Source of the DNA: Rebecca billardiae RCC1528
Lineage: Eukaryota; Protista; Haptophyta
Reading direction: 5' to 3'
Assembly (NCBI GenBank): GCA_965240325.2
Contig: OZ251241.1
Coordinates: 1,426,001 to 1,490,000 of the forward strand
Length of the DNA stretch: 64,000 nucleotides
Shown here: one piece after another, positions 1 through 64,000 of the stretch
Position numbering within the stretch: position 1 is the first letter of the stretch
How the letters are laid out: every line of letters begins with the position of its first letter
The notes under the pieces: generated by a model
The model's database searches: none
Told to the model about the DNA's origin: nothing
Seen by the model: only the letters and a program-made list of their open reading frames with translations
Translations under genes and position numbers: made by a program

Positions 1-333
1 GTCGTCATCACCCACTGCATGCGCGCCGCGTGGCGCCGGCTCGTCGGGTACGGCCGCGTCTGGACGGACCCCGAGGCCGAGGCCGCAACCGAGGCCGCGG
101 CCGAGATCGCGATCTCGCCCGCCGAGATCGAGCGCGGGATCGAGCGCGTGTTCGCGCAGATGGACGCCGACGGCAACGGCGACGTCGACCTCGCCGAGCT
201 CTCCGGGCACTACGCGCGCGTGACGGGCGACGAGGCGCCGCCGCAGGCGCTGATGACGGAGATGCTGCGCGCGCTCGACGCGGACGGCGACGGCCGCGTG
301 AGCCGCGCCGAGCTCAAGGCGATCGCCTTGTGA
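1..333 (+). CDS. EF-hand Ca2+-binding protein, 3' end (5'-partial)
   Basis: Two canonical EF-hand loops, DADGNGDVDLAE and DADGDGRVSRAE. The frame is open from the window start and stops at 331-333. Confidence 0.8.
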   Translation, partial: VVITHCMRAAWRRLVGYGRVWTDPEAEAATEAAAEIAISPAEIERGIERVFAQMDADGNGDVDLAELSGHYARVTGDEAPPQALMTEMLRALDADGDGRVSRAELKAIAL

Positions 334-439
334 CGAGCTGCCCCGCGCGCGGCGGTGGCAGAGCCTCATCGAATCAGACTCAAGACTCGTCATGACGACA
401 TGCACTATGCAGACACTGTCGACAGCATTAGTGAGCATA

Positions 440-494
440 AATATATATATATATATATAATTAAGTTATATATATATATTGGATGATATATATA
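440..494. repeat. Interrupted (TA)n microsatellite
   Basis: TA runs read directly. Confidence 0.85.
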
Positions 495-701
495 TGATGT
501 AGTACGTACGACGACGCGCGATATGATCGCGCGCGCGTCAGATTCATGAGACGCGACTACGCGCAGCACTCGACGGCACTGCTGCGCCGTCGACGCCGGG
601 CCGCTGCGACCGTCCTCGCTGCACCGGCCTCCGAGCCGGCCTCCGTCTGTCACTCGTCAGAGTCGCGCGCGCGCTGATCGGAGCACCGACGAGTCCGAAG
701 A

Positions 702-2295
702 TTACGATGCGGAAGATGCTGCTGCCGATGACGGTCGTCGGCCGGCGCGCCGCCACTCCGCGGCGGCGGCGGCCTTCTCCGTGACGTACTCGACAAGCAT
801 GAAGGTGTGCATCCCCACTCTCGGCAGCGCAACTGTCGGCTCGTTCGCCACGGGCGCAAACTGCCCAAAGGTGACGTACGGCGTGCGCGGCGATGCGGCG
901 ATGCGGAACGGCTGGCACGAGGACGAGAGAGTCCAGAAGTAGCGCGCGCCCACGACCGCCGATGCGTCGAACGTGTCCAGGTGCGCGCCCATGCGCTCTC
1001 GCACCCAGCTGCACACCGTCACGCCCGGCAGCGCCCGCGCGCGCTCGAGCGCGCGCTCCAGCGCTGGCTGGTTAAGCCCTGGGCGGACTGCATAGATGGC
1101 CGAGTCGTCAAAGCCGAGCTGTGCCGCCGTGGCGTTCACAAACCACGTCGCGCTGTGGGCCCACGCCTCGTGCAAATGGTTCCACTGCGCGGGGTTGGGT
1201 CGCGCCGCGGGCGGGGTTGTCGGATCGCACGTTGGGGGCACCGCCCGGCCAATCGGCGATCGAGCGCGGCCGCGCGTGCGCGCGCACAGCAGGGTCGCAC
1301 GGGCATCGCTCAAGGGAGGCTCCGGCGCGCACCGTCCACACGACGCGCGCGTCCACCCTGGGGAAGAGCTCCTGCTGGACCGTGTGCGTCGCCCGGTCGC
1401 CGGGCACGATGTACGCGTTGAAGTGGGGGAGCTCTGCCTTGCGCCGGGCGCCCTCCGAGTATGACCACATCAGGAACTGCCGCACCGGCAGCAGCGCAGG
1501 CCGCTGCATGGCGGTCGCCCAGGTGACGGCCGCGACCGCCCACGCGTTGAGCGGCGGGCTGCCGAGCGGGCGGATGTCGTTCACCAGCTGGGCGTGCTGC
1601 AGCGGCAGCTCGAGGAACCGCGCAAAGCCCTTGGGGTACCGGTACACGAGGCAGCCGATGCCGCCGCCCGCCTGCGTGCACTGCATGTCGCCGCCGAGCG
1701 CCATCTGGATGCCGCCGCGGCTGTGTGGGAGCGTCGAGCCGGTGGCGCCACCGAACAGGATCGAGTGGTGGATGTGGTACGGCGGCGAGCCGAGCAGCCG
1801 CCAGCTGCCCTCCTCTGCGATGCCCAGGAAGATCCCGCGTACCGGGATGCGCTCGCCCGCGCGCATGCCCGGCGGCATGATCGGGCTCGAGTAGTCAACC
1901 CAGTCGAAGCCGCCGACGCTCGAGTGCGGGCCGACGCGCACGAGGAGCGTGGTGAGCTCCGCGCCCTGGAGCACGCACTGCTGGTACGTGACCGCGCGCG
2001 GCGTCATGTTCATCACCGCGCCGGGATCGCCGACGCCCGGCGCGACCTGGAGCGTAGCGCGCTCGCGCAGCGGCGCGTTGTCTGCCCACGCGCACGAGCG
2101 CAGCTGCTGCTGCACGTGCGCGGCGCGCGCAAACGCCTCCGAGGGCGGGATGATATTGGCGCGGCACCACGCGCGGTAGCTCTCGTCGGCGTGCCGCGCG
2201 CAAAGCTCGGGCGTCTCCACCACCGAGAGCCCGCGGCTGTCCACCGCGCACATGGCGCCGGCCGCGCCGACGAGCAGGAGGAACGCCCGCCGCAT
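702..2295 (-). CDS. Secreted protein, putative copper type II (PHM/DBH-like) monooxygenase fold; 2 exons (2295-1333, 1184-702)
   Basis: Signal peptide MRRAFLLLVGAAGAMC. A GT-AG intron at 1332-1185 joins the two ORFs in frame (VVWT|WNHLH). Motifs HIHHSILFG, YPKGF, HLH and GMH resemble the PHM CuH/CuM ligand segments. Confidence 0.5.
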
Positions 2296-2408
2296 CGTCT
2301 CTTCTTTCAGGCCGGCACTGGTCACAACGACTGCATGCTCAAGTGGTCAGAGCTCGCGACTCGCGACTCGCGACTCGCGTTGCCGTTGAGGAGCACGAGC
2401 ACCAGCAA

Positions 2409-4717
2409 GTTTGTCTCACCAGCCAAAGGTGTCCAGCCAAGGGCCTTGGTCCAGCGACAGGGTGAGGCCACTTCACCGAAATCCAGGTTGGGGAGGATCT
2501 CCGCTGCACTGGTGGGGAGGATGTCATCCTCCCCGCTCGCCACGGCTGGGGAGGATGTCCGCCGCGCTGTCCGGTCTTTCGCCGCTGACAAAACTTTCGA
2601 AAACGAAAGTCGCGCCATGGCGGACCCGGTGTTCCCGCCCGGCGGCGAAAGGGGCGCGGGGCCGGTGGCTCGCGATCCGAAGGGCAGTAGCTCGCGACCT
2701 CGCTTGGGCGGTGGCAGCGGCGCTGTGGCACGGCGTGTACCATCCGCGCGGCTGTGCGCGATCGCGCGGTCCCGTTCGCCGCCACGCCGCGCGCGACCGT
2801 TCACGCCACAGTCTGTCCGCACTGGCATGCACCCGTTGCAAGCGCATGACGGCGGAGAGCTCAGAGAGCCCGTCACGCGCGTGACGACCGTGTGGGATGG
2901 GTTGTGCCGATATGAAGGCTGCCCTTCGTAGGCTTTCTGATGAGCCCATCCAACGTTCAGACCGTTCCTAACTGCTGAAAGATGAGTCATCGCCTGCCAC
3001 ACGGCCATGGAGTTGTGGACAGTACAGCAGCCGTCCATGATCCTCATGCCCACCTCATGGGCCGGCGCGTGCCTCCCTGAACATGAAGACAAGCTGTACA
3101 ACCCATCCCACACGGTCGTCACGCGCGTGACGGGCTCTCTGAGCTCTCCGCCGTCATGCGCTTGCAACGGGTGCATGCCAGTGCGGACAGACTGTGGCGT
3201 GAACGGTCGCGCGCGGCGTGGCGACGAACGGGACCGCGCGATCGCGCACAGCCGCGCGGATGGTACACGCCGTGCCACAGCGCCGCTGCCACCGCCCAAG
3301 CGAGGTCGCGAGCTACTGCCCTTCGGATCGCGAGCCACCGGCCCCGCGCCCCTTTCGCCGCCGGGCGGGAACACCGGGTCCGCCATGGCGCGACTTTCGT
3401 TTTCGAAAGTTTTGTCAGCGGCGAAAGACCGGACAGCGCGGCGGACATCCTCCCCAGCCGTGGCGAGCGGGGAGGATGACATCCTCCCCACCAGTGCAGC
3501 GGAGATCCTCCCCAACCTGGATTTCGGTGAAGTGGCCTCAGGGTCCGCAACGCCGTGCGCAGCGCGGCAAGGCTATGTCATGAGTCATCCGGCAAGGTCG
3601 CCGCTCGCCAGTGGCACTCGCCCGTCCACCGCCGTGCACGGCGGCGGGGCCGCTCGCGCCGTGCGCTCCTGCGGCCGTCGGATCGGGCTGCGTAGGCGGC
3701 GCGTGGCTTGGGCCGTCGCAGAGCCACCCAGCACCCCTCTCTGCGCCGCGCGCCTTCCTCGTCCTCGCCTCCTCCGCGCCTTGGAGCAGCACGCACACGC
3801 ACGGCGCCGCACAAAGGCAGCCCAGGCGCTCGCGTGCAAGCGTGCGCGCGCGCAGCGCGACGGGCTCGACTCAGGGCTATCGCCGCTGCGGGGGCATGCA
3901 ACACCGTATCATGCGCGCGCGACGCCACCTCGAGCCTGCGCATCGCTCTGACCTTCACGCGGCAAATGCTCACACGTCCTCGTGTTGAAGTAGGCCCAAT
4001 CTGACCAGAACCTGCCATGCGTCAGGACGACTTCTTAGGCAAGACACGATGACAGCTACGTACGCGGCGCTTCTCAGCAAGCGTAGAGACCACAAGAGAA
4101 GCGCGCGCAATCATGACCGTCTCCGCATCGATCGCGTCGACGCACTCAAGGCCCGATGTGGAAGCTTTCCTCGCACGTGTGATGATGCCAAGTCAGACCA
4201 TTTTGTAACGTGCATCGGCGTGCACTGACGGTCAAACCCGCAGGCTCGAGGTGGCGTCGCGCGCGCATGATACGGTGTTGCATGCCCCCGCAGCGGCGAT
4301 AGCCCTGAGTCGAGCCCGTCGCGCTGCGCGCGCGCACGCTTGCACGCGAGCGCCTGGGCTACCTTTGTGCGGCGCCGTGCGTGTGCGTGCTGCTCCAAGG
4401 CGCGGAGGAGGCGAGGACGAGGAAGGCGCGTGGCGCAGAGAGTAGCGCTGGGCGGCTCTGCGACGGCTGAAGCCCCGCGCCGCCTCAGCGGCCCGACCCG
4501 ACGGCCGCAGGAGCGCACGGCGCGAGCGGCCCCTCCGCCGTGCACGGCGGCGGGCGGGCGAGTGCCACTCCGACTGGCGAGCGCGCGGCGACCTTGCGAT
4601 GGCACAGCCTCTGCCGCGCTTGCGCACTGGCTGTTGCGGAGGCACCCTGATACCCTTCCGCTTGGTCTCACTTTGGCGGCGGGGGGGGGGGGGGGGGGGG
4701 GGCACTTTGAGACAAAC
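2409..4717. mobile_element. Older foldback/MITE-like element (degenerate inverted arms ~2409-2463+3545-3940 vs 4239-4717), interrupted by a younger insertion
   Basis: 3545-3940 is an imperfect reverse complement of ~4239-4650. The distal gtttgtctca (2409-2418) pairs with tgagacaaac (4708-4717). Confidence 0.65.
2464..3539. mobile_element. Young foldback element: 442-bp near-perfect inverted arms, 192-bp spacer, 5-bp TSD AGGGT
   Basis: 2464-2905 is the reverse complement of 3098-3539 (I noticed one mismatch). Termini GAGGCC...GGCCTC. AGGGT at both 2459-2463 and 3540-3544. Confidence 0.9.
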
Positions 4718-5581
4718 CGCGTGCGCACGTCCGACGAGCTCACCAACTGGGGAGAGCAAGCTTCCCATGGGCTCTTGGCGCGTATCTGGCGTCCCTACTA
4801 CTGTACCTCCCATGGCATGCAGCCAGCCGTCAGGTTGGCGTCATCCCTTGCAGTAGTAGACTACCTTGCTCACGTCACTGACTAGGGCACCGTGCATCGC
4901 GGTCCGCGGCCGTCTCACAGTGGCGGGGGCACGTTCTGTGACGGGCGCCCTGACTCTACGTTAGTGGTGCGTACAGGCCAGGCATGGGCAGCGGAGCGGC
5001 CGGCAAACGAGCGGAGGTGCCAGGCACGCACCTTGGGCACACATGTGACGCGCCTTGACAGACTTATTGCGTCCGCACCTCACTGCCGCGGGCGCTGTAG
5101 CGCGTGTGAGCGGCGGGCGGCCATGGCACCACGCGGTCCTACGACAACGGTCCGAACTCGGACACGGTGCGCCGCACTGCCAGTGGGCGCCGCCACTGGC
5201 CCAAGCTGCGGTCGGACTGCCAGGCCGCCACTGCCACTGGGCCGCCGCCTGCTTTGTCTACTCAATAAAGTGCGCGCCAATAAAGTGCCCTGCTCGTCGT
5301 CGTCATCTGATGATCCGTGATGTCTCAAAGTTCTGCGCTGCTGAGACTACTGATCTATCACTGAATCTCGGATATGGCGGTCGTCAGATGATATTGTCGT
5401 CTACGACTACTAGCTATTGATGATGATGCCCTCATCTGACCTGATGACGATGCATGTAACGACGAAACTATACGTATATACATATATATATATATCAAGT
5501 GATGTCGATATATATGAGAGTTGCAGAGACGGCTGTCGCGGACGAGTGTGCCACTGTCGTCAGTCGTGTCCGACGTCAGCG

Positions 5582-8500
5582 TCACTGTCCGACGTCGACG
5601 TCAGCGGGACGGCCGCCCGCCGGACGAGTCGGCCTGGATCCGCCGCCGCCGCCGCGCTTGCCGCGCGCAGAGTAGCTGGCCCACTTCGCCTCGAGCAGCC
5701 GCAGCTGCTCCTCCTGCTCCGCCTGCAGCTGCGCGGCGCCGGCGGGCGAGGCGGAGGAGTCCGCGTGCGCGCCGCCGCTCGACGCATCGGCGGCGGCGGA
5801 CGCGCTCGCCGCCGAGCTGCTGCTGTGGTCGCGCGTGCCGCCGCCGCTGCCCAGGGCCGCCGCCTTGCCGCGGCGGTGCGCGTGGTGCGCCGCAATCAGG
5901 CTGGCCGACTCCGCCTCGGCGGCGCTGCCTTCGCTCACGCGGCCTCCGAACGAGCCCTCGCGCGACCCGCCGCCGCCCGGCAGCGGCCCCAGCTGCTGCT
6001 GCCGCCCCTGCTGCCCCGACAGCCGCATCGCGACGCCCGAGGCGAAGAGCTCGATCTGGGAGCGCGAGGAGCGGTTGCTCGGGAGGTGGTCGCGCGTGGC
6101 GCGCGTGCGCGATACGGCGGGCACCTGGTGCGGCGGCGGCGCGTACCAGTCGTCGCGCGAGCCCCTCAGCCCACTCCCGCGGCCCCCTGCCGCCCCGCCG
6201 CCGCCGCCGCCGCCGCCCCTCCGCCGCTGCTCCATCCAGGACGCGTGCAGCTGCGAGAGCTCCGAGAGAACACCCGTGTCCACCAGCGCCTCGGTGCTCG
6301 GGTCGGGCGCGGAGCGCAGCGCGCGAAGGCGCGGCGGCGAGTAGGGCTCGTCGTCGGAGTCCGAGTCCGCGGGGCCGCCCGTCGTGCCGCCGCGCCGCCC
6401 GCTGCCCCCGCGCCGCGACGGCGGCGGCGCCGCGCCGCCCAGGGCCTCGGGCCCGTCCGTCAGCTCGGCGACGTCCGCGGCTGGCGAGGGCGCGCGCGAG
6501 TGCTGCGCCCGCACTGGCAGCTGCGCCGGCGGCGGCAGCGGCGGCGGCGGGTGCGCGGAGGGCGCCTCGGCGGCGCTGGTGCGCGGGCCGAGCGAGGCGC
6601 GCTTGGCGCGCGCCTCATCCGCAGCGTGCACGGCGCGGCTCGCGATTCGGCTGAGGCTCTTGGGCGGCGGCGCCGGCCGCATCGGCGCGACGGGCGCGCC
6701 GCCGCCCACGGGCGCCGCGCCGCCGCCGCGGGCTGGCAGGCCGCTGGCGCCGTGGGCGGGGCTGGCCATGCTGCTGCCGCGCGAGGGCCACGAGTACCGC
6801 CCCTTGAGCGGCGCGCTCGACGGCGCGCCGCTTGTGCCGCTTGTGCGCTCCGGCGCGCGCTGCTGCGCCAACCGCTCAGAAATCGCCGGCGTGGTGCTGT
6901 GGCTGCGCGCGCGCGGGCCGAGGCCGAGCGCGGCGCCTGCGGCGGCGGTGGACGCGGTCGGGGAGATGGCGTTGCCCTCGCCCGCGCCCACGCCCGCGCC
7001 CACGCCCGCGCCCTTCCGCCCGAGCAGCTCGCGCATCCGGCCGCGCGCGCGCGCCGCCGCGGACGGGCGCACGTAAAACAAGTACTCCTCCAACTGCTCG
7101 ACCAGCCCGCCGAAGAAGTGGGCGGGAAACACGGAGTCACGGAGCGGCAGCACGAGGGCCTGGATGAGCTGCGAGGTGTGCGTGTCGCTCTGCAGCGCCA
7201 TCGCCCACAGCCCGAGCACCGTGTCCACCTGCGCCGTCGTCGGCCGGTGCGCGCGTCGGGCGGGCCGCGCGCGGCGGGGCGCCGGGAGAGCACCGGTGAG
7301 CGAATGGCGGCGGCGGCGCGGCGCGCGGTGGCGCGCGGCGCGCTGCGGAGCCACAGGCGGGCAGGCGGCGGCGGCGGCGGCGGCGACGCACCAGCTTGGG
7401 CTTGTCGTCCTCGTTGGTGAACTCGCCTGCGTCGCAACGAGCGCGCGCGCGCAGGGATGTAGAGAGCGAGCGAGACACGGGGGCACGCACGGGGGGCTCA
7501 GCCGCGCCGCGCCAGGCAGCCGCGCATGCCGCGCGCGCCGCGCTTGCCGCGCCGCGCGCGAGCGCCGCGCCGCCCGCGCCGCGCACCGTCAAAGACGCGA
7601 ATCGAGTCGAGCCACCAGTCGTCGTAGTTGAGCTCGGCGACGGGCTGCAGCTCGCCGCCGCCGTCCTCGCACACGTACATCCGCTCGCCCGCGCCGCCCG
7701 CCAGCGCCGCCCACTGCTCGAGCCGCGTCCAGCCGCGCGTCTGGTAGCTCGCCTTGTCACACTTGGCCCCGTGGTCGCGGTGCGTGGTCGGCGGCGCGAC
7801 CGCGAGGAAGTGGTGGGCTGTGGAGGCGTAGAGATGGAGGGAGCCGATGGAGAGGGCCTTGAGCGCGTCGCACGTCTGCGGCACCGAGACGTAGTCGATC
7901 TGCGCGCCGCGAGGCCACGCGCGCGCCGACGCGCCGAGGTCACGCGCGCGCAGACGCGCGCGGCGGCGCGCGCCGCGCGAGACCGCGCGGTCGAGCGCGC
8001 GAGCGCGCGGCGCGGTGCGGTGCGGTGCGGTGCGGTGCGCGGCGCGGCCGTGCTCACCCAGAGATAGACCGAGTCCGGGTCGATGCCTGCGCGCGTGCAC
8101 AGCGCGTCCACCGCGCGCACGATGCACGGGTAGTGCACGCCCTCCGGGTCCGGCTCGTCGAAGGCCAGCCACTGCGAGCGGCGCGCGCCCGCGGCGGTGG
8201 CGGCGGTGGCGGCGGCGTGTGAGCCCTTGACGGCGCGGCGCGGCGCGGCGCGGCGCGGCGCGGCGCGGCGCGGCGCGGCGCGGCGCGGCCGGCGCGGCGC
8301 GCGCCGGCGGCGGTGGCGGCGTGGGGCCGCGGCGGCGCGCAGCGCGGCGGCGCGCGGCGCGCGGGCTCGCGACGGCGCACCTGGTGCGAGACGAACACGA
8401 GCGTGTGCTCCGCCGCGAACTCGAGCACCTGCCCGTAAGTGTCGCAAACAACCAGCTCCGCCGCGTCGCGCACCGCCTCGTGCGGCAGCAGCTGGCCGTG

Positions 8501-11500
8501 GGCTCGGAAGTGGCGGAGGGGGACGTAGCACGCGGGGTAGGAGACGACGGTGGAGGCCTCGGTGGCGCGCACGACGCGCTCGGACATCTCCTTCTGCTGC
8601 TGCCGCCGCGCGGACTCGGCGGCGCGGTACCGCAGCACCGCCACCAAGAGCGCAGCACAGAGCAACACCGCGCCCGCCGCCGCGCCCGCCACCGCGGCAA
8701 TGATCACAAGCCAGCGCGCCGACCCCTGCGGCTGCGAGGCGGGCGGCGCGGCGCGCTCCTTGCCGCCGCCGCCGTCGTCGTCGTCGTCATCGTCGTCGTC
8801 GTCGTCGTCAGCGGCGGCATCGGTGCTGCCGCCCGCGCCGCCCGCGCTGCCGTCCGCGGGCGGCGCCGTGCCGCCGTGCGCGAACACGACACTTCCGGAA
8901 AGTTCCCACCGGCCGCCGGCGTACGCGCCGACGTCGACGAGGGCAGGCGGCGCGCCGCCGGCCGGGCGCACAACGTTGGCGAGGCGGAAGGCGGCGGTGC
9001 GCGCCGAGCGGTCGCCGCGCTCGTCCAGCTCGACCGAGCCCGACAGCCCGTCGAACGTCGGCAGCCGCGCCTCGCCATCCCACCAGCGCACACCCGCAAA
9101 CGCTGGCCGCGCGAGCCCGACGCTCGCGCCGCCGGCCGCCGCCGCGCGCGACGCGCGGCACGCGGCGAGGCCGAGGGCGAGGACGGCGTCGAAGGCGAAG
9201 GCGGCGGCGTGGTCCGGCACGGCGCCGGCGCCGAAGTAGTCGGGCGGCAGCCCCTCCGCGCCCGGCGGCAGCAGACCGTTCACCGCCTCGGGCGCGATCA
9301 GAGCGCCGCGCGCCCACGCGGCCGAAAATTCCTCCCAGCCCGCTCGACCGTCGACGCCGCCGCGCGCGCTCACGTGCGTCGCGCCGACGAGCGCGTCGGA
9401 GAGCGTCGGCTGGCGCTCGGCGAGCTCGGCGAGGGCGCGCGCCGAGCTCGCGCCGGTGAGCACCCAGTGGTACCCGCCGCCCACCAGCCCCAGCGCCGTC
9501 GCGTTCGCCAGCAGCTGCGACAAGTCCTCGTCGTCCGCGGCCGCGACGACCACCCGCGCGCCCGCGTCGCGCACGCGCGCGAGCGCGGCCGCGAGCGAGG
9601 GGGAGTCGAGGCGGTCGTACGGGGCGTCGACGAGCTCGATCCCGCGCGCGACCGCCTCGCTCGCCAGCGCCGCGCCGAGCCCCGCGCCGAACGCGTCGCG
9701 CGCGTGCACGCACGCCGCGCGCCGCCACCCGAACGCGCGCAGATGCTCGGCGATGGCGCTCGCGCCGAGTGAATCCGAAGGAACGGTCCGGGCGAAGGTG
9801 GGGTAGCGGGCCGGATCGGCGAGCTCGGGCGCGGTGGAGGCGTACGAGAGGAGGGGCACACCGTGCAGCCCCGCCAGCGTCGCGACGGGCACCGACACGG
9901 CCGAGCGCGCCGCGCCCACCACCGCATCCCATGACGAGAGCGCCGCGCCGACACCCGCCGCCGCCGCCGCCGCGCCGCCGCCACCGTCCGCCGCGGCGGA
10001 TGCGTCGCACGCGGATGCGCCGCCGGCCGAGTCGGCCGAGCACGCGCCGCCGGCGCGGCCGTCGATGTACGCCGCGGCGCCCGCCGCGGCGTCCCCGTCC
10101 GTCGAGCGCAGGTGCAGCACGAGCTGCACGTCGCACGGCGCGCCGGCCGCGGCGCCGGCCGCGCCGGCCGCGGCCGTGAGCGCGCCGCCGCCGGCCGCGG
10201 CCGGCACGGAGGGCAGGAGCGAGGCGTTGCGGGCGTTCCACAGCCGCGCGGCGGCGAGCGCGGCGATCATCGCGTCGCGCTCGGCGGGGTGCGCCACCGA
10301 GCCCGCCCCGCGCCACAGCCGGCCGAGCACGCCCACGTGCACCACGAGCGCGGCGAGGCCATCCGGCGGCGCGGCCGCCGAGCCGTCAGCAAACGTGAGC
10401 GGCGGCGCGCCGGCCGCGTCCGCCCAGCTGCCGTCCGCGGCGGCGTACGTGGCGACGGCGGTGAGCGCGGGGGGGGCGGTGCCGTCGGCGTCGGGGTAGA
10501 GCACGTTGAGCAGCTCGTACGCCAGGTCCGATCCTTCTCGCTCGCCCGTGCGCGCGTCGAAGCGCACGCGCCCGCTCATGCCGATAAAGTCGAGCGCGCG
10601 CACCGCGCCGCTCAGCCGCGCGGCGTCGGCGAGCGCGGCGCCGTCGGCGAGCGCGCACGCGGCGAGGCCGAGGGCGGCGACGGCGTCGTACGAGTAGGCG
10701 ACGCGAGGGGACGGCACGAGCGGCGCGCCGCTCGCGTTCGCGCCCGTCAGCCACGCCGCCGCCGCGCTCGCCGACGCCGCCGAGGGCATCGCGCCAACCG
10801 CCGCCGCCGCGTCCACCGTCGCCCACGCGGGCTCCGAAAATGCGCCGAAAGCGCCCGCGCGGTCGGCGCTCGGGCCGACGCGCACGGCGCCGTGGAGCAG
10901 CCGGCGCGCGCTCGGGCCCGTCGCGCCCGCGAGCGCGCCCTCGCTCACCCCGTCCGCCAGCACCACGTGCGAGTCCGGGCCGCCCAGTCCGGCCGCCGCC
11001 GCCGCCTCGAGCACGGCGCCGAGCTGGCCGTCGGCGATCGCTCCGACGAGCACGCGCACCGGCGCGCCCGAGAGGGAGGTCATGCGCCGCGCGGCGGCGA
11101 GGAGGGCGGGCGGGTCGTCGTCAGGCCCGATCGAGCCGCGCACCACGCGCACGCGCGCCTCGGCGCACAGCGCCTCGAGCGCGTCCGCCAGGCCGGCGCC
11201 GACCGCGTCGGTTCCGTGCAGCAGACCAATCTCGCGCCAGCCGTGCCGCGCGAGGTGCGCGGCGATGGCGGCGGCGGTGGCGCGGTCGCTCGCGACGGTG
11301 CGCGAGAAGAAGGCGTGCTCCACGGCGGACAGCGCGACCGCGCTCGACGCCGGCGAGACCTGCACGATCGGCACCGCCGGCCCGATGGCTGCCATCGGCA
11401 GCGAGGCGGCCGAGTCGTGCGCGCCGACCACGGCGTGCCAGCCGCGCGTGCGGCGGCCGTCGACGAGGGCGCGGGTGGCCGTGGCCGGGTCGTGCTCGCT

Positions 11501-11758
11501 GTCCACGACCTCCACCGCCAGCCGCGCCTCGCACCCGCGCACGGCCGAGCCGTTCAGCGCGCCCACGACCGCCGGCGAGCGCGCGTTGAAATGCGCAGCG
11601 GCCGCGAGCGCGCCGAGCGCGTGCTCGACGTGCGCGGCGTCGAGCGGCATGACGAGTCCCAGCTTGAGGTCGAAGGGCGCGCCTCCCACCGAGGCGAGCC
11701 ATGCAAGGCACAACGCGCGCGCCAACCGGCGCGCGCCCGGCGGGCTGCGCCCGGTCAT
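5582..11758 (-). CDS. Single-pass receptor: signal peptide + two tandem Venus-flytrap (ANF-receptor/class C GPCR-type ligand-binding) domains + TM + cytosolic HET/TIR-like domain + low-complexity tail; exons 11758-8381, 8171-8058, 7899-7587, 7426-7392, 7228-5582
   Basis: VFT motifs QVSPASSAVALS...FSRTVASD and LLSYASTAPELADPARYPTFARTVPSD. TM WLVIIAAVAGAAAGAVLLCAALLVAVL. Spliced cytosolic domain VFVSHQW...YLWIDYVSVPQ...RGWTRLEQW...FDGEFT. Four GT-AG introns restore the frame. Confidence 0.8.
8232..8290. repeat. Intronic (GCGCG/CGCGG)n pentamer microsatellite
   Basis: Tandem cgcgg units read directly. Similar pentamer runs occur in other introns (8010-8045, 58390-58440). Confidence 0.8.
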
Positions 11759-12303
11759 CGTAGCCGCTGGGGGAGCTGCCTGCGCAGCTCACCGCCACGG
11801 CCGGGATCTCTCAGAGATGCGCTGCTCGTTCAAGGGAGTGTGTCATCAGCCTCGGCTCGTCGTCGCAATGATATGCGGCCGACGAAAAGGGAACCACATA
11901 ATATGCTCGTTCAAGCCCACTGGGTACGTTTGCCTCAATTCGAAGACTCTGGTGGCGAGCGTTCAGGCTTTGTGGGCCGGCGTCTAATCAGAAAGACGTA
12001 ATCAGTAAGACGGCGAGACTGACGACCACAAAAGCAAAATCATTGTGCCGCCGGTCACGTCTTCATTATGAAATTCGCGTAGCTTCGACTCTCAGTGTTG
12101 CCGATATGATCATTGGCGCGTCAAAGCTGCAAACTGCAAAGCGTTGCGCTTCCATGAGCAAGCGCCGTCAATACAGTACATACTCCCTTGATGGCTGCGC
12201 CATGGCTGATGCATCAAAGGACGGTGTCCATGCCGTCGCGGGCATGCACCATCACCGTGTAGGCGTGTACTGGCTGGCCCTCGGGGTACGGCCATCAATC
12301 ATA

Positions 12304-14478
12304 TCAGCGCCGTGAGCCGGGCGCGGTCCGAGTGTGTGTCTTCCATGCCACGCTGTCGCGATCGTCGTTCGGCGACTTGCGCTCCTGCTGCATGAGCTCA
12401 AGTGCACGCGCATAGTCGAGCAGCGAGAGTGAACCGTGCTTCGAGGACGCCGCTGCCTTCTTCTCACGCCCGGCGGCCGTGCTGGCTCCAGTGCCCTCGT
12501 CGCTCTGGCAGCGCGTCTTCAGCTCGCGCAGCTTGTGCTCCTCCCACATCAAGAGCGACACCCCCGGGTTGAGCGCGCCGTACTCACACACGACCTCGTC
12601 CTCGAGGCAGCACGAACGCCTGCGCAGAGCGCGCAGCGTGAGCACGCGTGGGTTCCGCGTGTGCGCCACCTCCACCACTGCCGTGCGTGTGCCGTGCCGC
12701 GCAAGCAGCCACGAGCCATACGTGTCGTACTCGGAGAAGTGAAGGTTGGCGCCGACGTGCTCGTTGGCAAGCTCGAACACGGACCATGGGAAGCGCGGCG
12801 CGGCAGCGCTGCTGGTGCTTGCGCTGCGGCTGGCCTGCAGGAAGCTGTGCGCGCGCGCGCCGCAGCAGCGCGGGCGGTGGTGGGTGGGGTCCAGCGAGCG
12901 AGGAAGGAATTAGGATCGGCTCGCCTGAGCTCATCGCCTCGTCAATAAACAACTGCGAAGCAGCCAGGCAGGCAACGGGGAGGCCTGGCACGACACGCGC
13001 ACCAATAAGACCGACTCACACTCCGACACATGCAGGGCCACAGACAGCAGGCAGGCAGGACAAAGCATGAACCACAACCAGCCACTCAGCCAGCCAGCCT
13101 GCGCAGCAAACAACCAGTCGCACTCCTTGACAATGACGAGACGGTCCGAGTCGGCAGGCATTCAGGCGCGCGCTGCCGCGCACCTGTCCACGTGCGCGAG
13201 GAGATCACTCACCACAGCCTTGTCCAGTAGCATGTAGCCGCACGCGTAGTTGGCGACGACGCCTTGCCCCTGGGATGGTGGGGGCTGACGAGCGGACAGC
13301 GGACAGCGGGGCGCGCCGCAGTGGATGGATGGGGACGTGCACCGCAGGCAGGCAGCCAGCCAGCCAGCAGGCGGGTAGGGTGGGCGCGCGTGAGCATGCC
13401 TGCACGGTGCGCGCAGGCAGCGCAGCACGCTGCCGCCACGCGTGGGCCGGCACACCCGCTCGGCTGCTGGGACCAGCCACGCGATGCTGTGTACAGTACA
13501 GCACAGCATACTGCAGCGCGCCACTTCGGCCGTGCGGCGTTGGCTCCAGGCTGTGTTGGCGGCAGCACCAGCGGCGCGACGCAGTAGTACCGCACCTTCC
13601 ACTGCAGGCCTGTGAGCAGGGTGTAGAACTGATGCGGCGACTGCGCGCCACCGACCGCCGCAGAACGCGCGTCCACCCGCCCGCTGCACAGCCGCGTGTG
13701 CGTCGCGTTCTGCAGCTCGACCCCGCTGAGCGCGATCACGTCGGCATCCCACACCAGGTACTGGCTCGAGAGGGCCGGCAGGTGCAGGGCGACCCCCAGC
13801 TTGATGAACTGCTGCAGGTACCAGCCGACGCGGCGCGAGTCGCGCATCGCCTGGGAGGCGCGCTGCTCGAGCGCGGAGTAGGTCACGCCTGGCAGCACGG
13901 CTGCGAGAGGCAGTGCGGGCGGGCGCGGACGGGTGCCGGGAGCGGGCGGGGTTGATTGATACAAGAGCGTGTGAGTGAGCCGACGCTGGCTGGCACTGGC
14001 TGCGCGGATGCGGCACGCTGCACATGAGCAGTGGGCGTGCACGAGGCTGCGGGACGGCGGGTGTGCCGACCCACTGGCCACTGCCCCGGCCGGAAACATC
14101 GGCAGCGGCACACACACACACTGCTCGGCGCTCATCCGGGCGCGGGGCCTCCGCGGGCTCACCGTTTTCGTCCAGGCACGTGACATATGGCCGCTCACTC
14201 GCAATCGCCGCGCACTGCGACATGTACAGCGTCGGCGCGACCACGTACACCGTGCGCACGCCCATGTAACGCTTGAGCCGGTCGATCACAAGGCTTGTCG
14301 TGCACACGGTGGTGGATGCGGGGACGACGGCGTCGATGCCGGCGTGCTGGAAGCGCGGACCATGCTCGATGCATGCGGTGGACGGAGGCTGATCAACACC
14401 GTCGGGGGCGACCGCGCTGGCGGACGCGATCGTGAACATCGTAGTCAGCAGCGTCGCGACCGCCGCGTTCGCCGCCAT
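12304..14478 (-). CDS. Multi-exon DUF6492-like / nucleotide-sugar glycosyltransferase-like protein
   Basis: N-terminal signal/anchor. Motifs GWYLQQFIKL, YLVWDADVI (DxD) and FSEYDTYGSW are spread over several frames separated by intron-like sequence. Exon boundaries are approximate. Confidence 0.65.
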
Positions 14479-15611
14479 GAGGCTGCGCACGCCCGCCACA
14501 GTGATACGCTTCTGAGGCTGCGGGTGACCGCGGCGCGCGCTCTGCTTTTTATTATTATATTGGCAATGCGGTTTGCTTCCGAAATAATAATAAATCGTCG
14601 TCGGACCGAGATCGAGACATCGAGTGGCCGCCACTCAGCAGCAGGGCCGGGCGGGCGCGCGGCCGGCGCGCCGGCCGCGCGGGTGGCACGGGGTCTAGTC
14701 AATGCCATCGGCATGCTGCTGAAATGTACAGCCCCCAACATCGGGCGGGACTAGCGACGCTACTCAAGGTGCGCGCCGGCTTGCACCTGCATTCTGTCGC
14801 GTCGTCACCGATTTTGAGTGACGATGGATTGTGCGCACGCGGTCCCGCACCGCCACTGCGAGCCTGCTCCGCGAGCCCGCGGGGGCCCCGAGGCCGACTC
14901 GCCGCCGACGACGCCTGCGACGGACTGATGAGTGATGCCGTGGTGAGTGATGCCGCCGCCGAGCGGAGCCTGAATGAATGGCGGCTGGCCGCCGGGCATG
15001 GTCCTGAATCCAGTAGGTCGTGATGGTCTCCGGGGGTGATGCCGTGGTCGTCGATCGCGCTGCACGAGGTGAGGCAAGCCAGCCTGTCAGAGCGAGTGTC
15101 GCGCCTCCGGAGTCAGAAGGAGTGGCCTCGGAGTCGAGGCCATCGCGCGGCCAAGAGACCCGAGCAGATGCAGGAAGCTGTGGCGTTGGTGTACAGTGCC
15201 GCGCGGACGCATCCGTAGCGATGAGATGTCAGGGCGGCGTGTTCATGCTTTTCTCTCTCGGGGCAGCTGGGTGGATGTGAGTGCGCGCGCCGGAGCGTGC
15301 GCGCGGCGCGCTCCGCCCCCGGCCGGGGGCGCCGCCGTCGCCCCGGCGGCGGGATCAGGCAGGGGCAGCGCGGCGGCGGCGCGCGCGGGCCCAGCACTCG
15401 ATGGATAGATGCGATACGGCTCGCCATGTTGACACGATGGGGTACACACGTGCTGCTTCGCGCCGCTGGGCGCGGCGCGGCGGGCAGACGGAAGAAGCTG
15501 GCGGGAGGCGCGCGCCAGACCGCACCGGCAGCCCGGCGCGCGGCGCGCGGCGAGGGCCGCGCGCGCGTGGCGAGCCGCCGCGGGCAGCGCGCGCCGCCCG
15601 TCTAGCCACTG

Positions 15612-16046
15612 TCAGCGCGAGCGCGGGAGCGCCGCGCCGCCGACGGTTGCGCCCGAGGGCGGCCGGACGTGTGTGCGCGCCGTGAAGTAGTAGAGCAGTG
15701 CGACCGCCAGCACCGTCCGCCACGTGGGGAAGGTGAGCAAGATGGCGGCGGCGACGACACAGTTGATGGCGGGGATCTCGGTCTCCGGCAGCCCGAGTGG
15801 AGAGAACGCCGGGATCGAGACGTGGCGGTGCTCGATGCCGATGAAGCGCGCGAACGCGTCGAGCGGGTTTTTGGGCGGCGGCAAGCCGACGGGCTGGCCG
15901 GCGGCTGGCATGCTGGGCGGGGGCAGCGTCTGGGTCTGCGTCCGCGAGTGTGGGCCCACGTTGGGTGCCGCGCTGCTCTCTCTCGCGCTCGCGATGGCGC
16001 GAGGGTCGTCATCGGGCAGGATCTCGCCGTTGACGATCCGCACCAT
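15612..16046 (-). CDS. FAM241/DUF4605-like small membrane protein (3' end probably spliced, uncertain)
   Basis: N-terminus MVRIVNGEILPDDDPR resembles the FAM241 N-terminal motif. C-terminal hydrophobic hairpin. Confidence 0.6.
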   Translation of the reverse strand: MVRIVNGEILPDDDPRAIASARESSAAPNVGPHSRTQTQTLPPPSMPAAGQPVGLPPPKNPLDAFARFIGIEHRHVSIPAFSPLGLPETEIPAINCVVAAAILLTFPTWRTVLAVALLYYFTARTHVRPPSGATVGGAALPRSR

Positions 16047-16385
16047 GATGCGTGCTGGGCTCGGAGCAGGCGTGCACCACTCCGACCGCTCGCGTCTGGA
16101 CGCGCTTGGTGCAGCCGGCGGTAAACCGAGTGATGACGAATCTGCGCGTGGGGGGGAAGTTTACAGGAGAAGATGCTGAAGATCGCGATCCCGGCGGCGG
16201 CTCGATAGTCATGCTTCGCACCCGCCTCCGTAAGTACTACCGCCCGTAATTAGCAGAATGTTCGGCTCGGCCGGCTCAGGTATTATTCTAAAACCTGGCG
16301 AGGATGGCTGCGCGCTCGTTCCCCCCCGGCCGCTGGGCACCCGGACGCGTGGCGACTGGCCGCCGCACCGACCGCGCTCGGCTTG

Positions 16386-19300
16386 ATGACGACACGCTCG
16401 GCTCGCGGCGCGCGCGCGGCGCTGGCGGCGGCGCTGCTGCTCGCCCTCGGCGCGCACCCGGCGTGCGCGGCGTGGGCGCCGCGGCTCAAGCGCCGCGGCG
16501 GCGAGCCCGCCGTGCCCACCAAGCCCAGCCTCACGGCGGACGCGCCGTTCCACGCGCGGCCGGCGGCCGACTGCGTGTCCGAGCTCGGCTCGTCGCTCGA
16601 GCGCGGGCTGGACGAGGCGACGGTCGCGGCGCGGCGCGAGGAGTTCGGCCCAAACGCCCTCGACACGCCCACGGGCCCGCCGCTCTGGCGCCTCTTCCTC
16701 GACCAGCTCGACGACGCGCTCGTGAAGGTGCTGCTCGTGACGGCGGCGGTCTCGCTCACGCTCGCGATCGTGGAGCGCGAGGAGCACGGCTGGGTGGAGC
16801 CGTTCGTGATCGTCTCGATCCTCGCGCTGAACGCAATCGTCGGCGTCTGGCAGGAGGTCTCCGCGCAGGGCGCCGTCGACGCGCTCAAGAAGCTCACGCC
16901 GCAGCGCGCGCGAGTGCTCCGCAACGGACGGTGGGACTCGGACGTCGCCGCGTCCGAGCTCGTGCCGGGCGACGTGATCGAGTGCCGCGTGGGCGACCGC
17001 GTGCCGGCGGACTGCCGGGTGCTCGAGCTCAAGACGACGACGGTGCGCGCCGAGGAGTCCTCGCTCACCGGCGAGTCCACCACCGTCGAGAAGGTGGCGG
17101 CGCCCGTCGACGCGGACGCGCCGCTCGCCGGCCGACAGTGCTGCCTGTACGCGTCGACGACGATCGCGTCGGGCGCGGTGGTGGCGCTGGTGCTGCGCAC
17201 GGGGATGGGCACGGAGATCGGCAAGATCCAGCAGGGCGTGCAGGACGCGTCGGGCGAGCAGTCCGCCACGCCCCTCGCCCTCAAGCTCGAGGCGTTTGGC
17301 AAGCAGCTGACCGTGTTGATCGGGCTCATCTGCATCGGCGTGTGGGCGCTCTCCATCCCGCGCTTCGGCGACGCGGTGCACGGGAGCGTGTGGCGCGGCG
17401 CGCTGCACCACTTCAAGGCGTCGGTCGCGCTCGGCGTCGCCGCGATCCCCGAGGGCCTCCCCGCCGTCATCACCCTCTGCCTCTCCCTCGGCACGCGCCG
17501 GATGGCGCAGCGCAACGCGATCGTGCGCAAGCTGCCGTCGGTCGAGACGCTTGGCTGCACGACCGTGATCTGCTCGGACAAGACGGGCACGCTGACCACG
17601 AACCAGATGACGGTGGTGAAGCTGGTCCGGCCGTCGGCCTCGCGCGACGGGCTGCCGCTGCTGCACCACGACGTCTCCGGCACCGGCTACGCCACCAACG
17701 CCGGCACAGTGCAGGGCCTCGCGCCGCGCGACGCGGCGAGCCGCGGCGTGCGCGAGCTCGCCGCCGCGGCCGCGCTGTCGAACGACGCGCAGCTCGCGCT
17801 GGAGGAGGCGGCGGAGGGGCCGACGGCGCGCGGCGGGAGGCCGGAGCCCGCGCCGCGCAAGGTGATCGCCACGGGCGAGCCCACCGAGGCCGCGCTCCTC
17901 ACGCTCGCGGGCAAGCTCGGCCGGCTGAGCGCTCAGCTCTCGCCGCCGCCCTCGCCCTCGGCCGCAGCCGACGGCGAGTCGCTCGAGCCCGACGGCGCGA
18001 GCGTGCCCGACGACCCGCGCGAGGCGCTGCGCAAGGTGGCGACCCTCGAGTTCACGCGCGCGCGCAAGTCCAAGTCCGCGCTCGTGCGCGACGCGAGCGG
18101 CGCGGCCGGCTCGGCGCGCCTGCTCGTGAAGGGCGCGCCCGACACGCTGCTCCCGCGCTGCACGGAAGTCCGGCTCCCGGACGGGAGCAGCGCGCGGCTC
18201 GACGCGCGCGCGCGGCGGGAGATCCAGGAGGCGTGCGCGGCGATGGGCAAGTCCGCGCTGCGCTGCATCGCGCTCGCCGTCAAGCCCACGCGCGCCCTCG
18301 GCTCGCTCGGCGGGTACGACGGCACGGAGGCGCACCGCGCGGCGCGCGCGCTCAAGCAGACGGAGCGATTCGCCGAGATCGAATCTGGGCTGACGTTCCT
18401 CGGGCTCGTGGGGATCCGCGACCCGCCGCGGCCGAGCGTGGGCCCGGCGATCGCGTCGTGCCGCGCGGCCGGCGTGCGCGTCATGATGATGACCGGCGAC
18501 TCGAAGGAGACCGCGCAGGCGGTCGCGAAGGACGTTGGCATCTTCCGGCCGGGCGACCCGCTCGAGGCGTGGACGTTTGTGGGCAAGGCGTTCTTCGAGT
18601 TGCCCGAGGCGCAGCAGCACGCGCTGCTGCGCTCGGGCAACCTGGTGTTCTGCCGGACCGAGCCCGCGGACAAGCAGAAGCTCGTGCGCATGCTCGCCTC
18701 GCTCGGCGAGGTCACCGCGATGACGGGCGACGGCGTGAACGACGCGCCCGCGCTCCGGCAGGCGGCCATCGGTGTTGCGATGGGCATCGCCGGCACCGAG
18801 GTGTCCAAGGAGGCGTCGGACATGGTGCTGGCGGACGACAACTTCGCGACGATCGTCGCGGCGGTGGAGGAGGGCCGCTCGATCTACGCCAACATGAAGG
18901 CCTTCATCCACTACCTCATCACGTGCAACATCGGCGAGGTGTGCGCGATCGTGCTCGCGACCGCGCTCGGTCTCCCCGAGGTCCTCTCGCCCCTGCACCT
19001 GCTGTGGGTCAACCTCGTCACCGACGGGCCGCCCGCGACGGCGCTGGGGTTCAACCCGCCGGAGAAGGGGCTGATGGCGCAGAAGCCGCGCGGGTACACC
19101 GAGCGCCTCATCCCGCCCTTCACCATGCTCCGCTTCGCGCTCACGGGCGTCTACATCGGCGGCGTGTGCGTGGGCAGCTACGCGCACGCGTTCGCCCGCG
19201 AGTTTGGCGTGGCGCCGGCGCAGCTGCTCAACTGGCGCAAGTGCGCGAGCGAGGCGACGGAGGGCGTGGTGGCCGCCGCGGCGGGCGGCGCGCCGGACGC

Positions 19301-20244
19301 GGCGATGTGCGCGCTCTTCGCCGAGGGCAGCTACGCGCGCGCCAAGGCCTCCTCGGTCGCGCTCTCGGTGCGCGCCGCGCGCGCGCGCCGCGCGCGCGCG
19401 CCACCGGCGCCGCGCGCGCGCCCGCGCCGCCCGCGCCGGGCCGCCGCGCCGCGCCACCGCGCCACCGGCGCGCTGAGCGCCGCGCGCGCGCCGCGCCGCG
19501 CGCCGCGCCGCGCGCCGCAGGTGCTCGTGACGGTCGAGTGCATCCGCGCGTTCGCCGCCATCTCTGAGAAGCACTCGCTCCTGCAGGTGCCGCCATGGGC
19601 CAACCCCTACCTTGGGCTAGGCATGCTTGCGCAGGTGAGCGCGGCGCGGCGCGCGCGCTCGGCCAGCCTGCCGCGGCCGGCGCGCGCGGCCGATCCGTTG
19701 CGCGCGCGGCGCCGGCCTTGTGCGCGCCCGACGCGCCGCGCACGGGGAGTCGCGCGGCGCGCGGCGCGAGGCCGATCGCACGCGCGCGACGGGGCCGTGC
19801 GCGAGGGTCCGGCCGCTCCCCATCCGCCCTGGGGCGCGGCACGGCGCGCGCCGCGCAATGCATCACCCGCAATGGATCCCGGCTGCACTGACAGCCCTCC
19901 CATCCCGCCCCGTCGCGCGCGCGCTCGCGGCGACGCGCCCCACCCGCCTGCGCGCTTGCGCGCGCTCGCCGTGCCCGCGCGTCCGCACACCGCGCCGTCA
20001 CGCTCACCCCGCCCGCGCCCACGCGCAGGTCGGGCTGCACTCCGCCATCCTGTACGTGCCCAAGCTGAGGCAGATGTTCAAGGTGCGCGCGCTCGACGCG
20101 GACGACTGGCGGCTCGTGCTGTGCTACGCCGCGCCCGTGCTCGTGCTCGAGGAGGCGCTCAAGCTGTGCCACCGATGGATCGAGCCGCCACCAAAGCCGG
20201 TGCCGGTGCCGCAGGCGGGCGCGGCGGGTGCGGGCACGGGCTGA
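16386..20244 (+). CDS. P2A (SERCA/ECA-type) Ca2+-transporting ATPase; introns 19368-19520 and 19635-20028
   Basis: TGES, PEGL, DKTGTLT, KGAP, TGD and GDGVND motifs. SERCA Ca-site segments NIGE, NLVTDG and VTVE are present. Two GT-AG introns restore the C-terminal helices. Confidence 0.93.
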
Positions 20245-20543
20245 GCGTCGGCGCCAATCCGGAGCAGGCCGGCGACGAGCCGGCCCCTCGCCAGCGCCGG
20301 CGCACCGTAGCCTCATACAGTACTGCTAGCTCGCGATCCTGAAGTGCGAGACCGCTCAGCTCCGAGTCTCCGACGACTCGCGCGCGCGGCACGGCGTTAT
20401 TCATATGCACGCGGCCGTTTCTACTCAAGCACGGCTCCGCCCGCGTCGGCGGGCCGACTGCGTCGCGTCGCCTGAGCGGCGGCAGTCGCGTGACACTGTC
20501 ACTGACGTATGGGGGGGGGGGGCGAGATTTCTGAAGTTAGGTA

Positions 20544-22818
20544 CAGGTGCTATGGCCTATTTCTGGACGATGCCGTTTTCTGGACATGCGCGTGGCCATG
20601 GTGAAGCGCACCGACGAGTCGCCCGCCAAGCGGCGCAAGACGCCAGCAGCGCGCATCGCCAACCCCCGGAACCAGGCGGAGTACGCCATCAACAAGTCCA
20701 ACCACGACGAGAAGCAGCGGCAGCTGCGCACGGCGCTGAAGTGGTGCCGCGATGAGGCAGACGTGGGGCGTGCGAAGGGCGCGGTCGACCGCGCGATCAG
20801 CTCGGATCGGTGGCCCGCCTTCATCACGTCTACCTCAGCCCGCCGGACACGACGGGGCTGACGCAGCCGCTCGACCAGATCAACCAGGTGCTGCACTACT
20901 ACTGCTCGGTGAGTACCAAGAAGTGGGCGCGTTACCAGCAGTCGAAGCTGCTCGCGCAGCGCATGCGCGAGGTGCGCGCCGATCTCGGCGACGATGAGAT
21001 CAACCTCGAGGACGCAGTCGACGGCGACGGCGATGACGACGATGATGAGGGCGGCAGCGACGACGACGGCGACGGGGGTGACGACTCGGACGAGGAGGGG
21101 CGGCGGCGCGCGGCGGGCGAGGGCGCGAAGAAGTCTCTCTCGAAGCGCGACTTCCTCCTTCTCCTGGGTACTCGTGGGAGGGCTTCTGTAAGAAGGAGAG
21201 CGTCATCGGCGCCTTCAAGCGCTGCGGCATCACCGCGAGCGGCGTCGACATCGGCTTGATGCAGCAGGACAAGTTCGCGGCCGCCGATCTGCTGCTCAAC
21301 CCCGAGCGCGTGTTCGAGGCTGCTCCCGCGACCGCGGAGGGCGCCGGCCACCGCGGTGCGGTGCGCCGCGCGATCGACTACGGCGCCGGTGGCATCCCGG
21401 CCGAGTACACGCCCGTGTCCTCCACCCACCGTGCCGGCTCGACGATCGACCTGCAGCACCGTCTCTCCGAGCAGCAGAAGGTGATCGAGAGCCTCCGAGC
21501 TCAGATCAAGTGGCACGAGACGACGGTCAAGATGCCCAACGCCGAGGAGGCGGAGGCGCTGCTGCCGTTCGACGTCGTGGGCAAGAAGGTCGAGGGCGGC
21601 CGGAAGCGCGCAAACAAGGAGAAGTTCGGCTCGGCCGAGCTGGGGTGCTTCCTCGAGAGCCAGGAGGCAGCCGATGAGGCGGCTGTGACGGCGGCCGCCG
21701 ATGCCGAGGCAAAGCGCGCTGCGAAGGCGCTACGGCGCACCGAGACCGAGGCCGCGGCAGCTGCGAACTTCGACCAGCGCGATGCGCTCGAGCGCGCCTT
21801 CAAGGCCTGCGAGAGGGCGCGCGCCAACTCGGCTGAGCCATGCGCGTGCGGCGCAGATTTGGCCGCGACGTGCACGTGCCGGACGCATCACTTCTGCCCG
21901 CATTGCAGGCGCGTGCAGAAGACGGCATGCAAGAAGCAGAAGTGCCAGCCGCATCTCGTGGGTGCGCCTTCGGAGGCTGTCATCGACATCGACATGACGA
22001 TCACGATGGATGACGCTTAGACCCTAGCAGTAGGTTTATATCGTAACGGGGGTAGAGCTCTGTCGTTAACGACTCGCCGCAGCGGAGTGATGACAAGCCT
22101 AGTCTTTGATATATGATCGGCCGGGACGAGACTGCTCGGGTACTCGTCTGTCTCGTGTGTCACGGCAGTCCAGTGCTCCGCACGCCGCATCCGACACAGG
22201 GGCGTCATGGCAGCATCGGCCGACGCCGACGGCGCGGCGCTTCAGGCCCGCGCGCAGCAGCGCACGGTTACCCCGGAGTGGGTGGCGACGCTGTCGCAGG
22301 AGGGTGTGGGCTCACAGAACTGGTGATCTAGCACATGGTCGGCTGATGAGACCGATCGCGTGCAGAGCTCAGCTATCAGATAGCTGCATGACAACGCCGG
22401 TGCTTTGTGAGAACGCGCGCGCGTAGCATGTGCCAGGCACCGAACGCAGGTGAATGGACTACTGTAGTGGATCAGAGAACGCGTGGTATATGCCTGGACT
22501 AGGTCGTCAAGTAAGTCCAGCGAGCTACTGCGGCCCTTCCTGTCCAGTCTCAAGCATTCCTGGCCCACCCAACATGCGCACACAGCTTCACGACCGCACG
22601 TGCACGGTTTGTCCAGAAAACGGCATGTGCCCAGATCTGGGCTATGACGAAGTCGAGCACGTTGCTCACCAACGCGATGGCCGATGACGATGAGACTTCG
22701 TGTGCCTACCTTTAACTCCACGCTGGTTGGCGTGGTGGCGTCGTGGGCGGGCTAGTCCGCCATGGCTGGACGTGAGAGCTACTTGGATTTTCCGTCCAGA
22801 AATAGGCCATAGCACCTG
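20544..22818 (+). mobile_element. Non-autonomous pogo/Tc1-mariner-superfamily DNA transposon
   Basis: 26-bp perfect TIRs CAGGTGCTATGGCCTATTTCTGGACG (20544-20569 / 22793-22818). TA flanks both sides. Internal DDE_1-type fragments. Confidence 0.9.
20598..22020 (+). pseudogene. Internally deleted, frameshifted pogo-like transposase
   Basis: Fragments in different frames: basic N-terminus, PPDTTGLTQPLDQ (pogo DDE_1 motif), VIGAFKRCGI, and a C-terminal Cys/His cluster. Most of the catalytic domain is missing. Confidence 0.75.
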
Positions 22819-23102
22819 TACCGTCCCGGTGCGGTGAAACTGTGCAAGTGACGAGGAATCCGGACGAAAGCACGTAGTTCCGGCGGTCTGAGATCGTCTT
22901 CACTCAGGGGTTTCACTCGTTTAATTTGAGTCTTTGGCGCTAAAGCAGCTCTTTTCATTCGCTCGGAAAGCCACGAATGAGTCGAATACGCGGTAGGTAG
23001 CTAGTAGTAGCCTTGATCCCGCGCCCCAAACTAAAAGATAAGTACTCAACTACTCATTCCGCTAAGACTTTCCAGTAAATTCCTGAGATTCACTCCCTTG
23101 CC

Positions 23103-26100
23103 ATGTCCACGAGCCTCGTCGAGAAGGAAGTGGTGATCGTCGGCAGCGGTGCCCGTGCGCGCGTGAGCGAGTGCATCAGCGATGACTGGCTCAAGCTCGC
23201 GCCGGGCAGCGAGATTGGCGAGGTCAGGCGCGACGGCGTGCTCGTGCTGCCCATCGCGCCCAGCTCCATGCAGTACTTGACAGCGCACAACATTGACTTC
23301 AACACGCGCGTCGGCGACGGGTTTGTCGACCCCGGCCGGCACGCCTTGAGCGCTGCGCCACTCGTGCCAGAGGATCTCGCCCGCCTCCCCGCTGGCGAGT
23401 TCGGCGAGCGCGAGGTGCTCGTGGTCGACACTCGCATCGACGCGTCCCTGCGCGAGTGCATCGAGCGAGCTCGCTCTGTCGTGCGTCCCATCACAGTCAA
23501 GCGCGATCGCATCAAGGCGCTGGGCGCGCACGTGTCCGGGCTGCTCGGCGGCTTGCCGGATGACGCCGACATCGGCGAGCGCTCCGGCCGCCACATCCGC
23601 GCGCTCATGCAGGCGAGGCGCTCGATGCTCGTGCCGCTCGGCCAGATCTCGCACGGCGTGTGCCGGCACCGCGCGCTGCTCTTCAAAGTGCTGTGCGACG
23701 CGCTCGGCATCGAGTGCGCGCTGGTGCGCGGCGACATCCACGGGGAGACGGGGGCCGGAGGGCCGGCCGGAGGGCACACGTGGAACGTGGTGCACGTCAA
23801 CGGCAGCGCGCTCATCGTCGACGTGATGCTCCGCCCGGGCGAGCTCTACGCGGAGGGCGCGTGCGACCATTACCTCCGCCTCGCCGAGCGGAGCGGCGGC
23901 GGCGGCGGGGCGCAGCATCACGGTGCCGGGCTGAACAGCCTGCCCGCGCCAGCGCCGCGTGAGCCGTGGCACGTGCGACCGGTCGACGTCGAGATCGAGC
24001 GCGGCGCGGACGGCGCCGAGGCGGAGCTCGGCAGCGGCGGGTTTGGGCGCGTGTTCGCGGCGCGGCTGCGAGGCGCGCAGCCGGTCGCGGTGAAGCGACT
24101 AAACGCCGCGGGCGCGAACGCGCGGCTCGAGTTTGAGGGCGAGGTGGAGATGCTGCGCGGGCTGCGCAACGCGCACATCGTGCTCTTCTACGGCGCGTGC
24201 GTCGAGCCGGAGAACCTGATGATTATCACCGAGCGCATGCGCGGCGGCAGCCTTCACGACGCGCTCGCGGGCGCGCCGGCGCGCGTCGCGTGGGCGGCCG
24301 CGGGTGCGCGGATCGCGCTGCACGTGGCGTACGCGCTGCACTACCTGCACACGCTCGAGCCGCCGGTGGTGCACTACGACGTCAAGCCGGCCAACGTGCT
24401 CCTCAACGAGGACTACAGCCTGGCCAAGCTCGCAGATGTGGGGCTGGCGCGCACGATGGCTCACTCCCTCCAGACGGTCCCGGGATGCACGCTTGCATAC
24501 GCCGCGCCCGAGGTGATGGATAGGCGCGCGACCGAGAAGGCGGACGTCTACAGCTTCGGCAGGCTCGTGGACGACCTGCTCACTCGAGCGCAGAGCCCCC
24601 GCCCGCCAGCCGAGCCGCCGGCGGACGTGCTCGAGCTGAAGCTTCGCTGCGTGCAATGGGAGCCGGCCCTTCGGCCCAGTGCGGCTGATCTGGTCTGGGC
24701 GTTGGAACGCCATTGGCTGGACGATGAGCGCGCAGTTGACGCGGCGCCTCCTGTCGAGCAGCCGCCTGCGCCGTCGTGGCCCGAGCCACCGCCCGCAGCG
24801 CCAGGCCGCCCTGCCGCTACCGGGCCCGGGGAGGCGGAGCTGGCCGCGATGAGCTGGCCGGAGCTCTGTGCAGCCCTCTACCTCACAGCCTCCGACCCGG
24901 CCGGGGCCGAGTGCGCGCTGCGCGCGGCTGCGAACCGGACGGGGCCGGGAGAGGATGGAGATGTGGCGAGGCGGGATGCCGCCGACGCGGGCGCGCTCGG
25001 CGCGGTGGTGGCCGCAATGGGCGCGCACGCGGCGAGCGCGGGCGTGCAGTCGCACGCGTGCGCCGCGCTGCGCAACATCTGCACTGGCACGAACGCGCGC
25101 GGGCTCTCGCGCAAGCAGCAGGCTGTGGACGCGGGCGCGCTCGGCGCGGTGGTGCGCGCGATGGATGCGCACACGGCGAGTGCGGCCGTGCAGGAGCAGG
25201 CGTGCACGACCCTGGTCACCATCTGCGCGGGCGCCGATGCGGCTGCCTGTGAGCGCGCGCAGCACGCCGCCGCGGTCGGCGCGCTCGGCGCGGTGGTGCG
25301 GGCGATGCGCGCCCACTCGACGCACGCGGTGCATGAGCAGGCGTGCACGGCCCTCGCGGCGCTGTGCGCTGGCGACAGCGCGGCCAGCCGCGCGCGCACA
25401 CAGGGGGCGGTCGCGCGCGTGCAGCAGGCGGCGGAGCGCGCGCAGCAGGCGGCGGAGGCGGGCGCGCTCGGCGCGGTGGTGGCGGCAATGCGTGCGCACG
25501 TGGCGCGTGCGGGCGTGCAGACGCAGGCGTGCCGTGCGCTGCGCAACATCTGCGCCGGCACCGACGCGGCCGGCCGCTCGCGCGCGCAGCAGGCGGCCGA
25601 GGCGGGCGCGCTCGGCGCGGTGGTGGGCGCGATGGGCGCGCACGCGGCGAGCGCGACCGTGCAGGAGCAGGCGTGCCGCGCGCTGCGCAACCTCTGCCTT
25701 CGCACCGACGAGGCCGGCCCCGCGCGCGCGCAGCACGCGGCCGCGGCGGGCGCGCTCGGCGCGGCGGTTGTTGCGATGCGCAAGCTCAAGGAGAGCACCG
25801 CTGTGCAGGAGCAGGCGTGCCTGGTGCTCGCCACGATCTGCGCGGGCGACGGCGAGGCCGCGCAGCAGGCGGCCGACGCGGGCGCGCTCGGCGCGGCGGT
25901 GAGCGCGATGCGCAAGCACAAGGCCGAAGCGGGCGTGCAGGAGCAGGCGTGCTTCGTGCTCGCCACCCTCTGCGACTTTTACGACGCGGCCGGCCGCGAG
26001 CGCGCGCAGCGGGCGGCCGACTCGGGCGCGCTCGGCGCGGTGGTGGCCGCGATGCGCGCGCACGACAAGAACGCGGGCGTGCAGGAGTACGGGTGCTGGG

Positions 26101-26297
26101 CAATGGACAGCATCTGCGCTGGCACCGACGCGGCCGGCAGCGCGCGCTGGCAGCAGGCAGCAAAGTCGGGTGCGCCCGCAGCGCTCAAGGCTGCGCAGAA
26201 GAAGCACGGCACCTCCCGGCCACAGCTGCAGGAGCGGACAGCCAGTATGCTCACGCAGCTGAGCAACCTGAGCCTCAGCAGCGGCAGTGCGTCGTAG
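23103..26297 (+). CDS. EDR1/CTR1-type N-terminal domain + TKL Ser/Thr kinase + C-terminal armadillo repeats
   Basis: DGFVDPGR, GVCRHRALLFKVLCD and GHTWNVV (EDR1 domain). GSGGFG, VAVK, HYDVKPAN, DVG, APE and DVYSFG (kinase). About 8 repeats of GALGAVVxAMxAH...VQEQAC. Intronless 1064-aa ORF. Confidence 0.88.
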   Translation: MSTSLVEKEVVIVGSGARARVSECISDDWLKLAPGSEIGEVRRDGVLVLPIAPSSMQYLTAHNIDFNTRVGDGFVDPGRHALSAAPLVPEDLARLPAGEFGEREVLVVDTRIDASLRECIERARSVVRPITVKRDRIKALGAHVSGLLGGLPDDADIGERSGRHIRALMQARRSMLVPLGQISHGVCRHRALLFKVLCDALGIECALVRGDIHGETGAGGPAGGHTWNVVHVNGSALIVDVMLRPGELYAEGACDHYLRLAERSGGGGGAQHHGAGLNSLPAPAPREPWHVRPVDVEIERGADGAEAELGSGGFGRVFAARLRGAQPVAVKRLNAAGANARLEFEGEVEMLRGLRNAHIVLFYGACVEPENLMIITERMRGGSLHDALAGAPARVAWAAAGARIALHVAYALHYLHTLEPPVVHYDVKPANVLLNEDYSLAKLADVGLARTMAHSLQTVPGCTLAYAAPEVMDRRATEKADVYSFGRLVDDLLTRAQSPRPPAEPPADVLELKLRCVQWEPALRPSAADLVWALERHWLDDERAVDAAPPVEQPPAPSWPEPPPAAPGRPAATGPGEAELAAMSWPELCAALYLTASDPAGAECALRAAANRTGPGEDGDVARRDAADAGALGAVVAAMGAHAASAGVQSHACAALRNICTGTNARGLSRKQQAVDAGALGAVVRAMDAHTASAAVQEQACTTLVTICAGADAAACERAQHAAAVGALGAVVRAMRAHSTHAVHEQACTALAALCAGDSAASRARTQGAVARVQQAAERAQQAAEAGALGAVVAAMRAHVARAGVQTQACRALRNICAGTDAAGRSRAQQAAEAGALGAVVGAMGAHAASATVQEQACRALRNLCLRTDEAGPARAQHAAAAGALGAAVVAMRKLKESTAVQEQACLVLATICAGDGEAAQQAADAGALGAAVSAMRKHKAEAGVQEQACFVLATLCDFYDAAGRERAQRAADSGALGAVVAAMRAHDKNAGVQEYGCWAMDSICAGTDAAGSARWQQAAKSGAPAALKAAQKKHGTSRPQLQERTASMLTQLSNLSLSSGSAS

Positions 26298-26690
26298 CCG
26301 GTGACGTCGCCGGCCGCGAACGGCACGGTCCGAGCCGCAGGCCCGCAGCAGCCGACCGGCCCGGGCGGGTCAGTCCGACTCAGTACCGCCTGCTAGGGGT
26401 AAGGGGTAACTCCGCGCCGCGCCCCCGCCCGGCGCTGACGCGCAGACGCGGTTACTCGGGTATTACTGGGCACTGGCAACGCGCCTAATGCTACTGCCAC
26501 GACAGTAAAGAAATAATCGATTTTCGGCGTAACCGTAACCCGTCCGCACTTCCGCCCAGTGGGGATGCGCGTAGTTGGAATTTTTTTCATGCCGCGCGTT
26601 CGCGGCACTTCACCGTTCGCGCCGCGCTGTTATTATTATTGCGATATATATATATATAGACGATATAGATATATAGCAGACGATCGTCGA

Positions 26691-26691
<1 letters not shown>

Positions 26692-26778
<87 letters not shown>
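26692..26778. repeat. Long (TA)n microsatellite
   Basis: About 85 nt of uninterrupted TA. Confidence 0.95.
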
Positions 26779-26780
<2 letters not shown>

Positions 26781-26891
26781 TGCGGCGGCGCCGGTCAGTC
26801 ATTAGGGCGGACTGCTGCTGTCAGGCTCGTCTACGTTTCATATCCGAATGCATCGTCAGCAGCAATAGCAGCGCTACCGTGCGTCTGCCGT

Positions 26892-29843
26892 CTACACGGC
26901 AGCGGACCACGAGAAGCCGGCCAGCGCCTGGCGCATCGCAGCGTGCGTCGCGCGGTTGAACTTGTCCGCCGCGTCCGCCTCCGCCTCGTCGAACAGGGCC
27001 TCGAGCAACCCGAAGATGATATGCCTGTCCTCCTCCACGGAGGACATGGAGGCGCGCACGTCGAACGTGGTCAGCGCCGAGACGAACGCGGAGCGGTCGC
27101 GCGCGAGCGCCGCCGCGACCGCGCGGAGCTCGTCGGTGGGCAGCGCCAGCCCGATCGGCAGTTCCTCGAGCGCGGCGATGAGCACCTCGACTGGCGGTCG
27201 GGGCGGCGGTGCGGTGCGGCGCGCACGCGCGGGGCGGGCGCGCGGGCGTGAGCGGTGCGCGCTCGCGAGGTGCACGCGCCCCGCCGCGTGCCCCGCGCGC
27301 CCGCGCGCCCCCACCGCCGCGCGCACAGAGGCACCACGCGCGCGTGAGGCACACGGGCGCCGTCCACGGCTGCAGCACGAGCACGACCCGCCCAGTCGCG
27401 CGCACGACGTCGCCGATGTGCCGAACTTCTTGTCGGGTGGTGCCCTGGCGCATGCAGAGGACGTCGATCCCTGCGCCGCGCGGCGCGAGGCGCGGCGGGG
27501 CGCGGGGCACGCGCGCGCGCCGCGGCGTGAGCCGTGCGCGGGCATGGGGGCGACGGCGGAGGGCGCGAGCTCGGCAGCGCGCGCGCCCCCACGCGCGCGC
27601 ACACACGCCGCGCCGGCGGCCCGCCCACTGGCTCGGGTGGGGTCGGGGCGGCGCGAGGCCGCGCGCGAGCCAGCCGGCGCGCGCGGCGCGAGCTCGCGAA
27701 AGCGCACGCACGGTGCGCGCGGTGACGCACTGCCGCGCCCGCCGCTGCGCGCGAGATGCAATCTCGCCGCGCGCGAGATGCAATCTCGCGGGGAGCGCGC
27801 GCGCGCGCGCACACGGAGGCGCGCGAGATGCAATCTCGCGGGGAAGGCGCGCGCGCGCACGCGCGCACAGAGGTAGGTGTCTGTGGGCTTCAGGTCGTGG
27901 ATGCGCGCGTACAGCTCGATGGCGGAGAGCATCGCGTCGAAGTCGCACGCCTGCGCGTGGCTCACGAACAGGTTCGCGCGCGCCACCGCCGCGGAGCCGT
28001 CCGTCGTGCGCCTGCCCTCCACCATCTCCACCAGTGAACTCGGACCGGCCGCCGGCCCGCCCAGCCCGCGTAATCGGCGCGCGGCCGGGGACGCGCTGAG
28101 CTGCCGGGCGACGAGTCCGATTTGGTAGGAGGCGACGCCGCGCGGGGCGCCGAGCTCGGCCTGCAGCGCGCGCACGTACCCCAGCTGCACGCCCAGCAGC
28201 AGGTGCGGCCGCTCCGCCGCGAGCTCGGCCGCTTCGGGCAGAGCGATGGTGACGGTGGCGGCGGCGGTGGCGCCGGCCGCGGCGGCGCTCGGCCGGCTCT
28301 GCGCGGTTGGATAGATGATGTGTGACCGCGGCCGCTGCTGCGTGAACACGGCTTGCGTGTGCGCGGTCGAGACCAGGCTGTGCGGCGTGCGGCGAGCCTC
28401 CGCCGAGAGCGCACCGCTCGCGACGCAGCGGCACAGCCGGCGCACCGCACGCCACGCAAGCGAGCACAGCCGCGCCGCGGCCGCGAGCAGAGCGCGCGAC
28501 GCCCGCTCGAGGGGCCATGGCGCGAGCTCGCGGCCGAGCGGTGCGAACGTGGTGGCGTGCACGGCGGCGCTGCCGTTGAGCGCGGTGTGGAAGACGCCGA
28601 CCACGACGCAGTTGGCCCACGGCCGCACCATCGCGGCGGGCAGCCCCATCCCCGCAAACAGCGCGATCGCAGACGCTAGGTTGGTGCATCCCATCGCGCG
28701 AGTCAGCCGGCGCGCGACGCCCGGCGGCAGCGACGTGAGCACCTTGCGCGCGCGCCAGTGCGTGTGCAGCGAGAGCGCGAGGACGAGGAGCGGGAGCAGC
28801 ACGGCGCCGGTGCCCACCTGCACGACCTCCAGTGCCTGCGGCGCCGAGAAGAACCAGCACGCGCCCGTCCCGACGTCGAGCGCAGCAATGGCCGCCACGA
28901 ACGCAAGCAGCCGGCGGCGCGCGCGCGGGCTGTGCGCGAGCGTGGGCGAGGCGAAGCGCGCGCCGTCGACGTCGGCGGAGGGCCACGCGGCCTGCGCCCA
29001 GTAGAGCAGGAAGAGGGTGCCCGCGACCACGCCGATCGAGACGTACGCGATGAAGAGGATCAGCCACACCGGGTATGGCACACGCACTGGGCCGTGCAAG
29101 CACCGGATGCCGAGCCGGAGCAGCTGCGCGGCCAGCTCGAGCAGCAGCACCGCCTGCGCGATGCCCGGCGACAGGCGGCCGTCCGCGCGGTAGAAGGCGC
29201 GCAGCCGGTTGACGAGGAGCTCGACGAGCACGGCGTGCTGCACGCCGAGCAGCACGTCGCGCGCGACCCATGCGGGTGAGAAGGGCAAAGCGGCCCACAC
29301 CGTCTCCGAGCGGGCAAAGCGCGCGCGCACGTCCGCGCCCGCGAGGAGCGCGTCCATCAGCGGCTGCGCGCCGCGGTGCGTGATGTCGGCGGCGGGCGGG
29401 TGGGGCAGGCTGCGCGAGTCGCCCGGCCAGAAGTGGTGGTACCGCCATCCCGGCAGCGGGTCGAAGGCCAGGCCGGCCGCGCCGCTATAGAGGAGGTACC
29501 CGACCGCGCCCGCGGCGCCCGCGGCGCGCGCGATCGACTCGAGCGAGCAGTCGCTGAGCGGCGGGCTGTGCTTCACGACGATGGTGCCGTCGAGCGAGCG
29601 CGCGCCCACGTACACGGGCGGGCACAGCCGGTCGTTCCACTCGTCCGACGGCGTGAGCACCACGCGCGCGCGCACGTCAAACGCGGCGGGCGTGAACGCG
29701 AACGGCGCGGCGAGGAGCTCGACGCCGAGAAGGTGCGGCGGGCCGGCCTCGATGACGAGGCGCGCGCTCGCGGGGCGCGCCGCGAGGAGCGTGAGGAGGG
29801 CGACGACGGGCGCCCGTCGCAGCCACGGGCGCCGCTGGCGCAT
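26892..29843 (-). CDS. Receptor-like protein: signal peptide + PA (protease-associated) domain + 7 TM + cytosolic HET/TIR-like domain; two introns (~27868-27471 and ~27326-27192)
   Basis: PA-like segment LDGTIVV...CSLESIARAAGAAGAVGYLLY...ADITHRGAQPL. Seven hydrophobic helices. Spliced FVSHAQAC...YLWIDVLCMRQ...LQPWTAPVCLTRAWCLFEV. Confidence 0.75.
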   Translation of the reverse strand: MRQRRPWLRRAPVVALLTLLAARPASARLVIEAGPPHLLGVELLAAPFAFTPAAFDVRARVVLTPSDEWNDRLCPPVYVGARSLDGTIVVKHSPPLSDCSLESIARAAGAAGAVGYLLYSGAAGLAFDPLPGWRYHHFWPGDSRSLPHPPAADITHRGAQPLMDALLAGADVRARFARSETVWAALPFSPAWVARDVLLGVQHAVLVELLVNRLRAFYRADGRLSPGIAQAVLLLELAAQLLRLGIRCLHGPVRVPYPVWLILFIAYVSIGVVAGTLFLLYWAQAAWPSADVDGARFASPTLAHSPRARRRLLAFVAAIAALDVGTGACWFFSAPQALEVVQVGTGAVLLPLLVLALSLHTHWRARKVLTSLPPGVARRLTRAMGCTNLASAIALFAGMGLPAAMVRPWANCVVVGVFHTALNGSAAVHATTFAPLGRELAPWPLERASRALLAAAARLCSLAWRAVRRLCRCVASGALSAEARRTPHSLVSTAHTQAVFTQQRPRSHIIYPTAQSRPSAAAAGATAAATVTIALPEAAELAAERPHLLLGVQLGYVRALQAELGAPRGVASYQIGLVARQLSASPAARRLRGLGGPAAGPSSLVEMVEGRRTTDGSAAVARANLFVSHAQACDFDAMLSAIELYARIHDLKPTDTYLCARVRARAFPARLHLARLRVRARARSPRDCISRAARLHLARSGGRGSASPRAPCVRFRELAPRAPAGSRAASRRPDPTRASGRAAGAACVRARGGARAAELAPSAVAPMPAHGSRRGARACPAPRRASRRAAQGSTSSACARAPPDKKFGTSATSCARLGGSCSCCSRGRRPCASRARGASVRAAVGARGRAGHAAGRVHLASAHRSRPRARPARARRTAPPPRPPVEVLIAALEELPIGLALPTDELRAVAAALARDRSAFVSALTTFDVRASMSSVEEDRHIIFGLLEALFDEAEADAADKFNRATHAAMRQALAGFSWSAAV

Positions 29844-30667
29844 GATGACAGCGTCGCAGGGCCGCTTTTACTTGCTTGACCCTGTGCAATGTTTAGTTGT
29901 TTACGCTCCAACAGTCAACCGCAGTTGAACGGTTGAACCGCAGTTTATAATAACCTTGACAGTTGACGCTGTGCAGCATAAAAGGCCCCACGTCGTCACT
30001 CGTCAAAAGTCAATATACAACTCAACGCTCAATAATCAATTCAGGCCAGCGACTCAGTACCCCTAGTAATCCCGACAAGAGACTGTCTGAGACTCATTTG
30101 AGATTCTGGGCTCTGATGAATACCAGAGTGCATTTGGGCATTGCCACTCAATAGCAACCAGTTAACGGTAAGTAATAAGTTTGACGAACTATTGGCAACG
30201 CTAGCTCTCCGCTCCCACACTTGTTGGGGCAACACACTTGTTGGGGCAACGGCCCAATGGCAACCGCCGCCAAACTGCGGGCGACACGCACGTGTCGATA
30301 GCGAAGACCTGGCAGGTCTGAATGTGCCATGTCCGCTCCCCGGGCGCGTGTGAGGCCCCATATCCGGCGCGGGAGGCCCTAATGGCGCAAAGACACCGAG
30401 GTAGTCGGCCGATCCGCCGATTCACGGTCCGTGGCTGCGGAGAGTTCGCACACACAGCGGGGAGAGTTCGGCGGCGCGGGTTCCGGGGTTCGGCTCGGTC
30501 AGCACGCGCCTCTGCGGCGGGTTGGTGCACATTTGCTGAGCATGAAGGCTCCACCCGTTCCACGAGGTGTTGTTCCGCCTCCAGGCGCCCCGCACCCCGG
30601 TCGTGGCGGCAGGATGGCGATCAAGTGGCGCGTGGCCGACGTGCGGCCCGAGCGAAACGTGACTTGG

Positions 30668-31650
30668 GCGCCGCGCGCCGCGCTGGCGGGGCGGCTAGGA
30701 CCCACGCGCGCCTTCGAATCCCCGGCGCCCGCTTGCGCATTGGCTTCCTCCGCCTGCGAGTCGCCTGCGACCGCGCCCGCCGCCCGCTTCGAGAGGGTTG
30801 ACCGCGCCCGAGCCTGCTCGCCGCCGAGCGCAGGGATGAGTTGAGCGCGGTGCGAGGCGGCGATCGTGGTCGGGCGATCGCATGGGCCCATATGGGCCCC
30901 ATCTGCCTCGGCGCGATCGCTTCAGCATGCGTATGTGACCCCACTTGTCATGGATGTCGGGTAGCAGGTGAGCACTGTCGGCCACTGTCGGCCAGCGTGT
31001 CATCGCGAGCGCGCGCGCGAGGGCTCTACGGGTCGGATGCCGCTCCGTGGTGTCTCGTGATTGTCTGCACTACGCAAACCGGCTGGCAAGATTGGTCCGC
31101 ATCTGTAATTAGGCGACGCCTGCCGTGTTCGCGACGAGAACTCAAGCAAGTTCTTCTGGCGATCAGACTGTTGCCGTCACCATTGACGCACGTTACGAGC
31201 TGGCAGAGCAGTGAAGGGCATGCCCTTGGTGGCCCACGCTGGGCAATACACGGCAATCGGCATGCTCTGATGTCAACTGTGACGTGTTTCCGACCCGTCT
31301 GGCCCTGCGCAGGCGCGGCGTGCGCGGACACGCTGGCCAACAGTGCTCGCCCGCTACCCGACATCCATGACAAGTAGGGTCACATACGCATGCTGAAGCG
31401 ATCGCGCCGTGGCAGATGGGGCGCAGATGGGCTCATGCGATCGCCCGACCGAGATCGCCGCCTCGCGCCGCGCTCAACTCATCCCTGCGCTCGGCGGCGA
31501 GCAGGCTCGGGCGCGGTCAACCCACTCAAAGCGGGCGGTGGGCGCAATCGCAGGCGACTCGCAGGCGGAGGAAGCCGATGCGCACGCGGGCGCCGGGGGT
31601 TCGAAGGCGCGCGTGGGTCCCGGCCACCCCGCCAGCGCGGCGCGCGGCGC
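30668..31650. mobile_element. Foldback element, ~320-bp diverged inverted arms and ~340-bp spacer
   Basis: 30668-~30988 is an imperfect reverse complement of ~31328-31650. True ends and TSD not resolved. Confidence 0.75.
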
Positions 31651-31756
31651 AAACAGCAACTCCTCGACAGCAGAGCGCGTGGATCGCCGCGACGTCGACG
31701 TCGCCCGCCCGCCCCCGCCCCTTCTCAACGGCCGCGGCCCCGCGTGCTCCCACTGT

Positions 31757-31805
31757 GGTCCGGGAGCTCATGAGGTGCAACTTGCACCTCATGAGCTCCC
31801 GGACC
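31757..31805. repeat. Perfect 49-nt palindrome (24-bp stem, 1-nt centre)
   Basis: ggtccgggagctcatgaggtgcaa c ttgcacctcatgagctcccggacc. Confidence 0.9.
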
Positions 31806-32433
31806 GTGTGCGAACTAATCGCCTTTCTGGAACGGGTGGCAGAGAGACGCGCCCACTAGTCGTAGTATGAATATGGACGATGCTGATGACGGACTGGCTT
31901 GCGCCGCCGGCGTTCGGCGGCGCGACGCCGGAGACAGAGGCCTGGTCCGTCTACTGCCATCGCAGCTGCTTGTGAGTTGTGTACATAGTGTACAGGGTGA
32001 CGCCGCTGCCGGGCTATATGTAGCATCATCATATAGCGCAGTCGTATGCATGATATATTTATTGACCTTCGGCCTGCCGCCCGGTCGTCCGCCAGTACTA
32101 AATAACTACCGGGGCGCCACTGTATTCGTGTATACCGGCCCCCGCCGGCCGCGCGGACCGCGCGGCGCACTGCCCGCCGTCATCCGCCTTCCGAAGCACC
32201 AGATGGGATGATATAATATTCATGGGCGGTTGCGCGGACGTCAATCGTCATACTCAGCACTACGACAATTGATGACTTGCACTACGGCAAGCTGGCATCG
32301 GACCGGGCCGCGGACCCGGCGCGGCGGCCGCTGCCAGTCGGACCGTCAGTCACAGCGGAGTCAACGCCGGGCGCCGGCACTCGGTCCCGAGCCCGCGCCG
32401 CGCTCGGCTCAGATCACATCAGCAGCGTACGTA

Positions 32434-35133
32434 TCATCCTCTGCTTGATGACGAAGGCGGCCAGTTGGCCACGATGCGGCGGCATCGGCCCGCGCTCTGC
32501 TCATCCACGCCGTGGTCGTGCTGCCCGACCGCGGCGCCGCGCGCGTCAGGCCGCGGCGGCGAGCGCGCGGCGGCCGCGGCGGCGGCGGCAGTGCTCGGAA
32601 TGGAATAGGGCTGCCGCTGCTGGGCGCGCTTGCTTCCGCCGCCGACGGCCGGCGCGCCGCTGAGCAGCGGCAGCGGGTTGCTCGGCGGCGGCAGCGCCAC
32701 CCACGCGCCGCCCACGTCCGCGCCACCGCCCCGCGCCGCTTCCGTTGGCCCGCCTGCTCGCAGCGGCGCCCGCGCGGCCGGCGGAGGCGGCGGCGGCGCG
32801 GCGCGCGCGCGCGCCGTGGCGCGCCAGGCGCCGAGCGCGGTGTGGAGCTGCGAGTGCTCGACCGCCATCGCCGCCTCCAGTGGCGGGCTTGCGGGCGGCG
32901 TGTACGGCGGGGGCACGCCGATCGCGCGCGCGGTCGCGGCGCGCGAGCGGCCAGTACCCGTGCTGCCGGCGCGCGGCCCGCGCCCCGCGGTCGGCGGCGC
33001 GCTGCCGCCGGCCGCGCTGGCGCGCGCGCGCTGGTCAGGTGTGCACGCGCCGAGGCCGACGCACCCGGCCGGCACGCCGCCGTCGGCGCACGGCCCCGGC
33101 GCATGCGGCCACCACGGCGGCGCGGGCGCGCACGCGCGGCGCGGCGCGCACGCCGCCGCGCGCGCGTCGCCGTCGTCGCCACCGTCCGCGCCGCCACACG
33201 CCGAGCCTGCGGCCCAGGGCTCGGCGGCGCCCGCGGCGTCAGCGGCGGTGGGCGCGGCGGCACAGGCGGCGGGCGATGCGGCGGCGGCGGCGGCTCGCGG
33301 GTGCACGGCCGCGGCCGGGGCGTCGGCTGGCGCGGCGGCGGCGGCGGCGGCGGCGAGCACGTCGCGGCGCGTGCGCGCGAGCGCCACGCGCGCGGCGACG
33401 ACGCGGCCAAAATGGGCTTGCGCGTGCGCCACTGCCCAGCGCGCGAGCGCGCGCCGAAGGCGCAGCTGGCGAGCGGCCGCGGCCGCGAGCGCGGCGCGCC
33501 GCAGCGCGCGCGCGGCCGCGTCGGGCGGCGGCGCGCGCGCGGCGGCGGCGGCGGCGGAAACGGCCGCGCCCTCGCGCAAGCGGCGCAGCGCCTGCGCAGC
33601 GTACGCGCGACCTCCGACCGCGCGCACCGCGCTGTCGAGCCGCGCGCGCGCGCCGCCGAAGCGCCACGCGCCGACGGCGGCGCGCGCCGCCAGCGCCAGC
33701 CGGCGCTCCGCAGCCGCGTCGGCGGCGGCGTCGGCGTCGGCGCGGCGGCGCAGGTCGGCGGCGTGCGCGCCGAGCGCGCGCAGCACGGCGCGCGCGCGCG
33801 CGCTGCGCCGCCGAGCGCGGTCGACTGCGATGTGGATGGCGCGCGCGTGCGCCGCGACGTCGCGCGCCCACGCGCGCAGCGCGGTGCGCAGCCGCAGCCG
33901 CGCGGCCGCGCGGCCGCGCGCGGCCGCGCGGCGCGCGGCGCGCGCGCGCGCGCCGAGCGCGCCCCAGGCGGCGCCGAGCGCGGCGGTGGCGCGGGCCATG
34001 CGCAGCGCGGCCGCGGCGTGGCGCGCGGCGCGGCGCTCGCGCCGCGCGCGCGCGTGCGCCGACGCCCAGCCGTGCCACGCCGCGCACAGCGCGCACAGCC
34101 AAGCGTGCTCCGCCGCGTAGCGCGCGCGGCCGCGCGCGGCCGGCGCGGCCGCGCCTGCGCCGTGCGCCGCGCCGCCGGCGGCGCCGGCGGCGCCGAGCGC
34201 CGCCAGCGCGCGCCGGAGCGCGGCGCGGCCGCGCGCGGCGGCGGCCCAGCGGCGCGCGAGCGCGGCGGCGGCGCGCGCGCGCAGCTCGGCGCGCAGCCCG
34301 TCGCCCGGCGCCGCGAGCGCCGCGCGCGCCACGCCGCGCGCCGCCCATGCGCGCGCCGCGCGCCGCGCCAAGCGCGCCGCGCGCGCCGCCGCGCCAAGCG
34401 CCGCAAGTGCGCGCAGCGCGCTCGCGCGCGCGGCGCGCGCGGCGTGGGCGCGCGCGGCGCGGAGTGCGCGCGCGCGCGCGGCGCGCGTGCGGAGCCGCGC
34501 CGCGCCGTCGTACCCGCGCGCGCGCCACGCCGCGCGCTCGCGCGACAGCGCCGCCCACGCCGCGCGCCGGCGGCGCGCGGCCGCCGCCGCGTCGGCGGCC
34601 GCGGCCGCGCGGCGCGCGGCCGCGCCGCCGCGCCGCAGCGCGCGCCACGCGCACCACACGGCGCCGAGCGCGGCCGCGGCGGCGCCGAGCGCGTCCGCGG
34701 CGGCGGCGGCGCGCACGTGGCGCAGGGCGCGCATCGCGCGCGCCGCACACCGCCACGCGCGCGCCTCGCGCAGCCGCGCCGCCGCGCGCGCCGCGCGCGC
34801 GCCGCGCGCGCCGCGCCGCGCCCACGCGCGCAGCGCGCCGCGCCGCGCGCCGCGCGCCGCCGCGCGCGCGAGCGCGCCGCGCGCCGCCGCGCGCGCGCGC
34901 AGCGTGGCGAGCGCGAGCGCGCGCGCCGCCGCGGCCGAGGCCTCGCGCGCGGCGCGCACCACGCGCGCCGTCGCCGCCACGCGCGCCAACGCCGCGAACG
35001 CGCCGCCGCCGCGCGCGCGCCACGCGAGCCGCGCGCGCGGCGCGCGCGGCGGCGCGGGCGCGCGCGGCGGCGGCGGCGGCGGCGCGGCGCGCGCCGCGCG
35101 CGCTTCGCGCGGCGGTGGCATCTGCCGCGCAGC

Positions 35134-35164
<31 letters not shown>

Positions 35165-36384
35165 AGCGGGAGTGCGCGGCGCCGCGCAGCGGGCGCGGTG
35201 CGCGGTGCGCGCGGCGGCGTCGGCGGCGAGGTCGCGCGGCGGCGCTCGGCGCGACGCGCGCGGCTCGGCGGCGGCTGCGGCGGCTGCGGCTGCGGCGGCG
35301 CGCGCGGCGCGGCGCGGGGCGCGCGCGCCGCCGGCTTCGTCGGCGGCGCGGCGGGCGCGTCGAGCGCGGCGTCGAGCGCGGCGTACGCCTCGCGCGCGGC
35401 CCTCGACCCGCGCGCGCGCTCGCGCAGCACGCGCAGGCACCGCCGCGCCGCGCCCACGGCCGCGTGCGCGCGCGCGCGCGCGGCCGCGTAGCGCGCGCGC
35501 GCGCGCACGTGCGCCGCTGCGCGCGCCGCCGCCCACACCGCCGTGAGCGCGCGCGCGGCGGCGCGGCGGCGTGTGGCGGCGGCGGCGGCGGGGTGGTGGG
35601 CTGCGGCGTGGCGTGCGCGGCGGCCGAGCGCGTGCGCGCACAGCGCGAGCAGACCGCGCGCGCGCCGCGCCGCGCCCGCCGCCGCGTCGGCGGCGGCGGC
35701 GCGCGCCGCGCGCGCGTCGGCGCGCGCGCCGCGCGCGCGCCACGCGCGCCACGCGCGCGCGCGCGCGCCGCGCGCCGCGGCGGCAGCGTGCGCCGCGCGC
35801 CACGCGGCGTGGGCGTCGTGCCGCGCGGCGCCTGCGCGCACGCGCGACCACGCGCGGCGCAGCCCGACGAGCCGCGCGCGCGCCGCGCCGCGCGCGTCGA
35901 GCGCGGCGGCGGCCGCGCGCGCGGCCGCCGCCGCCGCCCACGCGCGCGCGCGGCGCGCGGCCGCGGCGCGCGCGGCCGCGCGCCGCGCGCCCGCCGCGTC
36001 CGCCGCGCGCTGGGCGGCGGCGCGGAGCGCAGCGAGCGCGGCGGCGCAGCGCGCGCGCGCCTTCCGCGCCCCGCGCGCCCGCGCCTCCGCGCCCGCCTCC
36101 GCCGCCGCATCCGTCGCCAGCCGCCACCCGCCGAGCGCGCGCGCCGCCGCGCCGCGCCGCACGCGCGCCGCGCGCTCGCGCGCGCCGCTGCTGACGAGCC
36201 GGCTGCGAAGTGCAGAGAGCCGAAGGGCTGACAGGGCGAGCTTGGCGGCGAGGCGCGCGCGGAGCTCGCCGAGCATGTGCGCGCGCAGCGCGGACGCCTC
36301 GGAGCCCTCGCCGCCCGGGCCCGCCGCGCCCGCGCCCGCCGCCGCCGCCGCCGCTGCCGCCACAGTCCTGCGTGCCGCGCCGCG

Positions 36385-36453
<69 letters not shown>

Positions 36454-38040
36454 TGGCACTGAGCCCTCGGCCGCGCGCGCCGCGAGCGCGCGCAGCGGCG
36501 CCGTCGGCAGCGCGGCGCACGCCGCGACGACCTCCGCGTGCCGCGCGGCGAGCGCGCGCACCGCGCCCGCGAGCGGCGCGAGCCGAGTGTCCGCCAGCAC
36601 CCGCAATCGGCCGCACGGGCCGAGGCCGCGCGCCGGCCGCCGCGCCGCCGCCGCCGCCGCCGCCGCGGCGGCGCCGGCGCGCGGCGGCGAGGGCGAGGGC
36701 GGCGAGGCGGGGCGTGCGCGTCCGCGCGGCGGCGTGCGCGGCGGCGTGCGAGGGAGCGGCGGGCCGAGGCTCGCGCTGAGCGCGCGCACCGCGCAGTCCA
36801 CCGCGCGCTGCACGCTCCGCGCCGCCGGCGACGAGCGAGCCGCCGCCTCCGCCTCCGCCTCCGCCTCCGCCTCCGCCGCCGCCGCCGCCGCCGCCGCCGC
36901 CTCCGCCGCCGCGCCGCCGCCGCGCGCGCGCCGCGCGCTGCCGCCGCCACCCGCTGCCGCCGCCGTCGGCTCCTCCGCCGCCGACGCCGCCGTCGCGCGC
37001 GCTGGCCACCGGCCGTCCGGCGAGGCGGCAGCGAGTGCCGGGGTGGCGTGGCCCGCGCCGAGCCATGCCGTGGCGGGATCGGGCGGCGGCGGCTGCGGCG
37101 GCGGCGGCGGCCGCCGCGGCGGCGGCGGCGCTGGCGGCGGCGGCGACTGCGGCGGCGGTATGGCTACGGTCGCGGCGGGCGGCGCTGGCGCGTGCACCGG
37201 AGCGCGCGCGCTGGGCGAAGCGGTGCCCGCGGGCGGTGCATGCGAGGGCACGCCGCACGAGGCGCCCGGCCCGCTGCCGTCCGCGCCGCTGCGCGCGCTC
37301 GGCGGCGCGAGCGGCAAAGATGGCGGCGCGCCGGCCGCGGCCGCGCGCACGCGACAGGTGGCCGCGGGCGGTGGCGGCATGGGCGCGCGCTCCAAAGGCG
37401 GCTCGGCGGCCGCCACCTCGGCTGCGCGGGGCACCGAGCCCCCCGTGCCGCCCGCGCGCCCGTGCGCCACCGCGCCGCACGCGCTCGCCGGCCGAGCGAA
37501 GCCAACTGCCGCCGCCGCCGCCGCGGGCGGCGGCGGCGCGGTGCGTGCGCGCTCGCGCGAGTGCGCCGCCGCCTGGCGCGCGATGCTCGCGGCGTAGCCC
37601 GGCATGGGCGGCCTGCGCGCGGGATCGGAAGGCTCGCGCGCGCGCGCGCCCGCCGCCGACGCCGCGCTCGTCACCGCTGGCGGTGGCGGCGCAGCGGTCG
37701 TCGTCGGTGGCGGCGGCGGAGGCGGCGGCGCGCACCGGCGCGCCGCGCCGTCGTGCGCCTCGGCGCCCCCGCCGGCCGCGCCGGCGGCCGCGGCGTACGG
37801 CGGCGCCCACGCGCGCGCGTACTCGCTCTGCGCCGCGCCCGCCGCCCGGCCGCTCGCGCCCGCTAGCGTGAGCGGCGCGGGCAAGGCGGCCAGCAGCGCG
37901 TGAACTTTTCGCGCATGTTCCTCCGCGTCTTGTATTTGCGCGTCCACGAAGGCCGCGCCGCCGGGCGGGCGGAAGGCGGTGGCGGGCGGGGGCACGGGCT
38001 CGCGCGGCGCGCGCCCCGGCTGTCGCCCCGCGTGCAGCAT
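32434..38040 (-). CDS. Large Ala/Arg/Trp helical-repeat protein, Sfi1-like centrin-binding candidate
   Basis: About 1870-aa ORF from ATG 38040, with Pro-rich ends and many periodic A...L.RA...W units (e.g. ARALGGWR, LRTALRAWAR, LRRALARW) resembling Sfi1 repeats. Confidence 0.6.
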
Positions 38041-38205
38041 CCGCCCCGCTGGCGCCGCACCGGCCGGCCCCCGCGCTGGCGCACTCAAAGCAGCGGCCCC
38101 CGCCACCTCCGTGCAGGCAAGGATTTTGCCGTTGGCACAGGGCTGCCTTCTCGCCGCGAGCAGTCCGGTCGTTCGTCGCTGAGCAGGACTTCTTCCAAAC
38201 TGGCT

Positions 38206-39117
38206 ATTGACACTGGCCCACAGGACCGACCGGACAGGGGGGGGTTCCGAATTGGTCCCCCGACCTCGAGCTCGATGGCTGCCGCACGTGCGTGCCCAGC
38301 GTGCCTCGCGCGTGTACGTGCACGGTAGGGCGTCCCGACAGCGGCGGGGTGGAGTAGATGGTCGCATGGGAGGTGCATCCGTGTGTCGGAGACGTCTCGG
38401 CGCCTCGGTGGCGTGCCCACACCTCTCCTTGTCGCCGCTTGCCTGCTGCGTGCTCGGCCAGCCGTTTGGAGTGCATGCCTGCACGTGCACGGCCAGTGTC
38501 GGGCGGATCGAGCCGTAGCGAGTGTGCTTGCGGGTACTCCCACCCGATGCGGCTCTCTGCCGCCGTCGTAGTAGCTCTCGTGCATCAATCCCAAGCCGTG
38601 CACTCCAACCCACGACGTGTTCAGTGTTGTCATGGTGGTACACCACATGCTGTCCAGTTTTATTTTCAAATAGCGCATTTCTGATGCGATTCCTGGGCAA
38701 TGTTCGCGAGCATGTTGGGCGCATGCCCGACTAGATTCGGCAGGTTCCAGGACACGCGCGAGGGCTTGCGACGGCGGCAGAGAGCCGCATCGGGTGGGAG
38801 TACCCGCAAGCACACTCGCTACGGCTCGATCCGCCCGACACTGGCCGTGCACGTGCAGGCGTGCACTCCAAACGGCTGGCCGAGCACGCAGCAGGCAAGC
38901 GGCGACAAGGAGAGGTGTGGGCACGCCACCGAGGCGCCGAGACGTCTCCGACACACGGATGCACCTCCCATGCGACCATCTACGCCACCCCGCCGCTGTC
39001 GGGACGCCCTACCGTGCACGTACACGCGCGAGGCACGCTGGGCACGCACGTGCGGCAGCCATCGAGCTCGAGGTCGGGGGACCAATTCGGAACCCCCCCC
39101 TGTGGGCCAGTGTCAAT
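38206..39117. mobile_element. Foldback element, ~350-bp near-identical inverted arms and ~200-bp spacer
   Basis: 38206-38568 vs 38769-39117. Termini attgacactggcccacag / ctgtgggccagtgtcaat. The left arm has a 14-nt insertion. Confidence 0.88.
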
Positions 39118-39841
39118 TCAAGCAAAGGACCATCATCGTTCAAGAATCAAGCCCAAGGGCGAGTGGCGCGGGTTCGGAACTCGGAAGCACTTCGCCAGTC
39201 GGGGATGTTGTGGCCCGCGGAGCCGCCGGTCCGACCCCGGTGCAGACTGGAGACTTGGACGTCGCACTCGCAACTCGAAGGGGTCGTCGACTGACGACTC
39301 GCAAGGTCGTCGGCGGCAGTCAATTACACAAGTCACATCAGTCAGAATACAGCAGTACTCACAGTAGCTGCGCCTCAGTCCGTCAGTCGGCGTCATGCCC
39401 GCGCACTCACGCCTCACTCACGGCACTCGGGAGTCCTCGGCCGCGCGTCTGGCGCCCGTCTGCGCCACTGCCTGCCCGCAGGCTCAGGCTGCCGGCGCCG
39501 TGGACGCTGGCCCGGCCGGTCACAGAGTACATCACAGCCCGCGGTGACGCGGTCGGCGGTCCCGCCCCCGGCGCAGCTAGCTGACAGAGTACGGCACCCG
39601 GGAGGCTCCGGGTCACGCGGGCTGGCCGTGGGCCGCGTGGGCGGGCGCCGCGGGCGGGACTGGCTCCGCGGCGTGACGGCGGATGATGCGCGTCCACGCA
39701 CACCAGCGGCACGCAGTAGAGGGACTCAACGAGGGTGTGGGTGAGCCGGCTGTCGAGCCGCTGGCGGCGCTGCGTGCGGTGCGCGTAATTAAATATGATC
39801 TGTCCCGCATAGGCAGGGCGCCATCCATGCACTGCCACCGC

Positions 39842-41191
39842 CTAGCTGGACGCGGCGGCCAGCACCGCGTGCATCGCGTCGGCGCCGAGCGCGCCCACGG
39901 CGGACATGGCCGCGCCAGACACCGCCGCGGCACCGGCGCTCGCGAGCCAGACGTGCGCGAGGCCGAGCGCGAGCACGCGGCACGGCGCGCACGACGGCGG
40001 CAGCGCGGCAAAGGTCGTCGCGTCCACCGCCTTCTTGAGCGACAGGAGCGTGCCCGGGCCGGCGAGCGCGTACGGGTTGAAGCCGCCCGAGTCCGTGCGC
40101 TCCACGATCGCCATCACGCGCTCGAGGAACGCCGGGTCGAGCGCGTACAGCGCGCGCAGCGGGGCGCCCATCAGGTGGGTGAGCCCGTTCACGGCCGCGC
40201 CCGAGCGGAGCGCGGGCGGCAGCGCGGCGGCCAGCAGCGTCGTGTACGAGGAGGCGACGACGCCGTTGACGACGATGTCGCCGTGGAGGGTGAGCGGCGC
40301 GAAGAGGCCAGCCTTGAAGACGGCGCTCGTCGCCGTCACGAGCGCGTCGTCCGCACACGCCCCCTCCTCCTCCTCCACGCCGGCCTTCTTCGTCGCGCCC
40401 GCGACGACGCGCATCCGCATCCCGGCGCGGAGGTCGCGCGCCGCGACGTACGCGCCGTCGGCGAGCGCGTAGTGGTCTTCCGTGAGCTCGAGGACGTGGC
40501 CGGAGGAGAGCTCGACGCGCACCATCGCGTGCCGCACGTCCGCGCGCGTGTCGCTGTGCGGGATGGCCCACACGGCCGAGAACGTCCGGCTGCCGTCCAC
40601 CAGGACTCGGTCGCCGGCGGCAAGCTCGTCCATGCGCTTCGGCCCAGCGGGCGTAGTCACGGTCGCGTCCGCTGGGAAGCAGCCGCCTGTGGTGTCCTCC
40701 CGGCACTCGCGAACCGTGCCCCCCTGTCCATCAGACACCCCTTCGCAAACCAAGCCTTCGCAGCAGGGGGCTCGATCACTGGGGCCGCTGCGTGCGCAGT
40801 TGCGCTCCCACTCCTGCAGGCAAAAGGGCGGCGATGGCGGCGGCGACGGAGGCGATGGAGGATCCGACGGCGGGTCAGCTGGCGGCATCGGCGGCGGCGG
40901 CGGTGCAGGCGGCGACGGCGGCGGCGACGAAGGCGGCGGCGAAGGTGGCGGCGAAGGCGGCGGCGGCGGCGGCGATGAAGGCGGCGACGGCGTGCCGATT
41001 GGCAGTGGAGGCGACGGCGGCGATGCAGGCGGCGGCGAAGGCGGCGGCGACGGCGGCGGTGGCGACAGCGCGGCGGGCGCCGGCGATGGCGGCGGAGACC
41101 ACGCAATGGCGGACGCTTCGATGGCGCACGCTCCGCCCAAAGACAGCACGACGGCGACTGCCAGGAGCGCGCGCCGAGGTGTTGCCGTCAT
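39842..41191 (-). CDS. Secreted Hog/Hint (hedgehog-type autoprocessing) protein with SPn-rich rod and 6-Cys module
   Basis: Signal peptide, SPPP repeats, GG|CFPADATV, LTEDH and GLFAPLTLHGDIVVNGVVASSY, followed by an SRR-like helical tail. Confidence 0.9.
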   Translation of the reverse strand: MTATPRRALLAVAVVLSLGGACAIEASAIAWSPPPSPAPAALSPPPPSPPPSPPPASPPSPPLPIGTPSPPSSPPPPPPSPPPSPPPSSPPPSPPAPPPPPMPPADPPSDPPSPPSPPPSPPFCLQEWERNCARSGPSDRAPCCEGLVCEGVSDGQGGTVRECREDTTGGCFPADATVTTPAGPKRMDELAAGDRVLVDGSRTFSAVWAIPHSDTRADVRHAMVRVELSSGHVLELTEDHYALADGAYVAARDLRAGMRMRVVAGATKKAGVEEEEGACADDALVTATSAVFKAGLFAPLTLHGDIVVNGVVASSYTTLLAAALPPALRSGAAVNGLTHLMGAPLRALYALDPAFLERVMAIVERTDSGGFNPYALAGPGTLLSLKKAVDATTFAALPPSCAPCRVLALGLAHVWLASAGAAAVSGAAMSAVGALGADAMHAVLAAASS

Positions 41192-42380
41192 GGTGCAGGG
41201 TGTCGTCGTGCCTCCACAGCAACAGCCTGATGGCGTTGCAATTGACGACACTCCACGGCTCAACGCTCATCCCCAGCTCAACTGACGAACATCGCGTCAA
41301 AAATCATCCGCCGATGATTATGACGAGTGTCGTCCGAATCGGCGTTAACTTTAATAAGTATACTACGGCGTCAATCACGCCATTGAATATGGGTTGGCGC
41401 TGCGCGTCAACTTGGGCTGGAAACCTGTTTCTGAAACGCACGATGGCACGCCGGGCCGGTGGCCCGAGCTCGAGGAATTCCGACGCTCGGCCATGGGCGC
41501 CACAGGGGCGCCGCGGCGGGGCTGACGACGCGCGCGCGTGTGCACGTCTGGGCACGGAGTGCGCGCTGCAATGACTGTCCCGTCTGCAGCACCACGCCCC
41601 GCGCTGTGAGTGAGAGTGTGGCCCGCGCCCAAGCGAAACGCCGGACGGGCGGCACTCCGCCGACCTTGCCGTCCGCCGACCAACCCGCGGCCGCCTGCTG
41701 CAGCTCGTGGAAGGCATGCAGTCGCGCGCTCGCGCGTGGATGGCGGCCCTACGCGTATGCGCCCGGCGCGCGTGCCGCTTCATCCGCTGGCACCGCACGC
41801 GAGGGCGCTCGTCGCGCGCAGTCGGCAGCTCGAGCCCTCCGCCGCCCGACCGGGCCGGCGCCACGCCTCGCGCTCGTGCTCGAGCTGAGACGGCGCGTGT
41901 CGCCCGAACCGGCGGGTTCGCACGCGTGCGCGTGGTGGGCGGCCTCGCGCGTGAGCCCGCCGCGCGCCCCGCGTTGCTCGCTGGCGCCGCACGCGAGCCG
42001 TTCGTCGCGCGACCGACCGCCAGGACGAGGGCGACCCTCGGGCTCGTGGGCTCTCGCTCTTTGTCGGCTTCGGACCCGGGACGCCGAGGCCGCGCGAGGT
42101 TGCTCCGACGCTCATAGTCCAATGCAAGATGATACCCGCGTGCCACTATCAGCGCGCCCTTTCGCTCGTGAAATGTCTAGCGAGAAAGTGACGGTTCGCT
42201 TATCGCGTGAATGTGAAGTGTGAACTCGCGACACGACGAATGGGCCGATGCGATTCGCGCGAATGTGAGTACGCAAAGCGCCGAACGACGAGCGGTTTTT
42301 GACCGAACGACGAGCGGTTTTTGTCCTATCGAGCGCGTAAGCGAGTACGCGAATTGCGCTTATGTGACCCGGCCGACGGA

Positions 42381-43541
42381 TGGGTGACTAATTCTATGAT
42401 TTAAAGACACAGGCACGAGGGCGCAGCTCTCCTGATTCGTCTGTCGAAGTACTGAATGGAGTTAATGGAGGATGTCGCTGGAGCGCGTTGGCCGCGGGTG
42501 AGGGAGTCGTCGTAACCGATGCTGATCACACGGTCACTGAGGTAGTAGGCGCCCGGGGATGCCGCTGTTTTGCAGTCGTCGTCGGCCTTGGTCATCATGT
42601 AGTTGCCCGCGTCGTCGTCGTCCCGAGGCTGTTCAAGTTGATGCCGTAGTGCGGGTAGTGGATGTGGTCGCCCGGGCCGGTGTGCGCGGCCTAGTGGCCT
42701 TGCCGAGTTGAGGGAGTAGTCGCCCTTGCCGTTGAGGAAGTCGTCGTCCTTGCCGTTGAGGAAGTCGTCGCCCTGGCCGCAGAGGAAGTCGTCGCCCTTG
42801 CCGTTGAGGAAGTCGTCGTCCTGGCCGCTGAGGGTGCCTGCGCTGCCCAACCGGGCGCGTCTGGCGCGCCAGCGCCGCGCGCGGCTCTACGCCAGTGACG
42901 GCGGCACGGCGGCAGCCAGGTCACGGGGGGGGTCGGCGAGGGACGCGGTGCGAGCCTGCTTGGCCGGCTTGGCGTCGCTCCCGCCAGCGGAGGAGGGCCC
43001 ATCCTCCTCCGCCGGCGTGGACGGCTCGGTCGCCGCGCGCTTGCCGGCTGCCGCGGCGCCGGGGGGCAGGACCAGGCGGTAGTTGGACTCCCCGAGCGCC
43101 GGCCTGGCCTGTTGCACCTCGGGCCCGTCCGACGGCGCGGCCGCGGTTGGCGGCTGGGGTGGCGGGATGGCATCGTCGGAACCCTCCCCCTCGGGCTCCT
43201 CCGCCTCCGGGCCGGCGGGGTCCGCCGCCTGTTGGTCGGCCGGCTGAGGAGCAGGGCGGCGCGCAGCGGCGGGCGGCGCGGGCGGCACAGGCGGCGCGGG
43301 CGGCACGCCCCACAGGTTGTGTGGGACGCGGGCGGCGCCGGCGATGCGGCGGCTCGGCTTGAGCGGCGCGAAGAAGATGGGGTGCTCGGGGTCGATGGGC
43401 ATGAAACGGAGGCGGAGGAAGATCAGGTTCACACCACTGGGTGACTAATTCTATGATTTAAAGACACAGGCACGAGGGCGCAGCTCTCCTGATTCGTCTG
43501 TCGAAGTACTGAATGGAGTTAATGGAGGATGTCGGAGCGCG
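42381..43541 (-). mobile_element. ~1.16-kb insertion bounded by ~100-bp direct repeats (TRIM/pseudo-LTR-like)
   Basis: Direct repeats at 42381-~42477 and 43438-~43534 (tgggtgactaattctatgatttaaagacacagg...gatgtcg). The interior has an ORF fragment and tandem 21-24-nt repeats. Confidence 0.6.
42698..42832. repeat. Tandem 21/24-nt repeat (gaggaagtcgtcg[t/c]cc[t]tgccgtt), about 5 units
   Basis: Seen directly. Reads DDFLNGK(G) on the minus strand. Confidence 0.8.
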
Positions 43542-44948
43542 TGGGTGGTTAGCCGGGCGTCAAAAAAAGGCCTGCGACGGGCTGGTCCCCAGCGTGAAGT
43601 CGTGCCTTTGTTCTCGTGGGTTTCCAGAATATAGTCAAGTGTGCACGTTATGAAACGTATACTTAAAACATATGATTCTGGAAACCCACGAGAACAAAGG
43701 CACGACTTCACGCTGGGGACCAGCCCGTCGCACGCCTTTTTTTGACGCCCCCTAACCGACGGCCCGCCGGGTCACATATGCGCAATTCGCGTACCCACCT
43801 ACACGCTCGATAGGACAAAACCCGCTCGTCGTTCGGCGCTTTGCGTACTCACATTCGTGCGAATCGCATCGGCCCATCATTCGTCGTGTCGCGAGTTCAG
43901 TAGTTCACACTTGACATTCGCACGAACCGTCACTTTTTCGCTAGACATTTCACGAGCGAAAGGGCGCGCTGATATTGGCACGCGGGCATCATCTTGCATT
44001 TGACATATGAGCGTCGGAGCAACCTCGCGCGGCCTCGCGTCGACGACGTCCCGTGAAGGACGAGAGGCGAGAGCCCACGCCATTCCAAGGGTCGCCCTTG
44101 ATTCACGTCTCGTTCGGTCGCGCGACGAGCGGCTCGCGTGCGGCGCCAAGCGAGCGACGGGGGGCGCGCGGCGGGCGCACGCGCGAGGCTGCCCACCACG
44201 CGCACGCGCGCGAACCCGCCGGCTCGGGCGACACGCGCCGCCTCAGCTCGAGCACGAGCGCGAGGCGTGGCGCCGGCCCGGTCGGGCCGGGCGGAGGGCT
44301 CGAGCTGCCGACTGCGCGCGACGAGCGGCTCGCGTGCGGTGCCAGCGGATGAAGCGACACGCGCGGCGTGCGCATACGCGCAGGGCCGCCATCCACGCGC
44401 GAGCGCGCGACTGCGTGCCTTCCACGAGCTGCAGCAGGCGGCCGCGGGCTGGTCGGCGGACGGCAAGGTCGGCGGAGTGCCGCCCGCGGCCGGCGTTTCG
44501 CTTGGGCGCGGGCCACACTCTCACTCACAGCGCGGGGCGTGGTGCTGCAGACGGGACAGCCATTGCAGCGCGCACTCCGTGCCCAGACGTGCACACGCGC
44601 GCGCGTCGTCAGCTCGCCGCTGCGCCCCTGTGGCGCCCATGGCAGCGTCGGAATGGCAGCGTCGGAATTCCGAGCTCGGGCAACCGGCCCGGCGTGCCAT
44701 CGTGCGTTTCAGAAACAGGTTTCCAGCCCAAGTTGACGCGCAGCGCCAACCCATATAATCTGCTGTAGTAGTCGTAGTTAAAGCAGTCGCGATATAAATA
44801 AACCAAACCGAAAGTTGAGGTTGGGTGAGGGTGGTGGTTGGTTGGGGGCTGGCCAGGGTAGGGCTGGAGGCTTCGGCCGCCAGTCTGATCACCCGGAGCC
44901 CGTTATAATAAAGGGGAATTTATTATGAAAGCCCAAACGTACTGTCCT

Positions 44949-45050
44949 GCCTGAGCTGTGTGCGTCTCTTATTCTTAGTAAACTGTACCCAAATCCGGCC
45001 TATCCACTACAGTTTACTAAGAATAAGAGACGCACACACACAGCTCAGGC
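44949..45050. repeat. Short AT-rich hairpin / mini-MITE (about 39-bp arms)
   Basis: gcctgagctgtgtgcgtctcttattcttagtaaactgta (44949-44987) vs its reverse complement at 45008-45050, which has an extra CA expansion. Confidence 0.8.
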
Positions 45051-45557
45051 ACTCACTCCCCTCAGGCAGGCGACACGGTACTATCCATCGACTCTGTAAC
45101 AGTATTCAGTAAAGTATGATACATCACTATCATCATCTAATAATGCGAGCATAGTCAGTCGCCTCTGCTATCAAAATCTATTTAAAATATATATCGTGTT
45201 TATTTTATAGTTATAATTAATACAGCGCTATAAACGCCGTGCCCCCCGCAGAGGCCAAGCCCGGCTGGCGCGGACTTCACGGCCCGGGCCATCCGGGTGC
45301 CGCCGCCAGCTGGCACGGCGAGGGCCACTGCCAGTCTGAGGGCAGGTCAGCAGCGGGAGTCTGTGCCAGCGTGAACTCGAACGTGCATGACACGCTCCGA
45401 CGCGCGGCCGCCCACCGGCGCGGTGCGGGCGGGCTCTGGCCCGCTGGCCGGGCGGCAGCCGCGCGCCACGCACGCAGTGGTGGCGGTGCGCGCCGTCAAG
45501 CCGCTGGCGGAGCGGTCGCGCCGTGTGCCGATGCGGCGCGCGCGATGCGAAGGCGGC

Positions 45558-47292
45558 TTATGCCGCGCCGGCCGACGGTGGCACGTGGCTGGGCGCGCCC
45601 GCCGCGCCCTCGTCCTCGCCGCCGGCCGGCCGCGGCCCGGCGTTGGCGGGCGTCGTCCGAGCGCGCGCCGCCGCGCTCAGCTGGTGCTCGTCCGCGCGCT
45701 CCCGCAGCGCAATGTCGGCCGGGCTGGACTCGTCCGGCGGCGGCACGGCGCGGCGCGGCGCGGCGCTGCCGTGCTCCGAGCCGCCGGCCTCGCTGCTCGC
45801 CGCGCCCTCGAGCGCGCTGAGCGGCAGCCCGCCCGGCGCGTAGATCGCCGTCTGCACGGGCACCGGCCCGTCCTCCTCCGCCTCGTCGCCGCCCGGGTTC
45901 ACCACAATCAGCGTGGTCATCGGCTCGGGCGGGCCCTCCATCTTCTCGTTCCACTCGACCATGCCCGGGCCTGAGAGCTCGAGCGTGTTGATCGAGACGG
46001 TGGTGACGCTCGGGAGGAGCTGCTCGGCCTGCGTGGCGGAAGGGGGAAGGGTGGAGGGGAGGGCGGCGGGAGGGCAGCAGCGGCAGTCGCGGCGCGGGCG
46101 GCCGGCGCGGGGGCGGGCGCGCTGAGTGCCGGGGCCGGGGGCCGGACGCGCCGCGCGTGGCCGCCCGCCGCCCGCCGAGCCGCCGCCTCCCCACCCGCAG
46201 CCCGCCCGCCCGCGGCACCGGCGCCCAGCCGCCCGCGCCCCCCCCCGGACCACCCGCCATCTCGCCCGGACCGGCCCGCGCTCGGCGCCGGACTCACCAG
46301 CTGCAGCCCGAACTCCTGCACCTGCTGGAACATGGTGGAGAAGGGGCGCGCGCGGAAGGTGACACCGATCGCGACGACGCAGACGAGCTCCATCAGCTGG
46401 TGGAGCATGAGGAAGACCCAGAGCGGCGCGTTGGTCACGTGCGTCGAGGTGTGGATCACCAGCTCCATCAGCACGTACGCCGCCGTCGCGACCGCCAGCC
46501 ACTTGAACATCAAGTACTTGGAGTAGGCGGGCGTGGTCAGTGGGTCAATATTGAGTGAGGACATGGCCAGTAGCTGGGACTTGAGGATGCGCAGGTTGGT
46601 GTAGATGGAGAAGACGACGTTGACGAGCATGCACACGTACGCCACCAGGATCGGGATCATCCAGAGCACTGCGCACGCGCGAACGCGCCGCCGAGGTTGG
46701 AGTGAGGCGCAGCGCCCGGTACCGGCGGCAGGCGGCGCGGAGCGAGTGGAGGCGCGAGCGGCGCGCGAGGTGGCCGCGTGAGCGCGCGCGCGCGCGCGCG
46801 CAGGTGCACGCTCCCTCGGCACGCACGCGCGCGCGCGCGCACGCGCCGCGCCGCGCGCGTCCGGCACGCACGTGTGTTCCCGAACAGCTGGAAGACGACG
46901 GACGCGTACAGCAGGACGACGGTCACGACGATGATGCGGTTCTCTCCGTGGTGGAGCGAGTCGCGCGTGATGCACCAGCCCTTGGCGACGAGGAGGAGGC
47001 AGAGCAGGTTGAGCGGCTCCTTGAGGATCACCACCATCAGCAGCGCCGCCGCCACGAGCTGCGAGACGAACGACTCCCACGGGCACGAGCCGTAATAAAA
47101 GATGCACAGAAATGTGTAGAGGCACTCAACTGCCGGCAGCCACGTGAGCATGCGGTGCATCGAGTTGGCGGAGGCGGCGTTCTTGTAGTAGGTGTTGAAG
47201 CACCAGCCCACGAGCACGAGCACCCATGAGAGGAAGAAGGGCACGAACACCGTCTGCACGTGCTCAAAGCGTGTGCAGTCGGGAGTCGACAT
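45558..47292 (-). CDS. 7TM protein, GOST/lung-7TM (GPR107/TMEM87-like) type without an N-terminal luminal domain; 3 exons
   Basis: Seven hydrophobic helices. Motifs MHRMLTWL, LLLVAKGWCITR and SKYLMFK. Introns at ~46873-46670 and 46297-46029. Confidence 0.6.
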
Positions 47293-47740
47293 GGCGGCTC
47301 TGGCGGCGCGCGCGCTCGCACGCGGCGGGCTGTGGGCAGGCTGCGGGCGAAGAGAGCGGCGCGGCGAGGTGCGCGCGACTCGCCCAGCCGGGTGGCACCG
47401 CCTCGCCCAGCTGGCGTTCGACGGCTGGCCCACGCGACCGCGAGGGTCTCTTTCCTGGCTAGAAAGGGGCAGGGGGCGGTGGCCGCCTCTTGCCCTAAAT
47501 AAGCGAAGCGACCCGAGCTGGCGAGCGAGCTGGGCTCGAGAGCTTCTCTCCGGAGTCTGGAGTCACTGCGAGTCATCAGTCCCGCCATTGATGGGTCCGG
47601 GTTGTCTGACTGTGTAACTATCATAGGATGGGAATACAGTCGCCTCTTGAATAGCGAATCGTCAACCGTCAGAGTCCGTGTGCACAGGCGGGTAAATTCA
47701 CGAATTCCGCTCGGGAGTCGGGACTGGCCGCCATTTTGGA

Positions 47741-49495
47741 TTATTCACTGCCGTCCACGAGCAGCGCCGATTCGAGCCGCGTGCGCGGCTCACGCTCGTC
47801 GCCCCGCGCGCGCGACGGCGTGCGCCCGCCTGCGCGCGCGCGGCCTCTGCCGGCGTGCTCGGCGTCGAACCCCGCACCGCGGAAGCGCTCCGCACGGCCG
47901 CGCGCCGCCGCCGCCGCGCGCCGCCGCCTGAAGACGAGCGCGGCGGCGGCGACAGCGGCGGCGATCGCCGTGGCCGCCACCACGCCGGCCGCGACGAGCG
48001 CGCGGGGCCGATGGGCGGCTCGACCGCCGAGCCCGTCGAGCCCCGCCGGGCGTCGCGCGCGCGGCCCCGCGCCCAGCCGCGCGAGCTCGCACGCGCCCGC
48101 CGAGCCGCACAGCGGCACGCCGCACAGCGAGCAGTGCGCGGGGATTGGGCCGAGGAGGGCAAAGACACCGCCGCCGTCGGGCGCGCACGCGCGCGCGCCC
48201 GCGCGCTGCGCGTCGGGCGTGCACAGCTCGTACGGCAGCGCGCAGCCGTCCCCGCCGCCGCCCTCCGCCCTCGCCAGCCCGTACGTCCGCGCGCCGAACT
48301 TGACTGCCGTCGACGGCGGCTGCGCGAAGTTTCCGAGAAGCTGCGGCTGCGTCGGCACCGGGTCATCGGCGTTGAACAGCCGGTAGTGCTCGGGGACGAG
48401 GGCGGCGTAGAGGGCGTTGAATGCGGCGTTGCCCACCTTGGGCTGGCCGAACGTCACCACCGACGGCGCGCGCAGCCCCCACGGCGCGCGCGCGCCGCCG
48501 CCCGGCGCGCGCGCCATCGCCGCCGCGCACGGCGCGCCGCCGCCGCACGCCGGGTCGACACCGCGCCAGGATTGATCCCACATCGAGGCGAGGTCGAGCG
48601 CGGCGAGCGTGGCGAGCGCGCCGCCGAGCGAGTGGCCGAGCAGCACGAGCCGCGCGCCCTCGCCCGCGCCGCCGCCCCGCCGCCCGCGCGCCGCGCCGCC
48701 GCGCAGCGCGCGAGATTGTATCTCGTCGAGCGCGTCGTACAGCGCGCCCTGCAGCTCGGACCACACGGCCCAGAAGCCCTCGTGCACGGCGGCGTCGCGC
48801 CAGGGCGGGCCGAGGGCGCGGAACGGCCGCACCTCGCCCACGCGCACGTCCGCCGCCTCCGTCACCGCGCCCGCCGTCCCCTGGAACGCCACGAGCACGA
48901 GGCGCCGCGTTTCGTCAAACGCGGCGACCAGCGTTATGTCCGCGCGCGCCGCGCAGCGCGCGGTGGCGTAGGTGAGGGTGGGGAGGGCGGCACACGCGGC
49001 GCACGACCACGCGGCGAACGCGTCGTGCCACGCGTCGGCGCCGCGCGCCCACGCCGCGCGGCAGCCGCCCCCGCGTGCGCTGCCGTGCGCGCAGTAGGGC
49101 AGCGACGCGACGCGCGCGTAGTAAGCCGCGTCCGCACGGACCAAGTCGTCCGCGCGCTCGTAGAGCGGCTCGTCGGCGGGGACGCCGGCGGGGAAGCCCG
49201 CGGGGAGGGGAGACTCTACCGGCGGCGCGCACCGGTCCCACCACCCCGACGTCGCCGCCGCCTTGCCCTCGTACCAGCGGCCGCAGTGCGCCGAGTCGGC
49301 GGCTGTGCCGACACCGAACGGACCGTCCGTCCAGCACCAGCCGCCATCGCCGCTGGCGAGGGGCACGCAGGCGCCGAGGCACACGCAGCCGCTCGCCGAG
49401 GGCTCGAGCCCCGTGAGCTGCAGCGCGCGCCCGCGCGGCGACAACGCGGCCGCGGCCGCGCCCAGCGCGGCGAGCGCGCTCAGGGCGAGGAGCAT
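47741..49495 (-). CDS. Class 3 lipase with signal peptide, N-terminal Cys/Trp module and C-terminal TM anchor
   Basis: VAFQGT, VHEGF, GHSLGGA, TFGQPKVGN, DDPVP and a downstream His. Hydrophobic C-terminal helix followed by RRRR. Confidence 0.88.
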   Translation of the reverse strand: MLLALSALAALGAAAAALSPRGRALQLTGLEPSASGCVCLGACVPLASGDGGWCWTDGPFGVGTAADSAHCGRWYEGKAAATSGWWDRCAPPVESPLPAGFPAGVPADEPLYERADDLVRADAAYYARVASLPYCAHGSARGGGCRAAWARGADAWHDAFAAWSCAACAALPTLTYATARCAARADITLVAAFDETRRLVLVAFQGTAGAVTEAADVRVGEVRPFRALGPPWRDAAVHEGFWAVWSELQGALYDALDEIQSRALRGGAARGRRGGGAGEGARLVLLGHSLGGALATLAALDLASMWDQSWRGVDPACGGGAPCAAAMARAPGGGARAPWGLRAPSVVTFGQPKVGNAAFNALYAALVPEHYRLFNADDPVPTQPQLLGNFAQPPSTAVKFGARTYGLARAEGGGGDGCALPYELCTPDAQRAGARACAPDGGGVFALLGPIPAHCSLCGVPLCGSAGACELARLGAGPRARRPAGLDGLGGRAAHRPRALVAAGVVAATAIAAAVAAAALVFRRRRAAAAARGRAERFRGAGFDAEHAGRGRARAGGRTPSRARGDEREPRTRLESALLVDGSE

Positions 49496-49901
49496 GGCGG
49501 CCGGCCGCGGGATGATGTCCGGACTAAACAAGTAGTAACTGTATCATACAGAGCTTCATAAACCGCGGTTCAAAGCTTTGACGTTGCGTCGCTTTGGCCA
49601 AACTTCGAATCATTTCCGCTTTGTCATAGATCGCCGATAGTGAACTTCATATGGAACGACGCTCGGAGAGAATTGTGTCGGAAGTAAAGCGTGAACACCG
49701 CGGGCGGGCCGCCAGCCGACCCGGTTAGTTCTTTCACTCATCAACTGTCTCTACCTACGGGCCCGTAGCCTAGGGTCTGCGATGATAGCAAATGATCGTA
49801 CAGTCTGAGATGACGACATCGCCGACACTCTGGACATCGGAGTCACTGTCGTGTGCATGCGCGCTGGCCATGGCGCCGGGGCGCTCCGACCACAAAGCTG
49901 C

Positions 49902-50705
49902 TCAAGCGCCACCAAGTGTGACGGCGCGTGGCGGCGGCGCCGCGGCGGTCACGCCGGCGCGGCCCGACGCGCCGGTCGGCGCGGCGCCCTTCAGGGGCTT
50001 TCTCTCCTCGATGTGCTCGAGCTCGACGAAGAGCTCCTGCAGGCAACGGAGGAACGTGCGCACCTGCGCGTGCAGCCGCGGCGGCGCCTCCGTCTTGTGC
50101 TCGCGCGCCAGCTCGCCCGAGGCGCGCTGCACATCCAGCGCGATCGCCATCAGGCGCTCGGCGGCGATGTATCCCGCGGCGCCCTTGCACGAGTGCACGG
50201 CCGTGTGCAGCTCGTCAAAGTCGGCGGCGGCGAGCGCGCGCTCGATGCGCTCGGGCACCAGCCGGTTCAGCTTCAGGAACATGGCGACCGCGTTGTTGAT
50301 CAGCATCTTGTTGCCTGCGGCGCGCGGTGGGCAGGCGAGAGGGTGGCGGCGCCGCGAGTGAGATGGCATGTCGCGCCACGCCTCACCGGCCGCGCGCCCT
50401 GGCTCGCGCACTCGGTCGGCGCTTCGGCGCGCGCGCGTGCGCGCACGCGAGAAGATGGTCTGCATCTGCGCGTGATTCACGATGTGCTTATCGCTGATGG
50501 CCGCGTACTCAGCCTCGGCCAGCACGTCCAGATCGCTCGGCAACGGCGCCGCGCCGGCGGGCGCATCATCGGACGGCGGAGCCGCCATCGGCACCGGCGC
50601 CCGCTCGGGGGCGGGGGCAGAGGGCCTTGCCACCGTGTGGTCCGACGGGCCTTGTGAGTGCGCCTCCTCGGGCGTGCACGTGGGGGGGGAAGTCAGCATC
50701 ACCAT
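49902..50705 (-). CDS. Stand-alone histidine phosphotransfer (HPt) protein; probable in-frame intron 50446-50315
   Basis: DFDELHTAVHSCKGAAGYIAAERL matches the HPt H-x-x-KG signature. GT...AG intron-like low-complexity segment. Confidence 0.8.
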   Translation of the reverse strand: MVMLTSPPTCTPEEAHSQGPSDHTVARPSAPAPERAPVPMAAPPSDDAPAGAAPLPSDLDVLAEAEYAAISDKHIVNHAQMQTIFSRARTRARRSADRVREPGRAAGEAWRDMPSHSRRRHPLACPPRAAGNKMLINNAVAMFLKLNRLVPERIERALAAADFDELHTAVHSCKGAAGYIAAERLMAIALDVQRASGELAREHKTEAPPRLHAQVRTFLRCLQELFVELEHIEERKPLKGAAPTGASGRAGVTAAAPPPRAVTLGGA

Positions 50706-51383
50706 GTGATGAGTGGATGGCCTTCGCAAGGTTGCGACCGGATGAAAGCGCTCTCAAGCACCGGTGCACCCGCTTGGTGAAAAGGCGTCTTTGGTTCGGC
50801 CTTCATGATCACAACGGGCGGAATTGCAAGTGTGCTTCCTCAATAGTTGTGCGTGGGTAGGAGCCGGGTTGGGGCGACGACGATGCTAATAGCTGCGCTT
50901 CCACGCGAAAAGCTTCCAACTATTCAAATACCTGTCATCTCACATTTTGATGTTCGAAGGATTTTGACGACTCCATTCATATAGTATGGTGTAGGTCTCG
51001 ATCGAACGTCGACGAATTTGCTGGAATCTGAAAAGCCCATTCGGTGATTACATGGACCTGACTTGCACTATGATATTTGTGTTCCGTCATCAGATCCTTC
51101 CTTTCTGTTGAATTCCCGTTGATGACGCGCGCCACATGATAAGGTTTCGTCCGCCACGGCTACCCCCATTACCCCATTGCCCGGACTCCACACACGGCCA
51201 TTGTGGCAGACTGCCGGACTCAGACTGGTGAGCACTGAGCAGCAGTGTACGGCATTGCGCCCGGACCACTCTCAACTCGCTCGACTCGGCTCGAACGCGG
51301 AACGCCGCCCAACGGCGTGCGCCTCGCCAAGCGGAGCTCCTCCGCGGCGCGGCGCAAGGCGCGGAGTGCGCGGACGAGGCGCG

Positions 51384-54299
51384 ATGGTGCTGCAGCACGA
51401 GCTGCTCCTCGCGCTCGCGGGCCACGCGGGCGGCGAGATCTTCGTCGACCGCGACGGTACCTTCCGCCTCGCGCCCGACCTCCCGCTCCTCGACCCCGCC
51501 GAGCGGCAGCTCGTCGAGTCGCTCGCGCCGCTCGGCCGGCTGTACCGCGACGTGGCGCGCTTCGTGGAGCGGCAGCTGAGCTGCGCCCTCGGCGGCGGCG
51601 AGGGCGGGCTGTACGTGCGCGCGATGTGCCGCGGCATCGACGCCGAGCTCGACGCGTACCGCCACGCCCTCGTCCTCCTCGAGCAGCGCGCGAAGAGCGC
51701 GCCGGCGGCGGCGCCGCCGCCGCCGCCGCCGGCCGTGGGCGAGACCGAGCCGGACGAGGGGCGCGCGCGCACGGGGCTGAGCATCGTGCGCATGCAGCAC
51801 GAGCTCGCCGAGTACCGCGAGGTCCTCCCCGAGCTGCACCGCCTCGTCGAGACCGTCGAGGACGAGGGGCTGCGCGGCGCGCGCCTCCTTGAGCACGTGC
51901 ACGCGTGCGCTGGCGCGCGCGCGGTCTCGCCCGCCGCGTCGAGCCTGCGCCGCGTGCTTCGGCACTGCAACGCGGCGCTGGTGCACCAGATGCGCGGCTG
52001 GATGATCCACGGCGTGCGCCTCGACCCGCACGCCGAGTTCTTCGTCCAGCCCGCCGCCGCCATCGCCGCGGCCGTCTCCCGCGCGTCCGTGGCCGCCGCG
52101 GCCGCGGACGAACAGCCGCGCACGCCGCGCACGCCGCTCGACGACGACGAGGGCGGCGTCGTCGGCGGTGGCTGGGCGACGCCCGGGGGCGCGCACGACC
52201 ACCTCTTCGACGCGCTCGACGAGCTGGACACGCCTGGCGGCGCGGGCGCGCACGGCGGCGGCGGCGACGGCGGCGGCGGCGGCGCGGGCGGCGGGGGCGG
52301 CGGCGGCGGCGGCGGCTTCCACGCGGCCGCGGCGGAGCTGGGCGCGCGCTCGGCCGCGGTCGCGCGGGAGTGGGCGAGCGCCGGCGTGTCGCTCGTCGAC
52401 AAGCCGGCGTACGTGCCGCTGCGCCTCGCCGAGCGCGTGCTCTTCGTCGGCAAGGCGGCGCGAGTCCTGGAGCACCGGACTTATGCAGAGCTGACGCGCG
52501 CCGCGGACGCGCCGGCGGACGCGGGCGCGGCGGAGGCGGCGGCGGCGGCGAGTGCGAGTGTGCGCGCGCTCGACGCGCGGCTGGGCGCGCTGCAGTGGGC
52601 GCCCGCCGGCTTCGACGCGCTCGCCCTCGGCGCCGTCGTCGACGACCTGCGCGCGCACGTGGCCGCGCGCCTGCACTCTTACGTCGTCCAAGACTCGGCG
52701 CTCGCAGCGTCGCTGGAGGCGTTGCGCGGGCTGGCGCTGCTCGGGCGTGGCGACTTGTGGCACGCGGTGGTGCAGGCGGGCTCGGGGGTGCTCGGCGCGC
52801 CGCGCGAGCCCAGCGCCGACGCGCTCAGCGCGCTGCTCCACGCAGCGGTGCACGCGGCCGCGGCGCAGCTGCCGCCCGCCGCCGAGGCGCCGGCGGCGCG
52901 CGCCGCCGACGGCGCGCACGCGCCGCCCGGCTCGGCGGCGCGCGAGCACGCCATCCTTCGGCTGATGTCGGCGCGGTTCGCGCTGCGGCTCGAGCCCGCC
53001 GCGCGCCCGGCCGGCCGCGGCGGGCACGCCGCGCACGCCGGCCTCGCGCTCGAGCGCTGGCGGCGCGTGCGGCTCGCGTGGCGCGCGCAGTGGCCGGCAG
53101 TCCTGGTGCTCCCGGACTCTGCGCTGCAGCGGTACAACCAGGTCTTCTCGTTCCTGCTCACCGTGCGCGTGACGCAGATGCGGCTGCAGGTGTGCGCTCT
53201 TACCCTACCCCCTCAACCCTCACCCCGCGCGTGCCCACAGCCCGCGTGCACTCCCGCGCCCCGGCGCCCCGCACGCGCGCGCGGCGCGGCGCGGCGCGTG
53301 CGCGCCGCGCTGACTCCGCCGCCGCTCCTGTCTTGGGCCTCCCCTCGCGCCCGCCCCTTCTCCCCCCTCTCTCTCGTACGCTCCTCGCCCGCTCGCCCGC
53401 GCGCCGCGCAGGGCGCGTGGCTGTCACCGCAGACCTACAGCCGCGCCTCGCGCGCGCACGTGCACGCGGCCGTGGCCGAGCGCGCGCTGCGCCCGTTGCG
53501 CGCGCTGCGCGCCCAGATGGCGTTCCTCGTGGAAAACCTGCAGTTCTACCTGCACGCGGACGTGCTCGAGGCGCAGTGGCGCGCGCTGCAGGAGCGGATG
53601 GAGGTGCGCGCCGCGCAGCCCGCTCCCATCCACGCGCGCTGTGGCCGTTTCTGTCTTCGCTTGGAATATGCTTGCTGCGTGTTTCTTCGCCTTTCTGATT
53701 TACTCTTGCTCCGAATTGTGTTGACTGCTGCCGCCCCGTCATGATGCATGAGCTGTGCGCTGCAGTCCGCGCGCGGCGGCGCTTGGGCGTGCGCCGCGCC
53801 TCTCACGCGCCGCCGTGCACGCGCGCGCCCGCCGGCCGGCGGCGGCGCTGCGCCGCGGCAGGCCAGCTCCGACTTCGAGCAGGTGGCGCGCGCACACGAC
53901 GCCTATCTCTCGGCACTCTCGCTGCAGACGTTCCGACACGTGCCCGCCGTGTGCGACGCGCTCGACGAGATCCTGGACGCGTGCGACGCGCTGTGCGCGC
54001 TGGCGGAGGGCGCGCTCGATCGCGTCGCGGCGGCGGCGGTGCGCGCGCGCGTCGCACCCGCCGCCTCCGCCTCGGCCGCGTCCGCGCCGCCGCCGGCGCG
54101 ACCGTACGACCCTGCGGAGCTCTCCGCTCTCTCGAGCCGCTTTGCCGAGCGCGCGGCGTTCCTCCTCGGCTTCCTCCGCTCGGTCTCGAGCGCGTCGCCC
54201 GGTGCCGCGCCGCACCTCGCGCAGCTGCTGCTTCGGGTCGATTTCAACGGCTTCTTCTCCGCGGCGAGCGCTGCCGCCGCCGCGGGCGCGGGCGCGTGA
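51384..54299 (+). CDS. TUBGCP4: Gamma-tubulin complex component 4 (GCP4/Spc97-Spc98 family); introns ~53190-53411 and ~53604-53861
   Basis: N-terminus MVLQHELLLALAG, AERVLFVGK, RYNQVFSFLL, FLVENLQFYLHADVLEAQW, and C-terminus LAQLLLRVDFNGFFS. Confidence 0.85.
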
Positions 54300-54790
54300 G
54301 CCGCACGGGGCGTCGCCGCCGGGCTCGGGCCCGTCGGCTGGAAGTCGAGCGGGCCACCACGGCGCACGGCGCACGGCGTTGGCGCGACCTTGTGGCGCCC
54401 GCTGCCGCAGGCCGCTCATCCGTCTCCCCGAGAGCTATCGGCAATCCGTGAGGCGTGAGCGTGTCCGGCGGCCGCCCGGGCTGAGCGGCGACCTTGTCGG
54501 CGGAGGAGCTGCGACTCTAGATCTACAGGCCTGATGAGCGAATAATTATCGGATGAGCTTGATTACCCAGGCACATGAGATTTAAAATTAGATACCGCCC
54601 ACCTTGGCCATGCAAGACGGTTATGAACACTTGTCGCGAGCGTAACGACGTACTAGTAAAGTAGTAATGCTTGCCCACGGCCATTGAGACGAATAATACG
54701 TGGTTGATGCAAGCCGCAAGTTTTGGCGCGGCGCGAGCTGTTAGGGGCATGGGCCCCCGTCGGCTGCGCTGGTGATCAGCTGGGGTGGCG

Positions 54791-57700
54791 ATGGCCTTCG
54801 CCGCGCTCCTGCCGGCGGCGGCGCTGGGCCGGCTCGCGCTGGCGGCGGGCGGGGTGCTTGACGCGCCGCGCTTCGCCTTCTCCCCCGCCGGCGCGCCGCC
54901 CGTCACCGGACCGCTCGTGCTCACCGAGCGCGCGGACTGGGCGGACGGCGCGTGCCCGCCGCGGCTCGCGACCGCTGCGGACGCAGCGCGGCTGCGCGGC
55001 GCGATCGTCGTGCACGTCGACGCGCCGTTCGTCGCGTGCAGCCCCGAGCAGCACGCCCGCGCCGCCGCGGCGTACGGCGCGTCGGGCTGGCTCCTCTTCG
55101 CCGAGGAGTTCAGCCGGTTCGACGCGACGCCAGGCTTTGCCGCCGGCTTGCACGTGAGCGGCGACACGCGCGCGTTCGGCGGCGGCGTGGTCGCGGCGGA
55201 CATCACGTCGGGCGCGGCGTCGGCGCTGGTGCGGCAGCTCCGCGCCGGCGGCGCGCCGCACGCCACGCTGCACCCCTCCGCCTCCGCCTTCGACGCGCTC
55301 TATGGCAGTTGGCCGGTGCTGCTGCTACTTGCGTTACTCACGCTTGAGGCGGCGCACGCGGCTGAGGTCGCGATCTCGCGGCTGCACGCGTTCCTGCGCG
55401 CGGACGGGCGGCTGCGGCTGACGATCCCGCAGCTCATGCTCGCGCTCGAGCTCTGCGTCGGCCTCTCGCGCCTCGTGCGCATGGGCACCGACCCACTTTT
55501 TCTCTGGCCGGGCCGGCTGGGCGTACACCCGGCGGTTGCGCTCGCGTCGAGCGAGCTCGCGCTCACGTCGGTGTCGACGGTGCTGAGCCTGGTGTACTTC
55601 GTGGAGGCGGCGGACGTGGCGGGCCTCGCCTCGTTCCGCATCACCTCCGCCGCCAACCGCCGCCTCATCCTCGCCGCGCTCGTCGGCACGCCGCTCATCG
55701 ACTCCGCCCTCGCCGGCCTGTTCGCGCGGCACTCGGCAACGCTCGCGGCTTTTGTCGGGCGGACGGTGTTCGCGTTCGGCGTGGTGCCGTGGGGCGTGCT
55801 CGCGTTCGCGGCGCACGCGCACCGCAAGGTGGGCGCGAGCATGCGCCGCGCCTCCGCCCCGCCGCGCGTCGTCGCCCGCCTCAGCGCCGTCACCGTCCGC
55901 CTCCTAGCCATGTCCGCGTTGCTCGCGCTTGTTGCGTCGGGTTGGCCGCCATCGCTGTTCGCACCGTGGCGCCGGCTCGTGGCGCACGCGGCGCTGGTCG
56001 CGGTGTGCACGGCGGCGTCGATGCTCAAGCTGCACCTCTTCCGGCCCGTCGGCGTCGCCATCGTCCCCGGCCCGCTCGAGCGCGCGCACGCGCTCCTCGC
56101 CGCCGCGTGCGCGCGCGCGCTCTCGCGCAGCCGCGGGGCATCGGCTGTCGTCCCGGCGGACGCGGACGGCGAGGACGACGAGAGCGCGCACGCGCGCGAG
56201 CTGGGGCTGGCGGAGGGCGCGGCGCTCGAGCTGCAGCGGCGCGAGCGTTTCTCCTCGCCCGAGCTCGGCCGCACGCGCTTCGAAGCCTTCATCGGCGGCG
56301 GCGGCGGCGACAGCGGCGGCGCAGCAGCTGAGGGTGCAGGCGGAGCGCCATGGCAGTTAGTTCGATCGCGCTCGCTGCAGCCCAGCCCGCCCGGCTCGCC
56401 CGAGGGGTCGGCGTCGCGCGCGCAGCTGTGGCGGCAGCTGCTCTCGCCGGGCGGCGTGCGCAAGCTCGTGCGCACGCCGCCGCCCCAGCCGCCGCCGCCC
56501 GAGCAGCGACGCGCCACCTGGGTCACGCGCCGGCTCGGAAGCACCGGCGGCGCACGGCGCGGCTCGTCGGCGCAAGGGGGTTTCGTCAGCTCGCCGACGC
56601 TGGAGCGGCTGCGCGGCGGCGCGCTGGGTCGGTCTCGGCAGCAGAGCGGCCAGCTGGGCGGCTCGCCGCGCTCGAGGCGCGCAAGCGGCCCGCTCGCCGC
56701 GCGGCGGCTCAGCGGGCCGCTCGCGAGCGCGGCGGCGGCGGTGGCGGCGGCTGCGACGGACGGCGGCGGCAGTGTCGGTGGCACGCCACAGCGCCGGCCG
56801 CGCGGGCGCTCGTCGCTCGGCACCACCACGAGCAGCGGCAGCGGCTTCGGGCTTGTTGGCAACGGCGGCGGCAGTGGCTCGACCAGCCGTGGCAGCGCGA
56901 GCCGCCGGTGCACGCCGCTGCCGCCCGGCCGCTTCGGACCGACGCTCGCCGCCGGGGCGGAGGGCCCCGCGGACCGGCCGCGCCGCGGCGTCTCCGAGGA
57001 TCTCGCGCGCCGAGATCCGATCTCGCCGGCGCGAGATCCGATCTCGCCGGCGCGAGAGGCGATCTCGCCGGCGGCGCGAGCGATGGTCCCGCCGGCGGCG
57101 CGAGCCACGACCTCGGTGGCGGCTGGCCCCGGCTCGCCGCTCGGCGGCTCGGCGGCTCGGGGGACGGCGCTGCACGCGCGCGGCGGCGGTGGCGGCTCGC
57201 CGCTCAACCCGCGCCGCGCGGGCAACTCGCCGCTCAACCCGCGCCTCTTCCGCGCGGCGAGCGCCACGGCAGAAGGCGGCGGCGGCGGCAGCATGGCCGC
57301 CGCGGCGGCGTGCGAGGGCGCGCCGCCCCGCGGCCCGGCGCCCGACGAAGGCGGCGGCGGCGGCGGCGGCGGCGATCGGCTCGCAGGTGTGGAGATGCTG
57401 AGACGGCACGCGTCGGCCGGGCAGGCGGGCGCGGCTCCGCGCCCGGCCGCAGCGGCGCGCGTGCCCGCGTGCGCGCTCACTCGCCCCTCGCTCAGCGGCG
57501 GGCACGTTCCCTCGGCCGTGCTGCTCGCTCGCGCGGAGGTGGCGTCGGCGGAGCCGGGCGCGGCGGCGGAGCCGACACCGCCGCTGTGTGCAGGCTCGCC
57601 AGCGGCGGCGGGCGCGGCGGCGCGCCGCGTTCCGCGCGCGGGCCCCGCACGGCACAGCGGCGAAAGTGCCGGAAGTGCCGGCAGCGCCGCTCGCCACACG

Positions 57701-59131
57701 CGCGGCAGCGGCAGCCCGGGCGGCGCGTGCCTCGCGCGGCCGGGCGGCGGCTGCGCGACGCGCGGCGCGCCGCGGCTGAGCACGAGCTCGCTCTCAAGCT
57801 ACGGCGAGAGCTACGGCAGCGCTGGCTCCATGAGTACTAGCGGAGCAAGCGGCGGCTCTCTCGGCGCCGCCGGCTCGGGCGCGAGGTCCGGCGGCGCGTC
57901 GCGGCACGGCGCGGCTGCGGGCGGCGGTGGCGGCGGCGGCTCGGGTCGCGACTCGGCGCTGACGGTGCCGGGCGCCGAGCGCGCGCCGCGCCGGAGCCAC
58001 GTGGGCGGGCTGCCCGAGCACCTCACGCTCGGAGTCTCCCTAGCGTACCTCCGCGAGTTTTCGGCGGAGCACGGGCTTGGCGCCGGTGACCCGACTTATC
58101 GTGTGGGCGAGATCGTGAGCGCGCGCACGCGCGAGTCGGGGCTGTCGATGTGCGAGCTGCTGCGCGCCTCGGCGCTGTGCACCGCGGACGGCCGGCCGGC
58201 GGTGCGCGCCGCGGGGCTCTTCGTAAGCCACGCACAGGCGTGCTCCTTCCTAGGCCTTCTTGACGCGCTCGCGCAACACATGGAGCTGCACACACTGCCG
58301 CCCGAGCGCACTTACGTCTGGATAGAGTGCGCGCCAGCAGCGCGCCGCCGCGCACCGCACCGCGCCGCCGCCGCGCGCGCACCGCACCGTGGCGTGCCGC
58401 ACCGCACCGTGCCGCACCGCACCGCACCGCACCGCACCGCCGCGGGACGCGCCGCGAGCCCGACGCGCGTGCGCCCAGCACCGACCGCGCCCCCAAATAC
58501 CCAGCCCTAACCCAAACCCCAACCCTCAACCCCAACCCTCAACCCGCCCCCGTACGCGCGGCACGCACGGCGCTCCCCACGCGAACCTCGCCCCCTGTCG
58601 CCCGAACCCGACCCCTCCGCCTGACGACGACACACACCAGTGTCTTCTGCATCCGACAGCACCGCGTCGATTTTGACGTGCTGCACATTGGAGCGATCGT
58701 GCGTCACGTGGCACGCACGGTCGCGATCCTGGAGCCGTGGGACCGGCCGGCGTGTCTGACGCGCGTGTGGTGCCTGTTCGAGATCATGCACGCGCACCTG
58801 GCGCACGCGGAGGGCGGCGCGGCGGCGGGGCAGCCGCAGGCGCAGGGCGGCGCGCTCGCGGCGGCGGACCGCGGCGGGCGCGGCTCAGACGAGCGCAGCC
58901 TGCGCGCCTCGACCGAGCGAAGCGGCCGCACGTCGGAGGAGCACTGCTCGGGGCGCGCCGCCGCCTCCGAGCCGCACACCCGCGCGACCGAGCTCGCACG
59001 CAGCCCGTCGGCCAGCGGCGGCGCAGAGGCCGGGCTCCTCGCCGACGTGGAGGGCGGCGGCGGCGGCGCGTGCGCGGTCGGTTCGAGCTTCCGCACGCTG
59101 CGCGTGAGCGCGAGCTACGCAGACTTCGGCA

Positions 59132-59163
<32 letters not shown>

Positions 59164-59958
59164 CAGCCATCGCCGCCGCGCGGCGCGGCGCGCGGCGCGG
59201 CGGCGAGCTTCTCACTCGCCCTCTCGAGCGCGCAGCGCGAGGCGTTCCTGCGCGCGCTCGACTCCGACCGCGAGACGGTCGTGCGCACGCTCACATCTTT
59301 TGACGCGCGGCACGCGGAGGCGTCCCTCGACGACGACCGCACGCGCATCCTCGAGCTCATCATCTCGCGGTTTGCGCCGAGCGGGCTGAGCGCGGCGCAG
59401 CTGCGCGCGCGCGGCGCCGAGCGCGAGCCCGCCGACGCCGACGCCGCGCTCGACGCCTTCAACTCGACGGTGCAGGCGGCGATCCAGGCGGCGGTCGCGG
59501 GCATGTCGTGGGGCAACCTCGTGTCGTGCGGCGCGGCGGCCGAGCGCGGCGGCGCGGCGTCGTCGTCGCCGGACGCCGGGCGGCACGGGCGCTCCTTCCG
59601 CTTCGGCGCGCTGGGCTGCCGACTCTTCCAGACCTCCTCCGCCTCGCGCCTCGACGACAGCGGCAGCGCCGCGGCGCGGCGGCGCGAGCGCAGCGGCGGC
59701 TCCGCGCGCGAGCGCAAGCGCAGCGTGGCGTGCGACGCGCCGCTCCCGATCGGCCGCAGCGCGAGCGCGTTCGTGCCCGCGCTCCGCCGCAGCCTCTCGG
59801 TGCGGAGGCCGAGCGTCGCGTCCGCCGCCGGCCCGATCAACGCCGCCGGCAGGCTCGCCGCGGCGGTGCGGCACGGCAGCCAGCGGGAGGCCGAGGCGGC
59901 GCGGCGGCGCACCGCGCCACCCGAGAGCGGCGGCGCGGAGCGGCACACGCGGAGCTCA

Positions 59959-59997
<39 letters not shown>

Positions 59998-60282
59998 AAC
60001 GATGATGACGATGAGCACGTTGTCGCGGTCGTCGTGCCCGCACGGCGCAGCGGCTCGCCGCCGCTGGCGCAGCGGCAGCCAAGCAGCACTGCGGTGCGCA
60101 CAGCCGGCGGAGGCGCTGCCGCGGCGCCACCAGCGGCGTCGTCCTCCGCGACTGACGGCGCCACCGAGCGGCGGCGACATCCCGAGCAGCAAGGCGGAGA
60201 CTCTGCTGACGCAGCTGACGGGCAGCAGCAGGCCCCAGCCTGCACGACGGCGCAGCAGCCGCGCGCAGAGTATCACGCCTGA
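54791..60282 (+). CDS. Paralogous receptor-like protein: signal peptide + PA domain + 7 TM + long disordered linker + HET/TIR-like domain; intron 58327-58640
   Basis: Same order of motifs as the 26892-29843 gene (LRGAIVV, ADIT, RLxAFxRADGRL, HLxLGVxLxY). Spliced FVSHAQAC...YVWIDVFCIRQ...LEPWDRPACLTRVWCLFEI. Confidence 0.75.
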
Positions 60283-60722
60283 CGATATATGCTGACGATA
60301 CGATGATGATATGCCGTGATGATCGATGATGATGATGACGACGCGCGCGAGCAGATGATGCTGTTATCATGCTGCTGTAATTGCTGTATGACGACCGGAC
60401 GTCGCATGACCGCGCAGATCGTCGTCGTCAGTCCCTGCTGCGCGCTGCGCCGGATCTGAGGCTGGCGGCATCGCCGCCAGCGCTGAGCGTTCATCAGCAT
60501 CAGGGTCTACTACTGCTATATACGCGCGACTGCGACAGCAGTAGTCGATACGCTACGGTCTAGTATACTTAGCTACTATAGCTAGCTGCTTCTGCTGCTA
60601 CTGACACTGATGATGACGACGAATGGACGATGACGCCCTTGGCTGGCGCATGCAAATTGTGCGTGCGCTGATGCGGCGGCGGCGGCCGTGCGTCCGCGGA
60701 TCAAACTGATTGGAAATCCAGC

Positions 60723-61724
60723 ATGCCGCCGCTCGGTAGTCCGTCGTCGTCGTCCGAGGTGACCGCCCCGCTCGTGCGGGCGGCGGCGCCCGAGCCCGCG
60801 ACGAGCCGTCGACGAACGGCGCGATGGACGGCCCTCGCCACCGTGGTGGCATTTGCGACCGGTGTCCTCGCGGGCGCCGCCGCGCTCGCTGTGGTGGTGG
60901 TGGGCTGGCCGCCGCCTCTCACGGCCGGCGTGGCGGTCGCAGGCGAGCACGACAAGCACAGCCACGGTGACTCGTACGCAGGGGCAGCCATCGTCATGCA
61001 GGCGCGCGACTCGAGTAGCGCGCTCGCTGCCGCCGCGGCGCGCGGTGCGGCCCCGGCGGTGGCGCGCGGGCCCGCGCGCGCGCCGGCACTCGACGCGGTC
61101 GCAGGCGGCTCCTTCAGCGCGGCGCGGGCGGAGTCCGGTGATTCCGGCCGGTACGCCGGCCCGGCGCTCGACGCGATGGACGAGCAGCAGCGCGCGATCT
61201 ACGACGAGATCGCGCGCTCGCGCCCGCGCACGGGCGTGCGCGGGCCGTTCCGCCCGTGGCTCGCGAACGCGGCGCTCGCGGACGCAGCGCAGCGGCTCGG
61301 CCGCGTGTGCCGGTACGGCACCTCGCTCCCGCCCGGACTCTCCGAGGTCGCCATCCTCACGTGCGCCGCGCACCACCGCTCGGAGGTCGAGTGGCGGATC
61401 CACGAGGGGGAGGCGCGGCTCGCCGGCGTGCACGCCGCGGCGATCGCGCGGATCAAGGCGGGCGACGCCGACCCGTTCCACCACCCGTCTGGCAACCGTA
61501 CCGAGGCGGCGGAGTCCGGTGGCGGAGTCCGGGCGGAGGCCGCCGCGACCGTGCACGCCTTTGCCGCCGAGCTGCTGCGCGCGTCGCGCGTCTCGGACGG
61601 CACGTACGCGCGCGCGGCCGAGCAGGTTGGTGACCGCGGTGTGGTCGAGCTGATCGCGATCGTGGGGTACTACTCGCTTGTCGCGTACACGCTCAACGCG
61701 CTCGAGCTGCAGGACGGCGGCTGA
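60723..61724 (+). CDS. Carboxymuconolactone decarboxylase (CMD/AhpD-like) family protein with N-terminal hydrophobic anchor
   Basis: QRAIYDEI...RGPFRPWL...SEVAILTCA...EWRIH...VVELIAIVGYY. Confidence 0.8.
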   Translation: MPPLGSPSSSSEVTAPLVRAAAPEPATSRRRTARWTALATVVAFATGVLAGAAALAVVVVGWPPPLTAGVAVAGEHDKHSHGDSYAGAAIVMQARDSSSALAAAAARGAAPAVARGPARAPALDAVAGGSFSAARAESGDSGRYAGPALDAMDEQQRAIYDEIARSRPRTGVRGPFRPWLANAALADAAQRLGRVCRYGTSLPPGLSEVAILTCAAHHRSEVEWRIHEGEARLAGVHAAAIARIKAGDADPFHHPSGNRTEAAESGGGVRAEAAATVHAFAAELLRASRVSDGTYARAAEQVGDRGVVELIAIVGYYSLVAYTLNALELQDGG

Positions 61725-62942
61725 GGGTGAGGCATAGTGTCGAGCCGCCGTGCGCCGTGCCCGTGTGCCGGTTGGCAGAGTCACCAGCCCGCGGCGCCGT
61801 CGCATGCGCGCAGCCTGCGGCCGTGAGTCGTGAGTACTACTGAACCGTCGGGCGGCCTGCATGTACTGGCGTCGTCGCAGTGAACGGCGCCCCGCCGAAA
61901 TAACGCGCCGCCCGAGTCTGAGCTTAGTCACTGAGCAGCTGCCAGTAGTCGAGTAGCTAGACACTCATCCCGCTATCCGCGCCTAGCTATGCTGGCGCTA
62001 TATATATATATATGCTGAGAAGTGACGAGCGCGCAGCTCACTCTCAGTGAGTACGGTCGGTCACCCGGCCGCGCGGGCCGTTATGAGCCAGTCAGTGACA
62101 GTGTAGCCGAAGTCAGAAGTGCCCGAGTGGGCGGGTCACAGCCGCTGACCGACGACCGTTACACTACTCCCGCCGGGTGCCACATCTTATTCCGTCCGAA
62201 TCATGACGAAATAATCTCTTAGCATGAAGTATCACACGGGTATTTACTTCATTTACTTGGACGAACTATAGCAGTTATTAGTAGGCGTTAAGCTACTACT
62301 ATAAGGCTTATAAATCCAGGCAGTGAATAGAATCCGCCTGTGCCAATTATTCACTTTTCAGACGCTGATACTCATGCCAAACTGAGTGTGACCTAGCCGC
62401 GGTGCGATTCTGCCTGGTGCAAACAGCGCTGAGATCACCTCGGAGATCGTGATGATGTATCTCCCCTACCGTAATGTTGCCGAGATCGCGTCACGAGATT
62501 GAGGTCGTATATCACTATATATATCTCCAGCTGAATGTGACATTTTTTCGCAAAACTGACCCCATAGGTCATTTTAGGCGAATATTGACATCCCGAAGTG
62601 AAGTTTGAGGGCCTCATCTCAAGACGACAGAAAGTTGGCTTTGGGGCCACACAGTACACACCCCACAGTGGGGCTCTGACCCCCGCTACAATCTAATACG
62701 CAGCTAATAAGGCCGGCGCGTCACTTACACTGGTAACGCGGCACGGGCGCAGCGCGAGGAGTGACGACTACTCGGACGATTCGCCATTCGGCGGCGGGGT
62801 CGCCGCCGTAAAATACGCTGTACTACGTATACGGGAACTATGGTCCAACTATACTACGCGTATAACTACGATTCCAGTACTCAGTCAGTCAGTCGTCGTC
62901 ATCAGCCGGTCGCGTGAAAGTAACTATAGTAGTAGTATACTC

Positions 62943-63003
62943 ATTCTATGATTTAACGACACAGGTAGGACGGCGCAGGTCTCCTGATTCGTCGTCGGCA
63001 GTG
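62943..63003. repeat. Diverged solo copy of the 42381/43438 direct-repeat unit
   Basis: attctatgatttaacgacacaggtaggacggcgcaggtctcctgattcgtc aligns with attctatgatttaaagacacaggcacgagggcgcagctctcctgattcgtc. Confidence 0.75.
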
Positions 63004-63361
63004 CCCGATCGTCGACACGAAGTCGGCGTTGGTGGCAGAGCATAGCCTGAACCGCGATCGAATGGCTTGAGCGCGGCCTAGTCGGAGGCTGAGCTGCTGT
63101 CAGAGCGCGATCCACCTGCGTTGCGCGGCTCGCATGGACCTGCTGTGCCCCGAGCGAGGGCGAGGGTGCAGGTCCGGATGTCAGACGGCCGTCTCAGCCG
63201 CTGGGCCCTGGCGGGTGATCCGGCGGTGATGTAGTCGTCCCCGTGTGCCCTGCGTGGCCGCGTGCACTGCTACGCCGCCGCGGTTGCAAACGGCGTTATC
63301 AACGTTGCACGCCCGGAAAAATGAGAAAGTCCGGAATAGCTGCGACTTGCGAGTCACCAGG

Positions 63362-63827
63362 ATGGCGGCGTTCGCGCTGCTCGTCACGGCCCTTGGCGTG
63401 GCAGGGGTCTGCCCGGCCGCTGCGGGCATCAAGCCTCGCCCACCCGCGCAGCTCGGTCCGCGCATCGTTCGCCGTCTCGACGCCGTCCTCCGACGAGGCC
63501 GTGGCGATGGGTGTGCGCGATTGGCCGACCATGTCGCGCGATCGCTCGTTTCGCGAGGAGGTGCCGGCGGACGCCCAGCGGTACGTGCTCGAGGGGACGG
63601 GGCTCGTGCGCGCCCTGGACGGCGACGGCGGCGAGACGAAGAGCGCGCAGCTGCAGCCCGGCGCCCTGCTCACCGTCGAGGACGCGTGCACGCTCGAATG
63701 GACGCCGGACGAGGGTGCGGCCCTCCTCATCCTCACACCCACCTACCAGCAGCCTCTTGTCTTCGTGGGCTTTGCCCTCGCGACCTTCGCCTTGTTCGCC
63801 GCGCTGATCGGCACTGTGTCGTCGTAG
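63362..63827 (+). CDS. Cupin_3/DUF861-like protein with targeting peptide and C-terminal TM; apparent +1 frameshift at 63404-63407
   Basis: MGVRDWPT...RYVLEGTG...GALLTV...LEW cupin pattern. The signal peptide MAAFALLVTALGVAG is in a different frame and joins if one G of GGGG is removed. Confidence 0.55.
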
Positions 63828-64000
63828 GGTGCACGCCGCTGCGATGCCAATGCGGCCGGAGCGCACTGGCGAGGCGGCGGCCAACGCATCAGTCTTGATG
63901 ACGACCATATGATTAATGATATTAAGCGGTAATTGCGGGCCAGCCGCCCCTGCTGACGCGCGACCGCGGCGCGGCATCATGGCAGCGGCCCGCCGCCGGG

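Follow-up and report, generated by a model that had tools for sequence, protein, structure and literature searches.

Three genes in a 64,000-nt stretch of Rebecca billardiae RCC1528 DNA (contig OZ251241.1, positions 1,426,001 to 1,490,000; hereafter the window) probably encode intact surface receptors whose coding sequences are split by introns and whose cytosolic output is, in each case, a divergent HET-like alpha/beta domain distantly related to the Pfam family PF06985. We place the probability of this reading at roughly 0.8. The initial annotation had located the genes at 5582-11758 (minus strand, gene A), 26892-29843 (minus strand, gene B), and 54791-60282 (plus strand, gene C), and all three were found there. 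It had also held that introns split the domain and that its motif series, FVSH...WID...RxW[TC]xxE, can be read only in the spliced product. Removal of GT-AG introns reconstitutes the series in all three genes, with four introns interrupting the domain in gene A, two in gene B, and one in gene C, and no further copy of the series occurs elsewhere in the window.

Gene structures and receptor anatomy

As modelled, gene A encodes a type-I receptor 1828 aa long, from five predicted exons on the minus strand (8381-11758, 8058-8171, 7587-7899, 7392-7426, and 5582-7228). A putative signal peptide, judged by eye, precedes an ectodomain containing two ANF_receptor (Venus-flytrap) copies, both well above the Pfam cut-off of 25.4 bits. 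The first spans residues 79-403 (10550-11524, minus; PF01094, E 7.8e-23, 81.5 bits) and the second residues 601-919 (9002-9958, minus; PF01094, E 9e-42, 143.8 bits; Peripla_BP_6, PF13458, E 5.6e-14). The sole strong TM helix (residues 1017-1042; 8633-8710, minus; hydropathy peak 2.58) is followed by RYR, and its peak window ends 87 residues upstream of FVSHQW, which is the mode for the wider family described below. About 25 residues past the membrane begins the A-type HET-like domain, which covers 275 residues (1061-1335; 7064-8578, minus) and includes the four introns. Its motifs are FVSHQW (8395-8169), WIDYVSVPQ (8060-7876), RGWTRLE (7737-7717), and FTNEDDK (7421-7401), all on the minus strand, and introns fall within two of them (FVSHQ/W and YLW/IDYVSVPQ, the slash marking the break). 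The remaining ~490 aa form a low-complexity C-terminal tail with a high content of Ala, Gly, Ser, Pro, and Arg (5582-7063, minus), whose exon structure is predicted from a reading frame uninterrupted up to the stop at 5582. This tail has no Pfam match and no homology past position 276 of the family HMM.

Gene B is modelled with three predicted exons (27869-29843, 27327-27470, and 26892-27190, minus) as an 805-aa protein combining a PA-like segment, seven predicted TM helices, and a HET-like domain. Gene C, a paralogue of gene B, has two predicted exons (54791-58326 and 58641-60282, plus) and is 1725 aa long as modelled. Both begin with signal peptides that are putative by-eye calls. The PA-like segments lie at equivalent positions, at residues 81-124 of gene B (29472-29603, minus; PF02225, E 0.0046, 17.5 bits) and residues 38-113 of gene C (54902-55129, plus; E 8.3e-4, 19.9 bits), and in the Pfam search both miss the PF02225 cut-off of 23.9 bits. 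We therefore call these ectodomains PA-like only; in the nearest Atlas look-alike cluster family for gene B, PA is found in 10% of members.

Seven hydrophobic segments follow in gene B (residues ~192-433; 28545-29270, minus) and are conserved in gene C, where they align with those of gene B (55316-56041, plus), so seven TM helices are predicted for each protein. An AlphaFold model built from two sequences for the PA-7TM portion is poor (pLDDT 40) and was used for the helix count only; it places seven long helices where the hydrophobic segments lie (residues 190-221, 226-250, 259-285, 306-331, 336-369, 374-398, and 403-440 of gene B). The 7TM module matches no Pfam 7TM family, and its Atlas scores to the THH1/TOM1, GPR137, and TPRA1 families reach just 0.64-0.68.

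The HET-like domain of genes B and C is of a shorter kind, termed B/C-type. In gene B it occupies residues 618-773 (26991-27992, minus) with two introns inside, and carries LFVSHAQ (27971-27951), WIDVLCMRQ (27869-27445), RAWCLFE (27342-27186), and VEEDRHII (27038), all on the minus strand. The introns break YL(W)IDVLCMRQ and RAWCL/FE; splicing brings W-I-D and F-E back in frame, and the product aligns to the A-type profile. In gene C the domain (58200-59373, plus) carries LFVSHAQ (58217-58237), WIDVFCIRQ (58319-58659), RVWCLFE (58762-58782), and DDDRTRILELII (59329-59373), and a single intron at 58327-58640 splits YVWI(D)VFCIRQ. In gene C, moreover, some 700 aa of low-complexity linker separate the 7TM region from the domain, and a low-complexity insert of about 180 aa comes after the Glu motif; the exon structure of its linker and tail is predicted. 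The N-terminal 470 aa of the two proteins are 31-35% identical. Genes B and C are old paralogues in which the linker from membrane module to domain is long and variable. Word-indexed protein searches found no database relatives of the B/C-type domain (queried with the second exon of gene C and the end of the first exon of gene B) or of the gene B N-terminus, for which low-complexity words saturated the search.

The source DNA is very GC-rich and haptophyte-like, and such DNA carries long spurious ORFs in every frame. The motif series could in principle be an artefact of splice-site choice, with the genes being pseudogenes or mis-modelled, but the splice models leave this barely credible. Spliced gene A matches an independent family HMM across the whole 275-residue domain (HMM positions 2-276, 337.7 bits, E 7e-105) with zero gaps at the four junctions, and its six-frame pieces match the same HMM in collinear order, which together confirm the gene A splice model. 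All 20 residues invariant in the family are kept, although Thr replaces the nearly invariant Cys of RGWCRLE. Intron boundaries are uniform across genes A-C, starting with GTGCGC or GTGAGC and ending with CAG. In addition, genes B and C yield the same domain from different intron layouts, with an alignment to the A-type profile that holds against shuffles. The introns have only simple GC-rich pentanucleotide repeats in common, and nothing indicates that a single mobile "introner" gave rise to them.

Domain-type homology and fold class

The B/C-type is a shorter version of the A-type domain and homologous to it. Profile comparison with hhalign matched the B/C pair to the A-type profile with a probability of 96.5% (score 68.5, 152 columns, motifs in register), whereas the reversed pair scored 18.9 and 20 column shuffles scored at most 17.1, with control probabilities of at most 0.5% for shuffled and at most 0.9% for reversed or shuffled profiles. 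The proposal that two unrelated sensor types, Venus-flytrap and PA-7TM, are attached to one effector type is borne out by this homology.

Fold and Pfam tests were run on exon pieces or on the closest database homologue, P0004. Exon pieces of the window gave no Pfam match to PF06985 or TIR, and the relationship to HET is instead supported by motif order, by sub-threshold profile scores among relatives, and by predicted structure. The three blocks of HET occur in order in gene A (FVSHQW, WIDYVSVPQ, RGWTRLE) and in genes B and C (FVSHAQ, WIDV[LF]C[MI]RQ, R[AV]WCLFE). PF06985 was the sole recurrent Pfam family among 38 members of the A-type family, hitting 13 of them at E <=10, mostly below threshold, with a best E of 1.4e-5. 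P0004 itself scored 14.6 bits, below the gathering cut-off of 22.5, with residues 64-149 aligned to profile positions 4-96 of 146.

The AlphaFold model of P0004 is of high confidence (pLDDT 93, pTM 0.90). Over residues 17-274 it matches an Ascomycota cluster in which 100% of members carry PF06985, with TM scores of 0.51/0.52 over 189 residues, both sides being predicted structures. Foldseek, again with predictions on both sides, gave probabilities of 0.90 for HET-E1 and 0.87 for HET-6, but with E-values of 0.06-0.09. Several AFDB relatives (E 1e-9 to 1e-21) are automatically named "Heterokaryon incompatibility domain-containing protein". Among solved structures in the PDB, Foldseek found no match to the model at E <=1e-3, nor did it find any among viral structures, and the family profile searched against PDB sequences returned no relative, just a chance ribosomal match. 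Together these sequence and model comparisons support a HET-like cytosolic domain, as the initial annotation had proposed.

Fungal HET domains (PF06985; Podospora HET-E/D/R and Bh; Neurospora TOL, PIN-C, and HET-6) share with the algal domain the blocks [LF]xS[YH]xW, WxDxxxIxQ, and RxW[TC]xxE in the same order, and both are also found fused to repeat modules (Ank, LRR, TPR). Whereas the fungal domain stands at the N-terminus of cytosolic proteins that are NLR-like or lectin-fused, the algal domain is C-terminal and juxtamembrane in receptors with secreted ectodomains. The A-type further differs by an extension of two strands at its N-terminus (HE..R...LDT), a loop with QWL....PDP, and a helical part at its C-terminus (FT...DK..LVD..LGLW), and most A-type members score under the Pfam gathering cut-off. 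HET homologues in Haptophyceae, including Emiliania huxleyi, were reported by Dyrka et al. in 2014 (PMC4986451), where HET is described as a remote relative of TIR.

The TIR half of the proposed HET/TIR likeness fared less well. In its favour, strands and helices of the P0004 model follow the TIR order bA-aA-bB-aB-bC-aC, with the invariant Glu (RGWCRLE) in the first turn of aC, after the strand at residues 135-139; the conserved W-C-x-x-E that opens aC may likewise be shared with TIR, and the spacing from strand C to this Glu in the B/C-type is near that of TIR. VIA-align matched model residues 59-210 to the TIR domains of AbTir, SARM1, MyD88, and SPARTA at Z 5-6.4. Against it, none of the TIR models PF01582, PF13676, PF08937, PF10137, PF08357, and PF18567 hit any of the 38 members at E <=10, PADLOC returned no TIR match and nothing relevant, and fucosyltransferases score as well as TIRs do. 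The model comparisons thus point only weakly to a TIR fold, the likeness to TIR being no stronger than that to other flavodoxin- or Rossmann-like domains.

The highest VIA-align scores raise a further alternative, namely a nucleotide-sugar- or nucleoside-binding Rossmann-like enzyme (fucosyltransferase- or deoxyribosyltransferase-like) functionally apart from TIR and HET, with the resemblance to these reflecting a shared alpha/beta arrangement. NodZ (7.0), FUT8 (6.4), FUT1 (5.9), and POFUT2 (5.2-5.3) lead the scores over model residues 6-207, which include the N-terminal extension, and nucleoside 2'-deoxyribosyltransferases lie at Z ~6. However, every Z is below 8, a range that according to the tool may reflect just a common arrangement, and no match stands out. 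Among the 38 members, Pfam picks up HET in 13 and glycosyltransferase families in none; TM scores >=0.5 on both sides were reached with the fungal HET cluster only; and a cytosolic juxtamembrane site behind sensory ectodomains is not known as a glycosyltransferase context. We consider this alternative highly improbable and retain the HET-like assignment.

A receptor family in marine protists

A phmmer search with one gene A exon recovered at least 666 representative clusters (50% clustering) at E <=1e-3, 152 of them at E <=1e-10; a separate scan with a gene A exon recovered none in genome contigs of bacteria and archaea. The named relatives, which come from haptophytes, are hypothetical proteins of Prymnesium parvum, Isochrysis galbana, and MMETSP. 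Gene A belongs to a large, unstudied, mostly haptophyte family of marine-protist receptors. A TM-like segment lies upstream of the domain in 47 of the 51 members with >=130 residues before the motif, and in 44 of these 47 it ends 74-92 residues upstream of FxSHQW.

Among database relatives the A-type domain is joined to more than 10 ectodomain types, including PBP/ANF, FG-GAP, ephrin-receptor-like, Cache, CHASE, phosphonate-binding, OpuAC, laminin-G, and EGF, an architecture count that agrees with the modular receptor system envisaged in the initial annotation. Amino acids, phosphonate, and betaine are among the small ligands bound by relatives of these ectodomains. Soluble proteins that have this domain fold and carry Ank, LRR_6 (NLRC3-like), MORN, or HNOB fusions are also common in haptophytes.

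The receptors resemble known systems in layout. As in Toll-like receptors, a putative ligand-binding ectodomain and one TM helix are joined to a cytosolic alpha/beta domain of possibly TIR-like class, although the LRR ectodomain of TLRs is replaced here by Venus-flytrap or PA-7TM modules. Gene A shares with ANF-receptor systems a PF01094 flytrap ectodomain coupled across the membrane to a cytosolic output, and such systems signal in a dimer-dependent manner. Unlike natriuretic-peptide receptor guanylate cyclases and class C GPCR-type receptors, however, it has two tandem flytraps, and a HET-like output takes the place of the 7TM G-protein coupler or of the kinase-homology and cyclase unit.

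Proposed signalling and relation to earlier work

We tentatively propose, at somewhat less than even odds, that ligand binding outside the cell would alter the oligomeric state of the receptor, that this would bring the juxtamembrane domains together, and that their association would switch on an enzymatic activity. On the analogy of TIR, NAD+ or some other nucleotide could serve as substrate, and a soluble signal or cell death would result. An enzyme is suggested by the invariant polar set of the A-type family (Ser-His-Gln, Asp, Asp, Gln, Arg, Arg, Glu, Asp). How fungal HET domains kill cells was still termed unknown in 2024, and no HET domain has a demonstrated NADase activity (PMC10890737).

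Alternatively, the HET-like domain may be a non-enzymatic adaptor, such that activated receptors recruit soluble carriers of this domain through homotypic interaction, as Toll-like receptors recruit MyD88, and the soluble haptophyte partners with ankyrin, LRR, MORN, or HNOB fusions would pass the signal on. We regard this as rather unlikely. Such soluble proteins are common in haptophytes, the fixed juxtamembrane spacing would suit an assembly platform, and many TIRs are both enzyme and adaptor, the two roles not being exclusive. However, the 20 columns that are invariant among the 38 sequences, at 30-42% identity to the first sequence, are mostly polar and of catalytic type (Ser, His, Gln, Asp, Arg, Glu), a pattern more like an active site than an interaction surface. 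An adaptor role for HET has been suggested by TIR analogy (Dyrka et al. 2014, PMC4986451).

The initial annotation knew of no earlier description of this architecture, a claim of novelty that is overstated because Dyrka et al. (2014, PMC4986451) had given both the Haptophyceae HET homologues and the HET-TIR similarity. Proteins with an ectodomain, TM segment, and TIR domain followed in 2025, when TIR-domain proteins of Gephyrocapsa (Emiliania) huxleyi induced in EhV infection were described (New Phytol 2025, PMC12489294). Some of these combine a leucine-binding- or EGF-like ectodomain with TM helix(es) and, inside the cell, a TIR-like domain that has a conserved Glu. The A-type fold occurs, at E 1e-24, in UniProt entry R1FA69, which by its accession is probably an E. 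huxleyi protein. That set was chosen by HHsuite matches to TIR Pfam families, and we set it beside the A-type family by description; the paper presents neither a family-wide modular receptor system nor the HET relationship (PMC12489294). The novelty of the receptor-HET/TIR architecture is thus partial.

What the present family would add is a large group of surface receptors, from marine algae of ecological dominance, that share a HET-like domain as their fixed juxtamembrane output. It offers a way into the chemical and biotic sensing of phytoplankton, viral attack and bloom collapse included, and it bears on whether receptors that join an ectodomain and TM helix to a TIR-like domain originated more than once in eukaryotes. 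HET domains are abundant fungal cell-death modules and TIR domains are central immune enzymes of bacteria, plants, and animals. A handle on HET chemistry may also be gained, since activating a ligand-gated receptor in vitro is far simpler than triggering fungal incompatibility.

A broader and, in our view, unlikely interpretation is that a third "Toll-like" system, assembled independently, exists in haptophytes and probably also in dinoflagellates and further marine protists. Here a HET/TIR-superfamily enzyme held at a fixed distance beneath the membrane may be the shared output of dozens of diverse sensors, through which nutrients, infochemicals, and viral or bacterial signals may give rise either to a nucleotide-derived second messenger or to a signal to die. 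Should this hold, such soluble-ligand receptors would for the first time make the biochemical activity of HET tractable.

Spliced gene models and their introns

At 60-91% GC in 2-kb bins, the window is so extremely GC-rich that both strands carry long open frames. The regions of the three membrane-receptor genes with a cytosolic HET-like domain (genes A, B, and C) were read in three frames, with exon boundaries placed by script. Gene A, on the minus strand, has exons 8381-11758, 8058-8171, 7587-7899, 7392-7426, and 5582-7228 (introns 8172-8380, 7900-8057, 7427-7586, and 7229-7391). Gene B, also on the minus strand, has exons 27869-29843, 27327-27470, and 26892-27190 (introns 27471-27868 and 27191-27326), and gene C, on the plus strand, has exons 54791-58326 and 58641-60282 (intron 58327-58640). 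All seven introns start with GTGCGC or GTGAGC, end with CAG, and contain 78-92% GC. After their removal, A encodes FVSHQ/W, YLW/IDYVSVPQ, RGWTRLE, and FTNEDDK (slashes mark introns, brackets split codons), B encodes LFVSHAQ, YL(W)IDVLCMRQ, and RAWCL/FE, and C encodes LFVSHAQ, YVWI(D)VFCIRQ, and RVWCLFE. The initial annotation, which reported one motif series in all three genes after splicing, is thus literally correct on this point.

When a single 104-aa exon of A was used as phmmer query against 1.84 billion representative proteins, 666 matches were obtained at E <= 1e-3, including 152 at E <= 1e-10, and the alignment of this A-type family (38 sequences, 30-42% identical to the first) contains 20 invariant columns. 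The family HMM matches the spliced product of A with 337.7 bits (E 7e-105), from HMM position 2 to 276, with zero gaps at all four splice junctions. Unspliced six-frame pieces of A match successive segments of the same HMM in collinear order and so confirm the model of gene A independently, at the level of sequence; a gene-model artefact is very unlikely, close to negligible.

GTGCGC is the near-universal donor among the seven introns, with CAG as acceptor, and intron GC exceeds that of most surrounding coding sequence. Runs of pentanucleotide repeats (GCACC / GCCGC) are common to the introns of A, B, and C, beyond which no similarity was seen among the seven. The W-I-D motif is interrupted at a different place in each gene: after the Trp codon in A (phase 0, 8057/8058), after the first base of the Trp codon in B (phase 1, 27868/27869), and after the second base of the Asp codon in C (phase 2, 58326/58327). 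Since these positions lie only 2-5 nt apart, they suggest intron sliding or independent gains. The second intron of B (WCL/FE) is absent from A and C, and its first intron carries a GC-clamped palindrome (about 27760-27840; core GCGAGATTGCATCTCGC) in three copies within about 90 nt, each a potential hairpin.

Domain subtypes and receptor anatomy

The family HMM gives only local matches to B and C. When the aligned B and C pair was compared with the family alignment, hhalign returned a probability of 96.5% and a score of 68.5 over 152 columns, with four of four motifs in register, far over the controls (18.9 for the reversed pair, <=17.1 for 20 column-shuffled pairs). By sequence comparison, therefore, A and B/C carry two subtypes of one homologous domain, the A-type and the shorter B/C-type. 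No additional copy was found in the window when six-frame pieces were compared with the family HMM.

The ectodomain of A comprises two ANF_receptor (Venus-flytrap) domains (E 7.8e-23 and 9e-42), followed by one strongly hydrophobic helix and then RYR. B and C are 31-35% identical across their first 470 residues and share hydrophobic N-termini, a PA-like segment (17.5 and 19.9 bits, both under the Pfam threshold of 23.9), and seven conserved hydrophobic segments, at which AlphaFold placed seven long helices, with low confidence from two-sequence input (pLDDT 40). Given an extracellular N-terminus, one or seven helices place the domain in the cytosol in all three proteins. Taken by itself, the PA-7TM module finds language-model look-alikes in hypothetical proteins of other eukaryotes (score 0.93), so B and C look like this module with an added HET-like domain. 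The proposal of two sensor types on one effector type is borne out by the homology between the A and B/C domains.

Named A-type members are hypothetical proteins of Prymnesium parvum, Isochrysis galbana, and MMETSP transcriptomes; the remaining members were sampled in marine metagenome and Tara collections. Relatives from structure clusters (E 1e-9 to 2e-26) have accessions that we take to be MMETSP, Emiliania huxleyi, and Symbiodinium entries. N-terminal partners among 67 full-length relatives include Peripla_BP_6 (7), ANF_receptor (4), FG-GAP (3), ephrin-receptor-like (3), and dCache (2), along with phosphonate-binding, OpuAC, laminin-G, EGF, and Ig-like domains; CHASE and Cache appear in addition in AFDB names. 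Of the 51 relatives whose sequence extends 130 or more residues upstream of FxSHQW, 47 have a TM-like segment there, and 38 have exactly one at our own threshold. This segment ends 74-92 residues before the motif in 44 of the 47 (mode 84-87; 87 in A), a spacing so narrow that we read the A-type domain as a dedicated juxtamembrane output module at a fixed membrane distance.

Two relatives of A, receptors of 972 and 1071 aa (P0018 and P0038), recur without interruption of the reading frame on numerous 4-9-kb contigs, nearly identical to one another, from ENA and Tara metagenomes, with sources including a 0.22-3 µm size fraction; relatives free of introns thus seem to be present in small marine plankton of high abundance.

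Fold and possible activity of the domain

An AlphaFold2 model of P0004 (residues 578-872), the closest ANF-type homologue, was computed from the family alignment and is confident (pLDDT 93, pTM 0.90). Its core consists of strand 60-66 (FxSHQ), helix 79-94, strand 102-106 (WxD), helices 116-132, strand 135-139, and helix 161-173, which opens with RGWCRLE; two N-terminal strands and a C-terminal helical bundle are added. PF06985 (HET) is the sole recurrent Pfam family (13 of 38 members with a best E of 1.4e-5, most of them under the gathering score), and the model aligns with an Ascomycota cluster that is 100% PF06985 (TM 0.51/0.52, 189 residues). The top Foldseek probabilities in Swiss-Prot were for HET-E1 (0.90) and HET-6 (0.87), yet at E 0.06-0.09.

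Evidence for TIR is weaker than for HET. No TIR sequence model matched the A-type family in Pfam searches of the 38 members, a PDB profile search, or PADLOC. VIA-align gave Z 5-6.4 to the TIRs of AbTir, SARM1, MyD88, TIRAP, and SPARTA over model residues 59-210, and equal or higher values for the fucosyltransferase domains of NodZ (7.0) and FUT8 (6.4), with nucleoside deoxyribosyltransferases at about 6, all under the tool's informative level; a glycosyltransferase-like function is unlikely, with little probability left to it. The HET/TIR likeness first proposed thus holds on its HET side, in Pfam as in the AlphaFold/Foldseek comparison, whereas on its TIR side the model fits no better than to fucosyltransferases. 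In the model, the invariant Glu would sit where the fold topology of TIRs has its catalytic Glu, and the distance that separates W-C-x-x-E from strand C in B and C appears close to that of TIRs.

In the mechanism that we propose, a ligand on the flytraps of A or the PA-7TM module of B and C would alter the oligomeric state, and the cytosolic HET-like domains would thereby be brought together and switched on. Invariant polar residues (Ser-His-Gln, two Asp, Gln, two Arg, Glu, and Asp) argue for catalysis, and if TIRs are a guide, the substrate may be NAD+ or some other nucleotide, a tentative assignment to which we give a probability of roughly 35-40%. The same fold is fused to ankyrin, LRR (NLRC3-like), MORN, and HNOB modules in soluble haptophyte proteins; as the main alternative, the receptor domain could be a pure adaptor recruiting soluble HET-like proteins, which we regard as possible but doubtful. 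Adaptor and enzymatic roles are not mutually exclusive, and the enzymatic and immune readings of these receptors are open to direct test.

Published background and other features of the window

HET homologues outside fungi, among Stramenopiles, Haptophyceae, and choanoflagellates as well as green algae and bryophytes, were reported by Dyrka et al. 2014, with an E. huxleyi sequence in a figure and HET-TIR similarity by HHpred (PMC4986451). Current reviews term HET 'TIR-like' (PMC12881547), and its killing mode was 'currently unknown' as of 2024 (PMC10890737). In Gephyrocapsa huxleyi, virus-responsive TIR-domain genes were described in 2025, some encoding an extracellular leucine-binding or EGF-like region, TM helix or helices, and an intracellular TIR with a conserved Glu (PMC12489294). 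Among the papers listed by a literature search, none joined 'heterokaryon incompatibility' with a haptophyte genus name. The architecture, suggested to be new, is therefore so only in part: the HET-like, TIR-related domain kind, its haptophyte occurrence, and TM-TIR receptors from a single haptophyte are in the literature already, whereas the A-type subfamily as an output held at a fixed distance beneath the membrane and common to many ectodomain types, its size (at least 666 clusters), and the fusion of PA-7TM to a second domain subtype appear undescribed.

A 97-nt tRNA-Ala(CGC) called by ARAGORN within the first coding exon of C (54930-55026) is probably a false call in coding DNA of high GC content. 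A tandem array at 24978-26158 (144-nt, 48-aa period, about 8 copies, 75-77% matches) has a repeat unit of armadillo/HEAT-type look (…GALGAVVAAMRAH…VQEQACRALRNIC…) and is probably a separate repeat-protein gene adjoining B. A 2.3-kb block at 33839-36188 exceeds 90% G+C and is built from degenerate repeats of GC dinucleotides and of 9-21-nt units. A perfect (AT)43 microsatellite (26693-26778) sits downstream of B, about 115 nt from its stop codon, and is conspicuous against about 70% GC in the rest of the DNA.

What the first reader, a model, noticed from the sequence alone, without database searches (positions are those of the whole stretch)
5582..11758. Double Venus-flytrap, single-pass receptor ending in a HET-like domain
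Seen: two complete tandem VFT modules (~11670-10370 and ~10340-8860), an acidic linker, one TM, then a four-intron HET-like domain. Established: this VFT type normally feeds a 7TM (class C GPCR), an ion channel (iGluR) or a guanylyl cyclase, usually as a single copy. Inference: a small-molecule (amino acid/GABA-like) sensor directly gating a HET/TIR-like enzyme. The tandem pair could act as an intramolecular pseudo-dimer or a two-ligand gate.
Basis: partly seen in the sequence, partly recalled or inferred. Interest (0 to 1): 0.8.

Follow-up and report, generated by a model that had tools for sequence, protein, structure and literature searches.

The report
Tandem Venus-flytrap receptor with HET-like output
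This is a real, intact algal gene for a single-pass surface receptor that joins two glutamate-receptor-like ligand-binding clamshells to a cytosolic domain distantly related to the fungal HET cell-death domain; it belongs to a large, uncharacterised family of marine-protist receptors that share this output domain.

Summary
A five-exon minus-strand gene (11758-5582, 1828 aa) encodes a probable signal peptide, two ANF_receptor VFT modules (Pfam E 6.5e-23 and 8.5e-42), a 12-Asp stalk, one TM helix, a ~275-aa cytosolic domain split by four GT-AG introns, and a ~500-aa low-complexity tail.

The VFTs and the output domain belong to one gene. The domain's first ~70 residues lie in the same exon as the VFTs and TM. 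A family HMM built only from relatives matches the spliced protein end to end (E 2.6e-105), with the exon pieces tiling it.

The domain belongs to an unnamed family with at least 666 cluster representatives, apparently mainly haptophyte. All 17 invariant residues are kept here. HET (PF06985) is the only recurrent Pfam match, at or below threshold. The best reviewed fold match is Podospora HET-E-1. TIR resemblance is weak.

Relatives fuse the same TM-plus-domain unit to other ectodomains: single VFT, other solute-binding folds, Cache, FG-GAP and Ig-like. One metagenomic homologue also has two VFTs.

Ligand and enzymatic activity are untested. No RNA-seq run was listed. The scan noted this gene in an overlapping window, and an unchecked second tandem-VFT/HET gene elsewhere in the genome. 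A 2025 G. huxleyi paper describes similar receptor-like 'TIR' genes.

The parts
11681..11758 (-). Start codon (first ATG, 10 codons after an in-frame stop) and probable signal peptide, aa 1-26
   Evidence: Arg-rich n-region followed by a hydrophobic stretch, judged by inspection.
10349..11677 (-). VFT1, a type-1 PBP/ANF_receptor module (aa ~28-470; Pfam core aa 79-403)
   Evidence: Pfam PF01094, E 6.5e-23, profile 24-337 of 353. Nearest solved relatives are a bacterial extracellular ligand-binding receptor (4mlc, E 6e-8) and mGluR6.
8864..10336 (-). VFT2, a class-C-GPCR-like ANF_receptor module (aa ~475-965; Pfam core aa 601-919) with an Ala/Gly-rich insert near its N-terminus
   Evidence: Pfam PF01094, E 8.5e-42. 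mGluR7, 6, 8, 2 and 3 match at E 1e-19 to 1e-16, CaSR at 1e-12. The residue alignment to mGluR7 shows the shared SYASTAPEL motif. VFT2 is 36% identical to VFT1.
8774..8809 (-). Acidic stalk: 12 consecutive Asp (aa 984-995). No Cys-rich domain lies between VFT2 and the TM helix
   Evidence: sequence read directly.
8630..8713 (-). The only predicted transmembrane helix (aa 1016-1043)
   Evidence: Kyte-Doolittle 19-residue window up to 2.58; no other segment exceeds 1.9. It starts 107 aa before the SHQW motif, the same spacing as in 31 of 33 long relatives.
7082..8596 (-). Cytosolic HET-like domain (aa 1055-1329) spread over exons 1-5
   Evidence: Family HMM built from relatives only: E 2.6e-105, HMM positions 2-275 of 276. 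Exon pieces tile the HMM at 2-73, 73-113, 112-213, 212-226 and 225-275. The domain is 34-45% identical to 34 relatives.
8172..8380 (-). Intron 1 (209 nt), falling between Q1126 and W1127 inside the SHQW motif; made of a (CGGCG)n-type repeat
7900..8057 (-). Intron 2 (158 nt), between W1164 and I1165 of the LW|IDYVSVPQ motif
7427..7586 (-). Intron 3 (160 nt), phase 1
7229..7391 (-). Intron 4 (163 nt)
7717..7737 (-). RGWTRLE motif (R1219-E1225). E1225 is the invariant Glu and the candidate catalytic residue
   Evidence: Invariant R, G, W, R and E in alignment A1; mapped onto this protein.
5582..7081 (-). C-terminal low-complexity tail (aa 1330-1828) and TGA stop (5584-5582)
   Evidence: No Pfam hit. 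Third-position GC of 0.94-0.97 in frame supports translation.

Best explanation
This is a type-I single-pass cell-surface chemoreceptor of a GC-rich marine alga, probably a haptophyte. Two tandem class-C-GPCR-type Venus-flytrap modules face outwards on an acidic stalk. One TM helix links them, at a fixed spacing, to a ~275-aa cytosolic domain of a large protist family remotely homologous to the fungal HET domain, which the literature treats as a distant TIR relative. Proposed mechanism (inferred): a small polar ligand, most likely an amino acid or related metabolite, closes one or both clamshells. That changes the orientation or oligomeric state of the TM helix and juxtamembrane helix, and brings the HET-like domains into an active assembly. 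The assembly then acts as a TIR-type NAD(P)+/nucleotide-processing enzyme using the invariant Glu (E1225) or, less likely, as a homotypic scaffold. Shown here: the gene structure, the domain content, family membership, retention of all invariant residues, and the modular use of the domain behind many sensor ectodomains. Inferred: the ligand class, the activation mechanism and the catalytic chemistry.
For: Gene model: the frame is preserved across four canonical introns. The exon pieces tile a family HMM that excludes this protein, and the spliced protein scores E 2.6e-105. It aligns end to end with more than 40 independent proteins at E 1e-52 to 1e-79. Third-position GC periodicity runs through the whole CDS.

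VFTs: Pfam. mGluR-like lobe 1, including the Ser and Thr that I equate with mGluR1 S165 and T188 from my own indexing.

Output domain: 666 cluster representatives at E<=1e-3. All 17 invariant residues are kept. HET is the only recurrent Pfam family, matching 9 of 34 members with best E 1.4e-5. AFDB cluster matches reach TM 0.85-0.90; several are named 'Heterokaryon incompatibility domain-containing', and others carry Cache, CHASE or receptor ligand-binding regions. The top Swiss-Prot fold hit is HET-E-1 residues 8-245 (probability 0.97), with HET-6 at rank 4. HET dominates the named ESM-Atlas neighbours. The domain core aligns with TIR, nucleoside deoxyribosyltransferase and SEFIR structures at Z 4-5.3.

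Receptor logic: 31 of 33 long relatives have a TM segment about 107 aa upstream of SHxW. Their ectodomains include type-1 PBP, Phosphonate-bd, OpuAC, Cache, FG-GAP and Ig-like.

Literature: HET shares remote similarity with TIR, including the functional Glu (PMC4986451, PMC9153377). G. huxleyi has ectodomain-TM-'TIR' genes expressed from 0.5 h after EhV infection (PMC12489294).
Against: There is no transcript evidence: no sequencing run was listed. This protein itself could not be scanned as a spliced sequence; its separate exon pieces give no Pfam HET hit, and the scanned relative scores 14.6 bits against a cut-off of 22.5. No member hits any Pfam TIR model at E<=10 or any PADLOC model. No solved structure matches above Z 6, and GT-B fucosyltransferase half-domains score as well as TIRs. 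The structural equivalence of E1225 to the TIR catalytic Glu was not verified. HET itself has no demonstrated enzymatic activity (PMC10197012). The near-invariant Cys before the Glu is Thr here. The ectodomain model was too poor to judge how the two VFTs pack.
Confidence: 0.6

Rival explanations
1. Same receptor, but the HET-like domain is a non-catalytic adaptor. Ligand-induced clustering nucleates homotypic assemblies with soluble proteins carrying the same domain, as animal TLR, MyD88 and MAL TIR domains do.
For: Many short or soluble family members exist, with MORN, LRR_6, ankyrin, HNOB or EF-hand partners. Dyrka et al. proposed an adaptor role for HET (PMC4986451). No enzymatic activity has been shown for HET (PMC10197012).
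Against: The invariant set is polar and charged (H, E, R, S, H, D, D, Q, R, E), which resembles an active site more than an interface. The Glu reported as shared between HET and TIR is kept (PMC9153377).
Confidence: 0.27
2. The cytosolic domain is a Rossmann-like nucleotide- or nucleotide-sugar-binding enzyme whose chemistry is unrelated to TIR, for example a glycosyltransferase-like half-domain. Its resemblance to HET and TIR would then reflect only a common fold.
For: The best VIA-align Z scores go to the C-terminal halves of the NodZ, FUT8, FUT1 and POFUT2 fucosyltransferases and of trehalose-6-phosphate synthase (Z 5-6), equal to or above the TIR matches.
Against: Those matches cover one half of a two-domain GT-B enzyme and are within the noise range given by the tool. 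Sequence-based evidence (Pfam HET hits) and the top reviewed fold hit (HET-E-1) point to HET instead.
Confidence: 0.07
3. The gene model is wrong: the VFT/TM part and the HET-like part are separate transcripts, or the locus is a pseudogene.
For: There is no RNA evidence. In ~80% GC DNA, long ORFs arise by chance in many frames.
Against: The conserved domain begins about 70 residues before the end of exon 1, in the same uninterrupted ORF as the VFTs and TM. Every junction restores a gap-free match to the family HMM. An intronless metagenomic homologue encodes the same layout in one ORF. All invariant residues are intact.
Confidence: 0.03

Closest known systems
Receptor-like 'TIR' genes of Gephyrocapsa (Emiliania) huxleyi, e.g. 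cogent1101_i1 (PMC12489294)
   Same: An extracellular region with structural similarity to leucine-binding (PBP) and EGF-like domains, one TM helix, and an intracellular TIR-type domain with a conserved Glu, in a haptophyte. Relative P0129 in my set has exactly Peripla_BP_6 + EGF + TM + this domain.
   Different: I could not obtain that protein's sequence, so I do not know whether its 'TIR' is this HET-like family. It is described with a single ligand-binding region, not a tandem pair. Its expression from 0.5 h after virus infection is known; nothing is known about expression of the present gene.
Fungal HET domain proteins (Podospora HET-E-1, Neurospora HET-6 and TOL; Pfam PF06985)
   Same: Three conserved blocks in the same order: F-x-S-H-x-W, W-x-D-x-x-S/C-I-x-Q, and R-G-W-x-x-x-E. 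Pfam HET matches 9 of 34 relatives. HET-E-1 is the top reviewed fold match. Homologues in Haptophyceae have already been reported (PMC4986451).
   Different: The fungal proteins are cytosolic (NLR N-termini or HET-only proteins), not fused to a TM helix and ectodomain. The protist domain is larger (~275 aa), with a conserved juxtamembrane extension (HE..R motif) and a C-terminal helical part. Most members score below Pfam's cut-off.
Class C GPCR Venus-flytrap domains (mGluR7/6/8/2/3, CaSR)
   Same: VFT2 lobe 1 aligns at E ~1e-19, including the SYASTAPEL-type motif. By my own indexing, the Ser and Thr in it correspond to the residues that hold the ligand's alpha-amino-acid moiety.
   Different: There is no cysteine-rich domain and no 7TM domain. 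Instead there is one TM helix and a different output. The two VFTs are in tandem on one chain rather than one per subunit.
Natriuretic-peptide receptor / receptor guanylyl cyclases
   Same: ANF_receptor ectodomain, a single TM helix, and a cytosolic signalling domain.
   Different: No kinase-homology or cyclase domain was detected. Two VFTs are present.
Bacterial tandem-VFT sensors: BvgS (PMC4352136) and CdgH (PMC5431781)
   Same: Two tandem periplasmic clamshell domains, coupled through a TM segment to a cytosolic enzyme.
   Different: Those use PBPb-type (type-2, on my own knowledge) VFT domains with histidine-kinase or diguanylate-cyclase outputs, and they are bacterial.
Toll-like / IL-1 receptors
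   Same: The same logic: an ectodomain, one TM helix, and a juxtamembrane TIR-superfamily domain that signals on clustering.
   Different: Their ectodomains are LRR or Ig, with canonical TIR domains. Here the sensor is a small-molecule-type VFT and the output is HET-type.

Membership tests
ANF_receptor / type-1 periplasmic-binding-protein VFT (PF01094) | Score above the Pfam gathering threshold with near-full profile coverage, for each of the two modules | tested here: met
   81.8 bits (profile 24-337 of 353) and 143.9 bits (50-343 of 353), against a cut-off of 25.4.
ANF_receptor / class C amino-acid-binding VFT | Lobe-1 Ser and Thr that bind the alpha-carboxylate/alpha-amino group (mGluR1 S165 and T188 equivalents, by my own indexing) | tested here: met
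   In the VFT2 alignment to mGluR7, GAARSAVS pairs with GASGSSVS and SYASTAPEL with SYASTAPEL. VFT1 has Ser at both positions by inspection only. Lobe-2 contacts were not examined.
Class C GPCR | Seven-transmembrane domain and a cysteine-rich linker after the VFT | tested here: not met
   There is one hydrophobic segment only, no 7tm_3 hit, and no Cys in aa 966-1015.
Receptor guanylyl cyclase / iGluR | Kinase-homology plus cyclase domains, or a pore-forming channel domain | tested here: not met
   No such Pfam hit in any exon piece.
Unnamed protist 'SHQW / WxDYxSIPQ / RGWCRLE' juxtamembrane domain family | End-to-end match to a family profile, and retention of the invariant residues | tested here: met
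   HMM from 34 relatives: E 2.6e-105, positions 2-275 of 276. 17 of 17 invariant and 15 of 16 near-invariant residues are kept; C168 is T1222 here.
Unnamed protist 'SHQW / WxDYxSIPQ / RGWCRLE' juxtamembrane domain family | TM helix at a fixed distance upstream of the domain | tested here: met
   The TM window starts 107 aa before SHQW, as in 31 of 33 long relatives, where the spacing is mostly about 100-110 aa.
HET (PF06985) | Pfam score at or above the gathering threshold (22.5 bits) | tested here: inconclusive
   The spliced protein could not be submitted, and its exon pieces give no hit. Among relatives, 9 of 34 match at E<=10, best 1.4e-5. The first member scores 14.6 bits, aligned to profile 4-96 of 146.
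HET (PF06985) | Three conserved sequence blocks in order | tested here: met
   VFVSHQW, LWIDYVSVPQ and RGWTRLE at aa 1121-1127, 1163-1172 and 1219-1225. The comparison with the HET blocks rests on PMC4986451 and my own knowledge.
HET (PF06985) | Fold shared with bona fide fungal HET domains | tested here: inconclusive
   In Swiss-Prot AFDB, HET-E-1 residues 8-245 is rank 1 (probability 0.97, but E 0.028 and TM 0.37) and HET-6 is rank 4. The model used is relative P0004, not this protein.
HET (PF06985) | Induces regulated cell death when expressed or activated | not testable with these tools
   Needs an experiment.
TIR (PF01582, PF13676 and related) | Sequence match to a TIR profile | tested here: not met
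   No TIR family appears among the Pfam hits at E<=10 for 34 members. No PADLOC hit. No PDB TIR hit by profile.
TIR (PF01582, PF13676 and related) | Flavodoxin-like TIR core with a catalytic Glu at the start of helix alpha-C | tested here: inconclusive
   Model residues ~60-213 align to AbTir, SARM1, SPARTA, MyD88 and MAL TIR domains at Z 4.2-5.3, within the tool's noise range. The invariant Glu lies at the start of a helix after a strand, but residue-level superposition was not available.
TIR (PF01582, PF13676 and related) | NAD+ hydrolase or cyclase activity | not testable with these tools
   Needs a biochemical assay.
BvgS-type tandem-VFT sensor kinases | Type-2 PBP VFTs and a histidine-kinase output | tested here: not met
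   The VFTs are type-1 (ANF_receptor / Peripla_BP_6), and no HisKA or HATPase_c hit was found.

The most novel reading that the evidence does not exclude
The HET-like domain is a ligand-gated TIR-type NAD(P)+/nucleotide-processing enzyme. On that reading, this family of hundreds of receptors with VFT, other solute-binding, Cache, FG-GAP and Ig-like ectodomains would be a previously unrecognised eukaryotic transmembrane chemosensory system. It would convert extracellular metabolites or infochemicals directly into nucleotide-derived second messengers or NAD+ depletion. In this member, the tandem VFT pair would act as an intramolecular pseudo-dimer integrating two ligands.
Probability: 0.25. Interest if true: 0.85.

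Novelty: new variant of a known kind. Interest (0 to 1): 0.55.

Why it matters
HET is one of the most abundant cell-death-associated domains in fungi, yet it has no solved structure and no known biochemistry. Here a well-conserved relative is wired directly behind recognisable small-molecule sensor domains in abundant marine algae. That arrangement makes both questions testable: what HET-type domains do, and how they are switched on. A candidate ligand class and a candidate catalytic residue are available to work with. It would also bear on how bloom-forming algae sense nutrients, infochemicals or viral attack, since G. huxleyi expresses similar receptor-like 'TIR' genes early in infection. 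It extends the Toll-like logic of ectodomain, TM helix and TIR-superfamily output to metabolite sensors.

Tried and rejected
- **Whole exon-1 protein search and juxtamembrane-region search.** Neither gave a hit. Ala/Gly-rich words swamped the candidate list, and this protein is apparently not in that collection.
- **Third protein search, with P0074's domain.** It returned only 3 proteins, for the same reason.
- **Sequencing-run look-ups.** None was listed, so read laying could not be used and there is no transcript evidence.
- **Pfam on separate exon pieces of the domain.** Nothing was found. The spliced protein has no reference and was not typed in, so direct Pfam, structure and library searches of this protein's own domain were replaced by relatives (34-45% identical) and by local HMM work.
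- **Profile search of PDB sequences with A1 and PADLOC.** Nothing relevant.
- **Foldseek and VIA-align against the PDB.** No match above Z 6. TIR, NDT and SEFIR matches are not separable from GT-B half-domains.
- **Tree of VFT modules.** Unresolved. This protein's VFT1 and VFT2 pair weakly (87/90), but both have aberrant composition, so I cannot say whether the duplication is shared with P0074.
- **AF2 of the whole ectodomain with 8 sequences.** pLDDT 62.8 and pTM 0.49, too poor to judge VFT1-VFT2 packing. The secondary-structure pattern does repeat twice.
- **tblastn and HMM scan of the window for further copies of this domain subfamily.** None besides this gene.
- **Two-gene or pseudogene reading.** Rejected (see rivals).
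Full report
**1. What is there**

The minus strand between 11758 and 5582 carries one gene. The first exon is a 3378-nt open frame (11758-8381). Reading on from its end, four short introns (209, 158, 160 and 163 nt) with GTG(C/A)G donors and GCAG acceptors join exons 8171-8058, 7899-7587, 7426-7392 and 7228-5582 in frame. The product is 1828 aa and ends at TGA 5584-5582.

Third-codon-position GC is 0.90-1.00 in this frame along the whole CDS, including the long C-terminal tail. The introns are simple GC-rich repeats without codon periodicity. The DNA on either side drops to 0.56-0.57 GC. The many other long ORFs in the region are by-products of about 80% GC.

**2. Domain content**

- Pfam finds two separate ANF_receptor modules: aa 79-403 (E 6.5e-23) and aa 601-919 (E 8.5e-42). 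Both cover nearly the whole profile.
- A 12-Asp run follows at aa 984-995.
- The only strongly hydrophobic segment is aa 1016-1043.
- The N-terminus looks like a signal peptide, by inspection.
- There is no cysteine-rich domain, 7TM, kinase-homology, cyclase or channel domain.

VFT2 is distinctly class-C-GPCR-like. Its lobe 1 matches mGluR7, 6, 8, 2 and 3 at E 1e-19 to 1e-16, and CaSR at 1e-12. In the residue alignment to mGluR7 it shares the SYASTAPEL motif. It also keeps the Ser and Thr that, by my own indexing of mGluR1, correspond to S165 and T188, the residues holding the alpha-amino-acid moiety.

VFT1 is more divergent. Its nearest solved relatives are a bacterial extracellular ligand-binding protein (E 6e-8) and mGluR6. 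The two modules are 36% identical to each other.

**3. One gene or two?**

No sequencing run was listed for this DNA, so there is no transcript evidence. The homology evidence is nevertheless strong.

Exon 3 alone finds 666 cluster representatives at E<=1e-3 in a 1.84-billion-protein library. The spliced domain (aa 1054-1345) aligns without breaks over about 275 residues to more than 40 of them, at 35-47% identity and E 1e-52 to 1e-79.

An HMM built from 34 relatives only matches the spliced protein from position 2 to 275 of 276 (E 2.6e-105). The five exon pieces tile the HMM at 2-73, 73-113, 112-213, 212-226 and 225-275. Because positions 2-73 lie in exon 1, in the same uninterrupted ORF as both VFTs and the TM helix, the sensor and the output are physically one gene.

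A metagenomic homologue, P0074 (1472 aa, one intronless ORF on a 10.4-kb JGI contig), has the same order: two ANF_receptor modules, a TM helix, a conserved juxtamembrane segment and this domain.

**4. What the cytosolic domain is**

The family has 17 invariant positions: H-E-x-x-R in the juxtamembrane part, F-x-S-H-Q-W, P-D, W-x-D-Y-x-S-I-P-Q, and Y-x-x-R-G-W-C-R-L-E. All 17 are kept here: E1094, R1097, F1122, S1124, H1125, W1127, D1134, D1166, Q1172, I1182, F1195, Y1216, R1219, G1220, W1221, R1223 and E1225. Of 16 near-invariant positions, only the Cys before the Glu differs (T1222).

HET (PF06985) is the only Pfam family that recurs among members: 9 of 34, best E 1.4e-5, aligned over the first two blocks. 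Most members are below the gathering cut-off.

An AlphaFold model of the closest VFT-bearing relative (P0004:573-860, 44-46% identical to this protein's domain) is confident, with pLDDT 93.8 and pTM 0.91.
- In AFDB clusters it matches protist proteins at TM 0.85-0.90. Several are auto-named 'Heterokaryon incompatibility domain-containing protein'. Others are named for Cache, CHASE, ephrin-receptor-like or 'receptor ligand binding region' parts.
- Among 550,129 reviewed proteins, the top hit is the HET domain of Podospora HET-E-1 (residues 8-245, probability 0.97, E 0.028). Neurospora HET-6 is rank 4, followed by plant TIR proteins and ThsA.
- ESM-Atlas named neighbours are dominated by HET clusters, at low scores.
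- Against solved structures nothing exceeds Z 6. The core (model residues ~60-213) aligns with the TIR domains of AbTir, SARM1, SPARTA, MyD88 and MAL, with nucleoside deoxyribosyltransferases and with SEFIR at Z 4-5.3. GT-B fucosyltransferase halves score 5-6.
- No Pfam TIR model, PADLOC model or PDB sequence profile is hit.

The literature states that HET homologues occur in Haptophyceae and stramenopiles and that HET is remotely similar to TIR up to helix alpha-C, including the functional Glu (PMC4986451, PMC9153377). HET biochemistry is unknown (PMC10197012).

I therefore file the domain as a member of an unnamed protist family that is a remote HET homologue. TIR-like chemistry remains a hypothesis.

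**5. The family context**

Of 33 relatives with at least 300 residues before the domain, 31 have a strongly hydrophobic segment, in most cases starting about 100-110 residues before the SHxW motif. The spacing here is 107.

Their N-terminal parts carry:
- type-1 PBP/VFT (7, some with EGF; one double);
- Phosphonate-bd and OpuAC solute-binding folds;
- Cache, FG-GAP and Ig-like domains;
- beta-helix and LamG/pentraxin;
- a giant peroxidase/DOMON/cytochrome b561 array, also seen in a Prymnesium parvum protein.

Shorter members combine the domain with MORN, LRR, ankyrin, HNOB or EF-hand modules. The TM-plus-domain unit thus behaves as an interchangeable output module of surface receptors, many with small-molecule-type sensors.

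**6. Mechanism**

The best-supported reading is a ligand-regulated single-pass receptor. Clamshell closure would be transmitted through the TM and juxtamembrane helix and would alter the assembly of the HET-like domains.

By analogy with TIR enzymes, whose active sites form on self-association (PMC9153377), I favour activation by ligand-controlled oligomerisation, with E1225 as the catalytic residue. This step is inferred.

The adaptor alternative is the main rival. The pseudo-dimer or two-ligand idea for the tandem VFTs could not be tested. The ectodomain model was poor (pLDDT 62.8, pTM 0.49), although its secondary-structure pattern repeats twice. The VFT tree was unresolved.

**7. Novelty**

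The parts are known. The family's sequences are already in public databases with automatic names. Tandem VFT sensors exist in bacteria (BvgS, PMC4352136; CdgH, PMC5431781). A 2025 study describes G. huxleyi genes with a leucine-binding/EGF-like ectodomain, a TM helix and a 'TIR' domain expressed early in virus infection (PMC12489294).

I found no paper in the held library that describes VFT-TM-HET receptors or the fixed TM-HET-like module as a family.

I rate it a new variant of a known kind, of moderate-to-good interest.

First-stage notes of this scan flagged the same gene in an overlapping window. They also flagged many other HET/TIR-like receptor genes in this genome, including another tandem-VFT one, which I did not check.

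Noticed in passing
window 26892-29843 (-): A second receptor-like gene: a PA-like N-terminal region and multiple hydrophobic segments, followed by LFVSHAQ and, in other frames downstream, IDVLCMRQ and TRAWCLC motifs. This looks like a different HET/TIR-like subtype. It is not hit by the A1 family HMM.
   Followed up: partly
window ~58217 (+): Another LFVSHAQ motif on the plus strand, probably a paralogue of the 26892-29843 gene. First-stage notes describe a family of such receptors extending to 60282 in this window.
   Followed up: no
window 8172-8380, 7900-8057, 7427-7586, 7229-7391: All four introns are 158-209 nt long and 82-92% GC, and consist largely of short GC-rich tandem repeats such as (CGGCG)n and (GGC)n. 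They share near-identical GTGCG donors and GCAG acceptors.
   Followed up: partly
relatives P0001-P0150: The distance from the start of the TM segment to the SHxW motif is mostly about 100-110 aa in 31 of 33 long family members, regardless of ectodomain type. This suggests rigid coupling of the TM helix to the domain.
   Followed up: partly
P0145 (2731 aa) and P0167 (2397 aa, Prymnesium parvum): Giant proteins combine multicopper-oxidase, cytochrome b561, haem peroxidase and DOMON domains with a TM segment and the same HET-like domain at the C-terminus. This could be a redox-sensing version of the receptor.
   Followed up: no
L001 (JGI metagenome contig, 10439 nt), gene 3184-7602: An intronless double-VFT homologue (P0074) sits next to ShK-domain, 2OG-Fe(II) oxygenase and TPR genes. 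It contains a long Gly/Ser-rich insert inside the HET-like domain.
   Followed up: partly
window 5582-7081 (-): A ~500-aa Ala/Gly/Pro/Ser/Arg-rich C-terminal tail with no detectable domain but a clear coding GC3 signal. It ends with a short Gln/Glu/Leu-rich stretch that could form a helix or coiled coil.
   Followed up: no

Follow-up and report, generated by a model that had tools for sequence, protein, structure and literature searches.

Innate immunity across bacteria, plants and animals makes shared use of TIR-type domains, and the largest class of eukaryotic sensors is formed by GPCR-fold proteins. Several protist fusions resemble the gene described here in that the seven-TM receptor and its cytosolic effector form one covalent chain, as in the oomycete 'GPCR-bigrams' (e.g., GPCR-PIPK) and Dictyostelium RpkA; the effectors known from such fusions comprise lipid kinases, cyclases, kinases and phosphodiesterases. 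In the literature searched, we found no TIR/HET-type partner in such fusions, and no earlier description of a GPCR-fold protein fused to a TIR-type domain. The orphan seven-TM proteins THH1/TOM1/TOM3, GPR137, PRRT3 and TPRA1 carry, to our knowledge, neither a PA ectodomain nor a TIR-like tail. A PA fold that follows a signal peptide and adjoins the membrane is found in VSR1, RNF43/ZNRF3, the RMR-type PA-TM-RING ligases and SPPL2. Extracellular sensor, membrane anchor and cytosolic TIR output are united in one chain in the animal Toll-like receptors and in the membrane TIR proteins of Gephyrocapsa huxleyi, in which TIR genes whose N-termini are extracellular or multi-TM belong to the early response to viral infection and have retained the catalytic Glu (PMC12489294). 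The fungal HET domain (PF06985) is remotely homologous to TIR, and HET homologues are present in Haptophyceae, stramenopiles and choanoflagellates (PMC4986451).

Here, we analyzed gene A, a very GC-rich algal gene of haptophyte type, which occupies positions 26892..29843 of the minus strand, from start to stop codon, in a 64-kb window (the whole stretch of DNA studied); all features given below lie on the same strand. Its product very probably consists of a signal peptide, a PA domain, a seven-TM bundle, a basic helix, a disordered linker and a TIR-like module, and the combination of PA, GPCR-fold 7TM and TIR/HET-like domains was not found in the curated families and papers that could be searched. 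Gene A shares the single-chain layout with Toll-like receptors and the G. huxleyi proteins, but it carries a full 7TM topped by PA in place of one helix bearing LRR or EGF domains, and its output module is a larger (~260 aa) HET-related unit that falls under the Pfam TIR and HET thresholds. Compared with the fungal HET proteins and their protist homologues, three blocks are shared (a hydrophobic strand, W-I-D-x-x-C-I-x-Q and R-x-W-x-L-x-E), whereas the module here is the C-terminal part of a membrane receptor and does not head an NLR-like ATPase or repeat protein. In contrast to the PA membrane proteins, which are single pass or have the 9-TM presenilin fold, the membrane part of gene A is a predicted 7TM GPCR fold.

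Predicted splicing of gene A

The sequence-only reading had treated the locus as one uninterrupted open reading frame, and the ORF list indeed gives a frame of 983 codons at 26892-29843. This frame reads through two predicted GT-AG introns within the 3′ third of the gene, and the spliced product has 805 aa; the long frame stays open across the introns because the DNA is 72.6% GC. The splice model and its translation give three coding exons. Exon 1 (27869..29843) encodes aa 1-658 and the first base of the Trp659 codon, and is followed by intron 1 (27471..27868; 398 nt, GT..AG, phase 1), which is made of GC-rich repeats that the raw frame renders as Arg/Ala-rich text. Exon 2 (27327..27470), in a frame different from that of the raw ORF, encodes aa 659-707 with the W-I-D-x-x-C-x-R-Q block, strand C and W-C-L, and matches profile positions 116-162 with an i-E of 3.6e-18. 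After intron 2 (27191..27326; 136 nt, GT..AG, phase 1), exon 3 (26892..27190) encodes aa 707-805 and the stop codon at 26892-26894; it forms the helical C-terminal half of the module and includes the FDVRAS...FNR stretch that had been flagged before (aa 749-786). The splice model is supported because the transcript-like homologue P0013 aligns without a gap at both junctions, the three exons give consecutive profile coordinates (7-121, 116-162 and 165-261), and a paralogue of gene A in the same window, paralogue B, agrees with it. Homology thus argues for splicing at these positions, and three RNA runs gave no splice joints, only scraps at ~90% likeness.

At this GC content, long spurious ORFs occur on both strands, and the RNA runs yielded no support for the gene, so that a chance open frame in stop-poor DNA, or a pseudogene, has to be considered. 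Against a non-functional frame, homologues align with E-values from 1e-46 to 1e-10 across 430-460 aa, the paralogue is conserved, and the structure models of both halves of the protein are confident; moreover, two canonical introns restore the frame exactly and the family-conserved residues are present. It is therefore extremely improbable that the frame is non-functional. Gene A is a real gene, and the observation of its architecture is confirmed.

Signal peptide and PA-fold ectodomain

The N-terminus (29763..29843, aa 1-27) resembles a signal peptide, with a hydrophobic core followed by A-S-A ahead of R28. Hydropathy places the hydrophobic signal-like segment at aa 12-33, in agreement with the signal peptide noticed earlier, and in the AlphaFold model a helix at residues 11-20 has low pLDDT while the ordered domain begins at residue 28. 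These features suggest that a signal peptide is cleaved from the gene A protein.

The ectodomain (29313..29762, aa 28-177) was analyzed by Pfam, Foldseek, the AlphaFold model and family conservation. Foldseek matched it to the PA domains of the aminopeptidase 2ek8, ZNRF3/RNF43 and VSR1, with TM by target of 0.5-0.65, and in AFDB to those of EDEM3, RNF43 and VSR1; structure comparison also matched PA-bearing peptidase clusters. At the sequence level, the Pfam PA family (PF02225) has a gathering score of 23.9 bits, which gene A (14-15.4 bits, E 0.02-0.057) and paralogue B (17.4 bits) do not reach, but which the family member P0019 clears with 26.5 bits. PA matched 14 of 45 family members at E<=1, with a best value of 3.4e-7. 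Near-invariant ectodomain residues across the family are C74-P-P, G86, C99-S, G132, G141-D and G169. Taken together, these results indicate that the ectodomain, as modeled, has a PA fold, a beta-sandwich with flanking helices. The earlier assignment of a PA-like ectodomain thus holds for the fold; in sequence, the profile cut-off is passed by P0019, and gene A itself stays below it.

Seven-helix bundle with a GPCR-like fold

The family-based AlphaFold model of the N-terminal part, in which PA and 7TM were predicted together (pLDDT 89.6, pTM 0.87), contains a seven-helix bundle at 28548..29276 (aa 190-432) with helices at 190-221, 228-248, 257-286, 306-333, 336-369, 374-399 and 408-432. The seven hydrophobic segments seen at first are therefore seven TM helices in the model, and the odd count holds. 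Lys and Arg are distributed in accordance with the positive-inside rule, roughly at least 20 on the cytosolic side and ~5 outside, and the predicted topology has the N-terminus outside and the C-terminus inside. Bundle residues kept in the family are E208 in TM1, L233, E236 and R243 in TM2, P351 in TM5 and P408 in TM7. A long basic helix, predicted to be cytosolic, follows TM7 (28422..28514, aa 444-474), and then a low-complexity linker that is not conserved in the family (28209..28421, aa 475-545).

Structural alignment of the bundle with VIA-align to Foldseek's top PDB matches gave a Z of 19.2 and an rmsd of 3.5-3.9 across ~240 residues. In an unbiased search of 48,161 PDB chains, the top 50 all had the GPCR fold (Z 15.7-18.5); they belong to classes A, C, F and T, with LYCHOS/GPR155 and one designed GPCR-like fold besides. 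The modeled bundle therefore packs as a GPCR fold, as the sequence-only reading had supposed. However, the class A motifs DRY, NPxxY and CWxP were not found, and DRY and NPxxY are absent from the conserved columns (E208, E236, R243, P351 and P408); no Pfam 7TM/GPCR family matched at E<=1 in 45 family members. The nearest relatives of the bundle are orphan seven-TM proteins of the TOM1/GPR137/PRRT3 type: over the bundle as a whole TOM1 matches best (TM by hit 0.66-0.69) and PRRT3 next, and language-model features place it closest to the clusters THH1/TOM1/TOM3, GPR137_N, PRRT3 and TPRA1, with scores of 0.85-0.87 that serve as leads only. The likeness is one of structure and features, and Pfam gave no sequence match of PF06454, PF27607 or PF25987 among the 45 family members. 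Because class A motifs, a Pfam GPCR match and non-orphan nearest relatives are all lacking, the term 'GPCR-like fold' is justified and 'GPCR' is not.

Gene A might nevertheless encode a conventional G-protein-coupled receptor whose output passes through heterotrimeric G proteins, the C-terminal module merely regulating or scaffolding it. The bundle does match many G-protein-bound structures at Z ~18-19, and one relative, KAG8460825.1, carries the UniRef name 'RGS domain-containing'. Pfam gives no RGS domain in this protein even at E up to 10, the conserved columns and the Pfam GPCR families speak against it as described above, and coupling does not follow from a shared fold. We consider this explanation improbable.

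TOM1/GPR137/PRRT3-type proteins are mostly endomembrane proteins, and gene A could likewise reside in the vacuole, lysosome or Golgi, its PA domain facing the lumen and binding cargo or proteins there, in the manner of vacuolar sorting receptors or SPPL2-type proteins, in place of acting as a ligand-gated receptor at the surface. This fits the TOM1 and PRRT3 bundle matches, the nearest clusters by features, and the presence of the VSR1 and EDEM3 PA domains among the fold matches. On the other hand, such a location leaves the conserved fusion to a TIR/HET-like output unexplained, the feature scores of up to 0.87 are leads only, and PF06454 is absent in the 45 members. An SPPL2-type aspartyl protease is excluded: there are seven TMs and not nine, the structural agreement is poor (TM 0.2, rmsd ~19), and the catalytic motifs YD, GxGD and PAL are all missing. 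An endomembrane role of this kind is thus unlikely, though not to the degree of G-protein coupling. The models are best explained if the gene A product is a seven-pass membrane receptor in type I orientation, with the PA fold placed directly atop the 7TM bundle.

C-terminal TIR/HET-like module

The cytosolic module (26895..28208, aa 546-805, ~260 aa) is split by both introns and comprises an N-terminal helical part (L-L-L-G-V...), an alpha/beta core starting from L-F-V-S-H-A-Q (aa 625) and a helical extension. Pfam found nothing on the single exons of the gene A module, and the homologue P0013 stood in for it in the Pfam scan and in fold prediction. The family-based AlphaFold model of the C-terminal part has a pLDDT of 89.8. 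With the model core (98-285) as the query, the top 28 PDB chains by Z were all TIR domains, among them SARM1, RPPT, RPP1, RUN1, MyD88, AbTir, SPARTA and ThsB; these matches cover 107-134 residues at an rmsd of 3.1-4.5 and a Z of 5.2-6.7, which is below the tool's caution line of 8, where common arrangements also score. Foldseek matched the module to TIR with a probability of 0.77 and an E of 0.1, and its best viral structural match is a TIR/WD40 protein. At the sequence level, no TIR was found in Pfam (E<=1), PADLOC, NCBIfam or a PDB-sequence profile search, which returned chance matches only. The Pfam HET family, with a gathering score of 22.5 bits, matched five of the 33 module sequences with E<=1, the lowest value being 0.0076, and all of them sub-threshold; in whole proteins P0009 reached 15.2 bits, the best such score, and P0013 13.7 bits, and the one match inspected was located on the W-I-D-x-x-C-I-x-Q block. 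We conclude that the module core, as modeled, is TIR-like and is related to HET below curated thresholds only. The HET/TIR-like domain proposed from the letters is hence supported in its TIR part by structural matches below the caution line, and in its HET part by sub-threshold profile matches.

In the model, Glu708 sits in the helix following strand C, within W-C-L-F-E; its codon (27186..27188) is the first to lie wholly within exon 3. At least 16 of the 21 family members with a full core have E at this position, in the motif W-C-L-[FY]-E. The TIR catalytic glutamate begins helix C, in the plant motif S-x-W-C-L-x-E-L and as E642 in SARM1. Glu708 may thus be the equivalent of the TIR catalytic Glu, and it is a candidate catalytic residue.

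Beyond the TIR core, structural comparison of the complete module gave matches to TPR-like, Mbre-TPR and NPHP3-like proteins of protists (E 1e-13 to 1e-8, TM 0.6-0.79). The module is portable: TPR/STAND (NLR-like) proteins of protists carry it at their N-terminus, and receptor-like proteins bearing other ectodomains carry it at their C-terminus. This raises the alternative that the module is a non-enzymatic adaptor, through which the active receptor would homotypically recruit soluble TPR/STAND proteins bearing the same module, just as TLR TIR domains recruit MyD88. The occurrence of the module at the head of TPR/NPHP3-like proteins in many protists agrees with an adaptor, as does the lack of a sequence match to enzymatic TIRs. 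However, the glutamate after strand C is kept across the family, SARM1, RUN1, RPP1, AbTir and ThsB, all enzymatic TIRs, are among the closest structural matches, and most non-animal TIRs are enzymes. An adaptor was also what HET was first proposed to be, by analogy with TIR, and not an enzyme (PMC4986451). On balance, a purely adaptor module is unlikely, although of the alternatives weighed here it is the least so. An enzymatic output of the gene A module is itself held with reserve, as a possibility on the doubtful side.

Proposed signaling mechanism

The three domains and the odd helix count of the sequence-only reading withstood the checks above, and none of the observations that it had named as refuting it turned up; peptide or protein sensing by a receptor that signals independently of G proteins is a hypothesis. 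We propose that the PA domain would bind a ligand outside the cell or in the lumen, for which a peptide, the end of a protein or a glycoprotein is most plausible, by analogy with VSR1 and RNF43/ZNRF3. Binding would shift the conformation or clustering of the 7TM bundle, and this shift would bring the TIR/HET-like modules together. The clustered modules might then give an output through Glu708, NAD+ cleavage or a nucleotide signal as in enzymatic TIRs, and a G protein would not be needed for it. The likeliest setting would be biotic sensing or defence, e.g., against viruses. Surface location and ligand gating of gene A are assumptions, since the nearest 7TM relatives are orphans and often endomembrane proteins. 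The proposal as a whole, architecture together with ligand-triggered TIR/HET-like output, is tentative and stands slightly below an even chance.

If this is true, a 7TM with its own TIR/HET-like output would be a simple and genetically tractable case of G-protein-independent 7TM signaling, and the pairing of a sensor with TIR known from TLRs and NLRs would reach a third kind of sensor. There would also be a link to the membrane TIR proteins that respond to virus infection in haptophytes (PMC12489294). Moreover, the HET-like module is abundant in protists and uncharacterised, and gene A offers a compact and well-modeled example of it.

Gene family and a homologue on a giant-virus-like contig

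An exhaustive phmmer search gave a family of 57 cluster representatives, among which the named ones come from Diacronema lutheri only. The C-terminal module is present in every family member of at least 640 aa. Word-indexed protein searches were near-blank: one was empty, one gave four stand-alone or short module proteins, and one gave P0056 only, the candidates having probably been crowded out by Ala/Arg-rich words. A single full-length homologue, P0055, is located on a giant-virus-like contig of 131 kb, and a scan of the IMG/VR viral collection with it gave no match. The architecture is common to a small gene family and one probable giant virus.

A wider reading would make these proteins a hitherto unrecognised pavlovophyte receptor class in which a GPCR-fold/PA sensor drives a TIR/HET-type enzyme that cleaves NAD+ or makes a signal, that is, a '7TM Toll-like receptor' that senses biotic or viral cues and works independently of G proteins, with the full-length giant-virus copy as a decoy or a hijack. 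We regard this reading as speculative and, taken in full, unlikely. The homologue on the giant-virus-like contig points to a possible host-virus conflict around the receptor.

Gene structure and splicing of gene A

The GC content of the window is 72.6%, which agrees with the 73.25% of the Diacronema lutheri genome (PMC8379373), and long stop-free frames therefore occur on both strands; one of these is the 983-codon ORF of gene A, at 26892-29843 on the minus strand. This frame is indeed open, but it is not continuously coding as the sequence-only reading had assumed. Reading the DNA directly, we found two canonical GT..AG introns of phase 1 within the 3′ third of the ORF, intron 1 at 27868-27471 (398 nt) and intron 2 at 27326-27191 (136 nt). 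Joining exon 1 (29843-27869), exon 2 (27470-27327, out of frame in the unspliced ORF) and exon 3 (27190-26892) gives a CDS of 2418 nt encoding 805 aa, and the Arg/Ala-rich middle of the earlier 983-codon translation is intron read-through. This splice model is predicted from homology: the spliced C-terminus aligned with the homologue P0013 without gaps at both junctions (38% identity, 276 columns, E 3e-55), and the family profile of the C-terminal module matched the exons at successive profile positions 7-121, 116-162 and 165-261. P0013 derives from a 2.3-kb JGI contig that is nearly filled by its ORF and looks like a transcript. DNA-like sequencing runs with words in common with this region yielded only scraps. 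Separately, a single low-depth contig in run X1 links 27867 to 27206 with 23 foreign letters in between; this join does not coincide with the predicted splice sites or with a cleanly skipped exon, and may come from a relative's paralogue.

A PA-like ectodomain on a predicted GPCR-fold bundle

An AlphaFold model of gene A residues 1-475, built from a 45-sequence family alignment, reached a mean pLDDT of 89.6 and a pTM of 0.87. Residues 28-177 of the model resembled the PA domains of an aminopeptidase, ZNRF3/RNF43 and VSR1 (TM by target 0.5-0.65), and their AlphaFold DB matches were EDEM3, RNF43 and VSR1, so that the ectodomain is predicted to have a PA fold. Pfam PA matched weakly in gene A (E 0.02-0.057) and at E 0.005 in paralogue B, a second gene of the same architecture; it matched 14 of 45 family members (best E 3.4e-7) and passed the curated cut-off in P0019. 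The PA-like ectodomain proposed earlier is thus borne out.

The model contains exactly seven long helices, an odd number, as the seven hydrophobic segments had suggested, followed by a basic cytosolic helix (444-474). Lys/Arg residues are concentrated on the predicted cytosolic side, which together with the signal peptide points to an N-out/C-in topology. When the Foldseek matches in the PDB (MrgD, GPR3, GPR34, SMO and FZD7) were re-aligned, Z reached 19.2, with an rmsd of 3.5-4.0 across ~240 residues. In a Foldseek-independent search of 48,161 PDB representatives, all of the top 50 chains were of GPCR fold; their Z of 15.7-18.5 lies above ~13, the level stated by the search tool as common among unrelated helical bundles. 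Both searches uphold the claim of a GPCR-like bundle. Among Swiss-Prot models, the best whole-bundle match was plant TOM1 (TM by hit 0.66-0.69), with PRRT3, taste receptors and MRGPRs ranking next, and the nearest proteins by language-model features were THH1/TOM1/TOM3, GPR137, PRRT3 and TPRA1 (scores 0.81-0.87, taken as leads only). From these structural and feature matches, the bundle is predicted to have a GPCR fold nearest to the orphan group THH1/TOM1/TOM3, GPR137, PRRT3 and TPRA1. A rival reading takes the product for a classical GPCR; Pfam 7TM families had no match among the 45 members, and the conserved columns of the alignment carried no class A motifs. Another takes it for an endomembrane protein, in line with the VSR1 and TOM1 matches. 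The SPPL2 protease (PA plus nine TMs) was rejected, being a match in architecture only (TM 0.2) and lacking the YD, GxGD and PAL motifs.

A TIR/HET-like cytosolic module

Since the module of gene A is split by introns, we modelled the homologous region P0013:480-764 with the family alignment (pLDDT 89.8). The whole module (~280 aa) matched N-terminal regions of TPR-like, 'Mbre TPR', kinesin-light-chain-like and NPHP3-like proteins (E 1e-13 to 1e-8, TM by query 0.6-0.79), in clusters whose recorded taxa include oomycetes, green algae and haptophytes. Further matches were to C-terminal regions of proteins whose names refer to Apple, EGF-like or ephrin-receptor-like domains, and the same type of module is joined to quite different sensors in other protist proteins. 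The best viral match was a TIR/WD40 protein of Tetraselmis virus 1.

Against solved structures, the matches of the alpha/beta core (model residues 98-285) were almost exclusively to TIR domains: the 28 chains of highest Z (5.2-6.7) were all TIR domains, including SARM1, RPPT, RPP1, RUN1, MyD88, AbTir and SPARTA, with ThsB and nucleoside deoxyribosyltransferases below them. No TIR domain was detected by sequence in Pfam, PADLOC, NCBIfam or a profile search of PDB sequences. Pfam HET gave sub-threshold matches to 5 of the 33 module sequences; the one inspected, in P0013, spans the W-I-D-x-x-C-I-x-Q block. The HET/TIR-like domain seen earlier is probably TIR-like in structure, with a sub-threshold HET match and no TIR match by sequence. 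HET is a remote TIR homologue up to helix C, with homologues in Haptophyceae, stramenopiles, choanoflagellates and green algae (PMC4986451; PMC10197012), and our TIR-like structure and weak HET signal fit this published homology.

The helix following strand C contains the family motif R-x-W-C-L-[FY]-E, and the last position of this motif holds Glu in no fewer than 16 of the 21 core-covering members. Plant TIRs have the motif S-x-W-C-L-x-E-L, whose E is the catalytic glutamate. Glu708 of gene A (codon 27188-27186, minus strand) is, by analogy, a candidate equivalent.

Proposed signalling and precedents

Gene A very probably encodes a conserved single chain in which a PA ectodomain packs on a GPCR-fold bundle and a flexible linker leads to a TIR/HET-type module, itself a portable unit. 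Ligand binding by the PA domain would change the conformation or clustering of the 7TM bundle; the modules might then come together and use the conserved glutamate to generate an NAD+-derived signal or to deplete NAD+, and no G protein would be required. We propose this enzymatic output only tentatively. A rival view treats the module as an adaptor, and recruitment of proteins bearing the same module would be an alternative output.

Receptor-TIR proteins and GPCR-effector fusions are already known kinds. In Gephyrocapsa huxleyi, virus infection leads to early induction of TIR genes whose N-termini are extracellular or multi-TM, and the occurrence of multi-TM TIR proteins in a haptophyte has been noted in general terms (PMC12489294). 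A PA-7TM(GPCR-fold)-TIR/HET protein was not described in the literature searched, and neither the 7TM nor the module of gene A falls within a curated family.

Distribution of the family

An exhaustive phmmer search of 1.84 billion cluster representatives with gene A residues 1-475 returned 57 proteins at E<=1e-3 (50 at <=1e-10), with a top identity of ~43% and lengths mostly of 750-850 aa. The module was detected in 32 representatives, all of at least 579 aa and including all members 640 aa or longer, and not in the other 25, all of at most 603 aa, most of which look like fragments. The only organism-named members are three Diacronema lutheri proteins, which, with the matching GC content, points to a pavlovophyte haptophyte or a close relative as the source of the window. 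One of that species, P0021 (KAG8460825.1, 1069 aa), is labelled 'RGS domain-containing' in UniRef; its inter-domain and tail pieces gave no Pfam RGS match even at E up to 10. P0056 (EukProt PLAT2197, 564 aa) is a complete ORF with PA and 7TM but no module, and module-less PA-7TM clusters labelled Endomyxa occur in the protein atlas. Such proteins in other protists suggest that the PA-7TM unit predates its fusion to the module or has a wider distribution than that fusion, and the haptophyte family looks like a lineage-specific fusion.

P0055 (640 aa), a full-length PA, 7TM and TIR/HET-like protein (143 bits against the PA+7TM profile), is encoded on a 131-kb ENA contig (L004:10001-11923). Its module retains F-V-S-Q-A-Q, W-I-D-I-F-C-I-D-Q and W-C-L-F-E. 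The contig is tightly packed with genes, the majority without a Pfam match; neighbours include a single-ORF Rpb1 (1558 aa), ClpP, a RING protein and a helicase, and the closest taxon-labelled clusters of this Rpb1 are viral (Nucleocytoviricota). The contig is probably that of a giant virus with a receptor of host type.

Paralogue B and other genes in the window

Paralogue B (54791-59514, plus strand) shares 33% identity with gene A over PA+7TM and 36-46% over the module exons, and has a low-complexity linker of ~645 aa in which G, A, S, R and P are abundant. The first module intron of paralogue B is of phase 2, within the Asp codon of W-I-D, whereas that of gene A lies two codons off, within the Trp codon (phase 1). 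Exons of a further receptor gene at 7561-8123 (minus strand) carry a differing HET-like motif set, in order Y-L-W-V, I-D-Y-V-S-V-P-Q and Y-Q-T-R-G-W-T-R-L-E-Q; they matched the gene A module profile weakly (i-E 0.12) and had no match in Pfam. This brings the number of receptor genes with HET/TIR-type tails in the window to at least three.

Adjoining gene A and convergent with it, a gene at 23103-26297 (plus strand) encodes, by Pfam, an EDR1/CTR1-type peptidase-like domain (E 1e-26), a protein kinase (3e-35) and armadillo repeats (2e-16). Most of the gap separating the two genes is a long (TA)n microsatellite (26686-26786), surrounded by DNA of 70%+ GC. GC content is extreme at 34001-36000 (91%) and 36001-38000 (86%).
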